Source: an uncultured Acidobacteriota bacterium | GTDB taxonomy: Bacteria > Acidobacteriota > Vicinamibacteria > Vicinamibacterales > 2-12-FULL-66-21 | DNA length: 64,000 bases | Assembly: GCA_963804245.1 (NCBI GenBank) | Contig: CAWDPQ010000019.1 | Coordinates: 70,949-134,948, forward strand | Direction: 5' to 3' | Part shown: positions 1 through 64,000 of the stretch, piece after piece | Numbering within the stretch: position 1 is the stretch's first letter | How the letters are laid out: each line of letters begins with the position of its first letter | Position numbers and translations under genes: made by a program | The notes under the pieces: model-generated | The model's input: the letters and a program-made list of their open reading frames with translations, nothing else | Told to the model about the DNA's origin: nothing | Databases searched by the model: none

Positions 1-2577
1 TGCGATCACTGCCATCCCCGTCAGCATCGCCGCGACGATGGTCAGCGACAGCGGATCGGTCGCGCCTGGACCGGGCCCGCCGCTGGAAAACATACGGTCC
101 CACAGCATCGTGCTCAGCACGCCGGCAAAGAACCCGAACGTGAGCTGAACGAGTACGCGCCGGCCGAGCACGGTGGCGACGTGACGAGGTCGAGCGCCGA
201 GTGTCATGCGCAGGCCGAGCTCGTGCGTTCGCCGGCTGACGCTATAAGACGTCACCGCGTAGAGTCCCACCGCAGAAAGTCCAACCGCAATGAGCGTGAG
301 GACACGGATGAGAGTCGCCGACAGGCGGCCGTTCCATTGCGCGTCGCGTACCGCCTGCGCCATGGTTCGCATGCGGTACAGAGGAAGCTGCGGATCCACG
401 GATTGAACTTCACGACGGATCGACGGAGCGAGGTCCGCCGCATCGGCGGGGCTGCGAATGAGCAGAACGGCCGTCGGCGGTGCGGCTGTTCGATAGGGCA
501 CGTAGACGAGGGCATCGGGCTCCGGAACGGGTCGCTGCCGGATGTCGGGCGCGACACCGACGATGGTCAACCAGTTCCGGACGCTCGACCCTTCATTTGG
601 CACAAACGAAATTCGTTGGCCGATCGGATCCTGACCGGAGAAGAGCTCTCTCACCAGGCGTTCGTTGACGATCGCGTGCGCCTGACCCGACGCGCCGTCG
701 TCGTCCGTGAAATCGCGTCCACGTGGGAGTGTCAGGCCCAGCGTCTGGAAGTATTGCGGTGCAACCATCACGATGCGGACCGATGAACCCTGATCGCCGG
801 TTGGAGGGCGTCCCTGAATCTCGAGCCGCTGTTGCGGTGCGCCCTGGAGGGGCAGCGCGCTGGCGATTGACATCGTCGAAATGGCCGGATTGGCCGCGAG
901 TCGCTCGTGCAGCCGACGGTAGAACTCATTTCGCTGACCAGGCGACTGGTACGACGCCGCGGGCAGAGTGATCGCTGCTGTGATCACCTGCCGCGAGTCG
1001 ATGATCTCATCTGAGGGCACGCCAGGTCGGGTGTTGCGAAGCGTCATCGTGAGCTGTGCCAGCATGAGCACAGCCAATCCGAATTCCACGGCCAGAAACG
1101 CGGTGGCCCAGCGTTGGGTTCCGCGCCGGCTCGTCGCCGTCGGTCCGCCGTCCTTCAATACTCCGATCACATCGGTCTTCGAGGCGTGAATCGCGGGCGG
1201 GAGACCGAACAGGAATACCGTCCCTGCTGATACGGCCACCAGAGCGAGGAACACCCGCGCGTCCAACGCGTAGTCGAGCCAATAGGGAAGGACATTCGGT
1301 GGAATGGCGGTCCGGAAGAGCCGAACGCCAATGGCGGCCAGCAGCAGGCCGAGCGTTCCACCGGCGGCCGCGAGTACCGTGCCTTCAATCAGTAATTGAC
1401 GCAGAACCCGGCGACGGCTGGCGCCGAGCGAGCTGCGAACGGCAATTTCACGAGCGCGCTGTGCAGCGTTGGCGAGCACGAGGTTGGCGACATTGGCACA
1501 TGAGATCAGCACGACGAGGAAACCAACGGTCATGAACGCCAGCCACGCCGGATCCGTCAACCGGCCGAGGAAGCGCTCGTTGATCGGCACCACTCGCGCG
1601 CGAACATTCTTGCTGGTCTCGGGATGTTCGCGGGACAAGCGATCGACGATCGACTCGATCTCCGTTCGCGCCTCGGCCACCGACACCGGCTCCTGAACGC
1701 GACCGAACACACTGAGCGTCCGCGCGTCGCGAGTCTGGGCCGTCAATCCAGGCATGTGCGACAGCGGCAGCCAGATTTCCGCGCTGCTCGGAAAGCCGGA
1801 GCGCGCCGGCATCACGCCGATGACCACGGTTGCCTGGCCGTCCACCCGGATCGAGCGTCCCAGGATGCTGCGATCAGCTCCGTAACGGGACGTCCACGCG
1901 CCCGTTCCCAGGATGGCCACCCGCTCGGCGCCACTGCGAGCGTCGTCCTGCGCGAATGTCCGGCCGAGGACGGGCCCCGCGCCGAGCAGTGAGAACGCGT
2001 TGTCGGAAACGAACGCACCATCGAGCCGTTCCGCCGCGCGCTCGTCCTCTGCGATCACCATCGCAGCGCCGGCGAACGCCGCCAGGTTGACGGACTGGGC
2101 TGCGCCGCGCAGATCCTCGAAGTCTAGGAAGGACAGTCCCCGGTCCGGGATGCGGTCATCGAAGGTGGACACGTACACGACCCGGTCGACGCGATCGATC
2201 GGCAGTCCACGAATCGTGTGTGCGTTGAGGATCGTGAACAGCATGTTATTGACACCGATGCCCAGTGCCAGGACGAGAACAGCAGTCAGGCTGTAACCGC
2301 GATCCCTCCTCAGCAGGCGCACCGCGAAGCGCACATCCTGCGTGAGCGCGTCGACAACCGGCAGCCCGCGCTGATCTCGGTAGGCTTCCTTGGTTTGCTC
2401 GATCCCTCCGAAGGCACGGCGTGCGGCAATCTGCGCCTCGGCAGGCGTCATTCCACGAGCGGCGTAGTCGGACGCGAGCTGGTCGAGATGTAACTGGATT
2501 TCTTCGGCCAGCAGTTCATCGCGACGGCGGCGCAGCACGAGATCCAGGACTCGGGAGAGGGCTTCACGAATCGACAC
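1..2577 (-). CDS. ADOP-family ABC-transporter permease (MacB-like periplasmic core plus two FtsX domains); C-terminus lies beyond position 1
   Basis: Absent from the ORF track only because it is open at the window edge. Hand translation of the minus strand from GTG 2577 (AGGAG 7 nt upstream) gives 859 codons without a stop: VSIREALSRVLDLVLRRRRDELLAEEIQLHLDQLASDYAARGMTPAEAQIAARRAFGG... FtsX loop motifs AQRAREIAVRSSLGASRRRV and SRRTHELGLRMTLGARPRHV are present. Paralogue of 47356-50046. Confidence 0.85.
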   Translation of the reverse strand, partial: MSIREALSRVLDLVLRRRRDELLAEEIQLHLDQLASDYAARGMTPAEAQIAARRAFGGIEQTKEAYRDQRGLPVVDALTQDVRFAVRLLRRDRGYSLTAVLVLALGIGVNNMLFTILNAHTIRGLPIDRVDRVVYVSTFDDRIPDRGLSFLDFEDLRGAAQSVNLAAFAGAAMVIAEDERAAERLDGAFVSDNAFSLLGAGPVLGRTFAQDDARSGAERVAILGTGAWTSRYGADRSILGRSIRVDGQATVVIGVMPARSGFPSSAEIWLPLSHMPGLTAQTRDARTLSVFGRVQEPVSVAEARTEIESIVDRLSREHPETSKNVRARVVPINERFLGRLTDPAWLAFMTVGFLVVLISCANVANLVLANAAQRAREIAVRSSLGASRRRVLRQLLIEGTVLAAAGGTLGLLLAAIGVRLFRTAIPPNVLPYWLDYALDARVFLALVAVSAGTVFLFGLPPAIHASKTDVIGVLKDGGPTATSRRGTQRWATAFLAVEFGLAVLMLAQLTMTLRNTRPGVPSDEIIDSRQVITAAITLPAASYQSPGQRNEFYRRLHERLAANPAISTMSIASALPLQGAPQQRLEIQGRPPTGDQGSSVRIVMVAPQYFQTLGLTLPRGRDFTDDDGASGQAHAIVNERLVRELFSGQDPIGQRISFVPNEGSSVRNWLTIVGVAPDIRQRPVPEPDALVYVPYRTAAPPTAVLLIRSPADAADLAPSIRREVQSVDPQLPLYRMRTMAQAVRDAQWNGRLSATLIRVLTLIAVGLSAVGLYAVTSYSVSRRTHELGLRMTLGARPRHVATVLGRRVLVQLTFGFFAGVLSTMLWDRMFSSGGPGPGATDPLSLTIVAAMLTGMAVIA

Positions 2578-2585
2578 GATGCGAC

Positions 2586-2639
2586 TCCTGTTGAACGGCA
2601 ACAGGAAGATGCCACGATTCCTGTTGAAAGGCAACAGGA
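2586..2639 (-). promoter_or_regulatory. Two tandem near-identical stem-loops (TCCTGTTG-N5-CAACAGGA) immediately 5' of the permease start; the proximal one buries the Shine-Dalgarno
   Basis: 2586-2606 and 2619-2639 are each perfect 8-bp stems with 5-nt loops. On the minus strand the proximal stem ends in CAACAGGAG-tcgcatc-GTG, so 4 of 5 SD bases are paired. Confidence 0.6.
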
Positions 2640-2656
2640 GCGTGTGGCTGGGCTTC

Positions 2657-2706
2657 GAGAAAGGAAGAAGGACGAAGGAAAAAAGAAGAAAAGAAGACGC
2701 TGGAAG
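2657..2706 (-). repeat. ~50-nt polypyrimidine (CT-rich) tract on the coding strand between the hydrolase stop and the permease leader
   Basis: The plus strand reads gagaaaggaagaaggacgaaggaaaaaagaagaaaagaagacgctggaag. This is a strong purine/pyrimidine strand asymmetry and low GC in a 65% GC context. Confidence 0.7.
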
Positions 2707-2725
2707 CTGGCGGCTGGGAGCTGAG

Positions 2726-4405
2726 CTAGCGGCTGCGGAACAGGAGCACCCAATCGCCTTCCGCCGGCGGGTCGAACCGTACCGCCGTTTCGGCGCGGAT
2801 GCCCTTCGCCGCCGTACGGGCGCCGCTGCGCGGATTGAACCAGGTCGAACGTCCCCTCGGCATGCTCGCCGCTTTGACCGTGATCGCTTGCGCTTCGGGG
2901 GAATACATGACGGCGAGATCGCGTGTCTCGGATGCGGCGGCCGCGATGAACCTTGCCGGTGCACCGGTGCCGGGCTGCTCGGCCAGGATCGCCTGCGCCG
3001 GCCGCAGCCGCCAGAAATCGATCGATGTAAAGAGCGTTGCCAGGTGCGCCATCTGTTCGGCTCCGGGCATCACCAACGCCTGTTTCCACGGCAACGGCGT
3101 ACCGCTTCCCGGATGATCGGTCGGCGTCGTGGTCCCATCGTCCCAGCCCCACACACCGTGTCCGCCGTACGAGACGCCGGCAGTAGGAGCATTGAGCAGA
3201 CTCCAGTAGATGGCACGGCGGACCACACCGGGCGGGATGGGTTTCCGCGACTGATACGCCAGGTGGTACTCGTATGGCGGTTCGAGATTGATGAACGGCC
3301 GTATTGGCTCGATGGACCAGTCGCGCGACGGCGGTCCCTCCGTCATCCACGCGAGCGTCTTGTCGTCGTCGCCGTGGCCGCTCTGGTATCCGTGGATATC
3401 GATCCACGGTTCGTTCTGGAATTCGCGGAGCACCCAGTGCATGCCTCCCGGGTGGAGGACAACGGGCGCGTGACCTCCTTCGCCGAACACGGCGCGGCCG
3501 ATCCGTTTCCACTTTTCTGCTTTGTCTCCGCGGTAGTCACCGTCGCCGGGCAGAATCCAGACCACATCGTGCGCCTGCCAGCGCGCAACCATGTACTGCG
3601 CGAGCCGGATCGCCTGATCTTCCGGCAACGAGAAACCGGGATTGATCTTGGGGTTCGATCCGCCACCGATCGCCCAGAGCAGGACCGGCGCGCTCAGCAA
3701 ACCGGCGCGATTGAGAGCGGCGACTTTTGCGTCCAGCCGTTGAAAGAACTCCGGGTTGATGGCAATGCGGTCCTGTCCTGAGAAGGCCAGCTCGCGCAAT
3801 CGATCGCCTTCCGGCGACGCACGCCATTGAGTCGTGACCCACTGCACGGCAGTAAAACGCTGGCGCACTCGCTGGTCGACGTAATGCTGCCACTCGTCGG
3901 GTGTTGAGAGCAGCGCCGCATTCCAGCCGGTGTCGCACAGCCAGAAGAACGGCGTCCCATCGGCATGTTCGAGGAAGGTACGGCTGCGGGCCACGCGAAC
4001 CGGTCCGTGACGATCGAACCGCGTTTGACCTTTCGCTGCGACTACACGGAACGTGCCGGATTGCGCGTGGAGCCCGCTGTTCGATGCTGGAACAGCAGTC
4101 GTCGCGTACGTCCATTGGCCCGGTTCGTCCGGCGAGAAGCGGACGCGCCAGGTTGTGCCGCCGTCCCAGAAGCCAAGCACGGAACGCGTCTGCCGGGAAG
4201 GCGCGGTGAAAGTAACGCGCAGCTCGGTATCCTGCAGCGGATTGTCGGACGGCTGACTGCTCGTGAACGTCGCCTCGAAAATGCCCCAGCGCGGAACCTC
4301 TCCTTTTCCTTGAGCCGAAAGGGGCCAGGTCGCCAGCACTGCCGCGACCGCAAGCGAGCCGAGCGCAGACCATGCCGCCGTCAACGTTTTGCTGCGAGCC
4401 GCCAA
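2726..4405 (-). CDS. Secreted glycoside hydrolase, DUF4038/GH140-like barrel with DUF5060-like N-domain and collagen-binding-like C-domain
   Basis: ORF 2726-4780. Recognisable segments include WGIFEATFTS...WRVRFSPDEPGQWTY (Ig-like), TPFFWLCDTGWNA, IDIHGYQSGHG and VSYGGHGVWGWDDG. The 5' third of the track ORF overlaps the kinase gene. In-frame TTG 4405 gives the signal peptide MAARSKTLTAAWSALGSLAVAAVLATWPLSAQG; TTG 4384 (TTGA overlap with the kinase stop) is the alternative. Confidence 0.8.
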   Translation of the reverse strand: MAARSKTLTAAWSALGSLAVAAVLATWPLSAQGKGEVPRWGIFEATFTSSQPSDNPLQDTELRVTFTAPSRQTRSVLGFWDGGTTWRVRFSPDEPGQWTYATTAVPASNSGLHAQSGTFRVVAAKGQTRFDRHGPVRVARSRTFLEHADGTPFFWLCDTGWNAALLSTPDEWQHYVDQRVRQRFTAVQWVTTQWRASPEGDRLRELAFSGQDRIAINPEFFQRLDAKVAALNRAGLLSAPVLLWAIGGGSNPKINPGFSLPEDQAIRLAQYMVARWQAHDVVWILPGDGDYRGDKAEKWKRIGRAVFGEGGHAPVVLHPGGMHWVLREFQNEPWIDIHGYQSGHGDDDKTLAWMTEGPPSRDWSIEPIRPFINLEPPYEYHLAYQSRKPIPPGVVRRAIYWSLLNAPTAGVSYGGHGVWGWDDGTTTPTDHPGSGTPLPWKQALVMPGAEQMAHLATLFTSIDFWRLRPAQAILAEQPGTGAPARFIAAAASETRDLAVMYSPEAQAITVKAASMPRGRSTWFNPRSGARTAAKGIRAETAVRFDPPAEGDWVLLFRSR

Positions 4406-5564
4406 AATTGTCCTTCGTTGAGAAGCGTGATTCGATGTCCCTTTTCGCGCAGCCGCTTGATCTCCATCAGCTTCAGCCCGCCCTCCTTGCCGGCGGCCTG
4501 CTGCGGGTTGGGACGGCCGCGAACGACGACCGTCGTGCGCGCCGACGGCATCCCATGGACGATGGCACCGGCGCGACGGGCCGCAGCCATCGCGTCGCGC
4601 CGTTTGCGCGTCAGAATTCCCGTGAATGCCAGGTGCACGCCCTTCAGCGTGCGGAGGATGCCGGCGTGCAGGGCGGCCGGAGGGTTGCGCAGCGCGTCGA
4701 TCAACTCGTTGGCGCTTTCGTAGCGCTTCCGCCGCTCGCCGATACAGCGATAGATGATCTCTTTCAGATGATCGCTGCACGCGAGCGATCGCACCTCATA
4801 GGGACGAACGCGCGTACCCGCATCGCCCTTTACCAGCATGCCAAGCAGTTGCCCGACCTGATAGACGTCGTCTCGCGTCTGCCACTTGGGTGCGGCACGG
4901 TCGAGGATGTCGCTCGGCGCCGTCATGGCGTTCAAGGTTCGCGCGGTGATGCCGCGGGTATCGCTCTGCTGACGGGCGATCCCGAAATCACCGAGCTTGA
5001 GCCGGCGACCATCGCACACGAAGATGTTGAGCGGAGTGAGGTCCCGGTGCAGCGTTTGTCCCCGATGGAGCTTGCCGAGGACATCGAGAATCCCGGCGAT
5101 CTCCCGCCGCGTCGTCGTTTCACTCCATCCTTTGCTGTCGCGGCTGAGGAACGCTCCCAGATCGCCGTGACGCGCGTATCGAGCGTCAGACAATACAGCA
5201 CGCGTTCGCCGCTGCTGCTGTGCGTGGGGAAGAGGGGAAACGCGTCGAACACGCGGATGGCGCGTGGATGACCGTCCAGGAGCCGACCGAAATACGCCTC
5301 GCGCAGCCAGCTGTCGATGTGCTGGCTGACTTTGATGCACACCGTATCGGGCACATCGGTGGATCGCCCAATACGCTCCGCGAGATAGACCTGTCCGAAT
5401 CCGCCTTCGCCGAGCAACTGCTGGACGCGGTAGCGCAGCCGCGTCTCCGGGCTGACGATGACCTGCGCCTCCTCGAGCAGTTGGCCGTGCCTTCGGCGCG
5501 TTCCCACGGTTCTCGCCGTCCGCGTCGTTGCGTCAGGTGGATGTAACCGAAGGGTAACGGGCAA
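4381..5564 (-). pseudogene. Ser/Thr protein kinase with C-terminal BRCT domain; frame broken once (~5179), which may be a sequence error
   Basis: The N-lobe (LLGEGGFGQVYLAER...VCIKV) is in the frame of ORF 4932-5792. The catalytic loop, DFG and BRCT (HRDLTPLNIF, LGDFGIA, GVHLAFTGILTRKRRDAMAAARRAGAIV...LLNEGQFWRL) are in the frame of ORF 4381-5340. Restoring one A in CTC-GA(A)-TAC gives a continuous ..VLYCLTLEYARHGDLGAFL... Start is in-frame TTG 5564 with AGGAG 6 nt upstream. Confidence 0.8.
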
Positions 5565-5662
5565 CGTCAGCTCCTGGGTTTGAATTATTTCATTAGTCGG
5601 CGCGGCCTGCCGCGCCGCTAGCGGAGCGGAGCTGGCGCTGAAGCTTAGCGGAGGCGGGCTGG

Positions 5663-7958
5663 CTAGAATCGCAGCAACCGGGTTAGTTTGACCGTCAGCC
5701 CGCGATTGGTGAGCGTGGGAAATCCGCTCTCGAGCGTGTCGCGGCCATCGCTGTAGACGATGAACAGCTCGCTCAGCGGGCGGTACTCCCACCGGAATCG
5801 CACGTTGGTGGTGACCAGGTTGCTGGTCGAGTTGTACTGAATGAGCGCCGCGGTCAGCATGCGCGGCGTGAACGATAGCGTCGCACGTCCGCTCAGCAGC
5901 GTTGCAATGAAGTGTTCTGTCGGCAGGTTCACCCAGTTGAGCGAGATGCCCGGTTCGACTGAGAGTCGTGACGTCAGCTCTGCGCGTCCGCGATAGGCGA
6001 GATCGGTGCGATCGCCGTCGTAGAACGTTCCGTAGGCGGCGCTGACGTCGCCCGAAATCCGGCGCTGAGTGCCGAGCGTGTAATTTCCGCGCACGGTCGG
6101 AGAGTGATAGGCCCCGGCTGGTACGAACGTGCCGGGCACAATCTCGAACGGGTTGGCCAGGAACTCGAAGTCGCGGCTGTAGCCGACGCTCCAGGTGTCA
6201 CCGTTCTGCAGCTCCGTTCTCACCCCGATGCGCGCCTGCCGGTTCTCGAGGTCGCGATCGCCGTTCGTGATGTAGTCGAGCGCCCCTTCGTAGTTGATGC
6301 GGCGCACCGATTGCCAGGTCTTCGGCCTTCGGCTGATGCGCAGCTGCGCCAGCGTCTCGATGAAGTCGGTACGGCGAAGGAATCCCACCTCGGGCTTGAA
6401 GTTCCTGCCGACCGCGAGTTGTTCGACCTGTACACCGAGTCGATCCGCGTCGTAGTCGAAGCGCGCCCGGTAGCTGTGATCGTCGCCGCGAAACCCGGGC
6501 GTGCGCGATCCGGCCACGTAGCCGACGATGTTGACGCTCTGGAAAAAGGAGAGGTTGGCGTCGACGCCGAGCACGAGGTTGTCTTCGGGGCCGACCGGGT
6601 TCGGAACGTCTGAAGTTGCCGCCCCCGCGGCGCGATTGGTGCCGATGAACCCGATGTAGCTTCGCCGCAGAATGTCCCGCTTCAGGCGAACGACACTGAA
6701 GTTCGTCGACGTCGTGCGCGCCTCGCGGCTGTCATCGGTCTGGATGTCGAGCAATCCGATGCTGTATCGGCCCGCCTTGCCGGTCAATCTGCCACCGGCT
6801 TCGATCGGGACGGCACGATTTCCGCTCAGTCCGATGCGGCGGCTGAAGAAGAGCACCGGCGTATTGACCGGCGCTGACGTCGCCGCGCCGGTGGGTGGAG
6901 TCGTCGTCGCACCGCCAAACGCAAACAGCCCCTGGCCCTCGAGGAAGAAATCGCGCTTTTCCGGGAAGAGGAGGCTGAAGCGTGTGAGGTTGACCTGCTG
7001 GTCGTCGTCTTCAACCTGTGCGAAGTCCGTGCGATAGGTGAAGTCGCTGGTCAGGCTCTGCGTGATGCCGTACTTGACGTCGAATCCGGCATTTCGATCG
7101 AACTCGGTTCTCGAACGCCGGATCGAGCGCGCGGTCTGCCTTGACGCCGCCAACGGCGTACGGTTTGACGTCGAGATTGAGCGCCGCCGGCGGTGCTTCG
7201 AGGCCGACGAGCGTTGCGGCTTCCGAGAACCGGAGGATCCCTCGCGCTCCATACTGGCGCGGCACCGGGCTCAGATATGAGAGCTCGTTCTTCCAGCGAA
7301 CGTTGCGGCGGATGTTGATGCCCCACTCCTGCGGCCCGCTCCCGCGATATCTGAGCGAACGGAAGGGAATCGCCATCTCAACGGTGAAGCCTTCGGCATC
7401 GCGGCGACTGCGCGGCACCCACACCGTATTCCAGTTGCGATTGGCGTCGCGCTCGTCGGTAACCTGCGTGTCCCACGCGCCGCCGATAGAGTTCATCAGG
7501 AACTCGTAGCCGTTGCGGCGATCGTGATACGTGTCGATGACGACGCTCAGGTTGTCGTTCTGACTGACGTTGCTGCCGTCGCGGCGCATGTCGTTGGCGA
7601 CGATGCGGTGCGGCTGGCTGTCGCGGCAGCGCGCCGCGATGTAGATGTTCTTGTCGTCGAACATCAGCCATACGAGCGTCGGCTCCGTGGCCAGCTCGCC
7701 TTCATGCGGATCCTGCTGAATGAAGTCGGTGATGGCGGGAAGGCGTTGATAGAGGGCCTCGTCGAGGATCCCATCGATGCGCGGCACGTCCTGTTCGGAT
7801 ACGCGGATGGCGCGCACCGTGACCCGCCCCTCACTATCGCGCCCCTTGACCTGCAGAGACACGACCCCAGGGTTGCTCGAATCCTGAGACGCCGCCGGTC
7901 GTGATGGGAAAACGATCAGCGCGACGAGGAGCGCGCCGACCACAACGGGGAAGCTCAC
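5663..7958 (-). pseudogene. DUF5916 / carbohydrate-binding-family-9-like secreted protein; frame broken once (7101-7110)
   Basis: The N-terminal part is in ORF 7011-7958 (signal MSFPVVVGALLVALIVFPSRPAASQ; IDGILDEALY...NIYIAARC...). The remainder is in ORF 5663-7252 (FDVKYGITQSLTSDFTYRTDFAQVEDD... ending LTRLLRF). The junction ..DPAFENR|TEFDRNAGFDVKYG.. needs a 1-nt correction. Confidence 0.75.
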
Positions 7959-7976
7959 CGGAGAAGGAGGATATCA

Positions 7977-8020
7977 GAGCGCCGAGCGCCGAGCGCCGAG
8001 CGCCGAGCCCCGAGCCCCCC
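7977..8020. repeat. Tandem heptamer array (GAGCGCC)x4 degrading to GAGCCCC/GAGCCCCCC
   Basis: Read directly from the sequence. It lies 19 nt upstream of the DUF5916 start codon. A related array is at 63488-63525. Confidence 0.9.
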
Positions 8021-8185
8021 AGCCTCCGCTAGCCTCGGCGCGGCCAGGCTCGCCGAGCACACGCTGCGCGCTCGTCGCTCCGCATTCGCGCTCGCTCGGG
8101 CCGCAGGCGCTGGGCACGCCGGTTGAAGGAAGCGGCGGCACTCCTACGCAGGGAACACCCGTTCCGTTCGTGACGCGGTCCAGTC

Positions 8186-9301
8186 GTGGCACGCGGGGAG
8201 GCGGAAACCGGTGGGTTTTCTGGCATTTTCGACGTAACAGCTGTTGCCTTCATCCTCGTGGACCGCCGTGATAGTAGGCTGGTCGAAGGAGCTTATGTGG
8301 GCAGCCGCGGCTGGGATCTGACGACGGGCGGCGGCGGAGCGGCAGGGGAGATCGACCTCAACGGCACGCCGGCGCAATATTTGTCGACGAGCCGCCAGCG
8401 CGATCAAGCCGTAATCGATTTCCTGAGCGCCAACGTCGCCAATCCGTTCCGCGGTCTGATTCCCGGCGTCGGCATCAACGGCAACATCACCCGCGCGCAG
8501 TTGCTGCGGCCCTATCCGCACCTCCTCAACGTCCGCACCTGGAACTCCGACGGCACCAGCAGGTACAACTCGGCGCAATTCAAGATCGAGAAGCGCTTCA
8601 CCCGCGGCTACACGCTGCTCGCCGGCTACACCTGGTCGAAGTTCACCGAGCGGGTCTTCCAGCTCAATCCGGGCGACACCACGTACGAGGAGCGGTTGTC
8701 CGAAGCCGACGTGCCGCATCGGCTCGCGGTCAGCGGCATCTGGGAGCTGCCCTTCGGACGCGGCCGCCACTGGGCCAGGGACGCGGGCGGATTGCTCGAC
8801 GCGGCGATCGGTGGATGGAGCCTGCAGGCCATCGGCCAGATCCAGAGCGGCCGGCCGATCAGCTTCCACGACCGGAACATCTACTTCAACGGCGATCTGG
8901 GCGCGCTGAAGACCGGCTTTACGGGCGACTCGAGGAATCCGGTGTTCGACATCAGCGGCTTCTACTTCAGCGATGCGGCGGTGATGACCAACGGGCAGCT
9001 CGATCCGGCGAAGCAGCGAGCGGATCAGCGCATCCGGCTGGCCAACAATATCCGTTACTTCCCGTCGCGCGTGCCCGGCCTGCGCAGCCAGCCGCTGAAT
9101 CTTTGGGACATCTCGCTGGTGAAACAGGTGCGTTTCGGCGACCGCCTGCGCGCGCAGTTCCACGTCGAGTTCCTGAACGCCTTCAACAGTCCGGTGTTCA
9201 GCAATCCGAATACCAATCCGACGAAGGCCCACTTCGGACGGGTGACGAGCCAGGGGAACCTGCCGCGCGACATCCAGCTCGCGGCGAAGATCCTGTTCTA
9301 G
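8186..9301 (+). pseudogene. 5'-truncated TonB-dependent receptor remnant (only the C-terminal ~330 codons of a ~1100-codon family)
   Basis: ORF 8186-9301 aligns by eye with the C-terminal third of the receptor at 17259-20671 ([66 protein letters not shown], final ILF). There is no plug or N-domain, and only ~230 nt of repeat-rich non-coding DNA lies upstream. Confidence 0.7.
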
Positions 9302-9315
9302 TCTCGCGCTTCGGG

Positions 9316-9350
9316 AGCCGCGGTCCCAGCCAAACGCTGAGACCGCGGCT
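9316..9350 (+). terminator. 10-bp perfect stem-loop (AGCCGCGGTC...GACCGCGGCT) 15 nt after the receptor-remnant stop
   Basis: Inverted repeat read from the sequence with a 15-nt loop. There is no clear U-tract, so the terminator role is tentative. Confidence 0.4.
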
Positions 9351-9736
9351 GTCTCAGTTCCGACCGTCTGCCGCGACTGAAATTCGAAGGCCGCCCACTT
9401 GCCAAGAGCTTTCAACGCTGAGTTCGCTGAGAACCGCAGAGACGACATGGATGATTAGTGGCGACCCAGGGCGGTCGCGCGGGGCGACCGCCCTCAGTGC
9501 TCGGTTAACCCCCGGTGTCTCTGCTCCTCGGCGTTCTCTGCGTTTCGGCTCTTTACAAGCGATGTCTTGAACATCAAAAGCTCCTTGTCTCCTTGTCTCC
9601 TGTCGGTTCCTGACAGGCGGAAGATGTTCGAACGCTGCCCCTGAGCCGCGAAGCCCCCCGACCTCTCGACCCGGCTTGGTGAATCCCGCGATTGCGAATA
9701 GAGTTGCGCGCGCAGCCATCGCCTCGGACCCACTCC

Positions 9737-11164
9737 ATGACCGATTCGTCCGTGCACCGGGCTACACAATCGGCGACGCAGAGCGGCCCCGTCGTCCGCG
9801 ATCTGCCCGATCCTCCCACCAATCTCTGGCGCATCGTCGGTCCCGGCGTCGTCGCGGCGGGCGTCGGTCTTTCATCCGGCGAGTTCATCCTGTGGCCGTA
9901 CATCGCTTCACAAGTCGGTCTGGTCTTTCTCTGGGGTGCGATCCTCGGCGTGACGACGCAGTTCTTCTTGAACATGGAGATCGAGCGGTACACCCTCGCC
10001 ACGGCGCAGACCGCGGTGGCCGGCTTCAACCGGTTCTGGAAGCACTGGGGCCTGGTGTTCGCGATCCTGGTCTACTTCGCCAACTTGTGGCCGGGCTGGG
10101 TGATGAGCTCGGCAACGCTCGCGACGTATGTGTTCGGTGGAAACCCGCGCCTGATTGCCGTGTGCGCGCTGGTGGTGATCGGAACCGCGTTGACGCTGGC
10201 GCCGGTGGTCTATGTCGCGCTCGAGCGCCTGATATTCGTCAAGATTGGGGCGGTCGTAGCGCTGGTCACCCTCGCGATTGTGCTGGTGATCAACGCGGAG
10301 AGCTGGCGAGCGCTGCCGGCGGGCTTGACGAAGGACGCGAGATTCCCCGTCGAGCTGGGGTTCGCGCTGCTCGTGGGAGCGATGGCGTTTGCGGGCGCCG
10401 GCGGTGGACAGAATCTCTGCCAGAGCAATTGGATCCGCGACAAGGGATTCGGGATGGGACACTACGTGCCACGGCTGGTGAGCCCGGTCACGGGCATCGA
10501 GGAGGCGGCGCCGAGCGTGACCAGCTACACGTTCGAACCGAACCCTTCGAACATGGCGCGGTGGCAGCGCTGGTGGCGCTTCGCCAACATCGAACAGGCA
10601 GCCACGTTCATCCTGATGACCGTGATCACGATCTGCCTCACATCGATGCTGGCGCACTCGACGCTCTTCGGTGAGGCCGGTCTGCCGAACAACGTCAGCT
10701 TCCTGCTGATCGAAGGGCGGCGCCTGCAGTCGATTGCCGGCGGCTGGTTTGGCGTGCTGTTCTGGAGCATTGGCGCGTTTTCGCTGTTCGCCTCGTCGAT
10801 GGGAATCATCGACTACACCAGCCGGCTGGCGGCCGACGTGCTGAAGGCGACGTATCTCCAGCGATCGGCGCTGTCGGAGAGCCGCATCTATTTCCGGCTG
10901 GTCTGGGGCATGGTGATCGTCGGCGCCGCCATCCTCATGATTGGATTCGATCAGCCGCTGGTGTTGCTGGTGATCTCGGCGTGCACCGGGGCCGTGATCA
11001 TGTTTCTCTATTCGTGGTTGCTCATCCTCCTGAATCGCCGCGCGCTGCCGTCGGCGATCGCCATCCGGCCGTTCAGGCTTGCGACGCTCGTCTGGTCCAC
11101 TTTATTCTTTGGCGTCCTTTCGGTGTTGACGATCTGGCAGCAGTTTCAGAGATTGCTCGGGTGA
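9737..11164 (+). CDS. NRAMP-family divalent metal transporter-like membrane protein
   Basis: ORF 9692-11164. It has 11-12 hydrophobic segments and a GPGVVAAGVGLSSGEFILWP N-terminal motif typical of Nramp-related transporters. ATG 9737 (MTDSSVHR...) is preferred over the upstream GTG. Confidence 0.7.
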   Translation: MTDSSVHRATQSATQSGPVVRDLPDPPTNLWRIVGPGVVAAGVGLSSGEFILWPYIASQVGLVFLWGAILGVTTQFFLNMEIERYTLATAQTAVAGFNRFWKHWGLVFAILVYFANLWPGWVMSSATLATYVFGGNPRLIAVCALVVIGTALTLAPVVYVALERLIFVKIGAVVALVTLAIVLVINAESWRALPAGLTKDARFPVELGFALLVGAMAFAGAGGGQNLCQSNWIRDKGFGMGHYVPRLVSPVTGIEEAAPSVTSYTFEPNPSNMARWQRWWRFANIEQAATFILMTVITICLTSMLAHSTLFGEAGLPNNVSFLLIEGRRLQSIAGGWFGVLFWSIGAFSLFASSMGIIDYTSRLAADVLKATYLQRSALSESRIYFRLVWGMVIVGAAILMIGFDQPLVLLVISACTGAVIMFLYSWLLILLNRRALPSAIAIRPFRLATLVWSTLFFGVLSVLTIWQQFQRLLG

Positions 11165-11170
11165 TGAGAC

Positions 11171-12193
11171 ATGTCCAAACTCTTGTTCGTCGGCCTGGTG
11201 GCCTTTGCCGTTGTGACAGGCGGACGTCAGACTCAGCCGCCGCCCTCTAACGATATGCGCATTGAACGACTCGACCCCGCTCTCGATCGTCTGATCGCTC
11301 CGGACGCGAAGATCGAAGTCCTCGCCCAGGGACACGACTGGACCGAGGGTCCGCTGTGGATCAAGCAGGGCCGCTATCTGCTCTTCTCGGACATCCCGAA
11401 GAATTCCATCTATCGCTGGAAGGAAGGGGAGGGTGAGCGGCTCTATTTGCAGCCATCCGGTTACACCGGCAAAGAGCCGCGCGGTGGTGAAACCGGATCG
11501 AACGGCCTCCTCGTCGATTCGGAAGGACGGCTGGTGCTCTGTCAGCACGGTGATCGCCGCATGGCGCGCATGGATGCACCTCTCTCCGATCCCAAGCCGA
11601 ATTTCACGCCACTTGCCGTTCGCCATCAGGGCAAACGATTCAATAGTCCCAACGACGCCGTGTTTCGCAGCAACGGCGATCTGTACTTCACCGATCCCGC
11701 ATACGGTCTGGAGAAGCAGTGGGAGGATCCGCTCCGCGAGATTCCGTTCGCCGGGGTCTACCGTCGTGCCGCGGCCGGAGAGATCAGCCTGCTCACGAGC
11801 GACATGACCCGGCCGAACGGTCTGGCGTTTTCCCCGGACGAGAAGCGTCTCTACGTCGCGCAATCGGATGAAAAGGCGGCGATCTGGCGCGTTTTCGACG
11901 TGAAGCCGGATGGCACGATCGACAACGGACGCGTCCTGTTCGATGCGACGAGCATGGTCGGCGCACGCAAGGGCCTGCCCGACGGACTGAAGATCGACAC
12001 CGAGGGCAACCTGTGGGCCACGGGTCCGGGCGGCGTGATGGTGTTGTCGCCGGAAGGAAAGCACCTGGGAACGATCATGACCGGCCAGGCGACGTCGAAC
12101 TGTGCGTTCGGCGACGATGGCCGCACCCTTTACATGACCGCCGACGACTACATCATGCGCGTCAAGGTGAAGGCCAAGGGAATGGGGTTCTGA
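11171..12193 (+). CDS. SMP-30/gluconolactonase/LRE-family lactonase, secreted
   Basis: ORF 11171-12193. Segments EGPLWIKQGRYLLFSDIP, NSPNDAVFRSNGDLYFTDP, PNGLAFSPDEKRLYV and N-terminal signal MSKLLFVGLVAFAVV. Confidence 0.85.
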   Translation: MSKLLFVGLVAFAVVTGGRQTQPPPSNDMRIERLDPALDRLIAPDAKIEVLAQGHDWTEGPLWIKQGRYLLFSDIPKNSIYRWKEGEGERLYLQPSGYTGKEPRGGETGSNGLLVDSEGRLVLCQHGDRRMARMDAPLSDPKPNFTPLAVRHQGKRFNSPNDAVFRSNGDLYFTDPAYGLEKQWEDPLREIPFAGVYRRAAAGEISLLTSDMTRPNGLAFSPDEKRLYVAQSDEKAAIWRVFDVKPDGTIDNGRVLFDATSMVGARKGLPDGLKIDTEGNLWATGPGGVMVLSPEGKHLGTIMTGQATSNCAFGDDGRTLYMTADDYIMRVKVKAKGMGF

Positions 12194-12225
12194 GGATTCA
12201 CATTCGAGATCGGAGAGGGACACAC

Positions 12226-12288
12226 GAGATCCGGAGGTCAGGAGTTAGTTTGGTTTTTCAAAAAAACTTCTCCTGATCTCCTGGTCTC
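12226..12288. terminator. Long imperfect hairpin (19-bp stem, 16/19 paired) with an AT-rich loop, built from CAGGAG / CTCCTG repeats
   Basis: GAGATCCGGAGGTCAGGAG (12226-12244) pairs with CTCCTGATCTCCTGGTCTC (12270-12288). The loop is ttagtttggtttttcaaaaaaactt. It sits between the lactonase stop and the SDR start. Confidence 0.55.
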
Positions 12289-12314
12289 CTGTTGAGAATC
12301 CTCCGGGTCTCCAG

Positions 12315-13124
12315 ATGGAGATTCTCACGGGCTTCGAGCTTTTCGATCTCACCGGCCGGGTCGCGATCGTCACCGGTGCCAGCCGCGGCCTGGGGCAGGC
12401 GTTTGCCCGCGCGCTCGCGCATGCGGGAGCCGATCTGGTCATCACCAGCCGCGACGTCGAGCGACTCCGTCCGTTCAAGCGCGAGATCGAAATCACGGGA
12501 CGACGAGCGGTGGCGATCCGTCTCGACGTCCGCGACGAGGACAGCATCCGTCTCATGGCCGACGCCGCGCACGATGCCTACGGGCGCATCGACGTGCTCG
12601 TCAACAACGCCGGGTGCAACGTTCGCAAGCGCGCGGTCGAGATCAGCTGGGACGAGTGGAACCTCGTGCTCGACACCAACCTGCGCGGCGCATTCTTCGT
12701 CGCCCAGGCCGTAGCCCGCTACATGCTGCCGCGCGGCAAAGGACGGATCATCAACATCGGATCGGTGACCTCGGTCTTTGGCTACGCCGGCCTCGGCCCG
12801 TACGGCGCCAGCCGTGGCGGCATCCGGCAACTGACGATGAGCCTGGCCGACGATTGGGGACCGCACGGGATTACCGTCAACTGCCTGGCGCCCGGCTGGT
12901 TCCAGACCGAACAGAACAAGGTGTTGTACGAGGATACGGAGTGGGTCGACTACCTCGTCGATCGCATTCCGTTGAAGCGTCCAGGACGTCCTCAGGATCT
13001 CGAAGGGGCCGTGGTCTTCCTGGCGTCCGACGCCAGTGCGTACATCACCGGGCAGACCTTGCTCGTCGATGGCGGGATCTCGACGGGCTCGACGCGCGCC
13101 CTGCCGAAATCCACAGGAGGCTAG
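12315..13124 (+). CDS. SDR-family oxidoreductase (gluconate 5-dehydrogenase-like)
   Basis: ORF 12315-13124. It has the TGASRGLG cofactor motif, NNAG, and the S...YxxxK catalytic arrangement (YGASRGG). Confidence 0.85.
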   Translation: MEILTGFELFDLTGRVAIVTGASRGLGQAFARALAHAGADLVITSRDVERLRPFKREIEITGRRAVAIRLDVRDEDSIRLMADAAHDAYGRIDVLVNNAGCNVRKRAVEISWDEWNLVLDTNLRGAFFVAQAVARYMLPRGKGRIINIGSVTSVFGYAGLGPYGASRGGIRQLTMSLADDWGPHGITVNCLAPGWFQTEQNKVLYEDTEWVDYLVDRIPLKRPGRPQDLEGAVVFLASDASAYITGQTLLVDGGISTGSTRALPKSTGG

Positions 13125-14718
13125 GGAGATCAGGAGCCACAGATTTCTCCTGATTGGCTTTCGTTCCACGGCGCCGCTCATTTTCATCGCGCTCTGGACG
13201 GCGGCCGTCGTTGCTGGCATTGTCGCGGTCCGCGGTCTGACGTGGCCGTACGATGTCGATGGTCTTCGCGACATTGCCATCGCTCAGGCGATTCGCGACG
13301 GCCGCTCGCCGCTTGCCGATCCTCTCTATCAAGGCCACGCCGCCTGGTACAGCCCGCTGGTTCCCGCCATCGTTGCTCTCGTCGCCGCGGTGACCGGAGC
13401 GAGCGTACCGGTCACCTACGTACAGGCTGGCGCGTGGCTCAATGCGCTCGCACCGATCGCATTCTTTTTCTGCGCACGCGTGCTCGTCGGCGTCTGGCCG
13501 GCGCTCGCCGCCACGTGCGCCTTTCTCTTCCTTCCCGGCCGTCCTCCGGCATGGGCCAGCGCTACCTATTCGCCGTGGCTCTTTCCAGCTCTCTTTGCGC
13601 AGGCGTTGCTCTATGCCGGCCTGGCATTCTGGACGACCACACTGGATCGGGCGAAGCCGTATCGTCTCGTGCTGTCGGGCCTGATCCTCGCTCTGACCTT
13701 TCTCGCGCATAGCGGCGCGGCGGCGCTCCTTGGCGGGATCATGATGATCACGGCGTGGAGCGCAGGAGGATTCGGGCCCACACCGGTGCGCCGGCTCACT
13801 GCGCTCGTGGTTCCGCCGCTCGTCGCCATCGCTGTGTCCTTACCGTTTCTCCTGCCACTCGCACTCCAGTACGGTTTGCGCGTCGTGAATCGTGTGCCCG
13901 GTACCTGGATTCACGAGGCGACGCAGCCCGAGGCGATCGTGGCCGGACTCTCGAGGCCCGGCGCGTGGCTGCATCTGGCTCTCGTCGCACTTGGGCTCTG
14001 GTGGATCGCGAACCGGGTGCGCGCGACGCCGAAGATCGTCCTGACCGCATGGCCAGTCGTCGCGGCATTCCTATACGGTTACAGCGTCCTGGCCCAGCGT
14101 TTCGAATGGCCGGCGATCGTTCCCGCGTATCACTTCTATTTCATGCTGAGGGGATGGAAGTGGGTCGTGTTCGGGTGCGGCCTCATCGCCGTCGTGGATG
14201 TCGTCGTCCGGCGGTGGAATGCACGCGGCCGCCATCCCATTCCTGCCGAAGCCGCGTATGCGGGCATCGTGATTCTGCTCGCCGTCGCGGTATACCCGCG
14301 TTACCTGGGACGCGAGGCTTTCAAGAATGCGCGGACCCTGTCACAGCAATTGGCGGCCGACGAGGAGCGCAGCTTGCACGGCTGGATGCGAGAGCATACG
14401 GATCCGACGAGTGTCTTTCTCGCGTCGGACAACGATGCGCTCACACTCGTCGGGCCCGCCGGACGTTCGGTCGTGTGCGTGGCTTCGAGCTTTTCGAACC
14501 CTTACGTGGACCACATGGTGCGGGCAACGGCCCGAGACCGGATGTTCCACGCACTGGTGGATGGAGACGGCGAGGCATTCGACGCGATTGCGACGCGAGT
14601 TCGGCGTCACCCACGTTCTGGCGCGCGATCGGCAGGTCGGACAGCTTGCGTCTGCATCCGGAGCTCGTCACGAGAGGCTTTCTCGGCGGGTTCCGTTACC
14701 GTGTTCGAGGTGCGATAA
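13069..14718 (+). CDS. Polytopic membrane protein, possibly a GT-C (ArnT/PMT-like) glycosyltransferase; the last ~40 codons may be frame-scrambled
   Basis: ORF 13036-14718 has at least 10 hydrophobic helices followed by a soluble tail. ATG 13069 gives a basic N-terminus before TM1. Near 14590-14680 a second frame reads a more family-like ..EFGVTHVLARDRQVGQL.., suggesting indels. Function is a low-confidence guess. Confidence 0.5.
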   Translation: MAGSRRARRAPCRNPQEAREIRSHRFLLIGFRSTAPLIFIALWTAAVVAGIVAVRGLTWPYDVDGLRDIAIAQAIRDGRSPLADPLYQGHAAWYSPLVPAIVALVAAVTGASVPVTYVQAGAWLNALAPIAFFFCARVLVGVWPALAATCAFLFLPGRPPAWASATYSPWLFPALFAQALLYAGLAFWTTTLDRAKPYRLVLSGLILALTFLAHSGAAALLGGIMMITAWSAGGFGPTPVRRLTALVVPPLVAIAVSLPFLLPLALQYGLRVVNRVPGTWIHEATQPEAIVAGLSRPGAWLHLALVALGLWWIANRVRATPKIVLTAWPVVAAFLYGYSVLAQRFEWPAIVPAYHFYFMLRGWKWVVFGCGLIAVVDVVVRRWNARGRHPIPAEAAYAGIVILLAVAVYPRYLGREAFKNARTLSQQLAADEERSLHGWMREHTDPTSVFLASDNDALTLVGPAGRSVVCVASSFSNPYVDHMVRATARDRMFHALVDGDGEAFDAIATRVRRHPRSGARSAGRTACVCIRSSSREAFSAGSVTVFEVR

Positions 14719-14734
14719 GGCGGTCCGTCAGCGC

Positions 14735-17116
14735 CTATCGCGGTAGTCCGATGCGGCGCAGGAGCGCGTCGAAACGAGGGTCGGATCGGAAGCCTGTCCC
14801 ACGTCGGTTCGACCTTGAGATAGGCGAGACGATTCGAGCGCTCCTCGTACGCCTTGTCGAGCCAGGCGAACGCCTGGTCCTTGTCGCCCAACCCTGTATA
14901 CACAATGGCGAACGACTGCGCGGGGACATAGCGCTGCTTCGAAGAGGCCGCGAGCTGTTCCAGGATCTGCAAGGCCTCCTGCCGCTGTCCCAGATTCGCG
15001 AGCACGGCTCCAAGAAGCGCACGGGAAATCATGTTGCCCGGACTCAATGCGGCGGCCTTTTGCGTCAGCGGCAGGGCCTCGCGGAACATGCCTTTGCTCG
15101 CCAGGGACGCGGCCATGACGTCGTATGCCAACGCAAAGCTCGGATCGAGGTCGAGGGTTCGCCGGCACTCCTCGATCGCCGCGTCGAACTGTCGCGAAAG
15201 CGCCAATTGCACCGCGAGGTTGTGGCTCATTGACGCGGAGACGGGGTTGCGCTCCAGCGCCCGGCGCGCAACCTCGATGGCTTCAGCGGAACGTCCGCCG
15301 ACCGTCAGGTAAAAGGGATAGTAGGTGTGGTTCTCGACGGTCAGCCGATTCAACGCGAGCGCGCGGTCGAAATGCTTCGTGGCCGCTGGCCAGTCCCAGT
15401 CGTACGTGAAGCTCGCGTAAGCGAGTGAGACATGGGCGTCCGCGAGATCGGGATCGATCTCCAGCGCCCGCTGTGCTGAGGCCTTCGCCTTGGGCATCGC
15501 ATCGACCGGCCGCATGACGTTCAAGAAGGACGCCTGGCTGTAGACGTCCGCCAGCCCGGCGTAGGCGAGGGCATAGCTCGGGATCCTTGTCGATCGCCTG
15601 CTGCAATTGCTCTTTCGCCTTGAGGATGTCGTCGGGGTTGCGCTTGTACCAGTAGTAGCGGCCTTTCAGGTACAACTGATACGCTTCGGGGTCTTCCGTG
15701 TAGCGCTTCGTCAGTTTCTGCTTTTCTTCAGTGGTCAGGCGCAGCCGCAACCTCTCAGAGATTTCGTTCGACAGATCGTCCTGCAGCGCGATCACATCGG
15801 TCAGCTTTCGGCTGTACTCCTGACCCCAGAGCTGCGAGCCGTTGGCCACGTCCATGAGCTCGGTACGCACGACCAGCGTGTCGCCTCTCTGCAGCAACCG
15901 GCCCGAGAGGACGGCGCGGACGCGCAAGTCCTGCCCGACCCGCTGTGGGTCGGGGGCGCTCCCCTTGTAGCGAAATACGGCACTGCGCGCGCTCACGCGC
16001 AGACTCGGGAGCTGAGAGAGGTTGTTGATCAGACTTTCCGTGATGCCGTCGCTGAGATACTCGGTGTTGGGGTCTCCGCTCTCGTTCTCGAAAGGCAGCA
16101 CGGCGATCGATTCGATCGCAGAGCCGCGCGCGCGAAAGAGGCCGGACCACGCCGCCGCAGCGATCACGGCTATCACTACGGCGATGGCGGCTATCCCCAG
16201 TCGGCCGGGTCTCCAGCGACCGTCGCCGGTAGTCCGAACCGTCGTCGCCGCGCCCCTGAGATTCCCAGAATCGATGTCGCGCTTGACGCGCTGCAGGTCG
16301 GCGCGGAGGTCGGCAGCGCTCTGATACCGCAGCCCCCGATCCTTTTCGAGCGCTTTGTTGATGATCTCTTCGAAGCGCGGGTGGATATCGGGATTGACGC
16401 GCCCCAATGCGACCGGTGTGCGGTTGAGGATGGCTTCCTGGAGCGTGCCCGAGGTGTTGCCCGCAAACGCGTGCCGACCCGTGGCCATTTCGTAGAGCAC
16501 CGCGCCGAGAGAGAACAGATCGGTGCGGCTGTCCAGTGGCTCGCCGCGCACTTGCTCCGGCGACATGTAGGCTATCGTGCCCAGCACCTCGCCGGCGCTG
16601 GTCAGATGTTCCAGTGTCGTTTCGCCCGCGGCGGCGGGTTCGGCCGAGCGAAGCCTTTGCCAGGCCGAAGTCGAGGAGCTTTGCCTGACCGCGGTCGGTG
16701 ATGAAGATGTTTCCTGGCTTGATGTCGCGGTGGACGATACCTTTGGCGTGCGCGGTTTCGAGCGCGTCGGCAATCTGCAGCGCCAGATCGACGAGGCGAT
16801 CGTTCGCCAGCGATTTGCCGCCGATCGTCTGGTCGAGCGGTGCACCTTCCAACAACTCCATGACGATGAAGTGCTGGCCGGCATGTTCGCCGATGTCGTA
16901 GACCGCGCAGATGTGCGGGTGATTCAGTCCTGAAGCGGCGCGTGCTTCACGCTGGAACCTCTCGACGGCATTCCGGTCGCGCGACAGTTCATCGGACAGG
17001 AACTTGATGGCCACCGATCGCCGCAAGCGGGTGTCTTCCGCTTTGTAGACCACTCCCATGCCACCGCGGCCGAGTTTTTCCGTGATTCTGTAGTGGGAGA
17101 CGGTCTGGCCAATCAT
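14735..17116 (-). pseudogene. Ser/Thr kinase - TM - periplasmic domain - TPR fusion; frame broken three times
   Basis: Kinase domain in ORF 15755-17116 ([32 protein letters not shown]). Activation segment, TM and middle domain in ORF 15283-16884 ([10 protein letters not shown]; [13 protein letters not shown]). TPRs in ORF 14607-15524. Conserved tail LRSDPRFDALLRRIGLPR in ORF 14735-15022. One-nt corrections are needed near 16654, 15575-15582 and 14788. Confidence 0.8.
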
Positions 17117-17258
17117 CTCAGGCTTGAGGGTCTGGGTCGCAAGTCAGTGTACCGCAGGTGCGTGATGAACCTCCCCTGACGGTCACCGGCGTGGGCGCAG
17201 GCGGGTGAGCAGCGGGCCCCGAACACCGCGTATAATCCCGGCGATCCGGAGGATAGCT

Positions 17259-20200
17259 ATGCGCCTGATTCGGGGCCTGTTGTGTGTCGTGCTCGTCGTG
17301 CTCCCTTCGACCCTGTTCGGTCAGTCCTACACCGGAACGATCATCGGCACGCTCAAGGACACGAGCGGCGCCGTGATACCGGCCGCCAACGTCACCATCA
17401 CCAATCAGCAGACCGCTCGAACGGAGTCCACGACGACGGACATCGAAGGGCGATACATCTCGGTGCCATTGGCGCCGGGTGTGTATCGTGTGGAAGCGAG
17501 TCTGCAGGGTTTCCGCGGCGCGGCGCGTCCGGACGTTACCGTGCAGGTCAACTCCACGGTCGTCATCGACTTCACGCTGGAGGTCGGTCAGCTCACCGAT
17601 CAAGTTGAAGTCCGGGCCGACGCCACGCTGCTCGAGACGGACTCGGGCACGGTCGGCAAGGTCGTCGACAACCGGCGCATCCTCGAGCTGCCGCTGAATA
17701 CGCGCAACGTCTACTCCCTGATCTTCCTGACGCCAGGCGTCGCCGGCACGATCGGCAACAACTACAACTCGATGAGCTATTCGGTGAACGGTGCGCGGCC
17801 GACGATGATGGATACGGTCATCGACGGGGTGACCGCATCGTTCCCGACGGTGAATGGTTTCACCGGCATCTCGGTGTTTCCGTCGGTCGACGCCATCCAG
17901 GAATTCAAGGTCCTCGGTGCGAACTATCCGGCCGAATACGGGCGCAGTCTCGGCAGCGTGCTGAACGTCGTCTACAAGTCCGGCACCAACGAGTTCCATG
18001 GCAGCGGATACGAGTTCTTCCGCGACTCGGCCTTCGACGCCAACAACTTCTTCGCCAAGCAGGCGGGAACTCCGCTCGGCGATTTCCGCCGCAGCCAGTT
18101 CGGCGGCGTCGCCGGCGGGCCCATCCGTCGCAGCCGGACGTTCTACATGGGTTCCTATGAGGGACTGCGCGAGCAGCGCCAGGCGCAGCAGACGACCACC
18201 GTGCCGACGTTGGCGCAGCGGCGCGGGGACTTTTCGCAGACGTTCGCGCAGACCGGACAGCTGATTCGCATCTTCGATCCGTTCACGACGCGGGCGAATC
18301 CGGCGGGCGGCTTCATTCGCGACGCATTCGACGGCAACGTCATTCCCGCCAATCGAATCGATCCAGTGGCGCTGCAGGTGCTGAGCTATTTCCCGTTGCC
18401 GAATCAACCCGGCAATCCTGTGACCGGTGCGCAGAACTACTTTTCGACCGGAACGCAGGAGCTCAACGTCGACAACGTCGACGGGCGCATCGATCACCAG
18501 ATATCCGACAATCAGAAAATCTTCGGCCGCTATTCGTATCGAAAAACGTTCAGCGCCCCGGCCATCTTCTTTCCGGAGGACATCGCCGTCGCCGAGGGAC
18601 GGGTCAACGAGCAGAACCTCGCGCACAATTTCGTCACCGACTACAGCCGGACGATCTCGAACACGACGGTGATGAGCGCGCGTATCGGCTTCGCGCGTAC
18701 GTTGTTCCTCTTCGACAACCAGGGACTGGGCTTCCGGCCGTCGAGCCTCGGGCTGCCGGCCTCGATCGACGACAACGTGGATCGCCTGATGTTCCCGCGC
18801 TTCGGTGTCGGCGGACAGGTGACGCTCGGCGGCAACGATCACCGCTACAACGCCTTCATGAGCTACACGGCTGCCGCCAGCCTCACCAAGGTCCGCGGCG
18901 ATCACACGATGAAGGGGGGGTTCGAGGGCCGCATGCTCCGCGTCAACGTGTGGGAGGCGCGCAGTGCCGGGACGTTCAACTTCCGCACCGCCGAGACGCA
19001 GGGGCCGAATCCCACCACCTCCAGCAGCACGGCCGGCTACGCATTCGCGTCATTCCTCCTCGGCACGGGCCAACCCAGCGACGTCCTGATTCAGAACTGG
19101 AAGAACGTTGCTGCCAACAGCTTCTATTGGGCGGGATACGTGCAGGACGACTGGCGCCTGGGCTCGCGTTTGACCCTGAACCTCGGGCTTCGCTACGACA
19201 TCGACGTCCCGCGGACGGAGCGCTACAACCGGATGAACTTCTTCGATCCCGAGGCCCGTTCGCCGCTCGCGGACGTCGTTCCCGGCTTTTCCAACCTGAA
19301 AGGCGGAGTGGTGTTCGTCGGCGTGAACGGCCGCAACCGCTATCAGTACGACTGGGACACGAACAACATCGCGCCGCGAATCGGAGCGTCGTATCAACTC
19401 AATCAGAAGACCGTGCTGCGCGGCGGCTACAGCCACATCTTCGGACCGTCGAACCAGGGCGCACAGGGCACGGTCGGGCCGTTCGGCTTCCGGACTGAGA
19501 ATCTGTGGGTCACGTCCATTGACGGCATCACCCCGTTCAACACGCTTCGCGATCCGTATCCCAACGGCTTCGTTCCGTCGCCGGGCTCCTCGCAGGGACT
19601 GCTGACGCAGGCCGGTGCGGGCCTGCAGGCGCCGCTGCGCCACACGCCCTCGCCGTGGACGAGGCAGTTCAACGTCAACGTGCAGCGTGAGCTTCCGTGG
19701 GCGATGTTCGTGGAGGTCGCCTACGTCGGCACACGCGGCTACGACCTGTCGATGTCGGCCGAGGGCGGCCTGAGCCTGAACCAGCTCGATCCTCAATACA
19801 TGTCGCTCGGATCGCAGCTCAATCAGCAGGTGCCGAATCCGTTCTTCGGGATCGTCAACAACGGAGTGCTGACGCAGTCGACCGTGAGCCGCGCGCAGTT
19901 GCTTCGCCCGTATCCGCAGTTCACCGAAGTCATCCCGCTCTATGCCGCTGGCGCGAAGTCGCGGTACAACGCTCTGCAGATCACCGGGCCGCAAGCGGCT
20001 CTCGGGCGGCCTGATGTTCGAAGGGTCGTACACCTTTGCCAAGGCCGAGGAAATCGGGATGAACCATCAGGACAGCTACAACATCGAGGCGAGCTGGGCG
20101 CTGGCGTCCTACGACATCAACCACCGCTTCGTCATGAGCTACTTGTACGAGCTTCCGTTCGGACGAAATCGGCGGTTCGCGTCCGGGCGCATCGCCGCGT

Positions 20201-20671
20201 CGTCAATGCGATCATCGGCGGGTGGCAGTTCAACGGCATCACGACGCTGCAGGCGGGAACACCCTCTGTCGATCACCGCGAACAACACGGCCGGGAATTT
20301 TCGCGACCAGGACGCAGCCGAACAACAACGGCAACGATCCCAGGCTGAGCGGGCCTGTCGAGGATCGGCTGAACCGATACTTCGACACCACCGTCTACAG
20401 TCAGCCGGCGGCGTTCACGTTCGGCAACGAGCCGATTTTCTCGCCGATGCTCCGCGCCCACGGCGTGCGCAATTTCGATCTGTCGCTGTTCAAGGCGTTC
20501 CAGTTGCGGCAGACGACAACGCTGCAGTTCCGAATCGAGGCGCTCAACGCATTCAACCGCGTGCAGTTCTCCGCTCCGAATACCTCCGTCACATCGGCTT
20601 CATTCGGGGTGATCACCGGTCAGTTCAACGCCCCGCGTCAGCTGCAGTTCGGGCTGAAACTGTTGTGGTAA
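17259..20671 (+). pseudogene. TonB-dependent receptor with CarboxypepD_reg-like N-domain; the C-terminal 230 codons need four frame corrections
   Basis: ATG 17259 has GGAGGA 5 nt upstream and signal [22 protein letters not shown]. The body is in ORF 17205-20348. Frames change at ~19989, ~20200, 20262-20264 and ~20310, through ORFs 19942- and 20222-20671, ending ..[10 protein letters not shown]. Confidence 0.8.
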
Positions 20672-22423
20672 ACCGGCGACCTTGGGTCGCGCTGTCGTTC
20701 GGAATCGTGGCGGCCGCGCTCATGGCCTGCGGCCGCCAGCCCCTGCCTCCAGCCAGCCCCGGCAATGGCGGGCTGTCACTGCCGGACGGATTCGAGGCCG
20801 CCGTGCTCCACGACGGCGTCGGTCGTGCCCGGCACCTCGCCGTCACCGACGACGGCATCGTCTACGTCAAGCTGCGGGTCCCCAATCCGAAGGGGTTGGT
20901 CGCTCTTCGCGATACCGGTGGCGATGGCCTCGCCGACCAGGTCGAAGTGTTTGGAAACTACGACGACACCGGCGAGTACGGCACCGGCATGCGCATCCGC
21001 GACGGCTACATCTATTTCAGCACCGCCCGCGAAGTGTATCGGCAGAAGATCACGCCTCGCCAGCTCGTTCCCGACAGCTCCGTGGAGATCATTCTGAAAC
21101 ACATTCGGAAGGGCGATCGGAAGTCGTACGAGCACATCGCCAAGGCGTTGGCGTTCGACGACAAGGGGCACATGTACGTCGGGTTCGGCGCACCCGGCGA
21201 CTCGTGCCAGGAACTGAACCGCCGGCCCGGAGCGCCGGGACAGGATCCGTGTCCAGAGCTCGAGTGGCAGGGCGGCGTCTGGCAGTTCGATGCCAACCGT
21301 CCGGGACAAACGCAAGAGGACGGCCGCCGCTACGCCACCGGCATCCGCAGCATCGTCGCCATGACCTGGAATCGCCAGGTCGGTCAGCTCTATGCGCTGC
21401 AGCACGGGCGTGACGATCTCTACCGGTCGTGGTCGCAGTTCTATTCACGCTGGCAGAGTGCGATCCTGCCGTCGGAAGAATTCTTCAAGGTCACCGAGGG
21501 ATTCGATGGCGGCTGGCCCTACTACTACTACGACTGGATGCAGGGTAAGAAGCTGCTCAATCCCGAATACGGCGGCGATGGGGTGAAGGTGGGGAAGGGA
21601 GGCGATCTCGAAAAGCCGCTTGTCGGCTTTCCCGGTCACTTCGCGCCGAACGATCTTGTGTTCTACGAGGGCGATCAATTTCCGGAGCGCTACCGGCACG
21701 GTGCGTTCATCGCATTCCATGGTTCGACGATTCGCATGCCGTACTCGCAGGCGGGCTACATCGTCGCTTTCGTACCCTTTTCGGGCGGCGCGCCATCCGG
21801 CCCATGGGAAGTGTTCGCCGACGGCTTCTCCGGAGTGGATCCCATCGTCAACACCAACGATGCGGCCGGCGCGGCCGGTTGGACTGGCGCAAGGTCCGGA
21901 CGGGTCGCTTTACGTCAGCGACAGCGTCAAGGGCAAGATCTGGCGCGTGATGTACAAGGGAGATCGGGCATCGTTCGGCGCCGCCCAGCTTGCAGGTATG
22001 GAGGCACGCAAGCAGCAGCAGGCACACATACGGCAGCCGGACGCGGAGAAAGACGTCCTCGGGCGCGAGGTGACGGAAGCTGGCGCAAAGGTCTACGAGA
22101 AGTTCTGCGCCGTCTGCCACCAGCGCGACGGCAAGGGGGACACCAGCCGATTTCCACCGCTAGTCTCGACGAATTGGGTGATGGGCAACAAATCGCGACT
22201 GATCTCGCTCGTATTGAATGGACTTCAGGGCGAGATCGAGGTCGAGGGCAGGAAGTACAACGGCGTCATGCCGCCGCACACCTTTCTGACCGATGAGCAG
22301 GTTGCGGAGCTGCTCACGTTTCTCAGGCAGAATTTCGGGAATCATGCGAACACGGTCAGTGCGGTGGAGGTCGCGGAAGTTCGCGCGAAGCCCGCTGTGC
22401 CGGTCACGCCACCTGCGCGGTAA
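20665..22423 (+). pseudogene. PQQ-dependent sugar (glucose/sorbosone-type) dehydrogenase fused to a cytochrome c domain; one frame break (~21873)
   Basis: GTG 20665 overlaps the receptor stop. Lipoprotein-like signal ..FGIVAAALMAC. The propeller body is in the frame of ORF 19942-22296. After a 1-nt correction (..NDAAGA|PVGLAQGPDGSLYVSDS..) it continues in ORF 21620-22423, which carries the CAVCH haem motif. Confidence 0.75.
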
Positions 22424-22493
22424 GCCTGTTTGGCGGCGTCGGGCCTCAAATCGAGTTCAGCCACTTGCCAAAAGCTCACACAAGAATGGGTCG

Positions 22494-23270
22494 TCAGAAA
22501 TCCTCGTACGCCCCCACCGGTGTCTGCTCCATGTCGACTACGGCGCCGGTGATGAGCGCACTCTCATCAGACGCGAAATAGGCCGCGGCGTACGCAATCT
22601 CCCGCGGCTGAATCAGGCGACCGAACGGTCGCGTGGCGATGGCCTCGTCCAGCCATTCTCCGCCGTTGCGGTTCTTGCGCTGGACCTGCTCTTCGCCTTC
22701 GGTCAGCACCCATCCGGGATTGAGCTGATTGACGCGGATGCGGTACTTGTTCAAGGCGCACGCGGCGTTGCGGGTCATCGTCATCAGCCCGCCCTTGGAG
22801 ACGGCGTATGGACCGAGCTTCGGCGATCCGACGTAGGCGTTAATCGATCCGATGTTCAGAATCGATCCGCCGCCGCGCGCCTTCATCGACTTGACGGCTT
22901 CCTGCAGGCAGAGGAACGGCGCCCGCAGGTTGACGGCCATCATGCTGTCCCAGAACTCGACCGGCGCGTCCTCCAGCCGCGCGCGGGAGACGTCGCCCGC
23001 ATTGTTGACGAGGACGTCGACGCCGCCGTGGGACTCGACCGCGAACTGGACCACGCGGCGGCACGCTGTGACGTCGCGTAGATCGCCGTCAACGGCAATC
23101 GCGTCATGTCCTGCAGCGGTCAGCCGCTCGGCGACGTCACCCGCCTGCCGCGCATCGAGGCCGTGAATCACCACCTTCGCGCCCAATGCGGCAAAATGCT
23201 CCGCGATGGCCCGCCCAATGCCGGAGCTCGAGCCCGTCACGACCGCGACCTTATTTTGAAGGAACGACAC
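22494..23270 (-). CDS. SDR-family oxidoreductase
   Basis: ORF 22494-23270. TGSSSGIG, NNAG, and YAVSKGG (YxxxK). Confidence 0.85.
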   Translation of the reverse strand: MSFLQNKVAVVTGSSSGIGRAIAEHFAALGAKVVIHGLDARQAGDVAERLTAAGHDAIAVDGDLRDVTACRRVVQFAVESHGGVDVLVNNAGDVSRARLEDAPVEFWDSMMAVNLRAPFLCLQEAVKSMKARGGGSILNIGSINAYVGSPKLGPYAVSKGGLMTMTRNAACALNKYRIRVNQLNPGWVLTEGEEQVQRKNRNGGEWLDEAIATRPFGRLIQPREIAYAAAYFASDESALITGAVVDMEQTPVGAYEDF

Positions 23271-23273
23271 GAA

Positions 23274-24326
23274 TCACCGCGAAGCGTTCGGCAACAGTAC
23301 TGATTTGATCACTCGCCGATCGTGCATGGCGTCGAAGGCTTCACGCCAGTTCTGAAGCGGCGCACGCATGCCGACGATGGCTTCCGGCATGGTCAGCCCG
23401 CGGTTCAGCAGATGGATGACGCGCTCCCAGACGGGATAGTTGTGGCTGAACGATCCCTGCAGCCGGAGGTTGCGCTGGACGAGCGGGTTCATGTCCAGGG
23501 CGATCGCGTCCGGAGACCATCCCACCTTGATGACCTGCCCGTCCGGGCGCGTCAGACGAAGCGCGGTCTCGAGCGGCCGGCTGGCTCCAGTCGCATCGCA
23601 GACGAGGTCCGCACCAATCGCTGAATAGCCGCGCACCACTTCGTCCAAATCCTCCTGCTGCAGGTCGACCGTCCGCGTCGCCCCGAGGCGCCGGGCCGTT
23701 TCGAGCCGCGGGGCGTCGGCGGTGACGCCGGCCACAATCAACGGGTCGGCACCCGAAAGTGCCGCCATGCGCGCACACAACAAGCCAATCGGCCCCGGAC
23801 CCAAAACGACGACCAGATCGCCCGGGTGAATGACGGAATTGACGCACATCGATTGGTAGGCCACGGCGTGCGGCTCGCACAGGCAGGCGATGTCGAAGGG
23901 CAGCGAGTCCGGGATGCGATGGAGGCAGCGTGCCGGCACGCGAACCCACTGCGCCATCGCTCCATCGATACCGTAGCCGAAGCCTTTTCGCGAGGGACAC
24001 AGGTTGTAGCGTCCGGTTCGGCATAGCAGGCACTCGCCACAGATCTCCGCGGCGGTCTCGCTGACGACGCGGTCTCCTTCGCGGAAGCCGCGAACGCCGC
24101 GGCCGATGCGGGCGACGGTTCCGCAGAACTCGTGGCCGAGGACGACCGGAACGTTGACCGGCCACGAATGGGTTTTGTGCGCCTGGTGGACGTCCGAGCC
24201 GCAGACCGACACGGCCCCTACCTCGAGCAGGACCTCGCCTTCACCCACCGCGGGCACCGGGATTTCACGCAGTTCGACGGCCAGGGGCTCGAGCGCGTAG
24301 TGGACGACTGCGGCGTGTGTTTCCAT
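23274..24326 (-). CDS. Zn-dependent medium-chain alcohol/polyol dehydrogenase (sorbitol/threonine dehydrogenase-like)
   Basis: ORF 23274-24326. VCGSDVH, GHEFCG, structural-Zn cysteines CGECLLCRTGRYNLC, and GPGPIGLL Rossmann motif. Confidence 0.85.
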   Translation of the reverse strand: METHAAVVHYALEPLAVELREIPVPAVGEGEVLLEVGAVSVCGSDVHQAHKTHSWPVNVPVVLGHEFCGTVARIGRGVRGFREGDRVVSETAAEICGECLLCRTGRYNLCPSRKGFGYGIDGAMAQWVRVPARCLHRIPDSLPFDIACLCEPHAVAYQSMCVNSVIHPGDLVVVLGPGPIGLLCARMAALSGADPLIVAGVTADAPRLETARRLGATRTVDLQQEDLDEVVRGYSAIGADLVCDATGASRPLETALRLTRPDGQVIKVGWSPDAIALDMNPLVQRNLRLQGSFSHNYPVWERVIHLLNRGLTMPEAIVGMRAPLQNWREAFDAMHDRRVIKSVLLPNASR

Positions 24327-24329
24327 CGG

Positions 24330-25109
24330 TCAGCGAGCGTCCGCTCCGCCGCTGCCTTTCGGCGCGGACGGCCCGAGCTCGGCGATTGAGATGTTGCGGA
24401 ACTGCACGAGGCTTGGCGGGCTCGTCCAGACATCACCTTTTTTCGAGCCGTGGTGCTGCAGCGCGATCGGCCCGGCCGGCTTGATGCCCGGGAGCTCCGC
24501 GTTGTTGATGACGGTCTCGCCGTTGAGCACGACGGTCAGCCGGCTTCCGCGCATCGTGATTTCGAAGGTGTTCCACTCGCCGATGTTGCGATCGGCGTGC
24601 TTGGACGGCGTGACGCCCGCGCGCACCGCCGGCGGCATCTTCTGGTCGGTGCGGTAGCCGTAGACCTCGCCAGAACCGATCGGCCAGTTCCAGATGTTGA
24701 CCTGGGACTTGCCATCGCCGCGAAGGTAGATTCCCGAGTCGGAGTCGGGCACGGGAATGCGGATGTCGTTCCCGCTGGCGTCCTTCTTGTGAGTACCGTC
24801 GGGGCGAATGATGTAGACGTTCGGATTCGTGTAAGGCGTTTCCTTGATGCGCCAATCCACGCGCAGGATGAAATCGCCATACGACTTTTCCGACCACAGG
24901 GCCTTGTCGCCGGTCGCTTCGCTCGCGGCGTCGTAGTCGACTACGCCGTCGACGACCTTCCAGTGCCCGTTGTCGCCGGCCGGAATCTTCCAGCCGGTCA
25001 AATCCTTGCCGTTGAAGATGGAGGCGAACTTCGGCTGCTGGCCGCTCGCCACGGTGGTCAGGGCCAGAACCGCGACGGTCGTCAGGGACGTAAAGAGTTT
25101 TGCAGTCAT
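24330..25109 (-). CDS. DUF1080 (3-keto-disaccharide hydrolase-like) secreted protein
   Basis: ORF 24330-25109. Signal peptide, FNGKDLTGWK, GEWNTFEI and IALQHHG...FRNI hallmarks. It has 3-nt gaps to the two downstream dehydrogenase genes (operon). Confidence 0.85.
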   Translation of the reverse strand: MTAKLFTSLTTVAVLALTTVASGQQPKFASIFNGKDLTGWKIPAGDNGHWKVVDGVVDYDAASEATGDKALWSEKSYGDFILRVDWRIKETPYTNPNVYIIRPDGTHKKDASGNDIRIPVPDSDSGIYLRGDGKSQVNIWNWPIGSGEVYGYRTDQKMPPAVRAGVTPSKHADRNIGEWNTFEITMRGSRLTVVLNGETVINNAELPGIKPAGPIALQHHGSKKGDVWTSPPSLVQFRNISIAELGPSAPKGSGGADAR

Positions 25110-25187
25110 GATTGGACTAATTTAGGCTACGTTCTGTCGTCGGTGAACAAAAAACGACAATCCCTCCGCGGCGGAGGGGGCGGAGAT

Positions 25188-25522
25188 CACGGGACAAGCT
25201 TCAACACGGAGGCACGGGGGCACGGAGGATCGCGGCCCATTGGCGCGCCGTTCGCTTGTCAAAAGCATCAACGCATCAGAGCACGCAAAAGGCCGAGACG
25301 ACATGGGTAATTCGGGTAAACGGGGCTGGCGTGCGCCGACCTTGGTCGGCGTGGACCCTCACCGCGCGCAGCGCGGCACGCCAGCCACGCAGCCGCAACT
25401 AGCAGTCCCAGTCGTCTCTGCTCCCAGCGGTCTCCGCGTTGAAGCTTTTAGACAAGCGAAGATTGTGGGAATTGACTGGCTGCTCCGTGGCTCCGTGACT
25501 CCGTGTTAGAGCTTGTTCCGTG
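25188..25522. repeat. ~335-bp unit bounded by 41-bp imperfect inverted repeats (34/41) made of CACGGAG-type heptamers; MITE-like or a large RNA stem
   Basis: IR-L 25188-25228 is cacgggacaagcttcaacacggaggcacgggggcacggagg. The reverse complement of 25482-25522 is cacggaacaagctctaacacggagtcacggagccacggagc. The interior contains two further small hairpins (about 25334-25350 and 25362-25376). Confidence 0.65.
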
Positions 25523-25579
25523 TCCTCAGCGACCTCCGTGCCCGTGGCAGGCAAATACGCAGGAATTGGAGGTTGGAAT

Positions 25580-27301
25580 TTGATACAGCTCACCAAGCCC
25601 TCCGAGATTCACGACGTCATCGTGATCGGCTCAGGGGCCGGCGGCGGCACGGTCACGAAAGTGCTCGCCGACCTGGGCATCCGCGTGCTCCTGCTCGAAG
25701 CCGGCCCGATGCTGACCATGGCCGACCTGAAGGAGCACGTCTGGCCGCACCAGATTCCCCACCGCGGCGCTGGCGGCAAAGGGGAAATCTACACGGGCGG
25801 CCGCTCCGGCTTCACCTTCAGCGCCACGTTTGGCGGCGCGCAGATCGACGGCGAACCCTACACGGTGGCGCCGGGCAGTGACTTCTCGTGGTTCCGCTCC
25901 AGGATTCTCGGTGGCCGTACGAACCACTACGGCCGGGTCACACTCCGTTTCGCCGACTACGATTTCACACCGCGCTCTCGTGACGGGCTCGGTTGGGACT
26001 GGCCGATCACCTACCAGGACCTGTCGCCCTACTACGACAAGGCCGAACGATTCATCGGCGTCACCGGCAGCGTCGAAGGGATCCGCAGCGCCCCTGACGG
26101 CATCTTTCAGCCGCCCGGTGCGCTCAAGGCGCACGACGTTCTGGTCCAGCGCGCCTGCGCGAAGCTTGGCATCCGCGCCGTTCCGGCGCGCCAGGCGGTG
26201 ATCACCACGCCAACGAGCGGTCGCGTCCCCTGTCACTACTGTGGCCAGTGCGGACGCGGCTGCATGACGGCGTCGAACTACGCCGCGAGTTACGTGCAGA
26301 TCTTTCCGGCAGTCGAGACCGGCCGAGTGCGCGTCATCGCAAATGCGATGGCCCGCGAGTTGATCACAGGCGACGATGGCAAGGTCAACGCCGTGTCCTA
26401 CATCGACAAAACGACCGGCCGTGAGCAGCGGGTCAGCTGCCGCACGGTGGTCCTGGCGGCGAGCGCCTGCGAGTCGGCGCGGCTGCTGCTCAATTCGAAG
26501 TCGTCGCGGCATCCGCAAGGCGTCGCCAACAGCTCGGGCAAAGTCGGCCGCTACTTGATGGATACGGTTGGCTCGAGCATGTCCGCTTCAATCCCGGCTC
26601 TCTCCGGGATGCCGCATTACAACTCGGATGGCTATGGGTCGCATCTCTACGTTCCCTGGTGGAACTGGGACAACAAAGGCCTGAATTTTCCGCGCGGCTA
26701 TCACATCGAGGTTGGCGGCGGCTACGGCATGCCGGGGATCGGATCGTTCACCGGTCTCGTCAATCGCACCGAAGGATACGGTCTGAAGATGAAGCAGGCC
26801 ATCCGCGATGAATACGGCACCAGCATCGGCTTTGCCGGCCGCGGCGAGATGATTCCGAACGAGTCATCTTTCTGCGAAATCGATCCCGCCGTCGTCGACC
26901 GCTGGGGGATTCCGGTGCTGCGATTCCATTGGGCGTGGAGCGACCACGAGCTGAATCAGGTTCGTCATATGCAGGACACGTTCCGCGCCATCCTGGAGTC
27001 GCTCGGCGGGCGGATTCAGGCCGGCGGCGGCCGCGGCGGTCAACAGCCGGCGCCCGGTCGTCCGCCCATCTCACGCGGCGGGGCCATCATCCACGAAGTG
27101 GGAACGGTCCGCATGGGAAACGATCGTCAAACGAGCGTCCTGAACCGATTCTGTCAAGCGCACGATGTGAAGAACCTGTTCGTGGCGGACGGTGCACCGT
27201 TCGTCAGCAATCCCGACAAGAATCCTACTCACACGATCATCGCGCTCGCGTGGCGGACGGCCGAGTATCTGACGGAAGAACTGAGGAAAGGCAATGTCTG
27301 A
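25580..27301 (+). CDS. GMC-family FAD oxidoreductase (glycoside/gluconate 2- or 3-dehydrogenase large subunit type)
   Basis: ORF 25520-27301 with the DVIVIGSGAGGG motif. TTG 25580 has GGAGG 7 nt upstream and lies outside the inverted repeat. GTG 25520 is the upstream limit. Confidence 0.85.
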   Translation: MIQLTKPSEIHDVIVIGSGAGGGTVTKVLADLGIRVLLLEAGPMLTMADLKEHVWPHQIPHRGAGGKGEIYTGGRSGFTFSATFGGAQIDGEPYTVAPGSDFSWFRSRILGGRTNHYGRVTLRFADYDFTPRSRDGLGWDWPITYQDLSPYYDKAERFIGVTGSVEGIRSAPDGIFQPPGALKAHDVLVQRACAKLGIRAVPARQAVITTPTSGRVPCHYCGQCGRGCMTASNYAASYVQIFPAVETGRVRVIANAMARELITGDDGKVNAVSYIDKTTGREQRVSCRTVVLAASACESARLLLNSKSSRHPQGVANSSGKVGRYLMDTVGSSMSASIPALSGMPHYNSDGYGSHLYVPWWNWDNKGLNFPRGYHIEVGGGYGMPGIGSFTGLVNRTEGYGLKMKQAIRDEYGTSIGFAGRGEMIPNESSFCEIDPAVVDRWGIPVLRFHWAWSDHELNQVRHMQDTFRAILESLGGRIQAGGGRGGQQPAPGRPPISRGGAIIHEVGTVRMGNDRQTSVLNRFCQAHDVKNLFVADGAPFVSNPDKNPTHTIIALAWRTAEYLTEELRKGNV

Positions 27302-27878
27302 ATTGTCCCGGCGCGACGTCCTGCGGCGGCTGGCGGTCGTCCTCGCCGCTTCGGGTACGCTCGACCGAGTTTCCGCACGTGAAGTCCATCAGATTGCGGC
27401 CGCACCGAGCGGCCGCTACGTTCCGCGGATGCTGGACGAGCGTGAGTACCGCACGCTCGAACGTCTCACGGATCTGATCGTGCCCGTCGAGAATGGTGCT
27501 CCCGGCGCGCTTGCCGCGGGCGCGGCGGCATGGATCGACACGATTTCCAGCGAGAACGATCAGCTCAGAAGCATCTACAAGGACGGCCTCGCCTGGCTCG
27601 ATGCGGCCATCAAGCAGCGCGGCGGCACGGACTTCCTGAGCGCGACGCTGACCGATCAGGCCGCGCTGCTCGATCTCATCGCCTATCGCAGAAACCAGTC
27701 TCCCGAGTTGGCCGCCGGCATCGAGTTCTTCACGTGGGTGCGGCGCATGACGGTTGACGCTTTCTACACGAGCGAGATCGGGATACGAGACATCGACTAC
27801 CGCGGAAATTCAGGAATGACCACGTATCCGTCGCCGACGGAGGCGATCGCGTATGCGCTGAAGCGGAGTGGGCTCTGA
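27294..27878 (+). CDS. Gluconate 2-dehydrogenase subunit-3-family small subunit with twin-arginine signal
   Basis: ORF 27294-27878 starts MSELSRRDVLRRLAVVLAASG. It overlaps the GMC stop by 8 nt, the typical partner arrangement. Confidence 0.75.
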   Translation: MSELSRRDVLRRLAVVLAASGTLDRVSAREVHQIAAAPSGRYVPRMLDEREYRTLERLTDLIVPVENGAPGALAAGAAAWIDTISSENDQLRSIYKDGLAWLDAAIKQRGGTDFLSATLTDQAALLDLIAYRRNQSPELAAGIEFFTWVRRMTVDAFYTSEIGIRDIDYRGNSGMTTYPSPTEAIAYALKRSGL

Positions 27879-27888
27879 CGCTCCCCAT

Positions 27889-28519
27889 TCAGGAATCCGC
27901 AAAAAGCTCGGACGAGCTCGCGCTGAGTGCACGTCCACGCCACACGACAGGTCTGCGCCTTGTCCAGCGTCTGCTTTAGTTCCTCGCGTGGTCGAGGTGC
28001 TCCGCACGGCGGGCAGAGTCTGCGTTGCCCACTGGCGGATCTGCGGGCTTTCGCTGTCGACCTTCTTCTCGATTTCGTTCACGGCATTTTGGTGCTTGTC
28101 CGACCATCGCGCCTATGAACCTGCGGTCGAAGTCGCGTCCCGAGAGTTTCGCCAGGTCTCCTGCAGGTTGCGGTGATCGCGGCTTTCTTCGTTCGCGGTG
28201 CTGAGCTGAACGTTCGCCGCGGCCGCTGCTTCGCGAAGATCGGCGACGAGCCTTGGTGTGATCCCGGACCAACATCCGGCGCAAAGTCTTTCACCTGCGG
28301 ATTCGTCGCGCGCTCCGCGGCCATCTTGCTGAGCTCGATCTCGGCGCGGTTGCCTTCGGCCATATCCACGACGAAATCGCGGTCGACGCTCGCGCCGGTC
28401 GTGCCGACGGCGCCGCTGCCACCGGCCCTCTCGTTGGTCTCGGCGCGATTATCGCGGTTGCAGCTGACGACTGAAGCGGCGAGCAGAATGCTCAGCGCTA
28501 TCGGGGTCAAAGGTTTCAT
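27889..28519 (-). pseudogene. DUF4142-family lipoprotein; frame broken at least five times
   Basis: ATG 28519 with signal MKPLTPIALSILLAASVVSC. Family-like segments are scattered over all three minus frames: DRDFVVDMAEGNRAEIELSKMAAERATNPQVKDFA | RRMLVRDHTKA | LVADLREAAAAANVQLSTANEESRDHRNLQET | LAKLSGRDFDRRFIGAMV | DKHQNAVNEIEKKVDSESPQIRQWATQTLPAVR | EHLDHAR.. The 3' end is uncertain. Confidence 0.65.
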
Positions 28520-28582
28520 GGGTGCTCCACCTCCTGTGTTTCCGCTCGTTCCATGAAACATTGCAACATCCAGACCCGAACA

Positions 28583-29674
28583 TCACGGCCCAGCCATCCG
28601 CCTCGACGCGGCAATTGCCAGGCCCAAACCGCACACAAGCAGCGCTGAGAAGGAATAGAGCAGTGCGACCGGCTTCGCCGCAGGCACAGCGACGGGCTGG
28701 ATCCAGGCCATTCGGCCGTTGCTCTCGAGCACGCGGGCGCGGACGTAGCCCTCGTCGCCGCGAATGGCATACGTGGCGGCGGCTTCCGGCACCTCGCGCA
28801 GAATGCGCCCGCCCTTGCCGATGAACTGAATGCGATATTTCGCCCAGGCGTCGGGCTTTACCTTGACGGTCATGCCCGTCGTCTCGATGCGAAGCTCATC
28901 GAGGACGACTCCCGTCGATGCATAGAAATCGCCGCGGTCGAGGGACTCGACGAGCAGACGTGCGTCGAGTTTTGCCGCGCGCACGACGACCCACCCCCGC
29001 CCCGGACCAGAGACGTCCGGATTCCCGGGTTGCTTGAACACGTGCGCATCGTCTACGGCAACGCCATAGATGATCTTGCCGCTCGACAGGATGAAGTCCC
29101 AGGCCTCCTCGAGGCCGGAAACGCCACCGCCGCCGACGTTGTTCACCTGCGGGTGACCGTTGTAGATCTCGAAAAGCTGTGTGTTGCGCACCTGACGCAG
29201 CTCGTCGGGGGTGACACCCCAACGGAAGTTGGGATGGTTGATATGCGGGATGCCGTTCTCGGTTCGAATTGCGTCCACGTTGCGCTGCAGGACGTCCACG
29301 ACCGACTGACCACCCTGCGGTGCAACCTGACGTGAGAGATCCAATCCGTTGATGTGCAGCGGCTTCTCACCGAACCGGTCGGTGACTTCTTCTCCCCTGA
29401 CCACCAGAAACTTCTGATCCGCGCCGTGCAGCGCGTTCAGTCCGTCGACCGACGTCAGAAAATTGTGATCCGTGAGCACCAGAAACTGGTATCCATGCTC
29501 GCGATACCAGCGGACCACGTCGTCAGGAGTGCTGTCGCCGTCGCTGTTCAGCGTGTGAGTGTGAGTGTTGCCCTTGAACCAACGCAGGTCACCCGCCGCG
29601 GATTGCGCGAGCATCGCGACTGGTGAGGCCGCTGCGGCAAGGACAGATAGCAGCCAGAGAGAACGGATCCTCAC
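28583..29674 (-). CDS. PHP-domain / CehA-McbA-type metallo-phosphoesterase, secreted, with a C-terminal hydrophobic anchor
   Basis: ORF 28583-29674. Signal peptide, GNTHTHTLNSDGDSTPDDVVRWYREHGYQFLVLTDHN, HINHPNF. The tail is ..AVPAAKPVALLYSFSALLVCGLGLAIAASRR. Confidence 0.75.
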   Translation of the reverse strand: MRIRSLWLLSVLAAAASPVAMLAQSAAGDLRWFKGNTHTHTLNSDGDSTPDDVVRWYREHGYQFLVLTDHNFLTSVDGLNALHGADQKFLVVRGEEVTDRFGEKPLHINGLDLSRQVAPQGGQSVVDVLQRNVDAIRTENGIPHINHPNFRWGVTPDELRQVRNTQLFEIYNGHPQVNNVGGGGVSGLEEAWDFILSSGKIIYGVAVDDAHVFKQPGNPDVSGPGRGWVVVRAAKLDARLLVESLDRGDFYASTGVVLDELRIETTGMTVKVKPDAWAKYRIQFIGKGGRILREVPEAAATYAIRGDEGYVRARVLESNGRMAWIQPVAVPAAKPVALLYSFSALLVCGLGLAIAASRRMAGP

Positions 29675-30384
29675 AGCAGGGCTCCCGCTTCAGAGTCGAG
29701 GAAGAATGAGCAGTTCGGGTGATTACGCAGAAGAGACGCCGGCAAATGGAGACCGACTTCGCCCTTGACCGTTTCACGAGCGACGCTGGCCTTGGCCGTG
29801 CCGGTCGCCAGCAACCACACCTCCCTGGCCGCCAGAATCGGCGCGAGGCCGACGGTGATACCCCAGCGCGGAAGGTTTCCGTGGTCGAAGTACCGCGCCG
29901 ATGACTGAATCGTGGTTTCGTGCAGGTCTACGCGGCGGGTTGGACTGCCGGCGTCGGATCCCGGTTCGTTCATACCGAGATGACCGTTGAGGCCGATGCC
30001 CAGCAGAACGAGATCGAAGCGCCCAATCGCCGTGTCGTATCGGCGGCACTGTTCCTCGATGTCCGCGCCATTCGGATCGAAGCAGTGAAACCGTTCCAAC
30101 GGCAGATCGACCAGGGAGACGAGCTGCCGGCGGAGCGTGTTCCTGGTCAGTCCCGGATCATCGGATGGGAGTCCGCCGAACTCATCGAGTGCGAAGACCG
30201 ATGCCCGCGTGAACGAGACATCCCCGCGGTCAACATTTCTCGCAAGTTCCGCATACACGGCTGCGGGTGTGAGTCCTGTCGGCAAGCAGATCTTCAGCTC
30301 CGGGTTCATGCGCAGCCGATCGCGCCAGAGCGCACACACAGCGGAGACCCACGCGGGTAGCGAGTCAAACCGCAGCAGGTGCAT
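29671..30384 (-). CDS. Glucosamine-6-phosphate deaminase / 6-phosphogluconolactonase-family protein
   Basis: ORF 29671-30384. LPTGLTP, FALDEF, LLGIGLNGHLGMNEPG. Its stop overlaps the next start (GTGA). Confidence 0.75.
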   Translation of the reverse strand: MHLLRFDSLPAWVSAVCALWRDRLRMNPELKICLPTGLTPAAVYAELARNVDRGDVSFTRASVFALDEFGGLPSDDPGLTRNTLRRQLVSLVDLPLERFHCFDPNGADIEEQCRRYDTAIGRFDLVLLGIGLNGHLGMNEPGSDAGSPTRRVDLHETTIQSSARYFDHGNLPRWGITVGLAPILAAREVWLLATGTAKASVARETVKGEVGLHLPASLLRNHPNCSFFLDSEAGALL

Positions 30385-31471
30385 CTGACTCCAGCCAGAG
30401 ATCGATGGGTCTCGCCACCTTCCGGTGGAAGGGCAGGGCGACCTTCTGTCCGATGCGCGCGGAGTAGTAGGCGGCGTACATCAGCTCGAGCACGGCCCGC
30501 CCGTCATGGCCAGTGGTTACCGGCGCAGTACCGTCGCGCACGCAGGTGATGAAATGTTTCAGCTCCTGCGGGTAACCTTGATTGAACGCTTCCTCGAAGG
30601 TCGTGAACGTCCAGCCCTGCGTTGAGCCCGCTTTTTCCATGGCGTAACCGTAGCCCTTCGCGCTGTAGGTGAGCGACGAGTTGCCCATGAAAAGGTCGGC
30701 ATAGATCACGCCGCCGGTGCCGCACACTTCGACGCGATCCTCCATTCCTCCGAGCTTTGCCCAGCTGTTCTCGACCACGCCGATGGCTCCGCCTTCGAAT
30801 TCAACCAGGCAAACGGCATTCTCTTCGCAGCGCGTCCGGCCCTTGTGAATGAGTCCCATCTGCATATGGGCGCTGACGCTCAGCGGCCGGGGCTGTCCGC
30901 CAAGCATCCATCGGAACCAGGCAAATCCGTGACAGCCCATGTCCATCACCGCACCGCCGCCGGACTGATTCAGATCGTAGAACCAGTCGCTGTGTGGTCC
31001 CGAATGCTTCTCGCATTGCCGCATGTAATAGATCGTGCCGATCGCGCCCTCGTTCACCAGGTTGCGGGCGCGCTCGTACTTCGGGGCGAAGCACAATTCC
31101 TCGGCATACATGAGGAGGCGACCGTTGGCCTCGCAGGCCGCGATCATCTCGTCGGCTTCCTCCAGCGTCAGACACAGCGGCTTTTCGATGATCACGTGCT
31201 TGCCGGCGTTGGCTGCCGCGATGGTGGCCCGAGCGTGCAGGTGATTGGGGATGCAGATGTCGACGACGTCGCAGTCGGATTGTTCAATGGCACGTTCGAC
31301 GTCGGTGAAGGCCTGAGGAATGTTGTGATGCTGCGCAAATGTTCGCGCGCGCTCATCGCTGCGGGAACAGACAGAGACCACTTCGGCTTCCGGTACGAAG
31401 CGCTGGTAGGACTCCGCGTGAATGTCGGCGATGAAGCCCGTGCCGAGCAGTGCAACTCGTGTTTTGCTCAT
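30365..31471 (-). CDS. Gfo/Idh/MocA-family NAD(P)-dependent oxidoreductase
   Basis: ORF 30365-31486. ATG 31471 (MSKTRVALLGTGFIADIHAESY) overlaps the upstream stop as ATGA. GTG 31486 would lie inside the palindrome. The EKPL motif is present. Confidence 0.85.
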   Translation of the reverse strand: MSKTRVALLGTGFIADIHAESYQRFVPEAEVVSVCSRSDERARTFAQHHNIPQAFTDVERAIEQSDCDVVDICIPNHLHARATIAAANAGKHVIIEKPLCLTLEEADEMIAACEANGRLLMYAEELCFAPKYERARNLVNEGAIGTIYYMRQCEKHSGPHSDWFYDLNQSGGGAVMDMGCHGFAWFRWMLGGQPRPLSVSAHMQMGLIHKGRTRCEENAVCLVEFEGGAIGVVENSWAKLGGMEDRVEVCGTGGVIYADLFMGNSSLTYSAKGYGYAMEKAGSTQGWTFTTFEEAFNQGYPQELKHFITCVRDGTAPVTTGHDGRAVLELMYAAYYSARIGQKVALPFHRKVARPIDLWLESDAPAAV

Positions 31472-32460
31472 ATCGAAAGGGGACACTCAACTTGAGTGTC
31501 CCCTTTTCCGAGGATGCGCGACAGCACGGCCTGATCCAGGTTACCGCCGGACATGACGCAGACCACGGTCTTTCCCTCGAGTCGATCGCGCAGCTTGAGG
31601 GCGGCCGCCAGCGTGGCCGCGCCGGCGCCCTCAGCCAGGTTGTGAGTGGTTCTGAGCGCCAGCCGCACGCCGCCCGCCAGCTCTTCCTCCGACAGCGTAA
31701 TCAGATCGTCCAGTTGCTGGCGCAGGATCTCGAACGTGAGGTCGAACGTCACGCGTGTGGCCAGTCCTTCGGCGAAGGTCGCAATCGAGGGGTGTTCGAC
31801 CCGCGTACCGGTATGCCACGATCGCGCGAACGCGTCGGCACCGGCTGCCTGCACGCCGATGACCGTGGTTCGACGTCCGAGCCACGATCGAACCAGCGTA
31901 CAACCGGATGCACCGCTGCCGCCGCCGATTGGCACGAGGATCACGTCGGTTGAAGGCAGATCGTCGAAAATTTCCATCGCATAGGTCGCGACGCCGGCGA
32001 TGAGCAGCGGCTCGTTCGCGGAGTGCACGTACCGCAATCCAAGCGCCTGGTAGCTGCGCTCGACGTGACAGCGGGCCTCGTCGAAATCGCAACCGTGCTC
32101 GATGACGTTGGCGCCCAGCGCCCGCATGGCCGCGTTCTTTTCCGGATTGTTTCCTATCGGTACGACGATCGTGCACGGCACACCTGCCTTGCTGCAGGCC
32201 AGCGCGATCGACTGCCCATGATTGCCGGTCGTCGCCGTGATGACACCGCGCCGCTCCTCGGCCGAGAGGTTGCCGACGAGATTCAGCCCGCCGCGGACCT
32301 TGAACGAACCGGTCGGGTTGTGGTTCTCATGCTTGACGAGCAGGCGAAGACCGGTTTCCGCGCGCAGCAACGGATGATCGAGAAGCGGCGTGGGCCGGAG
32401 CGCGCGGTAGACGATCGTGCGCGCCGATTGGACGTTCGCCAGGGTCAGGCCAGCATCCAC
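31468..32460 (-). CDS. PLP-dependent threonine/serine dehydratase-family enzyme (beta-family fold type II)
   Basis: ORF 31468-32460. NPTGSFKVRGG lysine motif and GGGSGASG loop. The C-terminal ..KGDTQVECPLSI is encoded by the palindrome and is probably not native. Confidence 0.8.
   Translation of the reverse strand: MDAGLTLANVQSARTIVYRALRPTPLLDHPLLRAETGLRLLVKHENHNPTGSFKVRGGLNLVGNLSAEERRGVITATTGNHGQSIALACSKAGVPCTIVVPIGNNPEKNAAMRALGANVIEHGCDFDEARCHVERSYQALGLRYVHSANEPLLIAGVATYAMEIFDDLPSTDVILVPIGGGSGASGCTLVRSWLGRRTTVIGVQAAGADAFARSWHTGTRVEHPSIATFAEGLATRVTFDLTFEILRQQLDDLITLSEEELAGGVRLALRTTHNLAEGAGAATLAAALKLRDRLEGKTVVCVMSGGNLDQAVLSRILGKGDTQVECPLSI
31476..31507. repeat. REP-like palindrome AAAGGGGACACTCAA/CTTGAGTGTCCCCTTTT (copy 1 of 2)
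   Basis: ~14-bp perfect stem. It shares TTGAGTGTCCCCTTTTCC with the copy at 37978-38005. It is embedded in the last 13 codons of the upstream PLP-enzyme ORF. Confidence 0.8.
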
Positions 32461-32479
32461 GAAGTACTCCCTTCTGGCG

Positions 32480-33340
32480 CTACGGCCGACATCTGGTGGG
32501 GTTGGATTTCACGAAATAGGTCTTGTAGTTCGAGGCCTTGGGATCCATGCAGCCCTCGAGGTTGAGCAGCTCCACTTTCCGGAAGTCGATCGGCGCGGTT
32601 TCCGCCTGGAGCGAAATGAAGCCGCCGGTCAGCGGCGTTCCGTCGACCTTTACTGCCGGGTCCACAGGACTCACGTTCCCGCCGCCGATTTGCGGCTTCG
32701 AGTATTCCAGCACGGTCGCGCCATCGACCATGTGCCGCACGAGCTCATCTCCGTGGATCAGCACTTCGACGCGAACCCACTGGTCGCCGTCGTAGGTTTT
32801 CGACGTCGAGTTGATACAGTGCCGTGTCACGAGCGCGCCGTTCATGACGACGTTGGTGCCAGGCGTGCAGAGGTTGGCGGTGGTGCGCGGCTTGCCGTTG
32901 CTCAAGCCGCCGAGCAGCTGCACCTCGATCGAGATCGGGAAGTCCTGATCCTTCACCATCGTCTTGGGATCCGGTGAGTGAAGCATCAGCCCATTGTTGC
33001 GCACCGCCCAGCCCAGATCGGTCCGTGACGTGCGGACTTGTTCGCCGACGAAACGGTATTCGGCGGCAATCACGTAGTAGGAAAACGGCTCGCGATAGAA
33101 GATGTGCCCGAACTGGTCGTCGAAGGTCTGCCACTTGTCGTACCGCACTTTGAGGAGCCCATCTTCGACGCGAAACGTGTCGTTGACGTTCTCACCGAGC
33201 GGGTAGTGCGCAAACTTGATGCTCCAGTCCTTCAGGTCCCGACCGTTGAACAGCTGAATCCATTCTTTCTGATCCGCTTTGCTTTGTGCCGATCCAACCA
33301 TGACGGCACAGGCCACAGCAGCGAGCACGCCCCATCGCAC
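32480..33340 (-). CDS. DUF1080 (3-keto-disaccharide hydrolase-like) secreted protein
   Basis: ORF 32480-33358. GTG 33340 has GAGGAGG 6 nt upstream, giving signal MRWGVLAAVACAVMVGSAQS. FNGRDLKDW and ISLQAE...IDFRKVELL hallmarks. Confidence 0.85.
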   Translation of the reverse strand: MRWGVLAAVACAVMVGSAQSKADQKEWIQLFNGRDLKDWSIKFAHYPLGENVNDTFRVEDGLLKVRYDKWQTFDDQFGHIFYREPFSYYVIAAEYRFVGEQVRTSRTDLGWAVRNNGLMLHSPDPKTMVKDQDFPISIEVQLLGGLSNGKPRTTANLCTPGTNVVMNGALVTRHCINSTSKTYDGDQWVRVEVLIHGDELVRHMVDGATVLEYSKPQIGGGNVSPVDPAVKVDGTPLTGGFISLQAETAPIDFRKVELLNLEGCMDPKASNYKTYFVKSNPTRCRP

Positions 33341-33356
33341 TTGACACCTCCTCGAC

Positions 33357-33496
33357 ACGTGCTACGTGCTACGTGCTACGTGCTACGTGCCCCACGTGCA
33401 CCGGGCACTCGCACGTCGCACGTCGCACGTCGCACGTCGCACGTCGCACGTCGCACGTCGCACGTCGCACGTAGCACGTCGCACGTGCACGTGACA
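33357..33496. repeat. Inverted heptamer arrays: (ACGTGCT)x4 - 20-nt spacer - (GCACGTC)x9 with GCACGTA variant
   Basis: Read directly. The arms are complementary at 6 of 7 positions per unit. The array fills the whole gap between the haem-protein stop (33501) and the DUF1080 RBS. Confidence 0.9.
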
Positions 33497-33500
33497 CAGC

Positions 33501-36500
33501 TCACTTCAGCGTCCTGAGAAACTGCACAACATCCCTAATCTCGCGCGGCTTCAGGATCAAGCCCATCGGCGGCATCGCGGAAACCGGGTTCGTCCGCTCG
33601 GCGATGTCAGACTTGGCGATCCGCTCTTCGACTGCGGGCGTCCCGGTGGTGACAACCACCTGTGTGTCCGTTTCGTCGCGCAGGGTGCCGTCCACCTGCC
33701 GTCCGTTGCGAAGTTTGAAGGAGGCCGTTCCGAAGCCCGGCGAAATCCGGGCATTGGGTTCGAGCAGCGCTTCCAGCAGCTGCTCGCGGGTTAGTGTGGC
33801 GCCGACCGTACTGAGATTCGGCCCGACGTCCGCGCCCCTGCCGCGCAGCGTATGACACCGTGAGCACTGGCTCGCGGCATTGTCTGTGTAGACCTCGCGG
33901 CCGCGGGCGGTATCGCCGCCGGTCAGCAGGGAGCTGCGGAATGCTGCCACCAGCGAGTCGGCCGATCGTGCTTTCCGGTAGGCCTCGAGCCGATCTGCGA
34001 ACAGAGTCGAGCCGGTCGCCTGCATGGCATCCACCAGGTCGATGTGTACATCGGTCGGCAGCGTGCCGGCGACCAGCTGATCGAAGTACGCGCCCAGCGC
34101 CTGATGCGCGTATCGACTGTCCATTCGCCCGAGAACTTCGAGCGCACCCTGCTTTTCCTCGACCGATCCCCGCTTGACGAGGGATTCGAGGTGGCGGACC
34201 TTCGCCGCATCCGTCAGCGGCAGCGCCGGCAGGATGTCGAGCGCGGCTCGCCGGACCGCGGGATCGGCGTCGGCGAGGGCGGTTTTCATCACCTCCGCGA
34301 TGTTCGGTGCTTTGAGTACTTGCAACGCGCGCAGCCCGGCCAGGCGTACGTCCGGCGAAGGATCCTTCTGTACCTGGGCCCACAGTATCGGCCCGGCCTC
34401 CCTGAGCTCGAGCCGTCGTGCGGCATCGGCCAGTGCCACTTTGAGCGTCGGGTGACCGTCGTCCTTGGCAATCGCCTGCACGAGCTGCAGCACTGCAGTG
34501 CGTGCCGCGGCGGCATCACGCTTCTCTATCGTCGTTTGTGTTGGCTGTGCGCCCGGCGTCCGCGGCGTGCCGATGTAGAACCCATCGACCCGGTCCAACG
34601 ACGAGGGGTTCGGCCAGACACCGAGGACCGCGATGGCCTCGGCGCGCATCTCGTTCGAGTTACCGGTGTCCGCTGCAAAGGACGCGACGCGCGTCAACGC
34701 GCTCGCCGTCCCGACACGCAGATTGGCATTTATCACTCGTCGCAGCAGCGGCACGTTCGAGACTTTCTTTTCTCCGAGTTGTTGCGCCAGGTAGCGGAGC
34801 GCCCCTTCGATCCCGCCGTCGTCATTGATGGCTCGAGCGGCTTCGGTGACGATGCCTTCGTCGGCGTCGGAGAGGAAGTCAGCGACGAGCGGCTGGCTAA
34901 GACGTCTGAGGGCGACGACCGCCGCCAGCCGTACAGCGGTGGATGAATGTTTCGCCAGTTTGCCGATGGCGGTGGTCTCACCGATGAGCGCAAGGGCGAG
35001 GCTGCCGGCGTGCCGGAGATAGACATCGCGGTCGGCGTTCGCCTCGAGCATTTCGATCAACGGGCCGACGGCCGGTTTGTAGGCGATGCGGCCGAGCGCC
35101 TCGGCGGCGAAGAAGCGTGCTCTCGCGGAATCGTCCTTCAACAGCTGCAGCAGCGCGTCGCCTCCCTGCGCATAGCGGACATCACCGATCATCTTGGCGG
35201 CCTGCGCGCGAGTCTCCGGATCCTTGTCCCTGAGGAACTGCGTCAGCTGCGAGGCGTGCTCGGGGCTTTTCCTCGCCAGCTGAGTCACGCCCCAGAGCGC
35301 ATGAATCCGGCTGAGGCGGTGACTCGAGTCACGCGCTGCGGCAAGGAGCGGTTGTACGTCTCCACGGCGCACCAGCTCGAATTGAGCTCTCTGCCTGACG
35401 CGCATGTCGGCGTGGCGCAAGAGGCTGCCGAGGTTCTCGACGCTGCGGGTCCTCAGATTCTCCGAGAGGATTGATTGCACTTCTTTTCTGATGGCGCTGC
35501 CCGCGGCTTGCGGCGCGTCGAGCTTCCAGAGCCGGCCGTTGTTCTTCGAGTCCCAGCCGGTGATCCAGTCAGTTAGATAGAGAGCCCCGTCCGGTCCGAT
35601 CTTCATGCCGACGGTGAGGATGCCGCCGAGCAACACTTTCTCGTTGTCGAGCGCAAACCCGGCGCCCTCCTCTTTCAGCGTGAACGCGTAGATCTTGGCG
35701 TTGGCCGGCGCGCCGGGGAAGCTCGACACCATGAAGTGTTTTTGCCACTCCTCGGACAGCGCGGTTCCCGGGTTGTAGACCATGCCCGACGGACCGGCGT
35801 GCCACGGCGCGACGGGTGGGATGATGTGGGCCGCCTGCCCATCGAACCGCGGCTTGAACATCCCCTCGTCCATCCAGACGTTGTAGCGGTTGTTCTCGGA
35901 ATCGGTGTACTTGCCGTATTGCCAGTTCGAACGCCAGCCGCTGTCCGATCCATTCGGAATGTAGACGAGGCGCTCGAATTCCCCCTGATGATCGCCGTCG
36001 TTGTCGACGGTGATCAGATTCCCGTGCTCGTCGAATGAGAACTCCTGAAGGTTGCGTATCCCCGTTGCGAAGACTTCGAAGTCTGAGCCGTCCGGATTGG
36101 CCCTGAGCACCGCGCCCTGATTGGGATACGACCAGCGTCGGCCATTCCTGTCGACCACGCTGAAGCCCATGTCGCCGACTTCCCAGTAGATGCGGCCGTC
36201 GGGCCCGAGCGTCACTCCGGAAATGCCGTGTCCGCCGAACGCGGGATGGATGTTGAAGCCCTCGCTGATCGCCGTCCGCCGCTCAGTGGCGACCTTGCCG
36301 TTGTTCACGTCTTTCAGGCGATAGACGCCCGGCGGGACGCCGACGATCAGATCTCCTTCGTGGTAGAGAATCCCGCCGGCGATATCCCACGTGGGATCGT
36401 CGTTGAAACCTTCGACGAGGATCTCCGACAGGTCCGCGATCCCGTCGCCATCGGTGTCCTGGATGCGGTGCACCCGTTCCTTGAATTCCGCCAGATCGCG

Positions 36501-37055
36501 CCAGTCGCGCGAGCCATCCTTGTTGTAGTCCTCGATCCACGTGTTCTTGCTGCTGCGCTCGGGGCTCATCTCGCGTCGATAGAAGTCGAGCAGATCCTCA
36601 CGCGTTTTGAGCGTGTGCGCCGGCGTGAACCAGGTTGGATGCTGCCGGATGTCGAGCGGCATGTTGTTGCGCGTCGAACTGGTCACGTAGACGGTGCCGC
36701 GCTCGTCCAGGTCGATGGCCACCGGATCGACGACCAGCTGCTCCGGGGCCCAGAGGGTCAGCTCCAGGCCCGCCGGTATGTCGACGGTGACTTTCGCGCG
36801 TTCTTCCTTGGCCGCGCGCGCGGCGTCAGCCGGTGTGAGCCGCACGACTTTCGGGTGAGGTGGTGTCGCTGGCGCCTGATCGCCGCCAGGCTTGGCCACG
36901 AACAGCATCAGGAGCGCCGCGAACGCGAACAATTCGCGACGGCGCGAGCCATAACCGCAACTCCAGCGTTCTGCGCAGGGCACGGCGCCGATGCTAGCAC
37001 GACGCGGACCGACCGAGATCGTGCCAGGATCGTTGTGGTAGTAGAGTGACGCCAT
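33501..37055 (-). CDS. Large PVC-type haem-binding protein: membrane-bound-dehydrogenase-like beta-propeller + HEAT repeats + C-terminal cytochrome c
   Basis: ORF 33501-37211, uninterrupted. DIDGDGIADxSE-type calcium loops, many HEAT-like repeats (VRxAAxxAL), and CSRCH haem motif near the C-terminus. The start is uncertain: ATG 37055, or TTG ~36940 just before the hydrophobic segment FAFAALLMLFVA. Confidence 0.8.
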   Translation of the reverse strand: MASLYYHNDPGTISVGPRRASIGAVPCAERWSCGYGSRRRELFAFAALLMLFVAKPGGDQAPATPPHPKVVRLTPADAARAAKEERAKVTVDIPAGLELTLWAPEQLVVDPVAIDLDERGTVYVTSSTRNNMPLDIRQHPTWFTPAHTLKTREDLLDFYRREMSPERSSKNTWIEDYNKDGSRDWRDLAEFKERVHRIQDTDGDGIADLSEILVEGFNDDPTWDIAGGILYHEGDLIVGVPPGVYRLKDVNNGKVATERRTAISEGFNIHPAFGGHGISGVTLGPDGRIYWEVGDMGFSVVDRNGRRWSYPNQGAVLRANPDGSDFEVFATGIRNLQEFSFDEHGNLITVDNDGDHQGEFERLVYIPNGSDSGWRSNWQYGKYTDSENNRYNVWMDEGMFKPRFDGQAAHIIPPVAPWHAGPSGMVYNPGTALSEEWQKHFMVSSFPGAPANAKIYAFTLKEEGAGFALDNEKVLLGGILTVGMKIGPDGALYLTDWITGWDSKNNGRLWKLDAPQAAGSAIRKEVQSILSENLRTRSVENLGSLLRHADMRVRQRAQFELVRRGDVQPLLAAARDSSHRLSRIHALWGVTQLARKSPEHASQLTQFLRDKDPETRAQAAKMIGDVRYAQGGDALLQLLKDDSARARFFAAEALGRIAYKPAVGPLIEMLEANADRDVYLRHAGSLALALIGETTAIGKLAKHSSTAVRLAAVVALRRLSQPLVADFLSDADEGIVTEAARAINDDGGIEGALRYLAQQLGEKKVSNVPLLRRVINANLRVGTASALTRVASFAADTGNSNEMRAEAIAVLGVWPNPSSLDRVDGFYIGTPRTPGAQPTQTTIEKRDAAAARTAVLQLVQAIAKDDGHPTLKVALADAARRLELREAGPILWAQVQKDPSPDVRLAGLRALQVLKAPNIAEVMKTALADADPAVRRAALDILPALPLTDAAKVRHLESLVKRGSVEEKQGALEVLGRMDSRYAHQALGAYFDQLVAGTLPTDVHIDLVDAMQATGSTLFADRLEAYRKARSADSLVAAFRSSLLTGGDTARGREVYTDNAASQCSRCHTLRGRGADVGPNLSTVGATLTREQLLEALLEPNARISPGFGTASFKLRNGRQVDGTLRDETDTQVVVTTGTPAVEERIAKSDIAERTNPVSAMPPMGLILKPREIRDVVQFLRTLK

Positions 37056-37976
37056 GCAGACAGCACTCGACCGCCGCACGCTCCTAAGAACGCCGCGTTC
37101 GCGGCAGCCGCGATCCCCTTCTTGACGACGAAGACCGCCGCGGCCGGAGCGATGTTCGTGTCGCTCAATTCGTCGCTCACCAGGCAGATGGACTGGAAGG
37201 AGTTCGTCCAACTGGCCGCGCGGCTAGGCTATGGCGGCGTGGACGTCAATCTCACGGCGGCACGCAAGGAAGGCGCGGGCGCGACGCGCGCGCTCCTCGA
37301 CGGTCTGAAAATCAAGCCCGGTGTGGCGTCGCTTCCCGTTCGATATACCAACCCGGACGAGAGCGTGGTCCTCGAAGAGCTCAAGCAACTGGACGACGCG
37401 GCGAAGTTCGCCGCCGAGATCGACTGTCCGCGGATGATGGCGGTGCTGCCGCCATCCAGCCAGACGCCGAAGGCGGAGTTTCGGAAGGTGATCAAGGACA
37501 GGGTGACCTCGATCGCAGGCATTCTTGCCCGTTCGAACGTCCGTCTGGGCCTCGAGTTCCTCGGTCCCTTGCACTTTCGGACGCGCAATCCGCACGAGTT
37601 CATCTGGCGCATGGACGAAGCGCTCGCGTTCGCCAAAGAGTGCGGTCCCAACGTCGGCTTGACGCTCGACGCCTGGCATTGGCACCACGCCGGGGCGACG
37701 GCCGCAGACATTCTCGCCGCGGGCAAAGCCCGCATCGTTCACGTGCACGTGTCGGACGCACGGCAGCAACCGCCTGAAGAGGTTCGCGACAATCAGCGGG
37801 TATTCCCAGGCGAAGGCGTGATCGATCTCACGACATTCTTCCAATCGCTGCAGAAGATCGGCTACGAAGACGCCGTCAGTCCCGAGCCGATCGGTCGTGT
37901 ACCTCAGGAAATGCCGGCCGAGGAGGGAGCGCGGCTCGGCCTCGAGACGACGCTGGCGGCCATGCGAAAGGCCTGA
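37054..37976 (+). pseudogene. Xylose-isomerase-like TIM-barrel (sugar phosphate isomerase/epimerase family) enzyme; the twin-arginine signal is separated from the body by a 1-nt frame break (~37086)
   Basis: ORF 37122-37976 carries the barrel. ATG 37054 opens MQTALDRRTLL in another frame. Restoring one A (CTA-A(A)G-AAC) yields MQTALDRRTLLKNAAFAAAAIPFLTTKTAAAGA|MFVSLNS..., a canonical Tat signal. Confidence 0.75.
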
Positions 37977-37977
37977 A

Positions 37978-38005
37978 AAAAGGGGACAGTTGAGTGTCCC
38001 CTTTT
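37978..38005 (+). terminator. Stem-loop AAAAGGGGACA-gttgag-TGTCCCCTTTT followed by a T-rich run (copy 2 of the GGGGACAC palindrome)
   Basis: It starts 2 nt after the TIM-barrel stop. 11-bp stem, then cttttcccttt. Confidence 0.75.
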
Positions 38006-38027
38006 CCCTTTGCTAGACTCCCGCCTT

Positions 38028-39317
38028 ATGAAATCTCTAATGCTCCTGCTTGCCCTGACCCCTCTCTCGATGCAGTCACCCGCATCCGAGCAGGGGTTCG
38101 TAACACTTTTCAACGGAAAGGATTTCACCGGCTGGAAGATCAGCAATCCAGCCTCCTTCAAGATCGAGAACGGCGCCATCGTCGCGAACGGCACCGCCGG
38201 CCACGCCTACTACGACGGTCCGGTCGGCAAGACCTTCCGCAATTTCGAGTTGAAGATCGACGTGATGACGAAGCCAAACTCGAACGGTGGCGTTTACGTG
38301 ATGACGGAGTTCCAGGAAAAAGGCTTTCCGTCGAAGGGATTCGAGATTCAGGTGAACAACACCTACAAGGATCCCGTGAAGAGCGGAAGCCTCTACCACG
38401 TGCAGGACATCTTCGAGCCGCCGGCGAAAGACGACGAGTGGTTCACGGAACACATCATCGCGCAGGGCGAGACGATTACCGTGCGGGTCAATGACAAACA
38501 GGTCGTGCAGTGGACGCAGCCCGGCGACTGGAACGGTGGACGCGAGGGGCCGGGCCGGCGGCTCGGTTCGGGCACGATCGCGCTGCAGGCACACGATCCG
38601 GGCAGTACCGTCTACTACAAGAACATCCGCATCAAGCCGCTCGACTCCGCGCAGTCGCAGGGTGCGTCGACGGCGCAGGCGCCCGCGCCGGCAGCCGGTC
38701 AGGGACGCGGCAACCAGCCGGCGCAACCCATGACGTTCTTCGTCACCAGCGTCGGCCTCGGCAAGGGTGCGAACCTTGGCGGGCTGGCGGGTGCCGACGC
38801 GCACTGTCAGGCGCTCGCCACCGCCGTCGGGGCCGGCGGCCGTCAGTGGCGCGCCTACCTGAGCACGCAGGGACCGAACGCGGTCAACGCACGCGACCGC
38901 ATCGGCAAGGGACCCTGGCACAACGTGAAAGGTGCGTCGGTTGCCCGCGATCTCGAACACCTGCACGGCGACACGATTGATCTCGCGCGCATGGGGAACA
39001 CGTTGACCCGTGCGACTGCGCTCAGCGAAAAGGGTGAACCGATCAAAGGGGCGGGCGACACGCCCAATCAGCACGACATTCTGACCGGCTCGCAGCTCGA
39101 CGGCCGCGCGTTCACCGACGGCGCCGACCACACGTGCAACAACTGGACGAGCGACGGCACTGGCTCCGCACAGGTTGGCCACCACGATCGCGCGGGCGGT
39201 CCTGGTGTCTCATGGAATTCCGTGCATGCCAGCAAAGGATGCAGTCAGGAAAACCTGGTCGGTACCGGCGGTGCCGGACTCTTGTATTGCTTCTCCCCAG
39301 GAACTGCTGGACAGTAG
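38028..39317 (+). CDS. Secreted two-domain protein: DUF1080 domain + Ala/Gln/Pro linker + Cys-containing DUF1554/endostatin-like (C-type-lectin-fold) domain
   Basis: ORF 38010-39317; ATG 38028 gives signal MKSLMLLLALTPLSMQSPAS. The N-half has FNGKDFTGWK...IALQAHDPGSTVYYKNIRI. The C-half has FFVTSVGLGKGANLGGLAGADAHCQALA...WRAYLST...CNNWTS...GCS...LLYCF. The C-domain family is named from memory. Confidence 0.7.
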   Translation: MKSLMLLLALTPLSMQSPASEQGFVTLFNGKDFTGWKISNPASFKIENGAIVANGTAGHAYYDGPVGKTFRNFELKIDVMTKPNSNGGVYVMTEFQEKGFPSKGFEIQVNNTYKDPVKSGSLYHVQDIFEPPAKDDEWFTEHIIAQGETITVRVNDKQVVQWTQPGDWNGGREGPGRRLGSGTIALQAHDPGSTVYYKNIRIKPLDSAQSQGASTAQAPAPAAGQGRGNQPAQPMTFFVTSVGLGKGANLGGLAGADAHCQALATAVGAGGRQWRAYLSTQGPNAVNARDRIGKGPWHNVKGASVARDLEHLHGDTIDLARMGNTLTRATALSEKGEPIKGAGDTPNQHDILTGSQLDGRAFTDGADHTCNNWTSDGTGSAQVGHHDRAGGPGVSWNSVHASKGCSQENLVGTGGAGLLYCFSPGTAGQ

Positions 39318-39360
39318 ATCAATTGCCCGCCGTCGCCTTGGCGGCGGCGGGAGTTGAAAA

Positions 39361-40317
39361 ATGGCCTATCCCATCCTGGGCCTCCATCACGTCACCGCCA
39401 CCGTAGACGATGCGCAGGCGGATCTCGACTTTTTCGCCGGCGCCCTCGGCCTGCGGCTGCTGAAGAAGACCGTCAACTTCGACAACCATCACGTCTTCCA
39501 CTTCTACTACGGAGACGAGCGGGGAACGCCGGGGACGATCTGGACGACGTTTCCCTATCGCGGCCACGGTGTGCCGGTCGGCATCAAGGGCGTCGGCCAG
39601 ATCGGCGTCACGTCGTTTTCGGTTCCCGCCGGCTCGCTGGGGTTCTGGAAGTCCCGCCTGTATGAGGCCGGCAGGGATGTGCACGAACAGCCACCGCGCT
39701 TCGGCGAGGAGTCGATTCTCGTCGAGGATCCGTCGGGTCTGGCCATCGAGCTCGTTGCCAACGATCGCGATTCGCGCGAGCCGTGGAGCGCCAGCGTGCC
39801 GCCACGGGCGGCGGTGCGGGGACTGCACAGCGTCTCGCTGCTCGTGCGATCTCCCGCGCAAACGCTGGAGCTCTTGACCGAACTGCTCGGCTTTCACGTC
39901 GTGAACGAAGAAGCCGGGCGCTTCCGCATTGCCGTCAATCGCGACGAACCGGGAAAAACCATCGACATCGTCGAGGATCATGCATCGCCCCCCTCGATTA
40001 ACGGCCTGGGCACCGTGCATCATGTTGCGCTGGCCATCGATGGTGAGCACGAGCAGCTGCTGTTGCGGGAAGAGCTCGTGCGCCGCGGCTACAAGGTCAC
40101 CCAGGTCCTCGATCGTCAGTACTTTCGATCGATTTATTTTCGCGAGCCTGGTGGGGTGCTGCTCGAGGTGGCGACCATTGCGCCAGGATTTGCCGTGGAC
40201 GAGCCGCTGGCGTCTTTGGGGCAGGATCTCAAGCTTCCGCCGTGGGAGGAGCCAAACCGGTCAGTGATCGAGGCCGGCCTGCCGGCCGTGACGATCAACG
40301 AGCCAGGATCGCACTGA
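39361..40317 (+). CDS. Ring-cleaving dioxygenase, VOC/glyoxalase superfamily (two-domain, MhqO-like)
   Basis: ORF 39361-40317. ILGLHHVTATVDDAQADLDFF...HFYYGD and a second VOC repeat GLHSVSLLV...VHHVALAI. Confidence 0.8.
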   Translation: MAYPILGLHHVTATVDDAQADLDFFAGALGLRLLKKTVNFDNHHVFHFYYGDERGTPGTIWTTFPYRGHGVPVGIKGVGQIGVTSFSVPAGSLGFWKSRLYEAGRDVHEQPPRFGEESILVEDPSGLAIELVANDRDSREPWSASVPPRAAVRGLHSVSLLVRSPAQTLELLTELLGFHVVNEEAGRFRIAVNRDEPGKTIDIVEDHASPPSINGLGTVHHVALAIDGEHEQLLLREELVRRGYKVTQVLDRQYFRSIYFREPGGVLLEVATIAPGFAVDEPLASLGQDLKLPPWEEPNRSVIEAGLPAVTINEPGSH

Positions 40318-40933
40318 CAGCGTCGAGCTCGTCGCGAATCACCGTGTGTCCCATCCGCGGGTAGATTCGTTCGTCCACATCCGCACCCATTCGGCGAAAT
40401 ACTTCCGCCGACTCGTGCACCCGGTCGAGCGGGATGTGCGGGTCGATGTCGCTGCAGCCAAGAAATACAGGCGTCCCGCCGAATGAGCCTGCATAGTGCC
40501 GCGGTGTGCCCGGAGGTCCAATGAGTCCTCCACTCAAGCCGGCGACTCCGGCGAAACGCTGCGCGTGACGGGCGGCGAATTCGAGAGACAAACATGCTCC
40601 CTGCGAGAAGCCAATCATCACGATGCGATCGGGCGTGACACCGTCCCGTCCCACCTGCTCGATGAGACCCGACATGACGCCCAAGCCGGACGTGATGCCC
40701 GGTTCGTTCTGTTCGATCGGCGCGAGAAAGGAATATGGATACCAGGTGTGTCCGGCAGCCTGCGGCGCCAGATACGCGACATCCTTCGGACGCAGTTCCT
40801 GCGTCAAGGTGAGAATATCCTCCGCCGAAGCGCCGCGGCCATGGATCAGGATGGCCACGAGTCGCGCGTCGGCTGGCGCCGGTCCGCGGTGCAGGACGGG
40901 CTGGCCGGCGTGAGGGTCTTGGGTTGCCGCCAT
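40295..40933 (-). CDS. Alpha/beta hydrolase, phospholipase/carboxylesterase (MhqD/dienelactone-hydrolase-like)
   Basis: ORF 40295-40933. ILIHGRGASAEDIL and GFSQGA nucleophile elbow. Its 3' end overlaps the convergent dioxygenase gene by 23 nt. Confidence 0.8.
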   Translation of the reverse strand: MAATQDPHAGQPVLHRGPAPADARLVAILIHGRGASAEDILTLTQELRPKDVAYLAPQAAGHTWYPYSFLAPIEQNEPGITSGLGVMSGLIEQVGRDGVTPDRIVMIGFSQGACLSLEFAARHAQRFAGVAGLSGGLIGPPGTPRHYAGSFGGTPVFLGCSDIDPHIPLDRVHESAEVFRRMGADVDERIYPRMGHTVIRDELDAVSAILAR

Positions 40934-40961
40934 GTTCGACGTCGTTAGTGGAGAGGCTGGG

Positions 40962-41432
40962 TCAGCGGGTTACCGGTGCCGCTGCGGTGAAGGTGCGGGT
41001 GACGGCGATGCCGTTCGCACCAAGTAATCCCTGATCGCGTCCATCGAGGACGATGCGGACGGCTCCGGCGTCACCGGCGCGGACAACGATCGTTCGAGCC
41101 GGGCGGAGTGTCACGCGCTCGTTTGCCTGAAGCTCACGTTCGACCACGCGCGCACCGTCGACGGTTGCGCGTATCCACACGCGGCGAACGGCGGCGAGCT
41201 CACCCTGCAGCATTCCGGGGATGGGCTGCGTCGCGCTGGGCGCAATGGCCGCTGGGATGGCGCCGCTCTGTGAGGGCGCCGGCGTGGATGTGGCGGCCGA
41301 CCGGTCGTCCGGTGAGCCCCGCCAGGTCCGCGTCAGCATGAAGCCCGTGGCAACCACAGCGACCGCGCCAACGATGACTCCGGTTCTCGGAAGGGGCCGC
41401 CGGGACGCTGCCACCCGCGCGGGGTACGGCAT
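40962..41432 (-). CDS. Membrane-anchored DUF4115 (RodZ C-terminal domain) protein lacking the usual N-terminal HTH
   Basis: ORF 40962-41555. ATG 41432 gives MPYPARVAASRRPLPRTGVIVGAVAVVATGFML (TM), a Pro/Ser/Ala linker, then VWIRATVDGARVVERELQANERVTLRPARTIVVRAGDAGAVRIVLDG. Confidence 0.6.
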   Translation of the reverse strand: MPYPARVAASRRPLPRTGVIVGAVAVVATGFMLTRTWRGSPDDRSAATSTPAPSQSGAIPAAIAPSATQPIPGMLQGELAAVRRVWIRATVDGARVVERELQANERVTLRPARTIVVRAGDAGAVRIVLDGRDQGLLGANGIAVTRTFTAAAPVTR

Positions 41433-41472
41433 CGGCTCGTCGTAGGTCGTGACCACGGGCCGGACCTCTTCA

Positions 41473-41679
41473 TCAAGGCACCACGGGTGGCGGAGCGGGA
41501 GACAGGGGAGCCGAATCGTTGCGACCGTCCTTTCTGAACGAGCCGACGAATGCATCGAATGCGTCGCTGGCGTCCTTACGTCGTTTGCGAGACTGTTCTA
41601 CCTCGATCCGGAGGCGTTCGAGCTTGTCCTGCGCAGCCTGTTCATCGAACGGCGTGTAGGTGTAGTGCTCGCCGGCCAT
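41473..41679 (-). CDS. 68-codon charged/coiled-coil ORF ending in a double stop, immediately upstream of the DUF4115 gene (it could be its detached N-terminus)
   Basis: ORF 41473-41679: MAGEHYTYTPFDEQAAQDKLERLRIEVEQSRKRRKDASDAFDAFVGSF... ends TGA TGA. No family recognised. Confidence 0.35.
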   Translation of the reverse strand: MAGEHYTYTPFDEQAAQDKLERLRIEVEQSRKRRKDASDAFDAFVGSFRKDGRNDSAPLSPAPPPVVP

Positions 41680-41710
41680 TCGAGTAGTTCACATCCTCTT
41701 GATCCCGCCG

Positions 41711-42749
41711 TCAAGCAGAACCGACATCGGCCGGGCGGACGGCCGGCGTGCTGTCGGCGGCCGGAAGCTGCAGCTCCGCGCGGAGGCCGCCAGCAGGCGA
41801 ATCGCTCAGCGCGATCGACCCGCCGTACAACTCCGCGAGGTCACGCACGATTCCCAGCCCGAACCCGGAACCGGCCGCGGCCTCGTCCGCCCTGACGCCC
41901 CGCTGGAGCACCGCCTCGCGCATCGCAGCAGGCAGGCCCGGCCCATCGTCATCCACGATGATCGCGATGACGCCATTCTTCTGTGTTGACGCGATCGTGA
42001 TCGCGGATTGTGCCCATTTGCAGGCGTTGTCGAGCAGGTTGCCCAACATCTCGTCGACGTCCTCGCGCTGACTGCGCACCGTGTGATGCCGCGGCGATGT
42101 GCACGGAGATGCGGAGCCCGCGGGCAGCGTGCAAACGCTGCAGCGTTCGCGTCAGGCCTTGCGCTGATTCCAGGAGCGAACAGCGAGCACCTGGTGTCGC
42201 GCCGGAAGCGGCCGCGCGGGCGTGGGCCAGGTGATATTCGATCTGCCGCCGCATGCGTTCCACTTGCTGGCCGATTGTGGTGGCCAGCTCGGTGTGACCG
42301 TCTGTTTCTGCTCGCTCTGCTTCCTGTGCCAGTACGGCGAGCGGAGTCTTCAACCCATGCGCGAGATCGCCGGCCTTGGCGACGGCTCGTCGAACCATCT
42401 GCTCCTGATGGTCCAACAGCGCATTCAGGTCGTCGACGAGCGGTTGCACTTCCGCCGGGTAGTCTCCGGCCACACGTCGATCGCGTCCCGCGTGAACGGC
42501 TCCGAGCCGGTTGCGGAGCTGGTTGAGCGGAGAGACGCCTCGCTTCACCTGCGACAATCCGACGACAAGGCACACGAGGGCGAGGACCGTGAAGGCGAAC
42601 GCGTGCGAGTAGGCGGCGCCATGCATCAGGCGAGGCCCGGAAGGATAGCGAATGAAGACCACCGTCATCACGGTAACCGCGCCAATGCACAACCCCGCCG
42701 TCCACAGCGCCGCTCCCAGCAGGAGGCGCGAGCGGAGCGATGACGTCAC
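41711..42749 (-). pseudogene. Sensor histidine kinase (two TM, HAMP, HisKA, HATPase); one frame break (~42079)
   Basis: Sensor, HAMP and H-box (AGDLAHGLKTPLAVL) are in ORF 41949-42749. N-box to G2-box (LGNLLDNACKWA...DDDGPGL...GSGFGLGIV) is in ORF 41711-42079. Removing one G at CAC-G(G)TG joins them. Confidence 0.8.
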
Positions 42750-43414
42750 TGATCCACTTCCTGACCGATCCGATACCCGAGGCCGCGGACGGTCTGAATG
42801 ATGGATGCGCCAAGTTTTCGCCGGAGCCGTGCGACGAACACTTCGACCGTGTTCGAGTCACGGTCGAGACTCTGTGCGTAGATGTGCTCCGTCAGCTCTC
42901 CCTGGGACACGACACGCCCGCGGTGATGCATCAAGTACGAAAGGACGCGGAACTCATGGCTCGTCAGCTTCACCTGCACGCCGTCGAGCGTCACCCGCGC
43001 CATGCGCGGATCGAGCGCCACCGCCCCGGCCCGGAGCTCCGGCGTGATCTGGCCACTGGCGCGACGGATCAACGCGCGCAGCCGCGCGAGGACTTCTTCC
43101 ATCCTGAACGGCTTGGCAACGTAGTCGTCGGCGCCACCATCGATCCCTTGCACCTTCTCGTGCCAGCTTCCACGGGCCGTCAGTATCAGAACCGGCACGG
43201 GAAGGCCCGCCTCGCGCCACGATCGGATCAGCGTCAATCCGTCGATCATCGGCAGACCGAGATCGAGGACAACGGCATCGTAGTTCTCGGTGCGGATCAG
43301 GAAATCGGCGCGTTCACCGTCGGCGGCACAATCGACGGCGTAACCCGCCTGATCGAGCGCGGCCGACAGCTGCTTCGAGATCAGTACTTCGTCTTCCACA
43401 ACCAGGACCTTCAT
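42746..43414 (-). CDS. OmpR/PhoB-family response regulator
   Basis: ORF 42746-43414. MKVLVVEDE...DLGLP receiver and winged-helix C-domain (TVRGLGYRI). 4-nt overlap with the kinase gene. Confidence 0.9.
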   Translation of the reverse strand: MKVLVVEDEVLISKQLSAALDQAGYAVDCAADGERADFLIRTENYDAVVLDLGLPMIDGLTLIRSWREAGLPVPVLILTARGSWHEKVQGIDGGADDYVAKPFRMEEVLARLRALIRRASGQITPELRAGAVALDPRMARVTLDGVQVKLTSHEFRVLSYLMHHRGRVVSQGELTEHIYAQSLDRDSNTVEVFVARLRRKLGASIIQTVRGLGYRIGQEVDQ

Positions 43415-43429
43415 GACGAACCTTCAACC

Positions 43430-43450
43430 GCACGTAGCACGTAGCACGTC
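43430..43450. repeat. Short heptamer array GCACGTA GCACGTA GCACGTC
   Basis: Same unit as the arrays at 33.4 and 50.5 kb. It lies between the hydrolase stop (43456) and the response-regulator start (43414). Confidence 0.85.
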
Positions 43451-43455
43451 GGCTC

Positions 43456-44676
43456 TTATATCCCACTATCCTCACCAAAGCTGAACGCAGGCTGAACGGC
43501 GGTGGGCGAAGGGTTTTGAAGTTCGTCTAGCGTCGAAGATTCCCCGACTGAGACGACGAACGCCAGCACTTCTCTGAGTACCTCATTTTCCTGGGTAATG
43601 AACAGGTAATGCCCGGCATTGGGGAGCCGAATGACGCGAGCGCCTTCGACACCTCGCTCGAACGCGGCCGCCTGGCGCTCTGTCATCCCCTGATCGAAGC
43701 GGGAGAAGGCGTCGAAGGCCGCCCGATGTTCTGGATACTTGTTGGTCCACGGGCCCAGACCATGAGGACTCGCAAAGATGGCGAGAGTCGGCACTCGGAT
43801 CTCGGTGAAGCGCTGTGAGCCTGCGCCGATCGCTTTCGACGCGGCAGCATGCGTCTTGCTCGGACCCACGCCGCCGGTCGAAGTGCTCGTGCGTACCTGC
43901 CGCAGTTCAGCCTCTGGAAGCGCGTAGCCGTGAACCCGCGACGACCACGCGCGGTACGCCGCAAAATCTGCGAGATCGGAAGGCTCCGCCGGCGGGGCGC
44001 CGCCTGGGAATTCGGGCGTGTTCATCAGCTCATTCAGGTCCTTCTGAAACTCGACCAGCGTCTCTCCGAGCGTCGTCCGTATGACCGTCGACAGCTCCGC
44101 CGGACTGCGTGGTGGTTTACCTAGTTCAGCATCGAGGAGCTCCAACTTGTTTTGTAGCTCCCGCAGATTCTCCCGGACGCCGGGTCGATAGTATGCGTAC
44201 CTGTATGCCGCATCGAGGTAGACGAGGCCAGCGAGACGGCCTGGATGTCGGGAAGCGACGAAGCTGAGCTCCTGGCCGGCGATCGAGTGCCCGATCAGCA
44301 CCGGCTTTTCGATGGACAGGTGGTCGAGCACGGCCAACACGTCTTTGCCCAGGCGATCGACGTCATATCCGGTCTCGGCCAGAGTCGAGGCGCCGTACCC
44401 GCGCCGGGTGATGCCGTAGATGTGGCCGTGGCTGGTCAGCTTGGTGGCGAACTCATCGAACACATGCGCCGTGTTTCCGAGTCCGGCGAGTAACACAATC
44501 GGTCGCCCTGTACCGCCCCAGTCGAGCACCTCGAGCTGCACGTTCTCGTCAACAGCGACCAGCCGGACACGGTGAGGCGATGGGTCGATCCATGACGGAC
44601 CTTGCTGCTCTCCCCCTGGGGTCGTCTGAAGTGCCACAAGCAAGGCGGCGAGATTGACGGCCGACCGAAAACACAT
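43456..44676 (-). CDS. Secreted alpha/beta-fold hydrolase with an inserted helical lid
   Basis: ORF 43456-44676. VLLAGLGNTAHVF, GHSIAG nucleophile elbow, and NAGHYLF near the C-terminus. Confidence 0.75.
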   Translation of the reverse strand: MCFRSAVNLAALLVALQTTPGGEQQGPSWIDPSPHRVRLVAVDENVQLEVLDWGGTGRPIVLLAGLGNTAHVFDEFATKLTSHGHIYGITRRGYGASTLAETGYDVDRLGKDVLAVLDHLSIEKPVLIGHSIAGQELSFVASRHPGRLAGLVYLDAAYRYAYYRPGVRENLRELQNKLELLDAELGKPPRSPAELSTVIRTTLGETLVEFQKDLNELMNTPEFPGGAPPAEPSDLADFAAYRAWSSRVHGYALPEAELRQVRTSTSTGGVGPSKTHAAASKAIGAGSQRFTEIRVPTLAIFASPHGLGPWTNKYPEHRAAFDAFSRFDQGMTERQAAAFERGVEGARVIRLPNAGHYLFITQENEVLREVLAFVVSVGESSTLDELQNPSPTAVQPAFSFGEDSGI

Positions 44677-44805
44677 TGAGTCTCCTGTCTACTAATTACT
44701 TAGTTGATAGTAGACGAGCTGTCAAGGCGCTGGGACCTTCGAACCTTCCGTCTACCACCCTGCAACACTCGGGTAGTAGTCTGCGTAAGCTCTAAGAGAG
44801 AGGAC

Positions 44806-45412
44806 GTGGGCCATCCCGATCGATCTCGAGACGGTCACCGAAAGCCGACTCGTCGCAGAAGCTCTGGCTGGTTCCCAATCGGCATTCGAACAGATCGTCC
44901 GGCGTTACCAGCGGCCCGTCATCAGCCTCATCGTCCGCATTCTGGGGGAGAAGGGTGATCGTGCGACGGCTGAGGATCTCGCTCAGGAGACGTTCGTCAA
45001 GGCCTACCTCAAGCTCGCGGCGTTCGACACGACGCGGCGCTTGTCGAGTTGGTTGTTTCGAATCGCACATAACACCGCCATCGATTCGCTGCGCCGGGCG
45101 CGCGTGACGCTCGTGTCCGTCGACGATCCGGCCGCGGATCCCGAGATTCAAGGCCACTTGCCGACCCCGCCGACTCCGCCCGATCCCGTAGAAGCCGAGG
45201 CGCTTGGCCGCGCTATCCACAAGGCACTCAACGCCTTGCGCTATGAGCATCGGGTAGCGGTCATGCTGCGCTACGAGGAAGGCCTGCCGTTCGAGGAGAT
45301 CGGGCAAGTCCTTGGCGTGCCTGAAGTCACGGCCAGGTCGTTCGTCCACCGTGCCCGCAAGCAACTGGCTGAGCTCCTGACGGCCGGCGGCTGGCAGCCC
45401 TCGGGCGCATGA
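44806..45412 (+). pseudogene. ECF (sigma-70 family, group IV) sigma factor; frame break within the first codons (extra G in GTG-GGC, 44808-44810)
   Basis: Regions 2 and 4 are continuous from 44807 (AIPIDLETVTESRLVAEALAGSQSAFEQIVRRYQRPVISLIVRIL...FRIAHNTAIDSLRR...RARKQLAEL), but this frame has no start codon. GTG 44806 (GAGAGG 4 nt upstream) is one base out of frame. Confidence 0.8.
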
Positions 45413-45470
45413 GTGCAACGCCGCGCCCGTGCGGCCGTAAGCCTAGATAAGGCGGCATTGTCCGCATCGA

Positions 45471-45992
45471 ATGATGGACGACAACCTCAATCGCAGCTAT
45501 CGGCGATGGCACGCGGCAGAGGACTCCGGCCGCGACGATGAGGCGGATGCCGAGCTCAGGACCCTCTTCAGCACCGTGGTCCCGCAGCCCGTTCCAACCA
45601 GCGATTTCACTGCGCGGACGATGGAGGCGGTGGCCGCCGCCGCGGCCCGCGAAGTGCGTCACGCCCGCCGCGTTCGCAGGGGCGTCATCGCCGGCGGAAC
45701 GGTCAGCGCCGTACTCGTGGCGTATTTCGGATCCGGCGTGTTTGTGGGTTTCGGCTCGGGACTCGTTGCGCGCACCGTCGACCTCCTCATTGCGATGGTC
45801 GTGAGGATGGCCGGCGCCGCACAGACCGGCGCGGACATCTGGTCCGTGCTGTCGAGCATGGGGAGGACGGCGGCAGCGGTCGCCGCCGATCCGACGGTGA
45901 CAGTGATGCTGTTTGCGCTGCAGGCGATCGCGCTCGCCGCGCTCGTGGCTCTGCAGCGCCTTCTTGGCGTAGATGAGGAGTCGCTCAAATGA
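45471..45992 (+). CDS. Putative anti-sigma factor / membrane protein
   Basis: ORF 45471-45992. Cytoplasmic acidic N-part, then 3-4 hydrophobic helices. Called from its position after the ECF sigma gene and its 4-nt overlap with the next gene. Confidence 0.5.
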   Translation: MMDDNLNRSYRRWHAAEDSGRDDEADAELRTLFSTVVPQPVPTSDFTARTMEAVAAAAAREVRHARRVRRGVIAGGTVSAVLVAYFGSGVFVGFGSGLVARTVDLLIAMVVRMAGAAQTGADIWSVLSSMGRTAAAVAADPTVTVMLFALQAIALAALVALQRLLGVDEESLK

Positions 45993-47287
45993 AGCGATGG
46001 ACATTGATTTTCGTAGCGGCGGCGCTCGTCTCGGTGGCGATCATTCCCGCTCTGGCGCAGAGCATCCCGGCCGACCATCGCGACCTCCGCTCCCGCATCG
46101 AACAGCACTATGAGGTCGTTCCCTCGTCGAACGCCATCGCGCTCGTTCCCAAGAGTCGCGAGCGCGACATTCGACTGATCGACATCTCGGAGGGCGTGAT
46201 CGCCATCAACGGCGTCACGGTCACCGGCAAGGAGCTGCGCGACCGGCTGGGGGACGACGCCGATCTCATCATCCGACTGTCGTACCTGACGGCCGACCAG
46301 CGGCGCGACCTCTTCACACTCCGGGCCGAAGCCGATCCGCGGCGAGGCCGGAGCCCGGGCGATCAGGGAACGAGGCGCCGTTCGTCCGGCGAGCGCGTGC
46401 GGATTTTCGGTAACGTCACCATCGACGAGGAAGAAGAGATCGCCGGTGAGGTCGTTGCGGTCATCGGATCGGTGCGGGTCAACGGCGAGGTCCATCAGCA
46501 GGTGGTGGCCGTGCTCGGCTCGGTCGATCTCGGACCCAAGGCCTACGTGCGCGGTGATGTCGTCAGCATCGGCGGCAGAGTCCGGCGCGCACCCGGATCG
46601 CAGATTGGCGGAAGCATCACGGAAATATCGCTCGGGGGTGCCGCCGCGCACCTGAACGCGCCGTGGATGGGCCCGATGACCGTGGAAGGCTTTGATGCCG
46701 TACCGCGTTTGTTTCTCAGCACGTTTCGTCTGGTGCTCCTGATGCTGATCGCCGGCATCGCTTATGTCGTCGCGCGTGGCTCCGTCGACGGCTCGGCGCT
46801 GCGCGCCAGCGACAATGCGCCGAAGGCGCTGCTCGTCGGACTGGCCGCCGAGCTCCTGTTTGCACCCGTGCTGGCGCTGACGGCCGTTCTCCTCGCCGTG
46901 TCGATCATCGGCATCCCGCTGATCCTGTTGCTGCCGTTTGCCGTGCTCGTCTTGATCCTGCTCGCGCTGGCTGGTTTCACGGGCACGGCGGTCGCTATCG
47001 GTCAGGCCGCGCGACGACGCTTCGGGATCGCCGGCGAACAGGGCTTCCTCGACGTCGTCGTGGGCGTGCTGATTATCCTGTCGCCGGTGCTCATCGGCCG
47101 GATGCTGGCGCTTGCCAGCTGGCCGGACAATCCTTTCACGTGGGCTACTGATCCTGACCGGCACCGGGTTCGAGTTCCTGGCGTGGACGACTGGCTTCGG
47201 CGCGGTGCTGATGAATACGTTCTCGCGCTGGCGCGCGCGCCGGGTTGCGCGTGCCACGCCCAGTGCGACAGCGTGAAGAAAGGATGA
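45989..47287 (+). CDS. Secreted/membrane protein with a bactofilin-like (polymer-forming, beta-helical) repeat region and C-terminal TM bundle; the last ~45 codons are probably frame-shifted
   Basis: ORF 45989-47287. VRIFGNVTIDEEEEIAGEVVAVIGSVRVNGEVHQQVVAVLGSVDLGPKAYVRGDVVSIGGRV. After ~47145 another frame reads a further TM helix ..LLILTGTGFEFLAWTTGFGAVLMNTFSRWRARR.. ending at 47276. Confidence 0.6.
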   Translation: MKRWTLIFVAAALVSVAIIPALAQSIPADHRDLRSRIEQHYEVVPSSNAIALVPKSRERDIRLIDISEGVIAINGVTVTGKELRDRLGDDADLIIRLSYLTADQRRDLFTLRAEADPRRGRSPGDQGTRRRSSGERVRIFGNVTIDEEEEIAGEVVAVIGSVRVNGEVHQQVVAVLGSVDLGPKAYVRGDVVSIGGRVRRAPGSQIGGSITEISLGGAAAHLNAPWMGPMTVEGFDAVPRLFLSTFRLVLLMLIAGIAYVVARGSVDGSALRASDNAPKALLVGLAAELLFAPVLALTAVLLAVSIIGIPLILLLPFAVLVLILLALAGFTGTAVAIGQAARRRFGIAGEQGFLDVVVGVLIILSPVLIGRMLALASWPDNPFTWATDPDRHRVRVPGVDDWLRRGADEYVLALARAPGCACHAQCDSVKKG

Positions 47288-47298
47288 AGGAGGAAGGA

Positions 47299-47317
47299 AG
47301 AGCGCCGCAGGCGCTCT
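47299..47317. terminator. Bidirectional stem-loop AGAGCGCC-gca-GGCGCTCT between convergent genes
   Basis: 8-bp perfect stem flanked by a purine run upstream and ctcctttcttctc downstream. Confidence 0.6.
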
Positions 47318-47355
47318 CTCCTTTCTTCTCATCGGCCCGTAACGCCTCGACGGGA

Positions 47356-50046
47356 TCATCCGCATCGCCCGTCGGGCGGGCAGGTAGCAGGCGAGGTCGC
47401 GACCAGCAGCAGTAGCAGAGGCACACCCGCGATTGTTGGCGGGTCGACGGTGCCGATTCCGTACAGCTCGGTGGCCAGGAGCGGCTGCAGGACGGCGGAC
47501 GCCGCCAGGCCGAGGATGACTCCCAGGACTGCAAGCCAGAGCCCCTGCAGCACGATGACGCGCAGGACGTGTGCCGGCTGGGCTCCCAGCGCCAGTCGGA
47601 TTCCAATCTCCGAGGTTCGCTCGCTGACGATGAGCTCCATGACGCCGAAGACGCCGACGGCGGCCATGATGAGGGCGAGGGCGCCGAAGGTGCCGACGAG
47701 CATGAGGATGAAGCGCCGTTGCGAGACGGATTCCGCGCGTACCTGCGTCATCGGCCGGACGTCGTAGGCGGCAATGTCCTTGTCCACGGCGCGCAGCGTC
47801 GAGCGCACTTCCGGAATCAAGATCGACGGCTCGGAGGTCGTGCGCAACACGATGAACGGATTCACCGGCGGATTCTGCAGGTAGTAGATGTAGGCCTCGG
47901 GTGACGGCGGCGCTTCCAGCCCACGATGTCTGACGTCGCCGATGATGCCGACGATCGTCGACCACGTGCCACCCGGGGCACCGAACTGCAGGCGCTTGCC
48001 GATCGGATCCTCGCCGCGAAACATCTGGCGCGCCATCGTTTCGTTGATCACGACCACGGGCGGCGCGGACGGGCCGTCATTCACGTCGAAGGAGCGGCCG
48101 CGCAGCACTCGAATACCCATCGCGCTGAAATAGTTGTGAACGGCGCGGCGGAACTCCACCTCGGGGAGATCGGCCGGGGCCAGGTTCCGGCCTTCGATCA
48201 CCACCTTTGTCGAGACGTTGGTGCTGCCGAGCGGAAGACGTGTGGTTCCTCCGACAGCGACGACCCCAGGGAGCGACTCGAGCCGGCTGAAGAGATTGGC
48301 ATAGAACGCCCGCCGGTGGTCGGGCGTAGCGTATCGCGGCGGCACGGTGATCTGCAGCGTCAGCAGGTTGTTCGGACGAAACCCCGGATCGACCGTGAGC
48401 ACCGACACGAAGCTGCGCAGGAGCAGGCTGGCACCGATGGTGAGCACCACGGCCAGTGCCACCTCCACAACGACGAGGCCGGCGCGCAAGCGGCGCTGCG
48501 CGCGGCTGACCGACGAACTGCGTCCCGACTCCTTCAACGCGGCCTGCACGTGCGAGCGCGATGCGGCGAATGCCGGAACGAGGCCGATCAGCGTGCCGGT
48601 GAGCAGCGAGAGGCCGAAGGTGAACGCGACCACCGCACCGCTGGGCGCCACTTCGTTGATTCGCGGAATCTCCGGCGGCGCGAGCGCGAGGAGGGCAGCA
48701 ATGCCGAGACGCATGAACACCAGCGCCGCGATGCCTCCGACGAGCGACAGCAGGATCGTTTCGACGAGGGTCTGCCGAACGAGGCGGCGGCGGGCGGCGC
48801 CGAGTGCGGAGCGGATGGCCATCTCCCGCTGCCGGCCGGTGCTGCGGGCGAGCAGCAGGTTGGCCAGGTTCACGCACGCCATCAGCAGCACGAACCCGAC
48901 GCCGGCGGTCAGGAGCAGCAACGCGGGACGGACGCTGCCAACCGTCTGCTCGTGCACGGGAACCACGTTCGCGCCGACAGCGCGGTTGGTGTCGGGAAAA
49001 GCCTCGGCCAGCTGCCGCGCGATGCCGGAAACCTCCGCCTGTGCCTGATCCACCGTCACGCCCGGCTTCAGACGTCCAACAGCCGCCAGGAAACGCGCTC
49101 CGCGCGAGAGCGTGGCCACACCCGTCACCCGCGAATCCTCTTGCACGAATGCCAGCGGCAGCCATGCATCCACCTGGAACGCCCGCGTAAATCCGCTCGG
49201 TCCGAGCATCGTCCGATAGGGAAACACGAAATCGGGCGGCATGACGCCGACGATGGTGCGGGGTTGAGACTGGATGTTGAGCACCCTGCCGATGACGTTC
49301 GGGTCGGCGCCAAGCCGGGACTGCCAGAATGCATGGCTGATCATCACGGCGGTGTTTTGATCAGTGTCCGTGAAGGTGCGGCCGAGCACGGGCTGACGTC
49401 CGAGCATCTCGAACGTGCCGGGTGTCACCACGCTGACGACGACCTGCTCCGCCCCGGCGCTGCCCGTCAACGTGGACGGAACGAGGAAGCCGTATGTCGC
49501 GTGTAGCCCGGAGAAGGCCGAAGCGGCCCGGAAATCGATGAAATCACGCGGCGCGACGGTGTCGCGATCGCGATGCTCCATCGCGTTGGTGCTCCACAGC
49601 ATCACCAGCCGGTCCGGATCGCTGTAGGGGAGCGGCTTCAAGAGCACCGCGTGGACGATCGTGAAGATCGCCGTGTTGGCGCCAATGCCGAGCGTCAGGG
49701 CGGCAACCGCCAACAGGGTAAAGACCGGATTGCGGGCGAAGATGCGCGAGGCGTAACGCGCATCGAACATGAGCGACTGCCACCACATTGGAGATCTCCC
49801 TCGAGGATCGTGAATCGAGCCTGAAGGTTCGGGCCAGAGAAATCGATCGCGGATCTGCGCGGCGTGCACGAGCGTGGCGTTCAGGAATACATCGACGACG
49901 CTGCGCAGGACACATGCGGCCACCGACCGCGGTCCGCGCGAGGCGGCCGCACTGACGCGCTCGGCCCACGCCTGTTCCATCGCAGCGCCGAAGCGGCGGC
50001 GGAACGACCGCGGGTAGGCACGCAGGAGCAGCCGGTAGAACCTCAC
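47356..50046 (-). CDS. ADOP-family ABC-transporter permease (PadR-associated); the last ~20 codons are scrambled by three 1-nt indels (corrected stop ~47329)
   Basis: ORF 47356-50046, 896 codons; the start overlaps the PadR stop (ATGA). The family-typical tail ..LACYLPARRAMR.DPVEALRA. is present but spread over three frames between 47400 and 47329. Confidence 0.85.
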   Translation of the reverse strand: MRFYRLLLRAYPRSFRRRFGAAMEQAWAERVSAAASRGPRSVAACVLRSVVDVFLNATLVHAAQIRDRFLWPEPSGSIHDPRGRSPMWWQSLMFDARYASRIFARNPVFTLLAVAALTLGIGANTAIFTIVHAVLLKPLPYSDPDRLVMLWSTNAMEHRDRDTVAPRDFIDFRAASAFSGLHATYGFLVPSTLTGSAGAEQVVVSVVTPGTFEMLGRQPVLGRTFTDTDQNTAVMISHAFWQSRLGADPNVIGRVLNIQSQPRTIVGVMPPDFVFPYRTMLGPSGFTRAFQVDAWLPLAFVQEDSRVTGVATLSRGARFLAAVGRLKPGVTVDQAQAEVSGIARQLAEAFPDTNRAVGANVVPVHEQTVGSVRPALLLLTAGVGFVLLMACVNLANLLLARSTGRQREMAIRSALGAARRRLVRQTLVETILLSLVGGIAALVFMRLGIAALLALAPPEIPRINEVAPSGAVVAFTFGLSLLTGTLIGLVPAFAASRSHVQAALKESGRSSSVSRAQRRLRAGLVVVEVALAVVLTIGASLLLRSFVSVLTVDPGFRPNNLLTLQITVPPRYATPDHRRAFYANLFSRLESLPGVVAVGGTTRLPLGSTNVSTKVVIEGRNLAPADLPEVEFRRAVHNYFSAMGIRVLRGRSFDVNDGPSAPPVVVINETMARQMFRGEDPIGKRLQFGAPGGTWSTIVGIIGDVRHRGLEAPPSPEAYIYYLQNPPVNPFIVLRTTSEPSILIPEVRSTLRAVDKDIAAYDVRPMTQVRAESVSQRRFILMLVGTFGALALIMAAVGVFGVMELIVSERTSEIGIRLALGAQPAHVLRVIVLQGLWLAVLGVILGLAASAVLQPLLATELYGIGTVDPPTIAGVPLLLLLVATSPATCPPDGRCG

Positions 50047-50411
50047 GCCGGCCCTCCGCGGAGCAGCCGGCGCGCACGGGCCGTGCTGAGCTGTCCGGCG
50101 AGGCGTTCGGCCTCGGCGCGGGCGACGGCCAGGCCGAGCGGCGTCAGCTGGTAGTAGCGCCGCCGCTGGTCGTCGACGTCGGGTGCCGGGCGATCGTCGA
50201 TTTCCTGAATCAGCCCCGAGTCGAGCAGCCGGCCGAGCGCGCGGTAGAGCGTGCCCGGGTGGAGGACGATCCGCCCTTCGCTGCGGCGTTCCACCTCCTG
50301 CATGATGCTGTAGCCGTGCTGATCTCCCGCCGCCAGCGCAATCAGGATCTCGAAAGCCACCGGGGTCAGCGGCAAGAAGCGTTCAACGTCGGCGGAAGAT
50401 CGGGGGCGCAT
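50043..50411 (-). CDS. PadR-family transcriptional regulator
   Basis: ORF 50043-50411. LIALAAGDQHGYSIMQEVERRSEGRIVLHPGTLYRALGRLLDSGLI winged helix. Confidence 0.9.
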   Translation of the reverse strand: MRPRSSADVERFLPLTPVAFEILIALAAGDQHGYSIMQEVERRSEGRIVLHPGTLYRALGRLLDSGLIQEIDDRPAPDVDDQRRRYYQLTPLGLAVARAEAERLAGQLSTARARRLLRGGPA

Positions 50412-50419
50412 CGGGTTTT

Positions 50420-50620
50420 TACGCTACGTGCTACGCGCTACGCGCTACGCGCTACGTGCTACGTGCTACGTGCTACGTGCTACGTGCAACGTGCTACATA
50501 CCACGTGCGACTGCCAGCAATAGCACGTAGCACCTCGCACGTTGCCGACGTAGCACGTAGCACGTAGCACGTAGCACATTGCACCTCGCACGTAGCCGAC
50601 TATACGCCTTGGGCGTATAG
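50420..50620. repeat. Large inverted heptamer arrays (GCTACGT/GCTACGC)x~11 and (AGCACGT)x~9, plus a 9-bp hairpin CTATACGCC-ttg-GGCGTATAG
   Basis: Left arm 50420-50510, right arm 50522-50597 (its reverse complement), hairpin 50600-50620. It occupies almost the whole divergent intergenic region between padR and the FMN dehydrogenase gene. Confidence 0.9.
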
Positions 50621-50665
50621 CGCTCAAGCTGGAAGTTGATAAATACTTGTCGTCCATGGTGGACA

Positions 50666-51868
50666 ATGCCTGACCTTTCACAGATGGTGAACATCGCGGA
50701 TCTCCGGCGTGCGGCCAAGCGGCGGCTGCCGCGAGCGGTATTCGACTACATTGATGGCGGCGCCGACGCCGAGTTCACACTGCACGAGAACTGCGCGGCG
50801 TTCGACCGGATCACGTTCAGGCCGCGGTGCGCCGTGGCGACGGCGTCATGCGACTTGCGGACGACCGTTCTGGGGAGTCCGATCGCTTTTCCGATAATTC
50901 TGGGTCCTGTCGGCAGCAGTCGAATGTTCTATCCGCGCGGCGAGGAAGAGGCGGCGCGCGCCGCCGGAGCTGCCGGCACGCTCTACACCCTCTCGACGCT
51001 CTCCGGGTGTAAGCTCGAGGACGTCCGCAAAGCGACGTCGGGACCCGCGTGGTATCAGGTCTACCTCTGTGGCGGACGGGACGTGGCGACCGGAACGATC
51101 GAGCGGGCGCGGCAGGTCGGCTATTCCGCGCTGGTCCTGACGATCGACACACCGGTGGCCGGTCTGCGCGAACGGGACGTGCGAAACGGGGTCAAGGAGC
51201 TGCTCGGGCGTCAGATCGCCGGAATCCCTCACGTCTGGCAATTTGCCTCGAAGCCGCTCTGGCTGGCCGCGTTTCTGCGCGACGGCGGCCTGATGAAGTT
51301 CCCGAACGTGGTGCTTCCCGACTCTGGACCGATGTTGTACGCGGACGTGGGCGCGGCGCTCGAGCAGTCGATGGTGACCTGGGACGATCTCCGCTGGATC
51401 CGGCAGATCTGGGATGGGCCGATCGTGGTCAAGGGCGTTCACATCGCCGAGGATGCCCGCCGCGCCGTCGGCGAGGGCGCCGACGCTATCGTCGTCTCGA
51501 ACCACGGCGGGCGGCAGCTCGACGGCGTACGGTCGACCATCGAGAGCCTGCCGGAGATCATCTCCGCGGTTGGCACGCGCACCGAAGTTCTGCTCGACGG
51601 GGGCATCCGCCGCGGCAGCGATGTCGTCAAAGCACTGACTCTTGGCGCCCGCGCCGTCATGATCGGGCGAGCCTATGCCTATGGCCTCGGCGCCGTCGGC
51701 GGGGCAGGGGTCACGCGCGCGCTGGAGATTCTGCGAGCCGACGTGGTCCGCACGATGAAGCTGCTCGGCTGCGGCTCGATCGCCGAGCTCAACGCTCCCA
51801 CATCGACATTCCGGCGGGCTGGCGGCACGGCGCGGACCGGCCAGCCCGTGGGAGAAAAATTCGCTTAG
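50666..51868 (+). CDS. FMN-dependent alpha-hydroxy-acid dehydrogenase/oxidase (L-lactate dehydrogenase / glycolate oxidase family)
   Basis: ORF 50636-51868; ATG 50666 is preferred (MPDLSQMVNIADLRRAAKRRLPRAVFDYIDGGA). SNHGGRQLD and GGIRRGSDVVKALTLGA motifs. Confidence 0.85.
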   Translation: MPDLSQMVNIADLRRAAKRRLPRAVFDYIDGGADAEFTLHENCAAFDRITFRPRCAVATASCDLRTTVLGSPIAFPIILGPVGSSRMFYPRGEEEAARAAGAAGTLYTLSTLSGCKLEDVRKATSGPAWYQVYLCGGRDVATGTIERARQVGYSALVLTIDTPVAGLRERDVRNGVKELLGRQIAGIPHVWQFASKPLWLAAFLRDGGLMKFPNVVLPDSGPMLYADVGAALEQSMVTWDDLRWIRQIWDGPIVVKGVHIAEDARRAVGEGADAIVVSNHGGRQLDGVRSTIESLPEIISAVGTRTEVLLDGGIRRGSDVVKALTLGARAVMIGRAYAYGLGAVGGAGVTRALEILRADVVRTMKLLGCGSIAELNAPTSTFRRAGGTARTGQPVGEKFA

Positions 51869-51964
51869 ACCGGAACGACGCAACTCCTCGAGATCTGTCG
51901 CGGGGCGCCACACGGGCAACGGGTGCTGGGACGGAATTACCTTATGGGCACTGAGGGAATCTCT

Positions 51965-52045
51965 CGACAAACGGCTGGGCGCGCCGACAGCGAGCCGCAC
52001 CGCGATTTCCTTCCGTTGCTCCATGGCTCGCGCGAGATTACCCAC
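51965..52045 (-). pseudogene. ~27-codon relic of an ADOP/FtsX permease (first FtsX-domain cytoplasmic loop)
   Basis: The minus-strand translation GNLARAMEQRKEIAVRLAVGAPSRL matches the in-window paralogues ANLLLARSTGRQREMAIRSALGAARRRL (47356-50046) and ANAAQRAREIAVRSSLGASRRRV (1-2577). Similarity is lost on both sides. Confidence 0.5.
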
Positions 52046-52084
52046 ATCTCAGCTCTTTGCGCCGAGGCACTTCCGACTCAACGC

Positions 52085-52100
52085 TAACGACATATCGTTA
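52085..52100. promoter_or_regulatory. Perfect palindrome TAACGA-CATA-TCGTTA in the ~410-nt gap upstream of the ytfJ-like operon (candidate operator)
   Basis: Read directly; located 180 nt upstream of ATG 52279. The function is only a guess. Confidence 0.3.
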
Positions 52101-52278
52101 CGTATCCGACTAATCTGTCACCGCCCGTGCTGACTGTAACCACAAGGTAACTGTTGGCACGATGGTCGGAAATGATCGTTGACGGGCAGCCGAGACGATC
52201 GCATCGTCAAGAGAGATGTCTGGTCGGCCCGCGGACCATGCTGCTTGCCTGCCGAGCAGTCTGAAGATGGAGGCACTT

Positions 52279-52638
52279 ATGGATCATGTCGAAAGCTTGC
52301 TGAAGGCCACGCTTGCCGAAGTCGAGCGTCTTCTCAGCACCCGTACCGTCGTCGGTGAGCCGATCAACGTCGACGGCCAGACGATCATCCCGCTCATTGC
52401 CGTTGGTTTTGGCTTTGGTGCTGGCGGTGGGTCTGGCAGGGAGCAGAAGACGGCGAGATTGGAAGGGCTTGGCGCCGGCTCCGGCGCCGGAGGCGGTGTC
52501 AAACCGGTCGCGGTCATCATCGTCAACAAGGATGGCGTGCATCTGGAGAGCGTTCGCAGGGGTGCGGCCACCATGGTCGAGAAGGTCGGTGAGGCCGTCG
52601 GCAAGATCATGGACAAGCGCGGCGAGAAATCGGCATAG
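52279..52638 (+). CDS. GerW/YtfJ-family protein (sporulation-protein YtfJ homologue)
   Basis: ORF 52216-52638; ATG 52279 has GGAGG 5 nt upstream. VVGEPINVDGQTIIPLIAVGFGFGAGGGSG...GAGSGAGGGVKPVAVIIVNKDGVHL is the family pattern. Confidence 0.75.
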   Translation: MDHVESLLKATLAEVERLLSTRTVVGEPINVDGQTIIPLIAVGFGFGAGGGSGREQKTARLEGLGAGSGAGGGVKPVAVIIVNKDGVHLESVRRGAATMVEKVGEAVGKIMDKRGEKSA

Positions 52639-52652
52639 GTTGTGTTGCGCGT

Positions 52653-53249
52653 ATGCTCGCGCTCGTTGCTGTGTTCGCGGCGCTGATCACCCTGATAGTT
52701 TCGATGCTTGCCGTGCCGCTTGTACTGTTCCTCGAAGCCGAGCGCACTGACAAGCTGAAGGTCCGCTGGCGACTGGTCTGGCTCTTCGGCCTGGTCAAGC
52801 CTCGGTCGCGGAACCGATCTGCACCGTCGGCACCCGATGGCGCCGACGCCAGGCCCGCGGACATGCCGAAGAAACGGAGGGCGAGAGGGCGGCGCATGGC
52901 AGTTGCGGTTCTGCGGACACGCGGCCTCTTCGAGAGAGTCGTCCGGCTCGCCCTTGCGCTGCTTCGGCGGGTGACGCTCGAAAGGCTGCAATTGGATACG
53001 ATGTTCGGTTTCGAGAACCCAGCGGACACGGGGTTCGTGTACGGATGCCTCTCGCCGGTGCTTGTGATGGCCGACGTACGGGGACTGAACATCCGCTGTC
53101 GTCCGATGTTTCTGGAGTCGGGTGTACGAGGTGCGCTCCGCGCGACGATCCGTGTCCGTCCGCTCCTGGTGGTGGGACCGATGGTCGCGTTCCTCGTGTC
53201 CCCTCCGGTTTTTCGCGCAGCACGTGTGGCGTGGCGAACCAGAACATGA
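52653..53249 (+). CDS. DUF2953-family membrane protein (B. subtilis YtfI-like)
   Basis: ORF 52653-53249. N-terminal TM, basic low-complexity stretch (PKKRRARGRR), then FGFENPADTGFVYGCLSPVL, which resembles the DUF2953 core. Called from memory of the family and its pairing with a YtfJ homologue. Confidence 0.55.
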   Translation: MLALVAVFAALITLIVSMLAVPLVLFLEAERTDKLKVRWRLVWLFGLVKPRSRNRSAPSAPDGADARPADMPKKRRARGRRMAVAVLRTRGLFERVVRLALALLRRVTLERLQLDTMFGFENPADTGFVYGCLSPVLVMADVRGLNIRCRPMFLESGVRGALRATIRVRPLLVVGPMVAFLVSPPVFRAARVAWRTRT

Positions 53250-53446
53250 GCGAGATACGTTCCGACACGCGCGTCACCGTCACAGCCGGTGGCCTAGAGA
53301 TTGAGGTGATCGAGAGAATCGTCGTGCGTGTGGAGCGCGTCGGCGATGGGATTGTCGGACTGGCGTTGAAGCAACCAGTATCCATCGTTGTTCAGTCACC
53401 GGCCGGCACATGGAGACTGGATCTGCAGTCCGAGCACGCCGTGTAA
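53246..53446 (+). CDS. 66-codon hypothetical protein, translationally coupled (ATGA) to the DUF2953 gene
   Basis: In-frame ATG 53246 inside ORF 53045-53446: MSEIRSDTRVTVTAGGLEIEVIERIVVRVERVGDGIVGLALKQPVSIVVQSPAGTWRLDLQSEHAV. Predicted all-beta; faintly GerW-C-terminal-like. Confidence 0.45.
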   Translation: MSEIRSDTRVTVTAGGLEIEVIERIVVRVERVGDGIVGLALKQPVSIVVQSPAGTWRLDLQSEHAV

Positions 53447-53545
53447 CGGACGGATCGGATCCGCACTGCACGAGATCGAACCAATCGATGCGGAGCGACT
53501 TGGCTGGGGCACCCGCTAACGTTGTAAGGACGCCTCCATCGACGA

Positions 53546-53975
53546 TTACCCACCCTTTTCACTTACAGGTTCTAGCGGGTGGGAGATGTGACCTTGAACG
53601 ATGAGCCACTGGGCTCGCATCTTCCGCCACAACCAGGACACGCCACCCTGCTGCCGTATGGTTGTTCCGGCGCCTTCCATGACGATTTCGCGCTTGAACG
53701 TCGCACTCGCCAGCGCGTACTGCAGAGCCCAGTGGTGAGACCTCAAGGTCCGCATACGTCACGTCCAGGGATCGCACCGCTGGAAGAGCCTTGCGCACGC
53801 CCGCTGCCATGACGTCATGAGTCGCACGCCGACCGTCGTGGTAGAAGTAGAACTCGGGCACGGATGCGTAGTGGGCGACAAGCCCCTCGGGGTCGCGTGC
53901 ACGCTCGACAGCCTCGAACGATCGCACACGAGCGGTTACCGCCGCTATGACCTCCTCTCGTTCTGAATTGTCCAT
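53546..53975 (-). pseudogene. DUF4440/SnoaL-like (NTF2-fold) protein; one frame break (53735-53745)
   Basis: The N-part is in ORF 53559-53975 (..VTARVRSFEAVERARDPEGLVAHYA..LDVTYADLEV). The C-part is in ORF 53546-53755 (..HHWALQYALASATFKREIVMEGAGTTIRQQGGVSWLWRKMRAQWLIVQGHISHP). Confidence 0.65.
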
Positions 53976-54077
53976 TTGCCCGGCACCCCTTCCATTGCCG
54001 TTGCGAGGATCAGTAGCGTAACGCCAAGCTAGAGAGAGCGCCCAACCTTCAAAATTCCAGGAAGGTTTTCACAACAT

Positions 54078-54308
54078 TCAGAACGGGCTTGAACGAGAGG
54101 ATTCCAAAGTAATCAAGGGCCGATCCTCCAGCAGAACCACTCCGAGTAGCACTTCCAGAGCTCCTTGCATGACGGCGCCGCCGCCTTGAACTTCAAACTC
54201 TGGGCTTCCCCAATCGCCAAACCAGCGTGCCGATTTCGTTGCAATGTGTAAAACACCGAACACTAGAGCCAACATTCCCGTTACGGCGACCCAGAAATGT
54301 AGAGTCAT
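54078..54308 (-). CDS. Small two-TM membrane protein, unknown function (low-GC region)
   Basis: ORF 54078-54308: MTLHFWVAVTGMLALVFGVLHIA...ALEVLLGVVLL. Local GC is about 45-50%. Confidence 0.4.
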   Translation of the reverse strand: MTLHFWVAVTGMLALVFGVLHIATKSARWFGDWGSPEFEVQGGGAVMQGALEVLLGVVLLEDRPLITLESSRSSPF

Positions 54309-54398
54309 ATGGTCTCCGTTATCTCGTTATCTTCTCCGCGGCTTTTAACGGAGGTGTAACCAGAGTGCGCGAGCTCGAACCGCCCGCGCCGCCGCTGC

Positions 54399-54429
<31 letters not shown>

Positions 54430-54506
54430 TGGCGGATCTGTCCCAGCGCAAAGAATCTTCCCTGTGCCGTCGTTCTGACACAACAGTGTTCGGTGACCGA
54501 AAGCGG

Positions 54507-55187
54507 TTACGCCGGCTTTCGTGCGGACATGAACAGGCTGCCGACTTCACGGTGTTTCGAGTCGAGTGATGAGTCGTAAGCCCGCTCTCGAACCTCCACG
54601 AATCCGGCGGTCATCAGCACCTTCTCGGCGGTCTCGAAGTCGTATGCAAACCGATGTTCCGTTCCCTGGCGGAAGTGGTAGTTGATGTGTTCCAAGCGAG
54701 TCGTGCACGTCTTTGGATGCCACTCGTGTAAATCGCAAGCTTTGAAGTACGGAGCGTCGGCCCCATCCCGGTAGTCCGTCAGGGGCCATTCCGTGCCTGG
54801 CACGCTGAAGGAGAGTGTGCCCCCTGACCTGAGCACCCGGAGGCACTCGCGGAATAGAAACGTTATTGGCTCGGGGTAATCAACGTGCTCGAAGAAGTGC
54901 TCCGAAAAAATCAGCTCCGCACAGTCGGACTCAAACGGTAGGCCCAGCCTGAGGTCGAGGGTGACATCGCCGCCAGGCATCAAATCGACGTTGAGGAATC
55001 CCTGTTTGCGATCCGGTCCGGACCCCAGGTTGAGCCGTCCGGGTCGCAGTAGGGGCTGGCTGCGGATCTGTCGCAGGCCGGATCGATGATGTGCCGCGAT
55101 GGTCCGTTCCTCACGAAACGTGCGCAGCGCGGCGATTTCTCCGTGAGACAGCAGCGACCGGAGGGCCGACTGTATCAGGTGGTTCAT
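54507..55187 (-). CDS. Class I SAM-dependent methyltransferase
   Basis: ORF 54507-55307; ATG 55187 is preferred. LNLGSGPDRKQGFLNVD (motif I) and ELIFSEHFFEHV...LRVLRSGGTLSFSVP. Confidence 0.75.
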   Translation of the reverse strand: MNHLIQSALRSLLSHGEIAALRTFREERTIAAHHRSGLRQIRSQPLLRPGRLNLGSGPDRKQGFLNVDLMPGGDVTLDLRLGLPFESDCAELIFSEHFFEHVDYPEPITFLFRECLRVLRSGGTLSFSVPGTEWPLTDYRDGADAPYFKACDLHEWHPKTCTTRLEHINYHFRQGTEHRFAYDFETAEKVLMTAGFVEVRERAYDSSLDSKHREVGSLFMSARKPA

Positions 55188-55420
55188 GGACGCTTCCCGG
55201 GCGGAGAGTATAAGCCGGTCCAGCTGCCTTGGGTATATGTCAGGCGCACCGCCACAGCTCGACGGCCTCGTTTCGTTTTCCGGATGTCTGTCTACGACAC
55301 GGGCCACAACATCCCGCGTCCGGACCTGGTCAGGGAGTCGCTGGGCTGGTTGGACACATACTTGGGCAAAGTGCGCGAGTAGTTACGCGGCACGGAGTAC
55401 CGAGGTTGTTGTTTCAGGCC

Positions 55421-56597
55421 CTACGAATCTTTTTTCAGCTCGCGGATTTTCTTCTCCGCGCTCTCCTTGATCGCGGCGCGGAATTCGTCTGGGGCCGACG
55501 TATCCCTACCCAGAACCTCGAGCGCTTTTTCCGCGTTGTGCAGCGCCTCTTTGCGGTTGCCGGCGGCGAGGAGCGCATCCGACAGGCTGTCGTACGTGTT
55601 TGCGGAGTTGGGATAGGTGTCGACGTTCAGCTGAAACAGCCAGACCGCGTGTTGCGCGGCACCGGCCTGGAGAACCTGGTAGCCGTAGGCGTTCAGCTCA
55701 CCCTCCGGAAAGAGCACGAGCTTCGGATCGCGGCGCTTCGTTTCCTCGAGCAGCTTCAGCGCCCGCTCGCGGCCATCCGGTTTCGCGAGCACGTTCCAGA
55801 ACACCTCGAGCGATGAAGGGCGGCGGCCGATGTCGTGACGGGCCGCAGCGAGGCACTTCGAAGATGTGCGTCGAACCAGTCGAGCATGGCGGGCTCGAGG
55901 CCCTTTTCTGCCGCAAACATCTCGGTGCCATGTCCAGCGGCGTTGTATTCGATGAACTTGTTTGCGGGGTTGCTCGACCAACCGAGAATCCACAGCATCG
56001 TGTTCACGGCGTCGCCATCCCCCTGACTTGCGGAGGCGAGGATCGGCATGCCCGCCGACTTCCTCAGGTGCTCCCGCGCCGGCGGCGTGACACCTCCACT
56101 CAGTAGGACGATGGTTCGTACCTTCCGGATGACGCCGCGAGAGCAGCACGGCCTGGTTCACTCCGCAGCTCGCGCCGGCCGCCCCTATCGCGTTCACGAT
56201 CGACGCCAGGCTGCGCCGTCAGCCACGCAAATGCTGCATCGACGTCACCTGGCCATTTCTGGTCGATGACAGGCTGGCGCTCCTGGAACGTCGTGAATCG
56301 CTCACCATCGCTCTCCCCGAAGCCGCGGTAGTCCATGGCGATCACGTGGTAGCCGCGCTCGGCGGCCCGGCTCGCAAAGGCGGTCCACGACTGCCGATCG
56401 CGATTGCACTGATGCAGCAGGACGATCCCCGGTCCGGGCTTGCCGGCGGCGTAATACGTTGCCTTCAGCTTTGCTCCGTCGGAGGCGGTGAGGGTTACGT
56501 GCGCAGGCGCCGGCGGCTGCGCGGTCGCCTCTCCGCAGGCGATCCAGCTGACGGCGAGTACCAGAACCGCGCGAAGATGACACTGTGACAGGCGCAT
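55421..56597 (-). pseudogene. Secreted alpha/beta hydrolase (dienelactone-hydrolase/prolyl-oligopeptidase-like) fused to C-terminal TPR-like helices; three frame breaks
   Basis: ATG 56597 with signal MRLSQCHLRAVLVLAVSWIACGEATAQ. Segments GIVLLHQCNRDR..YHVIAMDYRGFGES (ORF 56100-56654), IGAAGASCGVNQAVLL (ORF 55421-56197 frame), VRTIVLLSGG..MPILASASQGD..AGHGTEMF (ORF 55756-56049 frame), then the TPR tail (ORF 55421-56197). Breaks are near 56193, 56121 and 55819. Confidence 0.7.
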
Positions 56598-56712
56598 GGG
56601 CCCTCCCTGTCGGGTACTACCTATCACAGGGCGAACCGCCTCGATAGCGCGCATCGATCAACGCGCGCGGGGTAGGGACGAAGATCGTATGGGCAGACGT
56701 GAACGGTCGATC

Positions 56713-57297
56713 CTACGGGACATCCGCGAAGCAGAACGGATGGCCGCAATCATCGCAGACGTACTCGGCGTAGCCCTGCCTGCGCGTCAGGAAGCGAACG
56801 CGGTGGGCGGTGAAGAAGCAGAGGAGCGGGTGGCGAATCCTGCCGGCATGGTCCTGTTGTTTCAGGAAGCTGTGACCGCAGTGGCACGCGTACTCGACGA
56901 ACCCGTCTCGCACGGCCACGGCGTTGACGCGATGACCGAACAACCCACAGGCATATCGGACCTTCTTGGTGAAGCGCTCGCGATGAGCAAACCGGTCCGC
57001 ACCGGCGGGAAAAACCAGCGGGTGACCGCAGCGAACGCACACGTATTCGTGCACCCCGTCGCGGTCGGCCAGACGAACATAGGTATGGTGGCGCAGGAAA
57101 CAGGAGAGCGTGTGCCGAACGTGCGTTCTGGATCCATCCTCGCCCAGATACTCCGCGCCGCAGCGGCACCGCCGGGTTCGGCCGGGCGCCCGCCTGAACA
57201 CCTCGTTGTCGACCACGTGCCCCCACAACGCGCAGCTGAAACGGACCAGCGGAGCAAAGGGCAGCCAGGACTGTCGGGGGATCGCCTGAGTTTCCAT
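56713..57297 (-). CDS. Cys/His-rich protein made of four tandem zinc-ribbon-like repeats (DUF1660-like?)
   Basis: ORF 56713-57297 is intact. Repeats are VRFSCALWGH..(20)..CRCGAEY, SCFLRHH..(16)..YVCVRCGHPLVF, VRYACGLFGH..(14)..YACHCGHSFL and IRHPLLCFFTAH..(14)..YVCDDCGHPFCF. Confidence 0.6.
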   Translation of the reverse strand: METQAIPRQSWLPFAPLVRFSCALWGHVVDNEVFRRAPGRTRRCRCGAEYLGEDGSRTHVRHTLSCFLRHHTYVRLADRDGVHEYVCVRCGHPLVFPAGADRFAHRERFTKKVRYACGLFGHRVNAVAVRDGFVEYACHCGHSFLKQQDHAGRIRHPLLCFFTAHRVRFLTRRQGYAEYVCDDCGHPFCFADVP

Positions 57298-57319
57298 ATG
57301 TTGCTCTACACTTCGTAAG

Positions 57320-58342
57320 GTGCAAACAAGGACTGAACCGGCTCAGGAACTTCGCGTCAGCTACGGCGACCTCTACAACGTCCTTCTACGCGTCCTCGTC
57401 AACGCCGGCTTCGCGCAGGGCCGGGCTGAGCTCTGCGCCCGGCTTTTCGCGGATGCCAGTCGGGATGGCGTCGCGACGCACGGCTTGAACCGTTTTCCCC
57501 GGTTCATGGAAATGGTCAGGCTCGGCGTCGTCGATATCCACGCGAGCCCCGCGCGCATCGCGAGTTCGGGCGCGCTCGAACGCTGGGACGGGAGACGGGG
57601 ACCGGGCAACCTGAACGCGCATGCCTGCATGGACGTCGCGATCGGGCTGTCAAGAGCCCATGGGATCGGGTGTGTCGCGCTCGCCAACACGAACCATTGG
57701 ATGCGCGGCGGAAGCTACGGGTGGCAGGCGGCAGACGCCGGGGTTATCGGCATCTGCTGGACCAACACCCTGGCGAACCTCCCGCCGTGGGGCGCAGCCG
57801 AGCCGAGAGTCGGTAACAACCCGCTCGTGGTTGCCGTGCCGCGCGCTGATGGACCGGTGGTTCTGGATATGGCGATGTCGCAGTTCTCGTTCGGAGCGCT
57901 CGAGTCCTACCGGCGTCGGAGGGAGCCGCTGCCCGTTGTCGGAGGCTTCGACGCAAAGGGAGAGCTGACGCGGGATGCGGGGGCGATTGAAGCGACCAGG
58001 CGGCCGCTCCCGATTGGGTTCTGGAAGGGCTCCGGGCTGGCGGTGATGCTCGACATCCTGGCCGCGGCGCTATCGGGCGGCCGGGCGACTCACGAGATTG
58101 CATCCGATCCGCTGCACGAAACGCTGCTGTCGCAGGTGTTCATCGCCATGAATCCGGCATCGCTCGGCGAAGGCGACGTGGAATCGATTGCCGACCGGGT
58201 CGTCGAAGACCTGCACCGGCCATCAGCCGACGGCAGCCGACCGCGATATCCCGGCGAAAGGGCGCTCGAAACCAGACGCCGGAACCTGCAGCACGGCATT
58301 CCGGTTGATCCCGAAATCTGGAAGAACGTGCAGACGATGTAG
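57320..58342 (+). CDS. dlgD: Ldh_2-family dehydrogenase, closest by eye to 2,3-diketo-L-gulonate reductase (YiaK/DlgD)
   Basis: ORF 57320-58342 (GTG start). HGLNRFPRF, NTNHWMRGGSYGWQAADAGVIGICWTN, PPWGAAEPRVGNNPLVVAVP and FWKGSGLAVMLDILAA match the E. coli YiaK sequence as I recall it. Confidence 0.75.
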   Translation: MQTRTEPAQELRVSYGDLYNVLLRVLVNAGFAQGRAELCARLFADASRDGVATHGLNRFPRFMEMVRLGVVDIHASPARIASSGALERWDGRRGPGNLNAHACMDVAIGLSRAHGIGCVALANTNHWMRGGSYGWQAADAGVIGICWTNTLANLPPWGAAEPRVGNNPLVVAVPRADGPVVLDMAMSQFSFGALESYRRRREPLPVVGGFDAKGELTRDAGAIEATRRPLPIGFWKGSGLAVMLDILAAALSGGRATHEIASDPLHETLLSQVFIAMNPASLGEGDVESIADRVVEDLHRPSADGSRPRYPGERALETRRRNLQHGIPVDPEIWKNVQTM

Positions 58343-58404
58343 GCAGCTCGGCGACCGCGGTGCGCGGGCCTGACACCCGTCACCGCGGCTCGAGCGCGTG
58401 TCGC

Positions 58405-58761
58405 CTACTGTTCGTCGCGAACGTCAATCCGGCTCGCCACCAATACGTTCTTGTCGTTGATCTTACCCAGTACGATGACGCGGCGGCCCTCCTTGACTTC
58501 CTCGACCTTCGCCGGCTTGTTGCGGAACGTGAACGTCGTCTTGTCGTCGTACATCACCTGCCGCTGTTCGGTCTTACCCCTCGTTCGGACGGTGATCATC
58601 TTGGTAGCCGCGTCCATCATGTGGACCGTACCGTCAAGGCGAGCCTCAGCGGCCTTGGCTTTTTCGCCTTCCTTCTGGGCCGCCTGGTTCGCCGCCACCG
58701 GCAGGGTCAGTGCACTCCCGAGCAGCAGTGCCATGACGATAAACAAAGAACGTCGCATCAA
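58405..58761 (-). CDS. Small secreted protein, unknown function (lower-GC patch)
   Basis: ORF 58405-58761. Signal MMRRSLFIVMALLLGSALTLPVAA, then a Lys/Glu-rich beta-type domain. Confidence 0.5.
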   Translation of the reverse strand: MMRRSLFIVMALLLGSALTLPVAANQAAQKEGEKAKAAEARLDGTVHMMDAATKMITVRTRGKTEQRQVMYDDKTTFTFRNKPAKVEEVKEGRRVIVLGKINDKNVLVASRIDVRDEQ

Positions 58762-58819
58762 GCCCTCCTGGAAAGATGGATAGGTACACTACTGGTGATC
58801 GTGGGTCAACTGCTAACTC

Positions 58820-59425
58820 CTAAGATCTTGGGAATTCGATGTATTTCGCTGTTTCGTCAGCCACGGCCCGGCCGCAGATCGACTCCACGACACTCAAGGC
58901 CATGTCGATGCCGGCTGCCACCCCGGCGGATGTCACCACGCCATCGTCGACCACGCGGCAGTCAGACTGAACGCTCACGCTGGGATCGATGCCGCCCAGC
59001 AAATCCAGCGCGCCCCAGTGGGTCGTCGCCCGTCGATTGGCCAGCAGACCGGCACGCGCGAGCAGCAGCGATCCGGTGCAGACGGACGTCGTGCGTCGAG
59101 CTTCCGCCGACGTGTGTGCGATCCAATGGAGCACGCCGACGTTGTCCAGCAGGGCCCGCGTTCCAAACCCGCCGGGAATCACCATCAGATCAATTGGCGG
59201 TGCCGAGCCGAAGTCGTAGTCGGGCAGCACGCGCAGCCCGCCAGTGACTGTGACCGGCGCCGGGCGTTGAGCGACCGTGAACACGTTGAATGGTGCGCTC
59301 GCGTCGCTGCGGCGGGATTCCACTCCGGGCTCCGTCCGCGTGCGGGAGAACACCTCGTACGGCCCCGCGAAATCCAGCACCTCGACGCCGTCGAAGATAA
59401 GGATGCCGACATTCAGTTGATTCAT
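58820..59425 (-). CDS. DJ-1/PfpI-family protein
   Basis: ORF 58820-59425. VGILIFDGVEVLDFAGPYEVF, IPGG, and nucleophile-elbow SVCTGSLLLA. Confidence 0.85.
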   Translation of the reverse strand: MNQLNVGILIFDGVEVLDFAGPYEVFSRTRTEPGVESRRSDASAPFNVFTVAQRPAPVTVTGGLRVLPDYDFGSAPPIDLMVIPGGFGTRALLDNVGVLHWIAHTSAEARRTTSVCTGSLLLARAGLLANRRATTHWGALDLLGGIDPSVSVQSDCRVVDDGVVTSAGVAAGIDMALSVVESICGRAVADETAKYIEFPRS

Positions 59426-59456
59426 GGGTGTCTCCGGAAACGCTCGCTTTTCTTGC

Positions 59457-59511
59457 GCCCGGCCTAAAGGCCGGGCCTACGCGCGGCGCGGCGATTCGCA
59501 CGCCGTAGGCC
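59457..59511 (-). terminator. Pair of GC-rich stem-loops (GCCCGGCC-taaa-GGCCGGGC; GGCCTACG...CGTAGGCC) after the dehydratase stop
   Basis: Inverted repeats read from the sequence, 26 nt downstream of stop 59537 on the minus strand. Confidence 0.5.
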
Positions 59512-59536
59512 CTGGCTTCAGCCCGGGCGTCGTCGT

Positions 59537-61267
59537 CTAATGAATCTCCGGCTCCGCAATAGGTGCCGTGCCTTCGAGGAAATCGAAATCGCACCCGCGA
59601 TTGGCCTGCGTCACGTGCGTGGCATACATGCGGCCAAACCCACGTGGATACTGGACCTCGCGCGGCTTCCAATCGGATCGCCGGCGCGCCAGCTCGTCGT
59701 CGGCAACACGGAGCGTCAGCCGCCGACCGGGCACGTCGAGCTCGATGATGTCGCCATCGCGCACGAAGGCGAGCGGTCCTCCGACGAATGACTCCGGCGC
59801 GACGTGCAGGACGCAGGCGCCGTAGCTCGTGCCGCTCATGCGCGCGTCTGAAATCCGCACCATGTCGCGGACTCCCTGCGCCAGCAGCTTCTTCGGTATC
59901 GGCAACATCCCCCATTCCGGCATGCCCGGCGCGCCGAGCGGCCCGGCGTCCTGCAGCACGAGAACAGAGTCGGCCGTTACGGGAAGCGCCGGATCGTCGA
60001 TGCGTGCCTCGAGGTCGTTGTAGTTTCGAAAGACGACCGCGGGGCCGGAATGCTGCAGCAGCTTGCGATCGGCGGCCGTGTGCTTGATCACGGCGCCGTC
60101 CGGCGCCAGATTTCCGCGCAGGACGGCCACGCCGCCTTCGGCGCCTAAAGGCCGCTCGATCGGTGCAATGACCTCGTCGTTGCACACTTCCGCCGCATGC
60201 AGGTTGTCACCAAGGGTGTGGCCATTCACCGTGGCGCACTGCGTGTGCAGCAGGTGGCGGACACGATCGAGAGCCCCGCGCAGACCACCGGCGTAGTAGA
60301 AGTCTTCCATCAGGAATTTTCCCGACGGGCGGATGTTGCCGATGAACGGCGTCCGCCGCGACAGCGCGTCGAACCGGTCGAGATCCAGCGTTGCTCCGGC
60401 ACGCCCCGCCATCGCAATGAGGTGAATGATCGCGTTCGTCGAACCGCCGAGAGCCATCGTCGCCGTGACGGCATTTTCAAACGCTTCGGTCGTCAGTATG
60501 TCGCGCGGTTTGAGATCCTCCCAGATCATGTCGACGATGCGCCGTCCGGAGGCGACGGCCATGCGCGAATGCGCCGAGTCGGGTGCCGGTATGGACGACG
60601 CCCCGGGCAGCGTCATGCCCATTGCTTCGGCCGCCGCCGCCATCGTCGAGGCCGTGCCCATCGTCATGCACGTGCCGAAAGAGCGGGCGATTCCCTCTTC
60701 CATCTCACGCCACGTGCACTCGTCGAGCGTGCCTGCCCGGCGTTCGGTCCAGTACTTCCACACGTCACTTCCGGATCCCAGAATCTGCCCGCGCCAGTTG
60801 CCGCGCAGCATCGGTCCGGCAGGGACGAAAATGCTTGGCAGGTTCGCGCTCGTTGCACCCATGAGGAGCGCCGGCACCGTCTTGTCGCAGCCGCCGAGCA
60901 GGACGGCTCCGTCAGCCGGGTACGACCGCAGCGCCTCTTCCGCCTCCATCGCCAGCAGGTTGCGATAGAGCATGGTTGTCGGCTTCATGAAGGTTTCGCC
61001 GAGCGTCATGAGCGGGATTTCCATTGGAAACCCACCCGCCTGCCATACCCCGCGCTTGACCTCCTCGGCGCGCAGCCGGAAATGCGCGTGACACGGGTTC
61101 GCATCGCTCCAGGTGTTCAGGATGGCGACGATGGGTTTGCCGACCATGTCGTCGGTGCTGAAGCCCGACTGCCGTGCGCGCGAGCGATGGCCCCACGAGC
61201 GCATGTCGTCGCGCCCGAACCAGCGAAAGCTCCGCAGCTCGCTTGGATCTTTCCGGCGCTCGGTCAT
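59537..61267 (-). CDS. IlvD/Edd-family dehydratase (sugar-acid, e.g. arabonate/xylonate/galactonate-type, or dihydroxy-acid dehydratase)
   Basis: In-frame ATG 61267 inside ORF 59537-61906; it overlaps the upstream stop as ATGA. MTERRKDPSELRSFRWFG..., CDKTVPALLMG, TMGTASTM, GGSTNAIIHL, DARMSGTSYG. Confidence 0.85.
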   Translation of the reverse strand: MTERRKDPSELRSFRWFGRDDMRSWGHRSRARQSGFSTDDMVGKPIVAILNTWSDANPCHAHFRLRAEEVKRGVWQAGGFPMEIPLMTLGETFMKPTTMLYRNLLAMEAEEALRSYPADGAVLLGGCDKTVPALLMGATSANLPSIFVPAGPMLRGNWRGQILGSGSDVWKYWTERRAGTLDECTWREMEEGIARSFGTCMTMGTASTMAAAAEAMGMTLPGASSIPAPDSAHSRMAVASGRRIVDMIWEDLKPRDILTTEAFENAVTATMALGGSTNAIIHLIAMAGRAGATLDLDRFDALSRRTPFIGNIRPSGKFLMEDFYYAGGLRGALDRVRHLLHTQCATVNGHTLGDNLHAAEVCNDEVIAPIERPLGAEGGVAVLRGNLAPDGAVIKHTAADRKLLQHSGPAVVFRNYNDLEARIDDPALPVTADSVLVLQDAGPLGAPGMPEWGMLPIPKKLLAQGVRDMVRISDARMSGTSYGACVLHVAPESFVGGPLAFVRDGDIIELDVPGRRLTLRVADDELARRRSDWKPREVQYPRGFGRMYATHVTQANRGCDFDFLEGTAPIAEPEIH

Positions 61268-62217
61268 CCTTCGAACTCGCGCAGGGCACGCGCGACGGGG
61301 CGCAGCTCGTCGACTTTTTGCGAATCGAGCGCCGAGACGTAGGGCGGGATGGGACCTGTGGGTGCAACGTCGGCCAGCTCGGTGGCGTGGTGCAGCACGC
61401 GTGCCGGTCCCCACGCATCGCGCAGGTCTTCGAGCGGCATGAAGCGGGCTCGAATCGCTTCGGCCTCCTGCCATCGCTTGTCGTCGCAGGCGGCGAGCAG
61501 ATCGTTGCAGCGTCGTGGTGCGATACAGCCCGAGCCGGTCGTCATCCCGTTCAATCCGAAGTCGCGCAGGTGCACGATGGCCGGCCGTTCGCCCATGCCG
61601 GTGATGACGCGGGCGCGGTCCACGCGTTTCAGCAGCCCATCGAGATACGCATCGCGCGACGGATCGTCGCGGACGACCGCGTATTTGACCGCGATACCGA
61701 CGCCGTCGTTCATGAGACGCCCGATGGCATCGAGTCCACGCTCGAGGTGCGTGCCAAATGCATCTTCGGATTTCAAATAGATGATGAGCGGGACGCCAGA
61801 CGCGTCCGCGATCTCGCGAACGCCCTGCTCCATGCCTTCGGCATCGCGCGGGTCGCCGCACGGGAGCAGCATGGCGCAGGGGAAGGCATGGCGGCGAAGC
61901 AGGCATGCCTGATCCAGGGCACGGCCGAACGATGGGCCGACGCTTGGGATCGCCCAGCGATCGCCGGAGAAGTCAGCCAGCCAGTCGAGCAGCGCTTCAT
62001 ATTCGGCCAGCGTGATGTGATACAGGAACGCGTTCCCGCCGTACAGGTAACGCGTGACGCCGCCGGCGGCGATGTGGCTGGCGACTCGCTCGGCGGCATC
62101 GAAATCGATTCCGCGCTTCGATGACGCCGTGCGGGGGAGTGGAGGCACGGAAAAAACGCCGTGCAGGTCTTCCGTCTTGATGCCGTTCGCTCTGTTCATG
62201 GTCATGGCTGTTGTCAA
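61264..62217 (-). CDS. Dihydrodipicolinate-synthase-family (class I aldolase/dehydratase) protein
   Basis: ORF 61264-62217. TIM-barrel pattern with GVFSVPPLP, LYGGNAFLYHITLAEYEALL and IAVKYAV (candidate Schiff-base Lys). Specificity is unknown. Confidence 0.65.
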   Translation of the reverse strand: MTTAMTMNRANGIKTEDLHGVFSVPPLPRTASSKRGIDFDAAERVASHIAAGGVTRYLYGGNAFLYHITLAEYEALLDWLADFSGDRWAIPSVGPSFGRALDQACLLRRHAFPCAMLLPCGDPRDAEGMEQGVREIADASGVPLIIYLKSEDAFGTHLERGLDAIGRLMNDGVGIAVKYAVVRDDPSRDAYLDGLLKRVDRARVITGMGERPAIVHLRDFGLNGMTTGSGCIAPRRCNDLLAACDDKRWQEAEAIRARFMPLEDLRDAWGPARVLHHATELADVAPTGPIPPYVSALDSQKVDELRPVARALREFEG

Positions 62218-63275
62218 CGGGCCGTGCTGATGGCGCTGGCCGCAAACTTCTGGTGCGCGTGGTCGATCGTCTCTTTGGTGACCGGGCCGCCAAGAATCAG
62301 CACCTGATGGCGGAGCGTGACCGACTTCCCGGGTTCGAGCGTCAGCGTGAATTCCGGTTCGGTGTCCTTGAAGACCTTTCGCCCGAACACGTTCGCCGAG
62401 AAGAGACCGTAGCCGCGCGCGTGCCAGTAGGTCGGATAGGTTGGATTCGAGGGATGGTCGAGCATCGCAATCGTGACTGGCTCCGATTCAACCGTACCGC
62501 TCAGCATCGTCCACTTGCCACGCGTGCCCCACACCGCGTCACCCTTGAGGCCTTCGCTGCTGGTGTAGCTGCCCGTGACTCCTTCGTTGTTGAGGGTCGG
62601 CGTTTTCATCGCCTTGCCCGAGGCATCGGTCAGGAGCTCCGGTTTTTCCGCCGGCTGCTCGAGCGCGCGCGTCACCCGCAGACCGAGCGAGCCTTCCTTG
62701 TTGTCCCGGAATACGACTTTCTCAATCGCGGTGAGCGTCGTATTTCTTTCGATGGTCCGCTCGTCGGCGCCGGTGCGGAACACGAAATGGGTCCGTTCCC
62801 GGATCAGCGGCTTTCCATCAGCCTGCACCCATTCACTCTCGACGACCAGCTCGCCACGGTCGACGCCGCTTTTCGCGTCGATCACCTTGCGGTGGAGGAT
62901 CGTCCCCATCTTGGGCGCGCGTTCAGCCGGGATCGCGTCGGAGTTGTTCCAGAAGTCCAGTCCATTGACGTCGCCATGGTTGAACCACAGCCCGACGTGG
63001 TGTGGATGGTCGACGCGTTCACCCGCACGCGGCTCGAGCGGGTAGCCGCGCGTGATGAGGGTTCCCTTCGCCGTGCGAATCGGGAACAGCGTCGGTTTCT
63101 TCAACGACGTCGGGTAGATGTAGGACGTGAATGGCTTCCCGTCCACCGTGATGTCCACGCGTCGCGCGGACTCGTTGGCGGTGACGGCGACGCCCTTCGG
63201 CTGTGCAGTGAGCGTTGCGGCGCTAAGTAACCCGATCCGAGCGAGAAGGGATATCGGATGCCTTATGGGCTGCAT
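62214..63275 (-). CDS. PmoA-like / DUF6807-family secreted protein
   Basis: ORF 62214-63344; ATG 63275 gives signal MQPIRHPISLLARIGLLSAATLTAQ. VDHPHHVGLWFNHGDVNGLDFWN is the family hallmark. Confidence 0.75.
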   Translation of the reverse strand: MQPIRHPISLLARIGLLSAATLTAQPKGVAVTANESARRVDITVDGKPFTSYIYPTSLKKPTLFPIRTAKGTLITRGYPLEPRAGERVDHPHHVGLWFNHGDVNGLDFWNNSDAIPAERAPKMGTILHRKVIDAKSGVDRGELVVESEWVQADGKPLIRERTHFVFRTGADERTIERNTTLTAIEKVVFRDNKEGSLGLRVTRALEQPAEKPELLTDASGKAMKTPTLNNEGVTGSYTSSEGLKGDAVWGTRGKWTMLSGTVESEPVTIAMLDHPSNPTYPTYWHARGYGLFSANVFGRKVFKDTEPEFTLTLEPGKSVTLRHQVLILGGPVTKETIDHAHQKFAASAISTAR

Positions 63276-63487
63276 TGCTTTTTGACCTCTTTTGTCTTCT
63301 TTTTTCAGTGCGCTTGGGGCCCTCCGCCTCCGCGCGTCGATCATCCATCCGCGCTACGGCGAGACCTCGCCGTAGCTGGTCGCCCGCCTGTTCCGCGACC
63401 AGCGGAGGCGGGCACCCCCGCTCGCTCTCGCTCGGCGGCTACGCGCCTCGCTCGGGCCGCAGGCGCTTCTGTCTGCTCGGGCCCCCT

Positions 63488-63525
63488 GAGCCCCGAGCCC
63501 CCGAGCCCCCGAGCCCCCGAGCCCC
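63488..63525. repeat. Tandem octamer array GAGCCCC (GAGCCCCC)x3 GAGCCCC
   Basis: Read directly; it abuts the cupin stop codon (63527). It is preceded at 63447-63467 by CTCGCTCGGGCCGCAGGCGCT, which also occurs at 8091-8111. Confidence 0.9.
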
Positions 63526-63526
63526 G

Positions 63527-63997
63527 CTATTTTCCGTAGTTGATCATAATAACGAGGTCCTCGTCGCCTGTCTGCTTGAGGCCGTGGGAGCTTCCCGGAC
63601 GGGTGAGGATCGCGTCGCCCGGGCCGACGTCGAATGCCTTGCCGTCGATCGTCATCTGGCCGCGGCCGCTCAGCACGTAATAAATCTCATCTTCTTTCTG
63701 CTCGTGGTAGCCGATTCCCGAGCCCGGCTTGAGCGCCCGCTTGCGGAAAACCAGCTTCAGGTCCGGCGCCTTGCTGAAGAACGAGTAGCCGACCGTCTGC
63801 CCTCCGCCGCCGTGCGTGCCGGGCTCCTGCCTGGCCACCTCGCGGTCGCGTTCGAGGATGTAGCCTCCGGGTGCCGCTTTCTGCTGGGCGGGGACCGCCA
63901 GCCAGGCGGTGGACGCAACGACCGCGAGCGTCAGAACGCTCACGACGGAACATCGAAGCGCCGTAGTCGCGACCCGTTTAGTTAAAGCGAACTTCAT
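63527..63997 (-). CDS. Secreted cupin-domain protein
   Basis: ORF 63527-63997. Signal/TM N-terminus, then [46 protein letters not shown] (cupin motifs 1 and 2). Confidence 0.8.
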
Positions 63998-64000
63998 ACA

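Follow-up and report, generated by a model that had tools for sequence, protein, structure and literature searches.

The question raised by this locus is why about 15 of its genes change reading frame while homology to one protein family continues. The earlier note on the 64,000-nt stretch analysed here (the window) listed approximately 30 single-base breaks, and three-frame reading bears out that at the listed sites the same protein continues in another frame. Twenty-seven of the sites were confirmed and nearly all are real in the sequence. The exceptions are a break at the ECF sigma start (44808-44810) and one given as possible within 14590-14680; the latter was not confirmed, and the region displays no coding signal or homology. 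Two breaks were absent from the list, at 41475 (RodZ_C gene) and 51792 (FMN_dh tail), and with these corrections the window carries 29 breaks. Each is a 1-nt indel, with approximately 18 insertions and 11 deletions. A codon-usage Viterbi path also places same-strand frame switches near 5160, 7107, 15583, 16628, 19984, 20291, 21883, 42083, 55869, and 56151.

The contig that carries the window's proteins is 194,514 bp long and is present in NCBI and ENA. The events were pinned to single bases by use of near-identical siblings, i.e. ten independent long-read assemblies in ENA (ERZ25039469 to ERZ25039591) that represent the same species and in which the contigs are called contig_N; their syntenic loci are 95–99% identical. 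Short-read contigs are among the relatives at the DUF4142, histidine kinase, membrane protein, and ADOP tail sites, and sites 5178, 7104, 15578, 16647, 55819, and 56098 are covered by one or two siblings only. The features are as follows.

5176..5181, minus strand, Ser/Thr kinase gene: 1-nt deletion (GA[A/G] to GA); two siblings carry an extra base (A in L182, G in L171).
7102..7106, minus strand, CBM9/DUF5916 gene: 1-nt insertion, not in L171 or L182.
7978..8276, no strand assigned, second TonB-dependent receptor: junction of a 2.65-kb segment absent from the window, by comparison with L171 and L182.
14780..14790, minus strand, STK-TPR gene: frame change in the C-terminal tail, common to the window and sibling assembly ERZ25039536.
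15576..15580, minus strand, STK-TPR gene: 1-nt insertion in the TPR region, not in L182.
16645..16649, minus strand, STK-TPR gene: 1-nt insertion directly after DFGLAK, not in L182.
19984..20307, plus strand, TonB-dependent receptor: five 1-nt insertions in the C-terminal 230 codons, from orthologue and sibling comparison.
21866..21868, plus strand, glucose/sorbosone dehydrogenase-cytochrome c gene: 1-nt insertion, missing from 4/4 siblings.
27981..28280, minus strand, DUF4142 gene (190 codons): six 1-nt indels, each backed by 3/3 relatives.
37084..37087, plus strand, xylose-isomerase-like TIM-barrel gene: 1-nt deletion in the Tat signal, by comparison with L172 and L173.
41473..41477, minus strand, RodZ_C-domain gene: splitting 1-nt deletion; extra G in 8/10 relatives.
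42086..42089, minus strand, histidine kinase gene: 1-nt insertion between HisKA and HATPase_c, missing from 10/10 relatives.
44805..44812, plus strand, ECF sigma start: no break, identical in 12 relatives.
47144..47146, plus strand, membrane protein gene (426-428 aa, no Pfam match): 1-nt insertion near the 3′ end, missing from 13/13 relatives.
47331..47399, minus strand, ADOP/MacB-FtsX permease gene: three 1-nt deletions in the last 25 codons, from relatives.
51790..51796, plus strand, FMN-dependent dehydrogenase gene: 1-nt deletion in a hypervariable C-terminal tail, by comparison with 10/10 siblings.
53722..53726, minus strand, DUF4440/SnoaL-like gene: 1-nt insertion, missing from 4/4 siblings.
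55818..56202, minus strand, alpha/beta-hydrolase-TPR gene: three 1-nt indels, from siblings and Peptidase_S15.

After conceptual repair of the frames, Pfam domains match the proteins in single stretches that run over the junctions, and alignments with local paralogues extend through the Tat signal and the STK-TPR and ADOP tails. In the Ser/Thr kinase gene the Pkinase HMM covers the junction (aa 100). The repaired CBM9/DUF5916 protein has a DUF5916 stretch at 261–349 that covers aa 284, and it aligns with the L009 ORF in one HSP over 6–762. In the STK-TPR protein, a Pkinase stretch (9–260) covers aa 155, and TPR_17 and TPR_11 stretches cover aa 508. The STK-TPR tail, ...WDRL|RSDPRFDALLRRIGLPR*, agrees with a paralogue tail, and L182 shows the identical frame change at 14783.

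The TonB-dependent receptor cluster is real, as had been claimed, but consists of five insertions and not four. These are at 19984-86, 20185-88, 20199, 20261-62, and 20296; none of them occurs in any of 26 orthologues, which themselves have no private indels. Four are missing from 3/3 siblings, and the insertion at 20296 is present in ERZ25039536 and ERZ25039591 but not in ERZ25039494. The repaired TonB frame shows no internal stops, the terminal stop being the only one. The dN/dS is 0.11–0.18 upstream and 0.15–0.22 downstream of the first break, values equal to those of orthologue-orthologue controls. The shifted coding sequence downstream is still under normal purifying selection. The second TonB-dependent receptor differs in that only the last ~370 codons remain (8174-9298); L171 and L182 show a full-length 1183-aa gene region at this locus. 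The junction of the 2.65-kb segment lies within an AGT microhomology, with one extra A.

The DUF4142 gene had been given at least five breaks, and six were found: deletions at 27981, 27999, and 28155 and insertions at 28096, 28247, and 28278. The relatives include two short-read JGI contigs in which the gene is intact (188 aa), and the DUF4142 HMM matches the repaired product from 3 to 136 of 138 positions (E-value = 1.5e-35) in one stretch over all six junctions. For the dehydrogenase-cytochrome c gene, a related JGI contig carries a single 584-aa gene, the length of the repaired product. In the TIM-barrel gene, the extra C of L172 and L173 restores MQTALDRRTLLKNAAF; at this site, JGI contigs carry a 9-nt variant that keeps the frame. 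The RodZ_C gene has its N-terminal 67 aa and the remainder in different frames, with the intact 236-aa L175 product as reference. The relatives of the histidine kinase include two short-read contigs, and the gene call in the siblings is an intact 345 aa.

At the supposed ECF sigma break, 10 long-read and 2 short-read relatives have exactly the sequence of the window. At the membrane protein insertion, 3 of the 13 relatives are short-read contigs. The ADOP deletions at 47334, 47357, and 47395 are supported by 8/13, 13/13, and 12/13 relatives, respectively, and by 3/3 short-read contigs each; the repaired tail agrees with paralogue tails of the form ...LACY.PARRA...DP..ALR.E*. At the FMN-dependent dehydrogenase tail, all ten siblings have one more base, and the ambiguous alignment there makes the support moderate. 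The DUF4440 break, formerly placed at 53735-53745, is real but lies at 53722-24; the siblings' gene call is intact (142 aa) and a weak DUF4440 stretch covers aa 82. The hydrolase-TPR gene carries a deletion at 55819 and an insertion at 56098, both backed by 2/2 siblings, as well as an insertion near 56196. The middle break is thus real, but its position is 56098 and not ~56121. No relative covers 56196, and this event is based on a Peptidase_S15 stretch (62–169) over aa 133 and 157.

Overall, for 26 of the 29 breaks, all or nearly all of the covering relatives lack the indel; the exceptions are 14783 and 20296, which are shared, and 56196. Each sibling has a different private set, at 0–1.2 per kb of coding DNA, and its gene calls are broken at other places, e.g. 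L171 has the TonB gene in four pieces, and ILVD is split in L162 and L169. Long-read siblings total 83 private non-3n coding indels in 188,028 nt (54 insertions and 29 deletions, nearly all of 1 nt); the count for short-read contigs of this lineage is 0 in 46,356 nt. At the long-read rate, approximately 20 would be expected in the short-read contigs (P ~1e-9 by our own arithmetic).

Because the indels are private to the assembly, the siblings have private sets of their own, and the short-read contigs have none, the frame breaks are, on these sequence comparisons, very probably residual 1-nt errors in the consensus of a metagenome assembled from long reads, the genes being intact in the organism. 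A consensus or polishing artefact had already been proposed in the earlier note, and the comparison agrees with it. The source would be a soil Vicinamibacterales (Acidobacteriota) population represented by a long-read-only metagenome assembly. The closest GTDB relatives are MFD long-read MAGs, and the MFD long-read pipeline consists of Flye and one Medaka round. The naming and relatives appear to tie the ERZ assemblies to the Microflora Danica project, and the platform is presumably as in that project, i.e. Nanopore with Flye and one Medaka round and no short-read polishing. For classic Nanopore data the errors are atypical, being insertion-biased and without homopolymer preference. The earlier remark on repair by one nucleotide in homopolymers of 1–3 nt is trivial: the indels lie in runs of 1–2 bases at roughly background proportions; no homopolymer enrichment was found at the breaks, and no long homopolymers or simple repeats at the indels.

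Genuine recent pseudogenisation, in which the strain lost ~15 genes to single-base frameshifts, is highly improbable. The breaks are present in the deposited sequence and consistent in three-frame reading, other assemblies also have those at 14783 and 20296, and the second TonB receptor, truncated by 2.65 kb, could owe this to a real deletion. However, as many as six indels occur in one 570-nt gene that shows no in-frame stop and a full-strength Pfam score, and dN/dS is normal downstream of the TonB breaks. All events are exactly 1 nt and insertion-biased; natural indel spectra are unlike such sets. Pfam matches, dN/dS, and indel sizes gave no sign of relaxed constraint (raised dN/dS, nonsense codons, or mixed indel sizes). 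Inherited lesions are also not seen, in that close relatives share no break except 14783 and 20296, the private set differs for each long-read sibling, and short-read contigs have 0 in 46 kb. Intergenic DNA has similar private 1-nt indels. Programmed ribosomal frameshifting or phase-variable contingency loci have nothing in their favour except the presence of frame changes, and their probability is negligible: the sites are not kept in relatives 95–99% identical, one small gene holds as many as six changes, the indels do not lie in long homopolymers or simple repeats, and no slippery motif or k-mer common to the sites is conspicuous (the significance of the best 4-mer is borderline after correction).

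A further proposal held that the breaks are concentrated in motifs conserved among multi-copy families and that paralogous reads, or gene conversion tracts, corrupt the most conserved motifs. Many broken genes do belong to Acidobacteria multi-copy families (kinases, TonB receptors, ADOP permeases, DUF4142), and two of the sites, the ADOP tail and DFGLAK, are motifs found family-wide. Yet in the TonB receptor, the one gene with 14 full-length orthologues, the five break sites are of ordinary conservation (percentiles of 0.79, 0.08, 0.14, 0.65, and 0.77), and the C-terminal region does not exceed the remainder of the gene in conservation. Self-comparison of the window gave no DNA similarity at any break, and no high nucleotide similarity to other copies was found in a search of the window and the fetched loci. 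Breaks, or private 1-nt indels of the same type, are also present between genes, in a hypervariable tail, and in genes that match no Pfam family. The families concerned have other, unbroken members, namely the ADOP gene at 1-2661, as far as it lies in the window, and the 1236-aa gene at 33501-37211. Long reads cover whole genes, and mis-mapping over 20-nt motifs is thus unlikely. Neither the concentration nor the paralogous cause is upheld, and the latter is very unlikely. The apparent link with motifs is most simply ascertainment, since recognition by eye is biased to conserved motifs and a reader with no tools sees breaks only where the protein is recognisable.

The consensus errors are not evenly spread. 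The window's breaks are clustered in patches of 65–320 nt (variance-to-mean ratio of 2.83 in 500-nt bins; 11 gaps of <100 nt between breaks vs 1.4 expected). Sibling errors are clustered as well, 29/81 having a neighbour within 100 nt (7.6 expected), and 15 lie near the window's breaks, where 4.2 would be expected. At least 6 of 9 deleted bases (5178, 47334, 47357, 47395, 28155, and 27999) are columns variable among the siblings, an overlap obtained from few alignments by a rough hand calculation and one that gap placement beside a mismatch can flatter. Deletions exactly on strain-variable positions suggest mixed-strain read pile-ups. Reads of co-occurring strains may disagree, and the consensus step would then drop or add a base, resulting in such patches. 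Co-assembled strains, the other cause formerly suggested, fit these observations, and there is about an even chance that strain disagreement in the reads underlies the clustering. The changes at 14783 and 20296 may be either systematic errors or real alleles. It is conceivable, though doubtful, that a minority of the lesions (the candidates being 14783 and 20296, which independent assemblies of other samples also show, and the 2.65-kb truncation at 7978-8276) are genuine loss-of-function alleles segregating in a wild Vicinamibacterales population and that the artefactual indels separately mark positions of difference between co-occurring strains. If so, frameshift clusters in Nanopore MAGs would form a read-free flag for microdiversity hot spots.

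The finding is a matter of data quality and not of biology. Annotation would present approximately 15 of the window's ~55 genes as fragments or pseudogenes, though they are almost certainly intact in the organism; sibling assemblies are likewise affected, with ~0.3–1.2 frameshifts per kb of coding DNA. Fragment proteins are already present in public protein collections. Before these MAGs are used to assess gene content, count pseudogenes, analyse selection, or build protein databases, the frames should be corrected or the sequences polished. The errors at strain-variable positions could aid polishing tools, if reads confirm them.

Bacterial frameshift pseudogenes resemble the window in that frames are interrupted and homology continues, but in the window the genes show no decay, close relatives do not share the breaks, and short-read contigs have none. 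The window also resembles the gene-fragmenting indels of Nanopore assemblies, as measured by IDEEL-type truncation tests (PMC9262707; PMC12007338), since its single-base indels split open reading frames, vary with the assembly, and do not occur in short-read data. Such errors are expected below ~40-fold coverage when there is no short-read polishing (PMC9262707; PMC12007338), and an R10.4 consensus needs ~40-fold coverage for near-finished quality (PMC9262707). Homopolymer-length errors are the commonest residual type according to PMC8812927; the window's events, unlike typical Nanopore residual errors, are not of this type but insertion-biased and in patches of 65–320 nt. Papers on strain microdiversity treat fragmentation and lost MAGs (PMC12313526; PMC8302730); that microdiversity may also produce 1-nt consensus indels is our own suggestion, a statement not found in either. 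The window nevertheless resembles a microdiversity collapse of the consensus (PMC12313526; PMC8302730), in that the species is present in many samples as variants 95–99% identical, several deletions fall on strain-variable positions, and the error-prone patches recur across assemblies.

The frame breaks listed in an earlier note on this DNA do exist in the window, as the frame switches of a Viterbi path, three-frame reading, Pfam stretches and single HSPs all agree. The Viterbi path is based on codon usage and was trained on GC3-consistent open reading frames, with switches counted where no non-coding state lies between frames. It changes frame on the same strand at approximately 5160, 7107, 15583, 16628, 19984, 20291, 21883, 42083, 55869 and 56151, and its remaining same-strand switches are ordinary gene boundaries. 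On three-frame reading the same protein resumes in another frame at all but two of the listed sites. Frames were joined by hand and the repaired proteins scanned against Pfam. One HMM stretch crosses the junctions in both kinases, DUF5916, the TPR unit, DUF4142 and the hydrolase, and weakly in DUF4440; the DUF4142 stretch covers HMM positions 3-136 of 138 (E = 1.5e-35) and crosses six junctions. In addition, alignments to intact homologues from fetched loci stay within one HSP across the junctions of DUF5916, STK-TPR (its final 17 residues included), the histidine kinase, the Tat signal of the TIM-barrel gene and the tail of ADOP. Two gene labels find no backing in Pfam: the 'bactofilin-like' protein (45989-47273) shows no Pfam match, and kinase families are the sole matches at E <= 0.01 for 'kinase-BRCT' (4384-5480).

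The window has a G+C content of 64% and an Rfam scan of it gave no matches. Among species representatives, those nearest to the window are MAGs of Vicinamibacterales and other Acidobacteriota, many of which belong to the Microflora Danica (MFD) series; the top match is a GMC oxidoreductase (87% amino acid identity). Eight of 10 intact window proteins have residue-for-residue copies in a public protein collection, all on one NCBI/ENA contig of 194,514 bp, and the PadR protein (50043-50411) is found unchanged on 22 contigs. Ten of these 22, together with loci reached via cluster members, make up the long-read siblings (ENA ERZ25039469 to ERZ25039591; contigs named contig_N, up to 497 kb), which are syntenic with the window at 95-99% identity. 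Short-read contigs of the same lineage, at 93-95% identity, are JGI Ga0604591_0001214, the Ga0604638 contigs and the ENA 'HuB_farmland' scaffold. Siblings and short-read contigs combined span 57 kb of the window. From GTDB representatives and JGI metagenomes only orthologues were obtained (~80% nt identity), which served the analysis of the TonB gene and were of no use for the other genes. One sibling locus, L173, was left out of the DUF4142 alignment.

Frame breaks in the window (support: relatives backing the event/relatives covering the site)
5178, deletion, 2/2
7104, insertion, 2/2
15578 and 16647, insertions, 1/1 each
19984, 20188, 20199 and 20261, insertions, TonB receptor, 3/3 each and 26 orthologues
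21866, insertion, 4/4
27981, 27999 and 28155, deletions, DUF4142, 3/3 each, two of them short-read
28096, 28247 and 28278, insertions, DUF4142, 3/3 each, two of them short-read
37086, deletion, Tat signal, two long-read relatives; in-frame 9-nt variant in two JGI contigs
41473-41477 (41475), deletion, RodZ_C-domain gene, 8/10; confirmed by translation against the intact product of relative locus L175
42087, insertion, histidine kinase, 10/10
47145, insertion, 13/13
47334, 47357 and 47395, deletions, ADOP tail, 8/13, 13/13 and 12/13; 3/3 short-read contigs agree
51790-51796 (51792), deletion, variable C-terminal tail of FMN-dependent dehydrogenase, 10/10, alignment ambiguous
53722, insertion, 4/4
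55819, deletion, 2/2
56098, insertion, 2/2
near 56196, break, covered by 0 relatives, sole basis Pfam continuity

The tally is 29 frame-changing events, consisting of approximately 18 insertions and 11 deletions. The list in the earlier note holds for the most part, except that one site is refuted, the events of one cluster were undercounted and two breaks (41475 and 51792) were not in it. Window-private 1-nt indels are found in intergenic regions as well, e.g. at 17229, 28549, 47318 and 53520. A candidate window-private frameshift at 58674 was rejected as a real polymorphism, purely in-frame, of 9 nt; real in-frame strain length polymorphisms of 9-10 nt are also situated at or beside the apparent frameshifts at 41465-41475 and 37086.

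The refuted site, 44808, is in the ECF sigma gene (44802-45406, + strand). No indel is present there, the sequence being identical in 10 long-read and two short-read relatives. No ATG, GTG or TTG start codon is found ahead of region 2 in the sigma-70 frame, either in the window (44786-45041) or in 12/12 relatives, short-read contigs included, and gene callers give a shortened gene (102-156 aa) or a 207-aa antisense open reading frame instead. It is possible that the start is non-canonical, e.g. ATC at 44813.

The undercounted cluster is that of the TonB receptor. Alignment with 25 JGI contigs (~80% nt identity, from a metagenome scan) and with relative locus L003 shows exactly five private 1-nt insertions in the window between 19984 and 20307; therefore the single event placed at about 20200 is in fact two insertions 14 nt apart. 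The 25 JGI orthologues show no private indels, and the only deviation of L003, which begins partway into the region, consists of columns missing at its truncated end. There are no further indels elsewhere in the 3.4-kb gene. Comparison of the repaired window gene with five orthologues gives dN/dS values of 0.11-0.18 upstream and 0.15-0.22 downstream of the first break, the same as in orthologue-orthologue controls, and the sole stop in the repaired frame is the terminal one. Five indels with no other decay are unlike an old pseudogene.

A second TonB-dependent receptor in the window (8174-9298, + strand) consists of the last ~370 codons only. Sibling loci L171 and L182 carry the full region of ~3.5 kb, of which 2.65 kb is missing from the window; the junction (7978-8276) displays an AGT microhomology and one extra A. 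This truncation may reflect either a genuine deletion in the strain or a collapse during assembly. Intergenic tandem arrays with 7- to 8-nt units (ACGTGCT/GCACGTC, GCTACGT/TAGCACG, GAGCGCC, GCCCCCGA) are found at 33357-33492, 50423-50596 and 43430-43449, and also at 7977-8015 and 63481-63525. Those at 33.4 kb and 50.5 kb are paired in opposite orientation with a mutual identity of 72-79%, and array copy number differs widely among siblings. Gene content also varies among siblings in two stretches (13135-14723 and ~52-56.5 kb in the window; positions 2000-9000 in loci L161-L170), which hold, depending on the sibling, alginate lyase and FG-GAP genes, kinase-FGE-sulfatase, GSDH, a methyltransferase or the hydrolase-TPR gene. 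L086, which is more distant, lacks the dehydrogenase-cytochrome c gene (window 20669-22420) between the same neighbours.

The breaks are a property of the assembly method, because of the indel counts in long-read and short-read assemblies, the split gene calls in siblings and the intact open reading frames in short-read contigs. Indels were counted when their length was not a multiple of 3, when they were in coding runs, when only one assembly had them and when three or more assemblies covered the site. Ten long-read assemblies show 83 such indels in 188,028 nt (54 insertions plus 29 deletions, nearly all of 1 nt), with sibling rates of 0-1.24 per kb per assembly, whereas the short-read contigs show none in 46,356 nt despite their greater divergence. 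At the long-read rate ~20 would be expected in the latter (P ~1e-9 by our own arithmetic). Sibling gene calls are split where the window is intact, e.g. the TonB receptor into four pieces in L171, ILVD in L162 and L169, and DUF5916 into three pieces in L182. Related short-read contigs carry single open reading frames of the repaired length for the dehydrogenase-cytochrome c (584 aa), TonB receptor (1135 aa), DUF4142 (188 aa), kinase sensor (345 aa), ADOP (906 aa) and a membrane protein (426 aa). The artefact reading of the earlier note was right, and the frame breaks are no biological feature. Two breaks are common to several assemblies and could be real variation or systematic errors: 14783 (GGGATTTT), shared by the window and ERZ25039536, and 20296 (TCCGATCC), shared by the window, ERZ25039536 and ERZ25039591 and absent from ERZ25039494 and 26/26 orthologues. 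Fragment proteins from broken gene calls in L161-L174 and L182 are present in public protein collections.

As to what produces the artefact, the breaks are strongly clustered (variance-to-mean ratio 2.83 in 500-nt bins, P < 0.001), with 11 inter-break gaps below 100 nt where 1.4 are expected (P < 0.001). Sibling errors cluster as well, 29/81 having a neighbour in the same assembly within 100 nt (7.6 expected), and 15 are found near window breaks (4.2 expected). The proposed concentration in motifs conserved within multi-copy families is not borne out. Among 14 orthologues, local conservation at the five TonB sites is ordinary and is not raised in the C-terminal region compared with the remainder of the gene, and self-comparison of the window shows no paralogous DNA similarity at any break, which leaves misplaced paralogue reads unsupported as a cause. 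The apparent concentration is probably an ascertainment effect. Homopolymer slippage was rejected as the main cause, run lengths at indels being close to background, and local GC content at breaks does not differ from random positions. GATC (Dam-type methylation) was also rejected: it lies within 10 nt of 12/28 window breaks taken alone versus 7.1 expected (P ~0.03), but this excess disappears once all 110 indel sites (window and siblings) are used, with 16 observed versus 13 expected (P = 0.23). The only 4-mer to stand out is AGTA/TACT, within 5 nt of 10/110 sites (2.4 expected), with an uncorrected P of 1.7e-4 that becomes borderline once 136 tests are corrected for.

Co-assembled strains, the other cause proposed, are plausible and fit both the clustering and the columns affected. 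At six of nine deletion sites inspected the missing base is in a column variable among relatives (A/G at 5178; G/T, C/A and G/A in the ADOP tail; G/A and C/A in DUF4142); for at least six of nine, P is ~6e-5 by hand calculation if ~10% of columns vary, a count that gap placement beside mismatches could inflate. Deletion sites 37086 and 41475 adjoin the 9-10-nt length polymorphisms. In such a strain mixture the consensus step would fail where reads of co-occurring strains disagree. The ERZ accessions appear to come from the MFD project, judging by contig naming and nearest-MAG identity. In the MFD long-read study, Nanopore reads were assembled with Flye followed by one round of Medaka, and recovery was limited by microdiversity (PMC12313526); a benchmark of R10.4 reads required ~40-fold coverage for a near-finished consensus (PMC9262707).

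Follow-up and report, generated by a model that had tools for sequence, protein, structure and literature searches.

Putative small modules for periplasmic sugar oxidation in a dense gene island of a Vicinamibacterales genome

A genome of a soil acidobacterium contains a dense group of genes for exported oxidoreductases, DUF1080 proteins and a TIM-barrel enzyme. Do these genes form one periplasmic system or several? The window analysed here, a 64,000-nucleotide stretch of DNA, comes from a Vicinamibacterales MAG (soil Acidobacteriota) with a 5.8-Mb genome. The initial annotation regarded its 18-kb cluster as a single candidate system for cleavage of glycosides via 3-keto intermediates, wired to c-type cytochromes. 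We favor, at about even odds (probability roughly 0.5), a loose island rather than one operon, in which cytoplasmic clean-up enzymes accompany three or four independent modules, each a periplasmic pairing of sugar dehydrogenase and keto-sugar-processing enzyme.

Genes were assigned with Pfam and NCBIfam profiles, and export signals were judged by eye. All genes listed in the initial annotation are present, and the concentration that it described is borne out by a genome-wide window count: the 18.65 kb of the island hold eight members of six families as compared with a genome mean of 0.35 and with six in the next densest window. The island is the densest patch of exported sugar-oxidising enzyme families in this genome, and the clustering exceeds chance. 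The genome encodes about 23 DUF1080 proteins, 36 TIM barrels, 28 Gfo proteins, six GMC pairs and about 16 PVC-type haem proteins. For 11 of the 23 DUF1080 genes, a TIM, Gfo, GMC or PVC-haem gene starts within 4 kb (2.3 expected), a number that was reached in none of 2000 random placements. The genome also has a paralogous array of its own, DUF1080–GMC–small subunit, at C9:52124-55035. The statement that most parts are exported applies with the exception of five of the 15 genes (SDR, Zn-ADH, NagB-like, Gfo, PALP), whose products have no discernible export signal. Likewise, the remark that no transporter is embedded in the cluster needs to be qualified because an outer-membrane transporter, a TonB-dependent receptor (17205-20671, forward strand; CarboxypepD_reg and OMP_b-brl_4 domains, Pfam 538 bits), abuts its 5' end directly upstream.

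The GMC pair and its recurrent partners

The GMC flavoprotein catalytic subunit (25520-27301, forward strand; Pfam) has no signal peptide of its own. The adjoining gene (27294-27878, forward strand) encodes a small subunit of the Gluconate_2-dh3 type (PF13618, Pfam 84 bits) with the Tat motif SRRDVLRRL. NCBIfam gives the catalytic subunit no family name. Its kin are the alpha subunit of B. cepacia FAD-GDH and the large subunit of Gluconobacter FDH (E ~1e-40), and its motif CHYCGQCGRGC (residues 238-248; pattern CxxCxxCxxxC) aligns with the Fe-S cysteines of FAD-GDH. The motif is kept in 78 of 80 GMC orthologue loci of Acidobacteriota, and the small subunit adjoins GMC in 78 of the 80. Cysteine spacing is identical to that in GmcA of AceDH, a GMC protein whose Fe-S cluster reduces soluble cytochrome c (10.64898/2026.06.11.731722). 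Given this conservation and spacing, an electron link from the GMC pair to c-type cytochromes is plausible. To this extent the proposed cytochrome wiring stands, but nothing ties the two haem proteins of the island to the GMC pair as acceptors, and none of the six GMC pairs of the source genome has a cytochrome c subunit gene nearby.

Another exported enzyme is a xylose-isomerase-like TIM barrel (37054-37976, forward strand; Pfam) with a Tat signal (MQTALDRRTLL/KNAAF...) that a frameshift near 37085 cuts in two; RR signals are present on all orthologues with a readable N-terminus. Orthologues with 50–73% identity lie within 10 kb of a GMC pair in 14 of the 80 loci; these cover two classes and several orientations, and we estimate about 0.3 of 80 by chance for a single-copy gene (20 kb of ~6 Mb per genome). 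Some TIM gene is found in 22 and some DUF1080 gene in 15 of the 80 GMC loci (HMM built here). The closest orthologues of the TIM barrel (68–72% identity) do not adjoin GMC, and their neighborhoods vary widely. Its likening to known lyases did not hold up: it is nearest to IolI and 3u0h, AtOGE (8BVK) is matched with an E value of only 0.62, and none of the CarBC, DgpBC or BT1 chains is among its matches.

Three DUF1080 proteins, all with Sec signals, are encoded in the island. DUF1080a (24330-25109, reverse strand; PF06439, Pfam 126 bits) is divergent from the GMC gene; its orthologue adjoins GMC in the same-genus genome G001, but the HEAT-cytochrome gene described below in G012 (L124). DUF1080b (32480-33358, reverse strand; Pfam) has variant active-site motifs (LQAE instead of LQxH). 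Its orthologues occur in 21 of 41 related genomes, many of them directly downstream of a propeller dehydrogenase and some after GSDH or PQQ propellers, and the neighborhoods of the closest ones vary widely. DUF1080c (38010-39317, forward strand; Pfam) combines a DUF1080 domain (approximately residues 29-209) with a lectin-like C-terminal domain of the DUF1554 type, a fusion seen in this genus only. Orthologues of its N-terminal domain (58–64% identity) lie directly downstream of GMC and small subunit in three of the 80 loci (L058, L059, L070). A full-length match (E 2e-31) connects the DUF1080 profile with the BT2157 structures; identity between the island proteins and any solved member is only 22–30%. 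DUF1080c keeps six of six mappable conserved BT2 residues, DUF1080b lacks two of those mapped and DUF1080a appears to lack one.

Comparative genomics hence links the GMC protein and its Tat small subunit with DUF1080 and the Tat TIM barrel, as the initial annotation had suggested. These linkages include a Pseudoalteromonas operon (Gfo-TIM-MFS-DUF1080-GMC-small subunit-TIM; GMC 46% identical) whose members are split into exported and cytoplasmic ones as in the island.

Haem proteins, cytoplasmic enzymes and gene order

The first gene of the cluster (20665-22423, forward strand; lipobox LMAC) encodes a lipoprotein with a GSDH-like beta-propeller (34.5 bits) and a C-terminal class I cytochrome c (47 bits; CAVCH). 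It had been described as a PQQ sugar dehydrogenase–cytochrome c fusion. Both domains are there, but the PQQ label is not established because the GSDH match is weak (32–34 bits), and the haem motif and the propeller are read in different frames (frameshift near 21860-21885). In G001 other genes take its place. The second haem protein (33501 to about 36983, reverse strand; likely start GTG 36983) is exported and consists of a DUF7133/TIGR02604 propeller, HEAT repeats and a C-terminal cytochrome c (TIGR02603) with one CxxCH (Pfam, NCBIfam). The order of this gene followed by DUF1080b is kept in three genera (G001, G004, G012). In G018 the HEAT-cytochrome gene adjoins a DUF1080c-type gene, and G012 has one co-directional array made up of a TonB receptor gene and the orthologues of DUF1080a, HEAT-cytochrome and DUF1080b.

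DUF1080a, the Zn-dependent alcohol/polyol dehydrogenase (Zn-ADH; 23274-24326) and the SDR oxidoreductase (22494-23270; Pfam, NCBIfam) are all encoded on the reverse strand with 3-nt gaps; the two dehydrogenases have no signal peptide. Best NCBIfam matches of Zn-ADH are threonine 3-dehydrogenase and scyllo-inosose 3-dehydrogenase, all far under the cut-offs. SDR orthologues (71–72% identity) lie within 6 kb of a GMC pair at L034 and L052, and SDR is a candidate cytoplasmic keto-sugar reductase.

Four further reverse-strand genes encode a PLP-dependent threonine/serine dehydratase-like PALP protein (31468-32460; NF004771, 358.7 bits versus a cut-off of 317), a cytoplasmic Gfo/Idh/MocA protein (30365-31486), the NagB/Pgl-like protein after it (29671-30384; both Pfam, NCBIfam) and a PHP metallohydrolase of the CehA/McbA family that has a signal peptide and, at its C-terminus, a hydrophobic anchor (28583-29674; NF038032, 95.9 bits versus a cut-off of 80). 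The view of this group as an operon belonging to the system is not sustained: its products are mostly cytoplasmic, and only the Gfo–NagB pair is conserved, adjacent in five genera (G001, G011, G012, G020, G032) and apart from other cluster genes. A role of Gfo as a Tat-exported glycoside 3-dehydrogenase is not supported by the NCBIfam calls, and the protein has no export signal. At the position of the PLP gene G001 has 51 bp instead; the gene is likely a genus-level gain or loss outside the system.

Collinearity of the island is confined to the genus and is interrupted there too, by 16.7 kb of unrelated genes in G001 (MacB-type permeases, a receptor, a sulfatase), which speaks against a single 18-kb system. 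Outside the genus, no more than two or three of the genes recur together, and the recurring units are small modules: the GMC pair (in some loci with TIM barrel or DUF1080c), HEAT-cytochrome with DUF1080b, and Gfo–NagB.

A reading of the island and its alternatives

In characterized systems the same set of families performs 3-keto-glycoside cleavage (PMC10628242, PMC9007349, 10.1101/2024.03.25.586180). The island families match those of the Agrobacterium GlycDH/TAT-OGE-HYD-Gfo, Caulobacter LacABC-DUF1080 and Bacteroides BT2156-60 pathways. Unlike these systems, the island has a GMC pair without an adjoining cytochrome c subunit gene, its Gfo lacks an export signal and its TIM barrel is closest to IolI rather than to the known lyases; none of its enzymes is close to a characterized one. 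Judged from sequence, the island looks like a scattered version of the known oxidise-first glycoside cleavage pathway, not like one new 18-kb machine.

From family membership, export signals, the conserved cysteine motif and recurrent gene neighborhoods we infer catalytic steps, substrate, regiochemistry and electron acceptor as follows. In the core module, a two-subunit flavo-iron-sulfur GMC dehydrogenase would be exported in folded form via its small subunit's Tat signal. Its periplasmic substrate would be a glycoside or an oligosaccharide, in which it would oxidise a sugar hydroxyl, at C3 by analogy with GlycDH and LacA. Electrons may leave FAD via the CxxCxxCxxxC cluster and be received by a separate cytochrome of the c type or by some other acceptor in the periplasm. 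The Tat-exported, putatively metal-dependent TIM barrel and DUF1080 proteins (c, perhaps a) would act on the activated keto-sugar, where abstraction of the proton next to the carbonyl could lead either to loss of the aglycone by beta-elimination, with the glycal then being hydrated, or to isomerisation. The keto-hexose would then be taken up and reduced with NAD(P)H in the cytoplasm, with SDR and Zn-ADH as candidates and Gfo as a possible third. A second module, comprising the propeller-HEAT-cytochrome c protein, DUF1080b and perhaps the GSDH-like lipoprotein, may carry out similar chemistry with a built-in haem acceptor, and the adjacent TonB receptor may import substrate. The fluid gene order, the closest TIM orthologues not being next to GMC and the insertion in G001 count against this proposal, as do the distance of its enzymes from characterized ones, the lack of a cytochrome c subunit gene near the GMC pairs and the BT2 residues missing from DUF1080b and apparently from DUF1080a.

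It is possible, though unlikely, that the GMC pair and the TIM barrel act on a non-glycoside (a polyol, an inositol-type cyclitol or a small ketol), with an IolI-like keto-isomerase/epimerase following the dehydrogenase and with DUF1080 proteins being GH16-like glycanases or binding proteins rather than lyases or hydratases. IolI, the nearest characterized relative of the TIM barrel, is an inosose isomerase, and the best NCBIfam matches of Zn-ADH, Gfo and TIM barrel are inositol-pathway enzymes, but all of these matches are far below curated cut-offs. AceDH, a two-subunit Fe-S GMC enzyme, oxidises acetol, a non-sugar (10.64898/2026.06.11.731722), which by analogy would also count against the modular proposal given the matching cysteine spacing; relatives in the class with three subunits oxidise fructose and glucose at other carbons, and one DUF1080 protein has been reported to be an endo-xanthanase/lichenase (cited in PMC9007349). 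On the other hand, the recurrent company of DUF1080 genes, TonB receptors and, in Hymenobacter, SusC/D and GH92 genes points to glycans, and DUF1080c retains the mappable BT2 residues.

Similarly doubtful is the idea that independent members of hugely expanded families came to lie together by chance in a plastic region and share neither substrate nor pathway. It would fit the large family totals, paralogues that are only 25–34% identical and the varying neighborhoods of the closest TIM and DUF1080b orthologues. However, the TIM–GMC and DUF1080c–GMC linkages and the HEAT-cytochrome–DUF1080b pair recur far above chance, the placement test disagrees, and the same families occur in tight operons in Pseudoalteromonas as well as in Agrobacterium and Caulobacter (PMC10628242, PMC9007349). 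Least probable by a clear step is one integrated periplasmic system in which GMC and Gfo feed the two haem c proteins: despite the presence of all families at their greatest density in the genome, the order retained in the same-genus genome and the G012 array, only pairs and triples recur beyond the genus, G001 carries the insertion and lacks the GSDH-cytochrome and PLP genes, the Gfo, NagB-like and PLP proteins lack export signals, and both haem proteins, each with its own propeller domain, look like complete dehydrogenases rather than GMC acceptors.

Frameshifts and matching soil DNA

Four genes in the window are frameshifted, those for the TonB receptor, the GSDH-cytochrome lipoprotein, the TIM barrel and a DUF4142 lipoprotein (27976-28561, reverse strand; Pfam). 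The latter was absent from the initial gene list and has no evident role in the pathway. The TonB receptor gene has at least three frame changes in its last 700 nt, which place the C-terminal piece in another frame. In G001 the receptor and the DUF4142 protein are intact (ORFs of 1164 and 219 amino acids, respectively). Contigs from other soils differ by indels where the receptor and TIM-barrel genes are broken: in the receptor gene, single bases are missing from soil contigs at 19984, 20184, 20198, 20261-65 and 20291-96, and the TIM-barrel frame is restored by an 8-nt indel that a soil contig has at 37086. Near-identical DNA is present in soil metagenomes of 11 studies, and parts of seven island genes are covered by contigs from a single soil RNA library.

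Gene content, export signals and reading frames

The DNA between 20665 and 39317 is best regarded as a loose island of modules belonging to one guild, a reading to which we assign a probability of about 0.5 and for which we infer the catalytic steps, the substrate and the electron acceptor alike. As such, the island would be an acidobacterial, two-subunit and scattered version of the known oxidative glycoside-cleavage toolkit. An Fe-S-containing GMC heterodimer would act in the periplasm, where it would oxidise a glycoside or sugar, the electrons being taken over by a c-type cytochrome or similar acceptor. The keto-product would be processed by a Tat-exported TIM barrel together with DUF1080c, and perhaps also DUF1080a, before cytoplasmic reductases complete the pathway. 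A propeller-HEAT-cytochrome protein paired with DUF1080b would constitute a second module.

The source genome comprises 5.82 Mb in 21 contigs and is about 91% complete, and the G+C content is about 64% all along the window. All genes listed in the initial annotation exist, each one having been recovered by Pfam and NCBIfam scans. A GSDH-like propeller joined to a class I cytochrome c and preceded by a lipoprotein signal (20665-22423) is followed by a minus-strand run of DUF1080a, Zn-ADH and SDR genes with 3-nt gaps (25109-22494) and by the GMC flavoprotein with its Gluconate_2-dh3 small subunit, which carries a Tat motif (25520-27878). A DUF4142 lipoprotein gene (27976-28561), split by a frame change, lies between the small subunit and the PHP hydrolase that belongs to a second minus-strand run of DUF1080b, PLP dehydratase, Gfo, NagB-like and CehA-McbA PHP hydrolase genes (33358-28583). 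The remaining members are a DUF7133/TIGR02604 propeller with HEAT and cytochrome c domains of about 1160 residues (36983-33501), a xylose-isomerase-like TIM barrel (37054-37976) and DUF1080c with a DUF1554-like C-terminal domain (38010-39317). A TonB-dependent receptor gene (17205-20671) abuts the island. Further upstream are a TonB receptor C-terminal remnant (8174-9298), a 493-aa ORF without Pfam match (9683-11161), an SMP-30/gluconolactonase gene (11168-12190) and a second SDR gene (12249-13121). The segment 9797-12193, which covers the 493-aa ORF and the lactonase, is mostly collinear in the same-genus genome G001; the lactonase would suit the product of an aldose 1-dehydrogenase.

The proposal that most parts are exported held for ten proteins with predicted export, among which the GMC flavoprotein is entered as a hitch-hiker on its small subunit, and failed for SDR, Zn-ADH, NagB-like, Gfo and PLP proteins, whose N-termini, judged by eye, are without signal. 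The CehA/McbA-type PHP hydrolase (28583-29674) has a signal peptide and a C-terminal hydrophobic stretch followed by RR (...LVCGLGLAIAASRRMAGP), which could be a membrane anchor or sorting signal.

Several reading frames are interrupted. The TonB receptor gene contains at least three frame changes (19985-20300), the haem motif CAVCH of the GSDH-like gene and its propeller are in different frames, and a frame change interrupts the TIM barrel's Tat signal (MQTALDRRTLL/KNAAF...). In G001 the receptor, DUF4142 and TIM barrel ORFs are intact. Soil contigs from three independent metagenome studies lack single bases at 19984, 20184, 20198, 20261-65 and 20291-96, and an 8-nt indel at 37086 in one soil contig unites both halves of the TIM reading frame. 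Based on the intact ORFs and the soil-contig indels, the frameshifts are read as assembly errors or strain indels and not as decay; no contig spanning the GSDH-cytochrome frameshift near 21860 was present among the matches listed. A decaying pseudogene island was also considered and was rejected in view of well-kept peptide blocks, together with the intact ORFs of G001 and the position of the soil-contig indels at the breaks. The indels are not evenly distributed but cluster at the 3' end of the receptor gene (19985-20300) and in DUF4142 (27976-28561), both of them short stretches; systematic consensus error or strain mixing may be responsible. A promoter and terminator scan of 20000-39900 yielded zero sigma-70-like sites and 20 terminator-like sites, with 14 +/- 3.9 expected, and thus does not define transcription units.

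The GMC pair and its candidate partners

A GMC flavoprotein and its small subunit form a textbook pair. The catalytic subunit matches PF05199 and PF00732, and its closest solved relatives are FAD-GDH of B. cepacia (6a2u) and fructose dehydrogenase (FDH) of Gluconobacter (7w2j), with E values of about 1e-40. The small subunit (PF13618, 84 bits) has the Tat motif SRRDVLRRL, and its gene overlaps that of the GMC protein by 8 nt. CHYCGQCGRGC, residues 238-248 of the GMC protein, aligns with the Fe-S cysteines of FAD-GDH and FDH, and the CxxCxxCxxxC motif recurs in 78 of the 80 loci with an orthologue, as well as in four of five paralogues checked in the source genome. FAD-GDH, which oxidises glucose at C1, and FDH, whose substrate is fructose, consist of three subunits, one of them a membrane-bound multihaem cytochrome c, and differ from the window GMC in cysteine spacing. 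Because none of the six GMC pairs in the genome has an ORF with more than one CxxCH within about 8-10 kb, the enzyme is assigned to a two-subunit class with an external acceptor. We know of no requirement for a cytochrome c subunit in the operon of GlycDH, the GMC enzyme of Agrobacterium. AceDH (GmcA/GmcB) of Methylacidiphilum fumariolicum is likewise a heterodimer, with a GMC flavoprotein as the alpha subunit and a small beta subunit that bears a Tat signal; it oxidises acetol, and its surface [Cu-4Fe-4S] cluster, to which the small subunit contributes a Met ligand, reduces a separate soluble cytochrome c as electron acceptor (10.64898/2026.06.11.731722). The CxxCxxCxxxC spacing of GmcA and of the window GMC is identical.

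A non-glycoside substrate such as a polyol, a cyclitol or, as in AceDH, a ketol, with the TIM barrel acting as an IolI-like isomerase, is an unlikely alternative that the relatives of this TIM barrel would favour. In sequence profile and fold searches the protein (PF01261; predicted model with a pLDDT of 90) has 3u0h and IolI as its nearest neighbours, with ketose epimerases next, and the sole described lyase among the sequence and fold matches listed was AtOGE (8BVK), with an E value of 0.62. Affinity to CarB/C-type lyases was not borne out, as no CarBC, DgpBC or BT1 chain appeared at a profile E <=1 or among the Foldseek matches listed, to rank 50. The TIM barrel is Tat-exported, and all orthologues with a readable N-terminus have RR signals; synteny links it to the GMC pair, and neither of its nearest solved relatives, 3u0h and IolI, is described as a lyase.

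On the glycoside side of the argument are the DUF1080 proteins, which score 103-137 bits with PF06439 and whose profile has full-length matches to the BT2157 structures (E 2e-31). In BT2, conserved channel residues are N134, E164, Q166, Y190, Q273 and H275, with E103 and K245 in loops (10.1101/2024.03.25.586180). By alignment the former six could be mapped, while the two loop residues could not be placed. DUF1080c (38010-39317) retains all six mappable residues (N, E-x-Q, Y, Q-x-H; E103 and K245 being outside the mapping), DUF1080a (24330-25109) about five, the Glu seemingly missing, and DUF1080b (32480-33358) four, with V in place of Y and E in place of H. Outside the genus, the related genomes searched encode counterparts of the two DUF1080c halves in separate genes, so that the fusion is seen only in the source genome and G001. 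Its C-terminal half, 60-80% identical to these counterparts, is the better conserved of the two; its resemblance to clusters automatically named 'lectin' may serve as a lead only. The Gfo protein of the run 33358-28583 has no signal peptide and reached 23.7 and 33.6 bits with NF058561 and NF058563, the models of the Tat-exported Gfo/Idh/MocA glycoside 3-dehydrogenase (BT_2158, BT_2159), far short of the respective cut-offs of 750 and 650.

To our knowledge, Agrobacterium, Caulobacter and gut Bacteroidales are the only bacteria in which oxidative, glycosidase-independent glycoside cleavage has been elucidated. As described by Bitter et al. 2023 (PMC10628242), GlycDH of Agrobacterium tumefaciens and Rhizobium sp. 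GIN611 is a flavoprotein of about 66 kDa that was produced together with a 'TAT-pathway signal protein'. Its substrates are O- and C-glucosides, which it oxidises at C3, and it takes ferricyanide in preference to O2; the 3-keto-glycoside undergoes elimination and hydration by two TIM barrels of the 'sugar phosphate isomerase' type (AtOGE, AtHYD), and a Gfo enzyme, an NADH reductase, reduces 3-keto-glucose. DUF1080 is prominent in the window, and we know of no mention of it for the GlycDH operon; the window genes are scattered over 18 kb. The window has the same set of families and a conserved GMC-TIM neighbourhood, the likeness being one of family membership. When plasmids were searched with the GMC protein, an Agrobacterium GlycDH-like record was not among the best rows; best matches were GMC proteins of Hymenobacter and Pseudoalteromonas (46% identity). 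The latter is encoded on a chromid in an operon with the order Gfo-TIM-MFS-DUF1080-GMC-small subunit-TIM, preceded by an AraC gene and with a TonB receptor gene near; signal peptides are present on its DUF1080, small subunit and second TIM proteins and absent from the N-termini of Gfo and the first TIM protein. The Hymenobacter pair is surrounded by SusC/D, GH92 and LacI genes.

A small Tat subunit also belongs to LacABC of Caulobacter crescentus, in which LacB is the cytochrome c component. This lactose 3-dehydrogenase has a periplasmic GMC subunit, and its cluster includes 'sugar epimerases', a reductase and a transporter, with a periplasmic DUF1080 protein with signal peptide encoded nearby (DUF1080 proteins CCNA_01705 and CCNA_01698; PMC9007349); the function ascribed to DUF1080 there derives from fitness data only (PMC9007349). 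The window shares the GMC protein and exported DUF1080 with this system, and its genome has no multi-CxxCH cytochrome gene near any of the six GMC pairs. In the pathway of BT2156-2160 (Bacteroides thetaiotaomicron) and AL1-5 (Alistipes), a Tat-exported Gfo/Idh/MocA protein with tightly bound NAD is the oxidant, and an exported TIM-barrel 3-keto-beta-glucoside 1,2-lyase and a DUF1080 alpha-lyase/hydratase precede a cytosolic reductase (10.1101/2024.03.25.586180). By contrast, the oxidant in the window would be the FAD/Fe-S GMC protein, the window Gfo having no such signal.

Clustering and conservation of the modules

Mere co-location of abundant families is an explanation to which we give low odds. 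Abundant they are, with about 23 DUF1080, 36 TIM-barrel, 28 Gfo, 6 GMC plus 6 small-subunit and about 16 PVC-type haem genes (propeller, HEAT and cytochrome c) in the genome. When an 18.65-kb window was slid along all contigs, it held 0.35 family genes on average; the island, with 8, is the maximum, and the runner-up window held 6. Moreover, 11 of the 23 DUF1080 genes have the start of a TIM, Gfo, GMC or PVC-haem gene within 4 kb, where 2.3 are expected, and this number was reached in none of 2000 random placements. With identities of 25-34% the paralogues are old, and the DUF1080 pairings are thus not recent duplications.

That the 18 kb form a single integrated system, as originally put forward, is improbable, since the full order is kept in G001 alone, is altered even there, and gives way to modules at family and phylum level. 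In G001, the GSDH-cytochrome gene is replaced by genes for a MacB-type permease, a C-N hydrolase and a pectate-lyase-like protein, and the gap between the small subunit and DUF4142 genes is widened by a 16.7-kb insert (MacB permeases, receptor, EamA transporter, esterase, sulfatase). The PLP threonine-dehydratase-like gene (31468-32460) was gained or lost within the genus, as 51 bp take its place in the otherwise collinear locus of G001.

The preferred reading of a loose island builds on those modules that recur. GMC and small-subunit genes lie side by side in 78 of the 80 acidobacterial loci, and orthologues of the window TIM barrel (50-73% identity) are found within 10 kb of the GMC pair in 14, all in Vicinamibacterales and Bryobacterales and in several orientations; for a single-copy gene, about 0.3 of 80 would be expected by chance (a 20-kb span in each genome of about 6 Mb). 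Directly 3' of the GMC pair, three loci (L058, L059, L070) carry orthologues of the DUF1080c domain, with 58-64% identity. With an HMM built here, a DUF1080 gene of some kind is detected in 15/80 GMC loci and a TIM gene of some kind in 22/80. The pair of Gfo followed by NagB-like genes is kept in five genera, at sites apart from the other modules. Gene order in the group is fluid, given that the closest TIM orthologues (68-72% identity) lie away from GMC genes.

Carbohydrate use by Vicinamibacterales and Bryobacterales, which are abundant in soil and for the most part uncultured, may be underrated by CAZyme-based surveys. If DUF1080, TIM, GMC and propeller-haem genes form pathways of the proposed kind, turnover of glycans and plant glycosides in soil would in part be directly coupled to respiration via periplasmic dehydrogenases. 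A short list of proteins for assay emerges, with the GMC pair, the Tat-exported TIM barrel and DUF1080c on the one hand and the propeller-HEAT-cytochrome protein plus DUF1080b on the other.

Propeller-haem proteins and occurrence in soil

The most surprising lead is that DUF1080 genes repeatedly occur paired with genes for PVC-type haem proteins, for which we know of no accepted function. The order HEAT-cytochrome gene (36983-33501) then DUF1080b (32480-33358) is kept in G001, G004 and G012, representing three genera. At the G012 locus C20:1-18831, a co-directional array consists of orthologues of DUF1080a (76%), the HEAT-cytochrome gene (64%) and DUF1080b (77%) and a TonB receptor gene; it resembles a compact form of part of the window island, without GMC. 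In G018, another related genome, the haem gene adjoins a DUF1080c-type gene, and other DUF1080b orthologues are located behind GSDH propellers, a PQQ propeller with a cytochrome c before it, or a TIM barrel.

A published counterpart is Lac161_ORF7 from a soil Verrucomicrobia cosmid, which combines a TIGR02604 domain, HEAT_2 repeats and a cytochrome c with TIGR02603 (PMC5342196). The cosmid allowed growth on lactose in S. meliloti and not in E. coli, and the protein was named a 'novel beta-galactosidase' based on a glucose-release assay (PMC5342196). At the domain level, its architecture is that of the window protein of 1160 residues. A Lac+ phenotype confined to S. meliloti fits a cytochrome-dependent dehydrogenase better than a 'beta-galactosidase'. 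Taking as hints this phenotype, the gene pair in three genera, the G012 array and the DUF1080b orthologues behind GSDH or PQQ propellers, it is tempting to speculate that PVC-type haem proteins are cytochrome-c-linked glycoside or sugar dehydrogenases with a dedicated DUF1080 partner for the keto-products, within a respiration-coupled, glycosidase-free breakdown; we rate this as unlikely. If true, respiration-coupled glycan breakdown without glycosidases would extend to Acidobacteriota, Planctomycetota and Verrucomicrobiota and would make use of three interchangeable kinds of oxidant, namely NAD-Gfo, FAD/Fe-S GMC and propeller-haem proteins. Both propeller proteins of the window matched GSDH (PF07995) with only 30-34 bits, among the weakest GSDH matches of the genome, and AlphaFold2 gave no reliable model of the N-terminal propeller of the HEAT-cytochrome protein from a 5-sequence alignment (mean pLDDT 31). 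The PqqC model had zero matches in the genome and zero in control genomes too, and therefore permits no statement on PQQ supply.

Metagenomes from soil, rhizosphere and mine drainage, 11 studies in all, contain DNA nearly identical to the window. In one soil RNA library, contig pieces of about 320-670 nt, with 1 to 9 mismatches each, fall on the GSDH-like gene, DUF1080a, the NagB-like gene, Gfo, the HEAT-cytochrome gene and the TIM barrel gene, and a contig covers the junction of DUF1080b and the HEAT-cytochrome gene. These contigs are consistent with expression in soil and do not prove transcription levels or operons, contig depth being unfit for ranking genes or demonstrating co-transcription.

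In the gap between the HEAT-cytochrome gene and DUF1080b, a heptamer-repeat array (33352-33500) is of variable length: 147 nt are absent from one DNA contig (X1) and one RNA contig (X17), where 16 other letters take their place. The bin depth at this array, 20-70 times that of its neighbours, points to a repeat family common to many soil genomes. Finally, contigs of three runs join 31493 to 37988 via about 27 other letters, and the palindrome GGGGACAC is present at both sites; this junction is read as a shared repeat element and not as a true deletion.

Follow-up and report, generated by a model that had tools for sequence, protein, structure and literature searches.

Two arrays of a seven-nucleotide unit face each other as inverted repeats between a padR gene and a divergently transcribed dehydrogenase gene. 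What kind of element do they form, how could it have arisen, and does it affect the genes beside it? We followed these questions through the whole stretch of DNA that was analysed (64,000 nucleotides, G+C 64%; hereafter the window), related contigs from other samples, and collections of bacterial and viral genomes. The padR gene (50043–50411, minus strand, 122 aa, PF03551) is followed by a duplicated MacB_PCD/FtsX permease of the ADOP type (47356–50046, minus strand), and because the permease start overlaps the padR stop we presume that the two genes form one operon. On the other side of the arrays lies a gene for an FMN-dependent dehydrogenase (FMN_dh, PF01070; 50684–51868, plus strand), its start codon 88 nt beyond them. 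These identities had been given in a preliminary description of the locus, and Pfam matches on orthologous gene calls bear out all three.

The arrays belong to the class of intergenic heptameric SSRs: their period is 7, they occupy dispersed non-coding loci, and their copy number differs between strains. On balance, we lean toward a reading in which the padR element is a hypermutable heptanucleotide SSR locus of unit GCTACGT whose leader hairpin would set padR-ADOP expression.

Heptamer arrays and the predicted padR leader

Tandem Repeats Finder placed the left array at 50423–50508 (minus strand; unit GCTACGT, period 7, 12.3 copies, 88% matches) and the right array at 50521–50596 (minus strand; period 7, 10.6 copies of TAGCACG as read on the plus strand, the reverse complement of the left unit), and a direct reading of the letters at 50423–50596 agreed. 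On the plus strand, the left array opens with one GCTACGT unit followed by three of GCTACGC, five of GCTACGT and then degenerate units. A unique central spacer (50509–50520, minus strand) forms the loop of the dyad and lies within ...ctacataccacgtgcgactgccagcaatagc..., CACGTG at 50502–50507 included; in the best inverted-repeat pairing, each arm spans 49 nt and complementarity is 88%. The two-unit 14-mer, at up to two mismatches, matches the window 31 times against 0.28 expected and a maximum of 2 in shuffles. The inverted arrays first noticed from the sequence alone are thus real and far beyond chance. In the sense of the padR mRNA, the right array forms the 5' arm, (GCUACGU)n, in which two units are the variant GCGAGGU, and the left array is the start-codon-proximal arm, reads (ACGUAGC)n, and ends 11 nt before the padR ATG.

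Just outside the right array sits the separate perfect 9-bp hairpin of the preliminary description, which we found at 50600–50620 as the palindrome CTATACGCC-TTG-GGCGTATAG (no strand). It overlaps the predicted −10 box of padR, is kept in 11 of 11 related contigs, with or without arrays, and is not part of the heptamer repeat family. This conserved palindrome is a better candidate for a PadR operator than the arrays are.

A search of 50300–50800 for sigma-70-like promoters returned a single site, on the minus strand, against 0.2 expected. This candidate padR promoter (50599–50627) comprises a −35 hexamer TTGAGC (50627–50622), a 17-nt spacer, and a −10 hexamer TATAGT (50604–50599), and the site is conserved in all related contigs, where the −35 hexamer reads TTGTGC. 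The promoter and the transcription start are consensus predictions. Because the promoter-like site lies upstream of the arrays, the predicted padR start falls at their outer edge, and because the arrays stand between the predicted −10 box and the ATG, they would be part of the predicted padR-ADOP leader and not of the promoter. The idea that the arrays fill a divergent promoter region therefore has to be given up: all strains compared retain an undisturbed core of ~72 nt with the palindrome and promoter-like hexamers, and the arrays lie downstream of the padR −10 box. No terminator-like site was found, and we rejected a terminator role for the arrays; an Rfam 15 scan of the whole window at the gathering threshold gave 0 matches.

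Structure prediction for the padR leader RNA (50598 to 50382, minus strand) yielded one long imperfect hairpin of −138.2 kcal/mol, compared with a shuffle mean of −94.7 kcal/mol (z = −8.97), and placed the base of the hairpin ~12 nt from the padR AUG. As single-stranded DNA, the region is predicted to fold at −78.4 kcal/mol (z = −8.8), with the 9-bp palindrome as a separate small hairpin. Both values fit the earlier suggestion that the arrays could form a long imperfect RNA hairpin or cruciform.

The preliminary description had also called the unit a dispersed family, and it does recur at two further sites in the window, both of them directly upstream of minus-strand start codons, as at padR. 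The second element (33354–33492, minus strand) consists of about five GCTACGT units at 33354–33390, which face 12.9 copies of GCACGTC at 33405–33492; GCACGTC is the variant unit GCGACGT read on the other strand. The element fills the spacer that a HEAT/DUF7133/cytochrome gene (1236 aa, stop at 33501) leaves before the Shine-Dalgarno sequence of a DUF1080 gene, which belongs to the 3-keto-disaccharide hydrolase family and starts with GTG at 33340. The predicted fold of the element reaches −105 kcal/mol with a z of only −2.3. The third site (43430–43449, minus strand) is a single arm of 2.9 units upstream of a gene for an OmpR-type response regulator. Here the array lies 6–7 nt downstream of a −10-like TATAAG, 4 nt upstream of a Shine-Dalgarno GAAGG, and 15 nt from the ATG (43414). 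Repeats were also seen at 7.98 kb and 63.5 kb, with one common 20-mer in their alignment.

Junctions creating CACGTG had been proposed for these arrays. The motif does occur near array centers and ends, once in the padR-site element (50502, near the dyad center) and four times in the 33.4-kb element, at its ends or center; the ordinary junctions between units read TACGTG and make none.

Allele variation among close relatives

PadR is an identical protein on at least 22 contigs from other samples, and we compared the padR site across 11 contigs from other samples that encode an identical or near-identical PadR. The array is absent from nine of the 11 (L119, L120, L122–L127 and L134). These alleles read ...cttgtgcgCTATACGCCcaaGGCGTATAGtcgagagtaaaacgcgATG and keep the palindrome and promoter-like hexamers; only ~15 nt separate their −10 box from the ATG, and no proto-repeat is present in them (tatagtcgagagtaaaacgcgATG). 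One contig (L121) carries a short allele of ~95 nt, with ~3.5 and 4–5 units, at exactly the same insertion point and around the same central spacer as the ~185-nt element of the window. The remaining allele (L118) is garbled: the spacer and 2.5 units survive, and in place of the arms there are ~650 nt of low-complexity sequence rich in T and C, which we take as a long-read artefact. The related contigs carry Flye-style names (contig_NNNN) and are hence assumed to be long-read assemblies, in which units may be miscounted. A search of JGI metagenomes for further padR-leader alleles, using the 23-nt palindrome, returned a single match at an unrelated locus.

Over the adjacent 3 kb, the ten contigs with identical PadR are 97.9–99.2% identical to the window, and the closest relatives of all are two array-less contigs (L123 and L127, 99.17%); another array-less contig (L134), in which PadR is a cluster relative, shows 91.8% identity. 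Since the array is missing from most strains, any effect it has at the padR locus must be dispensable, and that effect may be neutral.

The 33.4-kb site varies as well. In six relatives whose DUF1080 gene is 97.6–99.2% identical, it holds 2, 2, 2, 2, ~2 and ~4 units and no inverted arm: (CTACGTG)2 in L131 and L135, (CGACGTG)2 in L132 and L136, ~2 units in L133 and ~4 in L137. The window has 13 units there and 5 more in an inverted arm. Both variants of the unit, GCTACGT and GCGACGT, segregate among strains at this site. The 43.4-kb array, on the other hand, is nearly invariant in three other contigs (2.5–2.9 units across the four strains).

The heterogeneity between strains that the preliminary description proposed to look for is therefore present, and the allele series at padR and at 33.4 kb are unusually clear. 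Repeat number shifts greatly within a population differing by ~1%, an inverted arm can arise de novo beside a resident short array, and the turnover of the elements is very fast. Stretches in which one variant unit is repeated (GCTACGC x3, GCGACGT x8) show that the arrays amplified unit by unit. Since the empty padR alleles hold no proto-repeat, simple in-situ slippage does not account for the first origin of the padR array; one has to suppose either that an ancestor had the array and these strains lost it completely, or that some process inserted it.

Distribution and orientation of the family

Stretches with three perfect units number at least 117 in a species-representative genome collection, a count that is a lower bound. 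Among the matches listed, whose taxonomic spread is not quantitative, most come from Acidobacteriota MAGs, Vicinamibacterales included, and one MAG contributes ~30 loci; the remainder includes Chloroflexota, Longimicrobiaceae, Patescibacteria, Sulfurovum, Streptomyces and others. Only one viral contig in 2.9 million contains three perfect units, and on this result we rejected an association with phages.

Other period-7 arrays crowd the listed loci, with units such as TCGGGAC, CCGAATC, AGCTGAC, CCGGAAG and GGTTCGG, often as inverted pairs. Setting the GCTACGT family aside, we counted all arrays with 3.5 or more copies in 468 kb of Acidobacteriota loci by period and obtained 74 of period 7, compared with 6 of period 5, 18 of period 6, 4 of period 8, and 3 of period 9.

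The GCTACGT elements are intergenic. Across the 117 loci (L001–L117) and the window, only ~2 of 140 family elements lie truly inside genes, where genes in the 117 loci were called with a crude GC3/ORF finder (86% coding in the window). At many of the loci examined, the arrays lie within ~30 nt of start codons or −10 boxes. The downstream genes are functionally diverse and include those for an amidohydrolase, a Clp_N protein, a T2SSE ATPase, LemA, a zf-HC2 protein, a cupin, a decarboxylase with Orn/DAP/Arg decarboxylase domains and, once, a PadR. Of the positional bias raised in the preliminary description, the intergenic part thus stands, and the specific association with PadR/ADOP is rejected.

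Orientation is also biased. Of the arrays in spacers between co-directional genes, by the same crude calls, 45 read (ACGUAGC)n in the mRNA sense and 21 read (GCUACGU)n (p = 0.004). Paired arms follow the arrangement 5'-(GCTACGT)n...(ACGTAGC)n-3' in 13 cases against 2 reversed, and in 9 against 0 within Acidobacteriota. Together, the two biases mean that the start-codon-proximal arm reads (ACGUAGC)n. They point to a constraint at the level of transcription or RNA, and the orientation bias deserves a proper genome-wide test.

The preferred sense (ACGUAGC)n of the GCTACGT family contains stop codons in all frames and no start codons. A general orientation rule based on stop or start codons fails in the other heptamer families (stops 10 vs 9, starts 6 vs 8), so we do not offer it as the cause of the bias seen here. 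The opposite sense, (GCTACGT)n, has no stop codon in any frame, so that gene callers can run open reading frames through the arrays; the practical consequence is one of annotation. In 15 hairpin elements the central spacers share no conserved core and are unrelated in both sequence and length.

Possible roles and known heptamer systems

How would such an element act at padR? We propose that the array grew by strand slippage and that its inverted arm could have come from fold-back or template switching, aided by the self-complementary ACGT/CACGTG core. Judging by the positions of the predicted −10 box and the ATG, the arrays would be transcribed as the leader of the padR-ADOP operon, lengthening it from ~8 nt in array-less strains to ~190 nt and adding a hairpin of ~80 bp. 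A duplex so near the AUG should change translation initiation or the processing and stability of the mRNA, for example through RNase III, and allele length would then set padR-ADOP expression in the manner of the Haemophilus influenzae hmw heptamer leader hairpin. By analogy with that leader, the hairpin probably alters padR-ADOP expression. Should it do so, SSR-based expression heterogeneity would spread from host-adapted pathogens to abundant soil bacteria. Nature has supplied an allele series for the question, in which the element at one leader measures 0, ~95 or ~185 nt and a second site has 2, 4 or 13+5 units, in a population that is 98–99% identical.

The same hypermutable SSRs could instead be selectively irrelevant by-products, tolerated in short non-coding spacers, with no meaningful effect on padR-ADOP. 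We give this a modest chance of being right. It sits well with the absence of the array from nine of 11 close relatives, with downstream genes that follow no functional theme, with the many unrelated heptamer units that co-occur in the same genomes, and with the failure of the codon rule in other heptamer families; the general heptamer excess is also ascribed to polymerase slippage, as the point is cited in PMC4692102. What it does not lead one to expect is the gene-relative orientation bias and the 13:2 hairpin arrangement. A predicted 80-bp duplex ~12 nt from an AUG is, moreover, unlikely to leave translation and RNA decay unaffected, and in hmw, the sole experimentally tested system, the leader hairpin matters (PMC12721329).

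Alternatively, the units might be iterated sites for a DNA- or RNA-binding protein, with the family as its regulon. This we judge unlikely, as copy number at one locus can be 0 in one strain and more than 12 in a near-identical one, and dozens of unrelated heptamer units per genome would each need a binder of their own. The proximity of arrays to start codons and −10 boxes (~30 nt) at many loci, in a preferred orientation, does suit such sites, as does the near-invariance of the 2.5–2.9-unit array at 43.4 kb in four strains. In mRNA, (UAGCACG)n amounts to UAG plus a 4-nt spacer, which we take to be the spacing recognised by oligomeric RNA binders of the HutP type. Binders have been proposed, and not found, for the TAACTGA repeats (PMC4679880) and for the Nostoc heptamers (bioRxiv 10.1101/2022.06.06.494920).

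The clean presence or absence of the padR element, its sharp boundaries, empty alleles devoid of proto-repeat, and inverted arms around a unique spacer common to L121, L118 and the window call to mind a mobile fold-back element of the MITE or REPIN type, its arms serving as terminal inverted repeats and the whole having transposed into the padR leader. Several observations make this very unlikely. A comparison of filled with empty padR alleles reveals no target-site duplication at either junction, even copies from one genome have entirely different central spacers, and arm lengths vary by whole units. Single arms make up most of the family, the 33.4-kb element grew from a resident 2-unit array, and the search of 2.9 million viral contigs gave its one match. 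REP/REPIN sequences and MITEs do resemble the GCTACGT elements in being intergenic, in forming long hairpins from inverted arms, and in their presence/absence polymorphism; they differ in that the GCTACGT family has neither a target-site duplication nor conserved internal sequence, and in that its arms are variable numbers of 7-nt units and are commonly single.

We give next to no credence to an assembly artefact or a PadR autoregulation operator array, taken jointly: long-read assemblies can garble such regions (as in L118) and ACGT-core repeats do adjoin padR, but arrays of the same unit recur in contigs with MEGAHIT/SPAdes-type (short-read) names, in isolate genomes and in a Logan assembly of a public run, and nine contigs encode the same or a near-identical PadR without any array while the palindrome at the −10 box is invariant, so that the arrays cannot be the PadR operator and the earlier proposal of PadR binding to ACGT/CACGTG arrays is very unlikely as native regulation.

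The leader-hairpin reading can be extended from padR to the whole family. GCTACGT arrays would then be an orientation-specific 5'-leader contingency system of uncultured soil Acidobacteriota, with sporadic occurrence in other phyla, in which transcription-coupled expansion, contraction and fold-back produce leader hairpins of heritably different length, perhaps read by an RNA-binding protein or RNase III. In this general form we hold the claim to be rather unlikely. If true, it would extend the RNA-dependent SSR variation of hmw to a genome-wide scale and place contingency loci in free-living non-pathogens.

The phenomenon itself is already known; what is new here is the unit, the phylum, and the frequency of inverted arms, and we found no published report of heptamer arrays in Acidobacteria. 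Period-7 over-representation in bacterial intergenic DNA has reportedly been known since the STRR work of 1990 and the SSR surveys of 2007, the cyanobacterial STRR heptamers being those said to have been described by Mazel et al. in 1990.

Three groups of published heptamers invite direct comparison with the GCTACGT arrays. Heptameric SSRs are over-represented in the intergenic DNA of many bacteria, including GGGAATC in Xanthomonas and GGGGA(C/T)T in Nostoc (PMC4692102). Like the GCTACGT family, they are period-7 arrays scattered through intergenic DNA, with unit numbers between 2 and more than 20, that vary extensively in length and sequence between close relatives, occasionally form inverted stem-loop pairs, and show no theme among neighboring genes. 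In contrast to GCTACGT, which has no G-runs and carries a palindromic ACGT core, the Xanthomonas and Nostoc units are G-rich and quadruplex-capable, and the host phylum here is Acidobacteriota, with scattered matches in other phyla. In Nostoc, expression of recF and recO is influenced by heptamer repeats near their start codons (bioRxiv 10.1101/2022.06.06.494920).

In Beggiatoaceae, Cyanobacteria and Bacteroidetes, start codons are preceded at a distance of a few nucleotides by TAACTGA repeats (PMC4679880). These repeats share with the GCTACGT arrays the start-codon-proximal position, one preferred orientation, a unit common to distant phyla, and the lack of a functional pattern downstream. 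They differ in the unit itself, in a copy number of 2–6, and in being almost never inverted; presence or absence between strains was not the focus of that work.

The closest parallel with a known mechanism is the (ATCTTTC)n SSR of hmw1A and hmw2A. The preliminary description had invoked hmw as a promoter-repeat rheostat, and the analogy is apt in a modified form, as the hmw heptamer SSR is transcribed within the 5'-UTR and acts through a long RNA hairpin there that is cut by RNase III (PMC12721329). Changes in hmw repeat number require transcription, folding and orientation, and an inverted SSR stops varying (PMC12721329). In both hmw (PMC12721329; PMC8262952) and the padR element, period-7 repeats lie downstream of a promoter (a predicted one at padR) and upstream of the start codon, contribute to a long imperfect leader hairpin (again predicted at padR), and vary in copy number between strains; orientation relative to transcription matters in hmw and is biased in the GCTACGT family. 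The two also differ. In the hmw hairpin the repeat pairs with a unique G-rich stretch, whereas at padR it would pair with an inverted array of the same unit. Confined to a single virulence locus, the hmw repeat always has at least 11 units, whereas GCTACGT arrays are dispersed beside unrelated genes and the padR allele is usually absent. Finally, an effect on expression and RNase III processing have been seen in hmw, whereas the padR leader is known from sequence alone.

Period-7 arrays and composite hairpins

Among the Acidobacteriota stretches of L001-L117 (468 kb), which carry GCTACGT-family units and come from a species-representative genome collection, tandem arrays of period 7 are about 4-18 times commoner than those of period 5, 6, 8 or 9. 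This excess persists when the GCTACGT family is taken out, and the period-7 arrays of the subset are built from many unrelated units. Heptamer arrays of different kinds also combine into composite hairpins. In L113 (5601-5701) the arms (ACGTGCT)4 and (AGCACGT)4 enclose a loop made of a different heptamer array, (CGCCCGT)5. In L084 (1792-1962) each arm is a nested mirror image of the other, (GTGCTGG)5(GTGCTAC)6 ... (GTAGCAC)5(CCAGCAC)2. Such nesting is what would be expected had one arm arisen as an inverted duplicate of the other.

The padR leader and promoter in other contigs

In the related contig L118, which carries the same padR locus, approximately 650 nt of low-complexity sequence (2310-2960), T-rich and then C/CT-rich, stands where the padR-leader element would have its two arms; 2.5 terminal units and the central spacer are retained. 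This stretch looks like a failure of long-read basecalling or of assembly across a long array, possibly a hairpin or modified DNA. L118 was left out of the padR-leader allele count.

A '+ + -' hairpin element of the GCTACGT family also lies directly upstream of a second PadR-family gene, at 1035-1197 of L089 (Acidobacteriota MAG MFD04212.bin.1.190). This gene is unrelated to the padR of the window, and since PadR-ADOP pairs are so numerous in these genomes the pairing may be a coincidence. Separately, the 23-nt sequence TATACGCCCAAGGCGTATAGTCG of the padR promoter, which contains the palindrome, has an exact match at 851-873 of L139, an unrelated JGI metagenome contig, and the ORF that follows it there is a different one. 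This sequence may be an operator in wider use, or a repeat.

Reading frames

The array (GCTACGT)n contains no stop codon in any frame, and its complementary strand reads TAG in each of the three. As a result, ORF finders carry spurious ORFs, or N-terminal extensions, through arrays of one orientation, as with the 102-aa ORF at 50259-50567 (+) and the GTG at 33358. Upstream of the response regulator, the alpha/beta-hydrolase ORF continues to 43456 in the window, owing to a 1-nt difference from the related contig L128, in which the gene ends around the equivalent of 43526; the difference is either a genuine frameshift or a sequencing indel.

Other short-period arrays in the window

A (GAGCGCC)5.6 array drifting into GAGCCCC (7977-8015) and an array of about 5.6 GAGCCCC/GCCCCCGA units (63481-63525) are each adjoined by an exact 20-nt motif, ctcgctcgggccgcaggcgc (8091-8110 and 63447-63466 respectively), and this shared arrangement suggests another dispersed element. 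Two 8-nt tandem repeats, (CACGGAGG)3 at 25205-25228 and (GCTCCGTG)3 at 25482-25505, are inverted relative to each other about 250 nt apart, both within a 410-nt gap free of predicted genes (25110-25519) that gave no Rfam match. On the minus strand, the 8-nt tandem repeats (TCTCCTGA)3 at 12269-12291 and (CTCCTTGT)2.6 at 9581-9601 read as iterated AGGAGA, which is Shine-Dalgarno-like.
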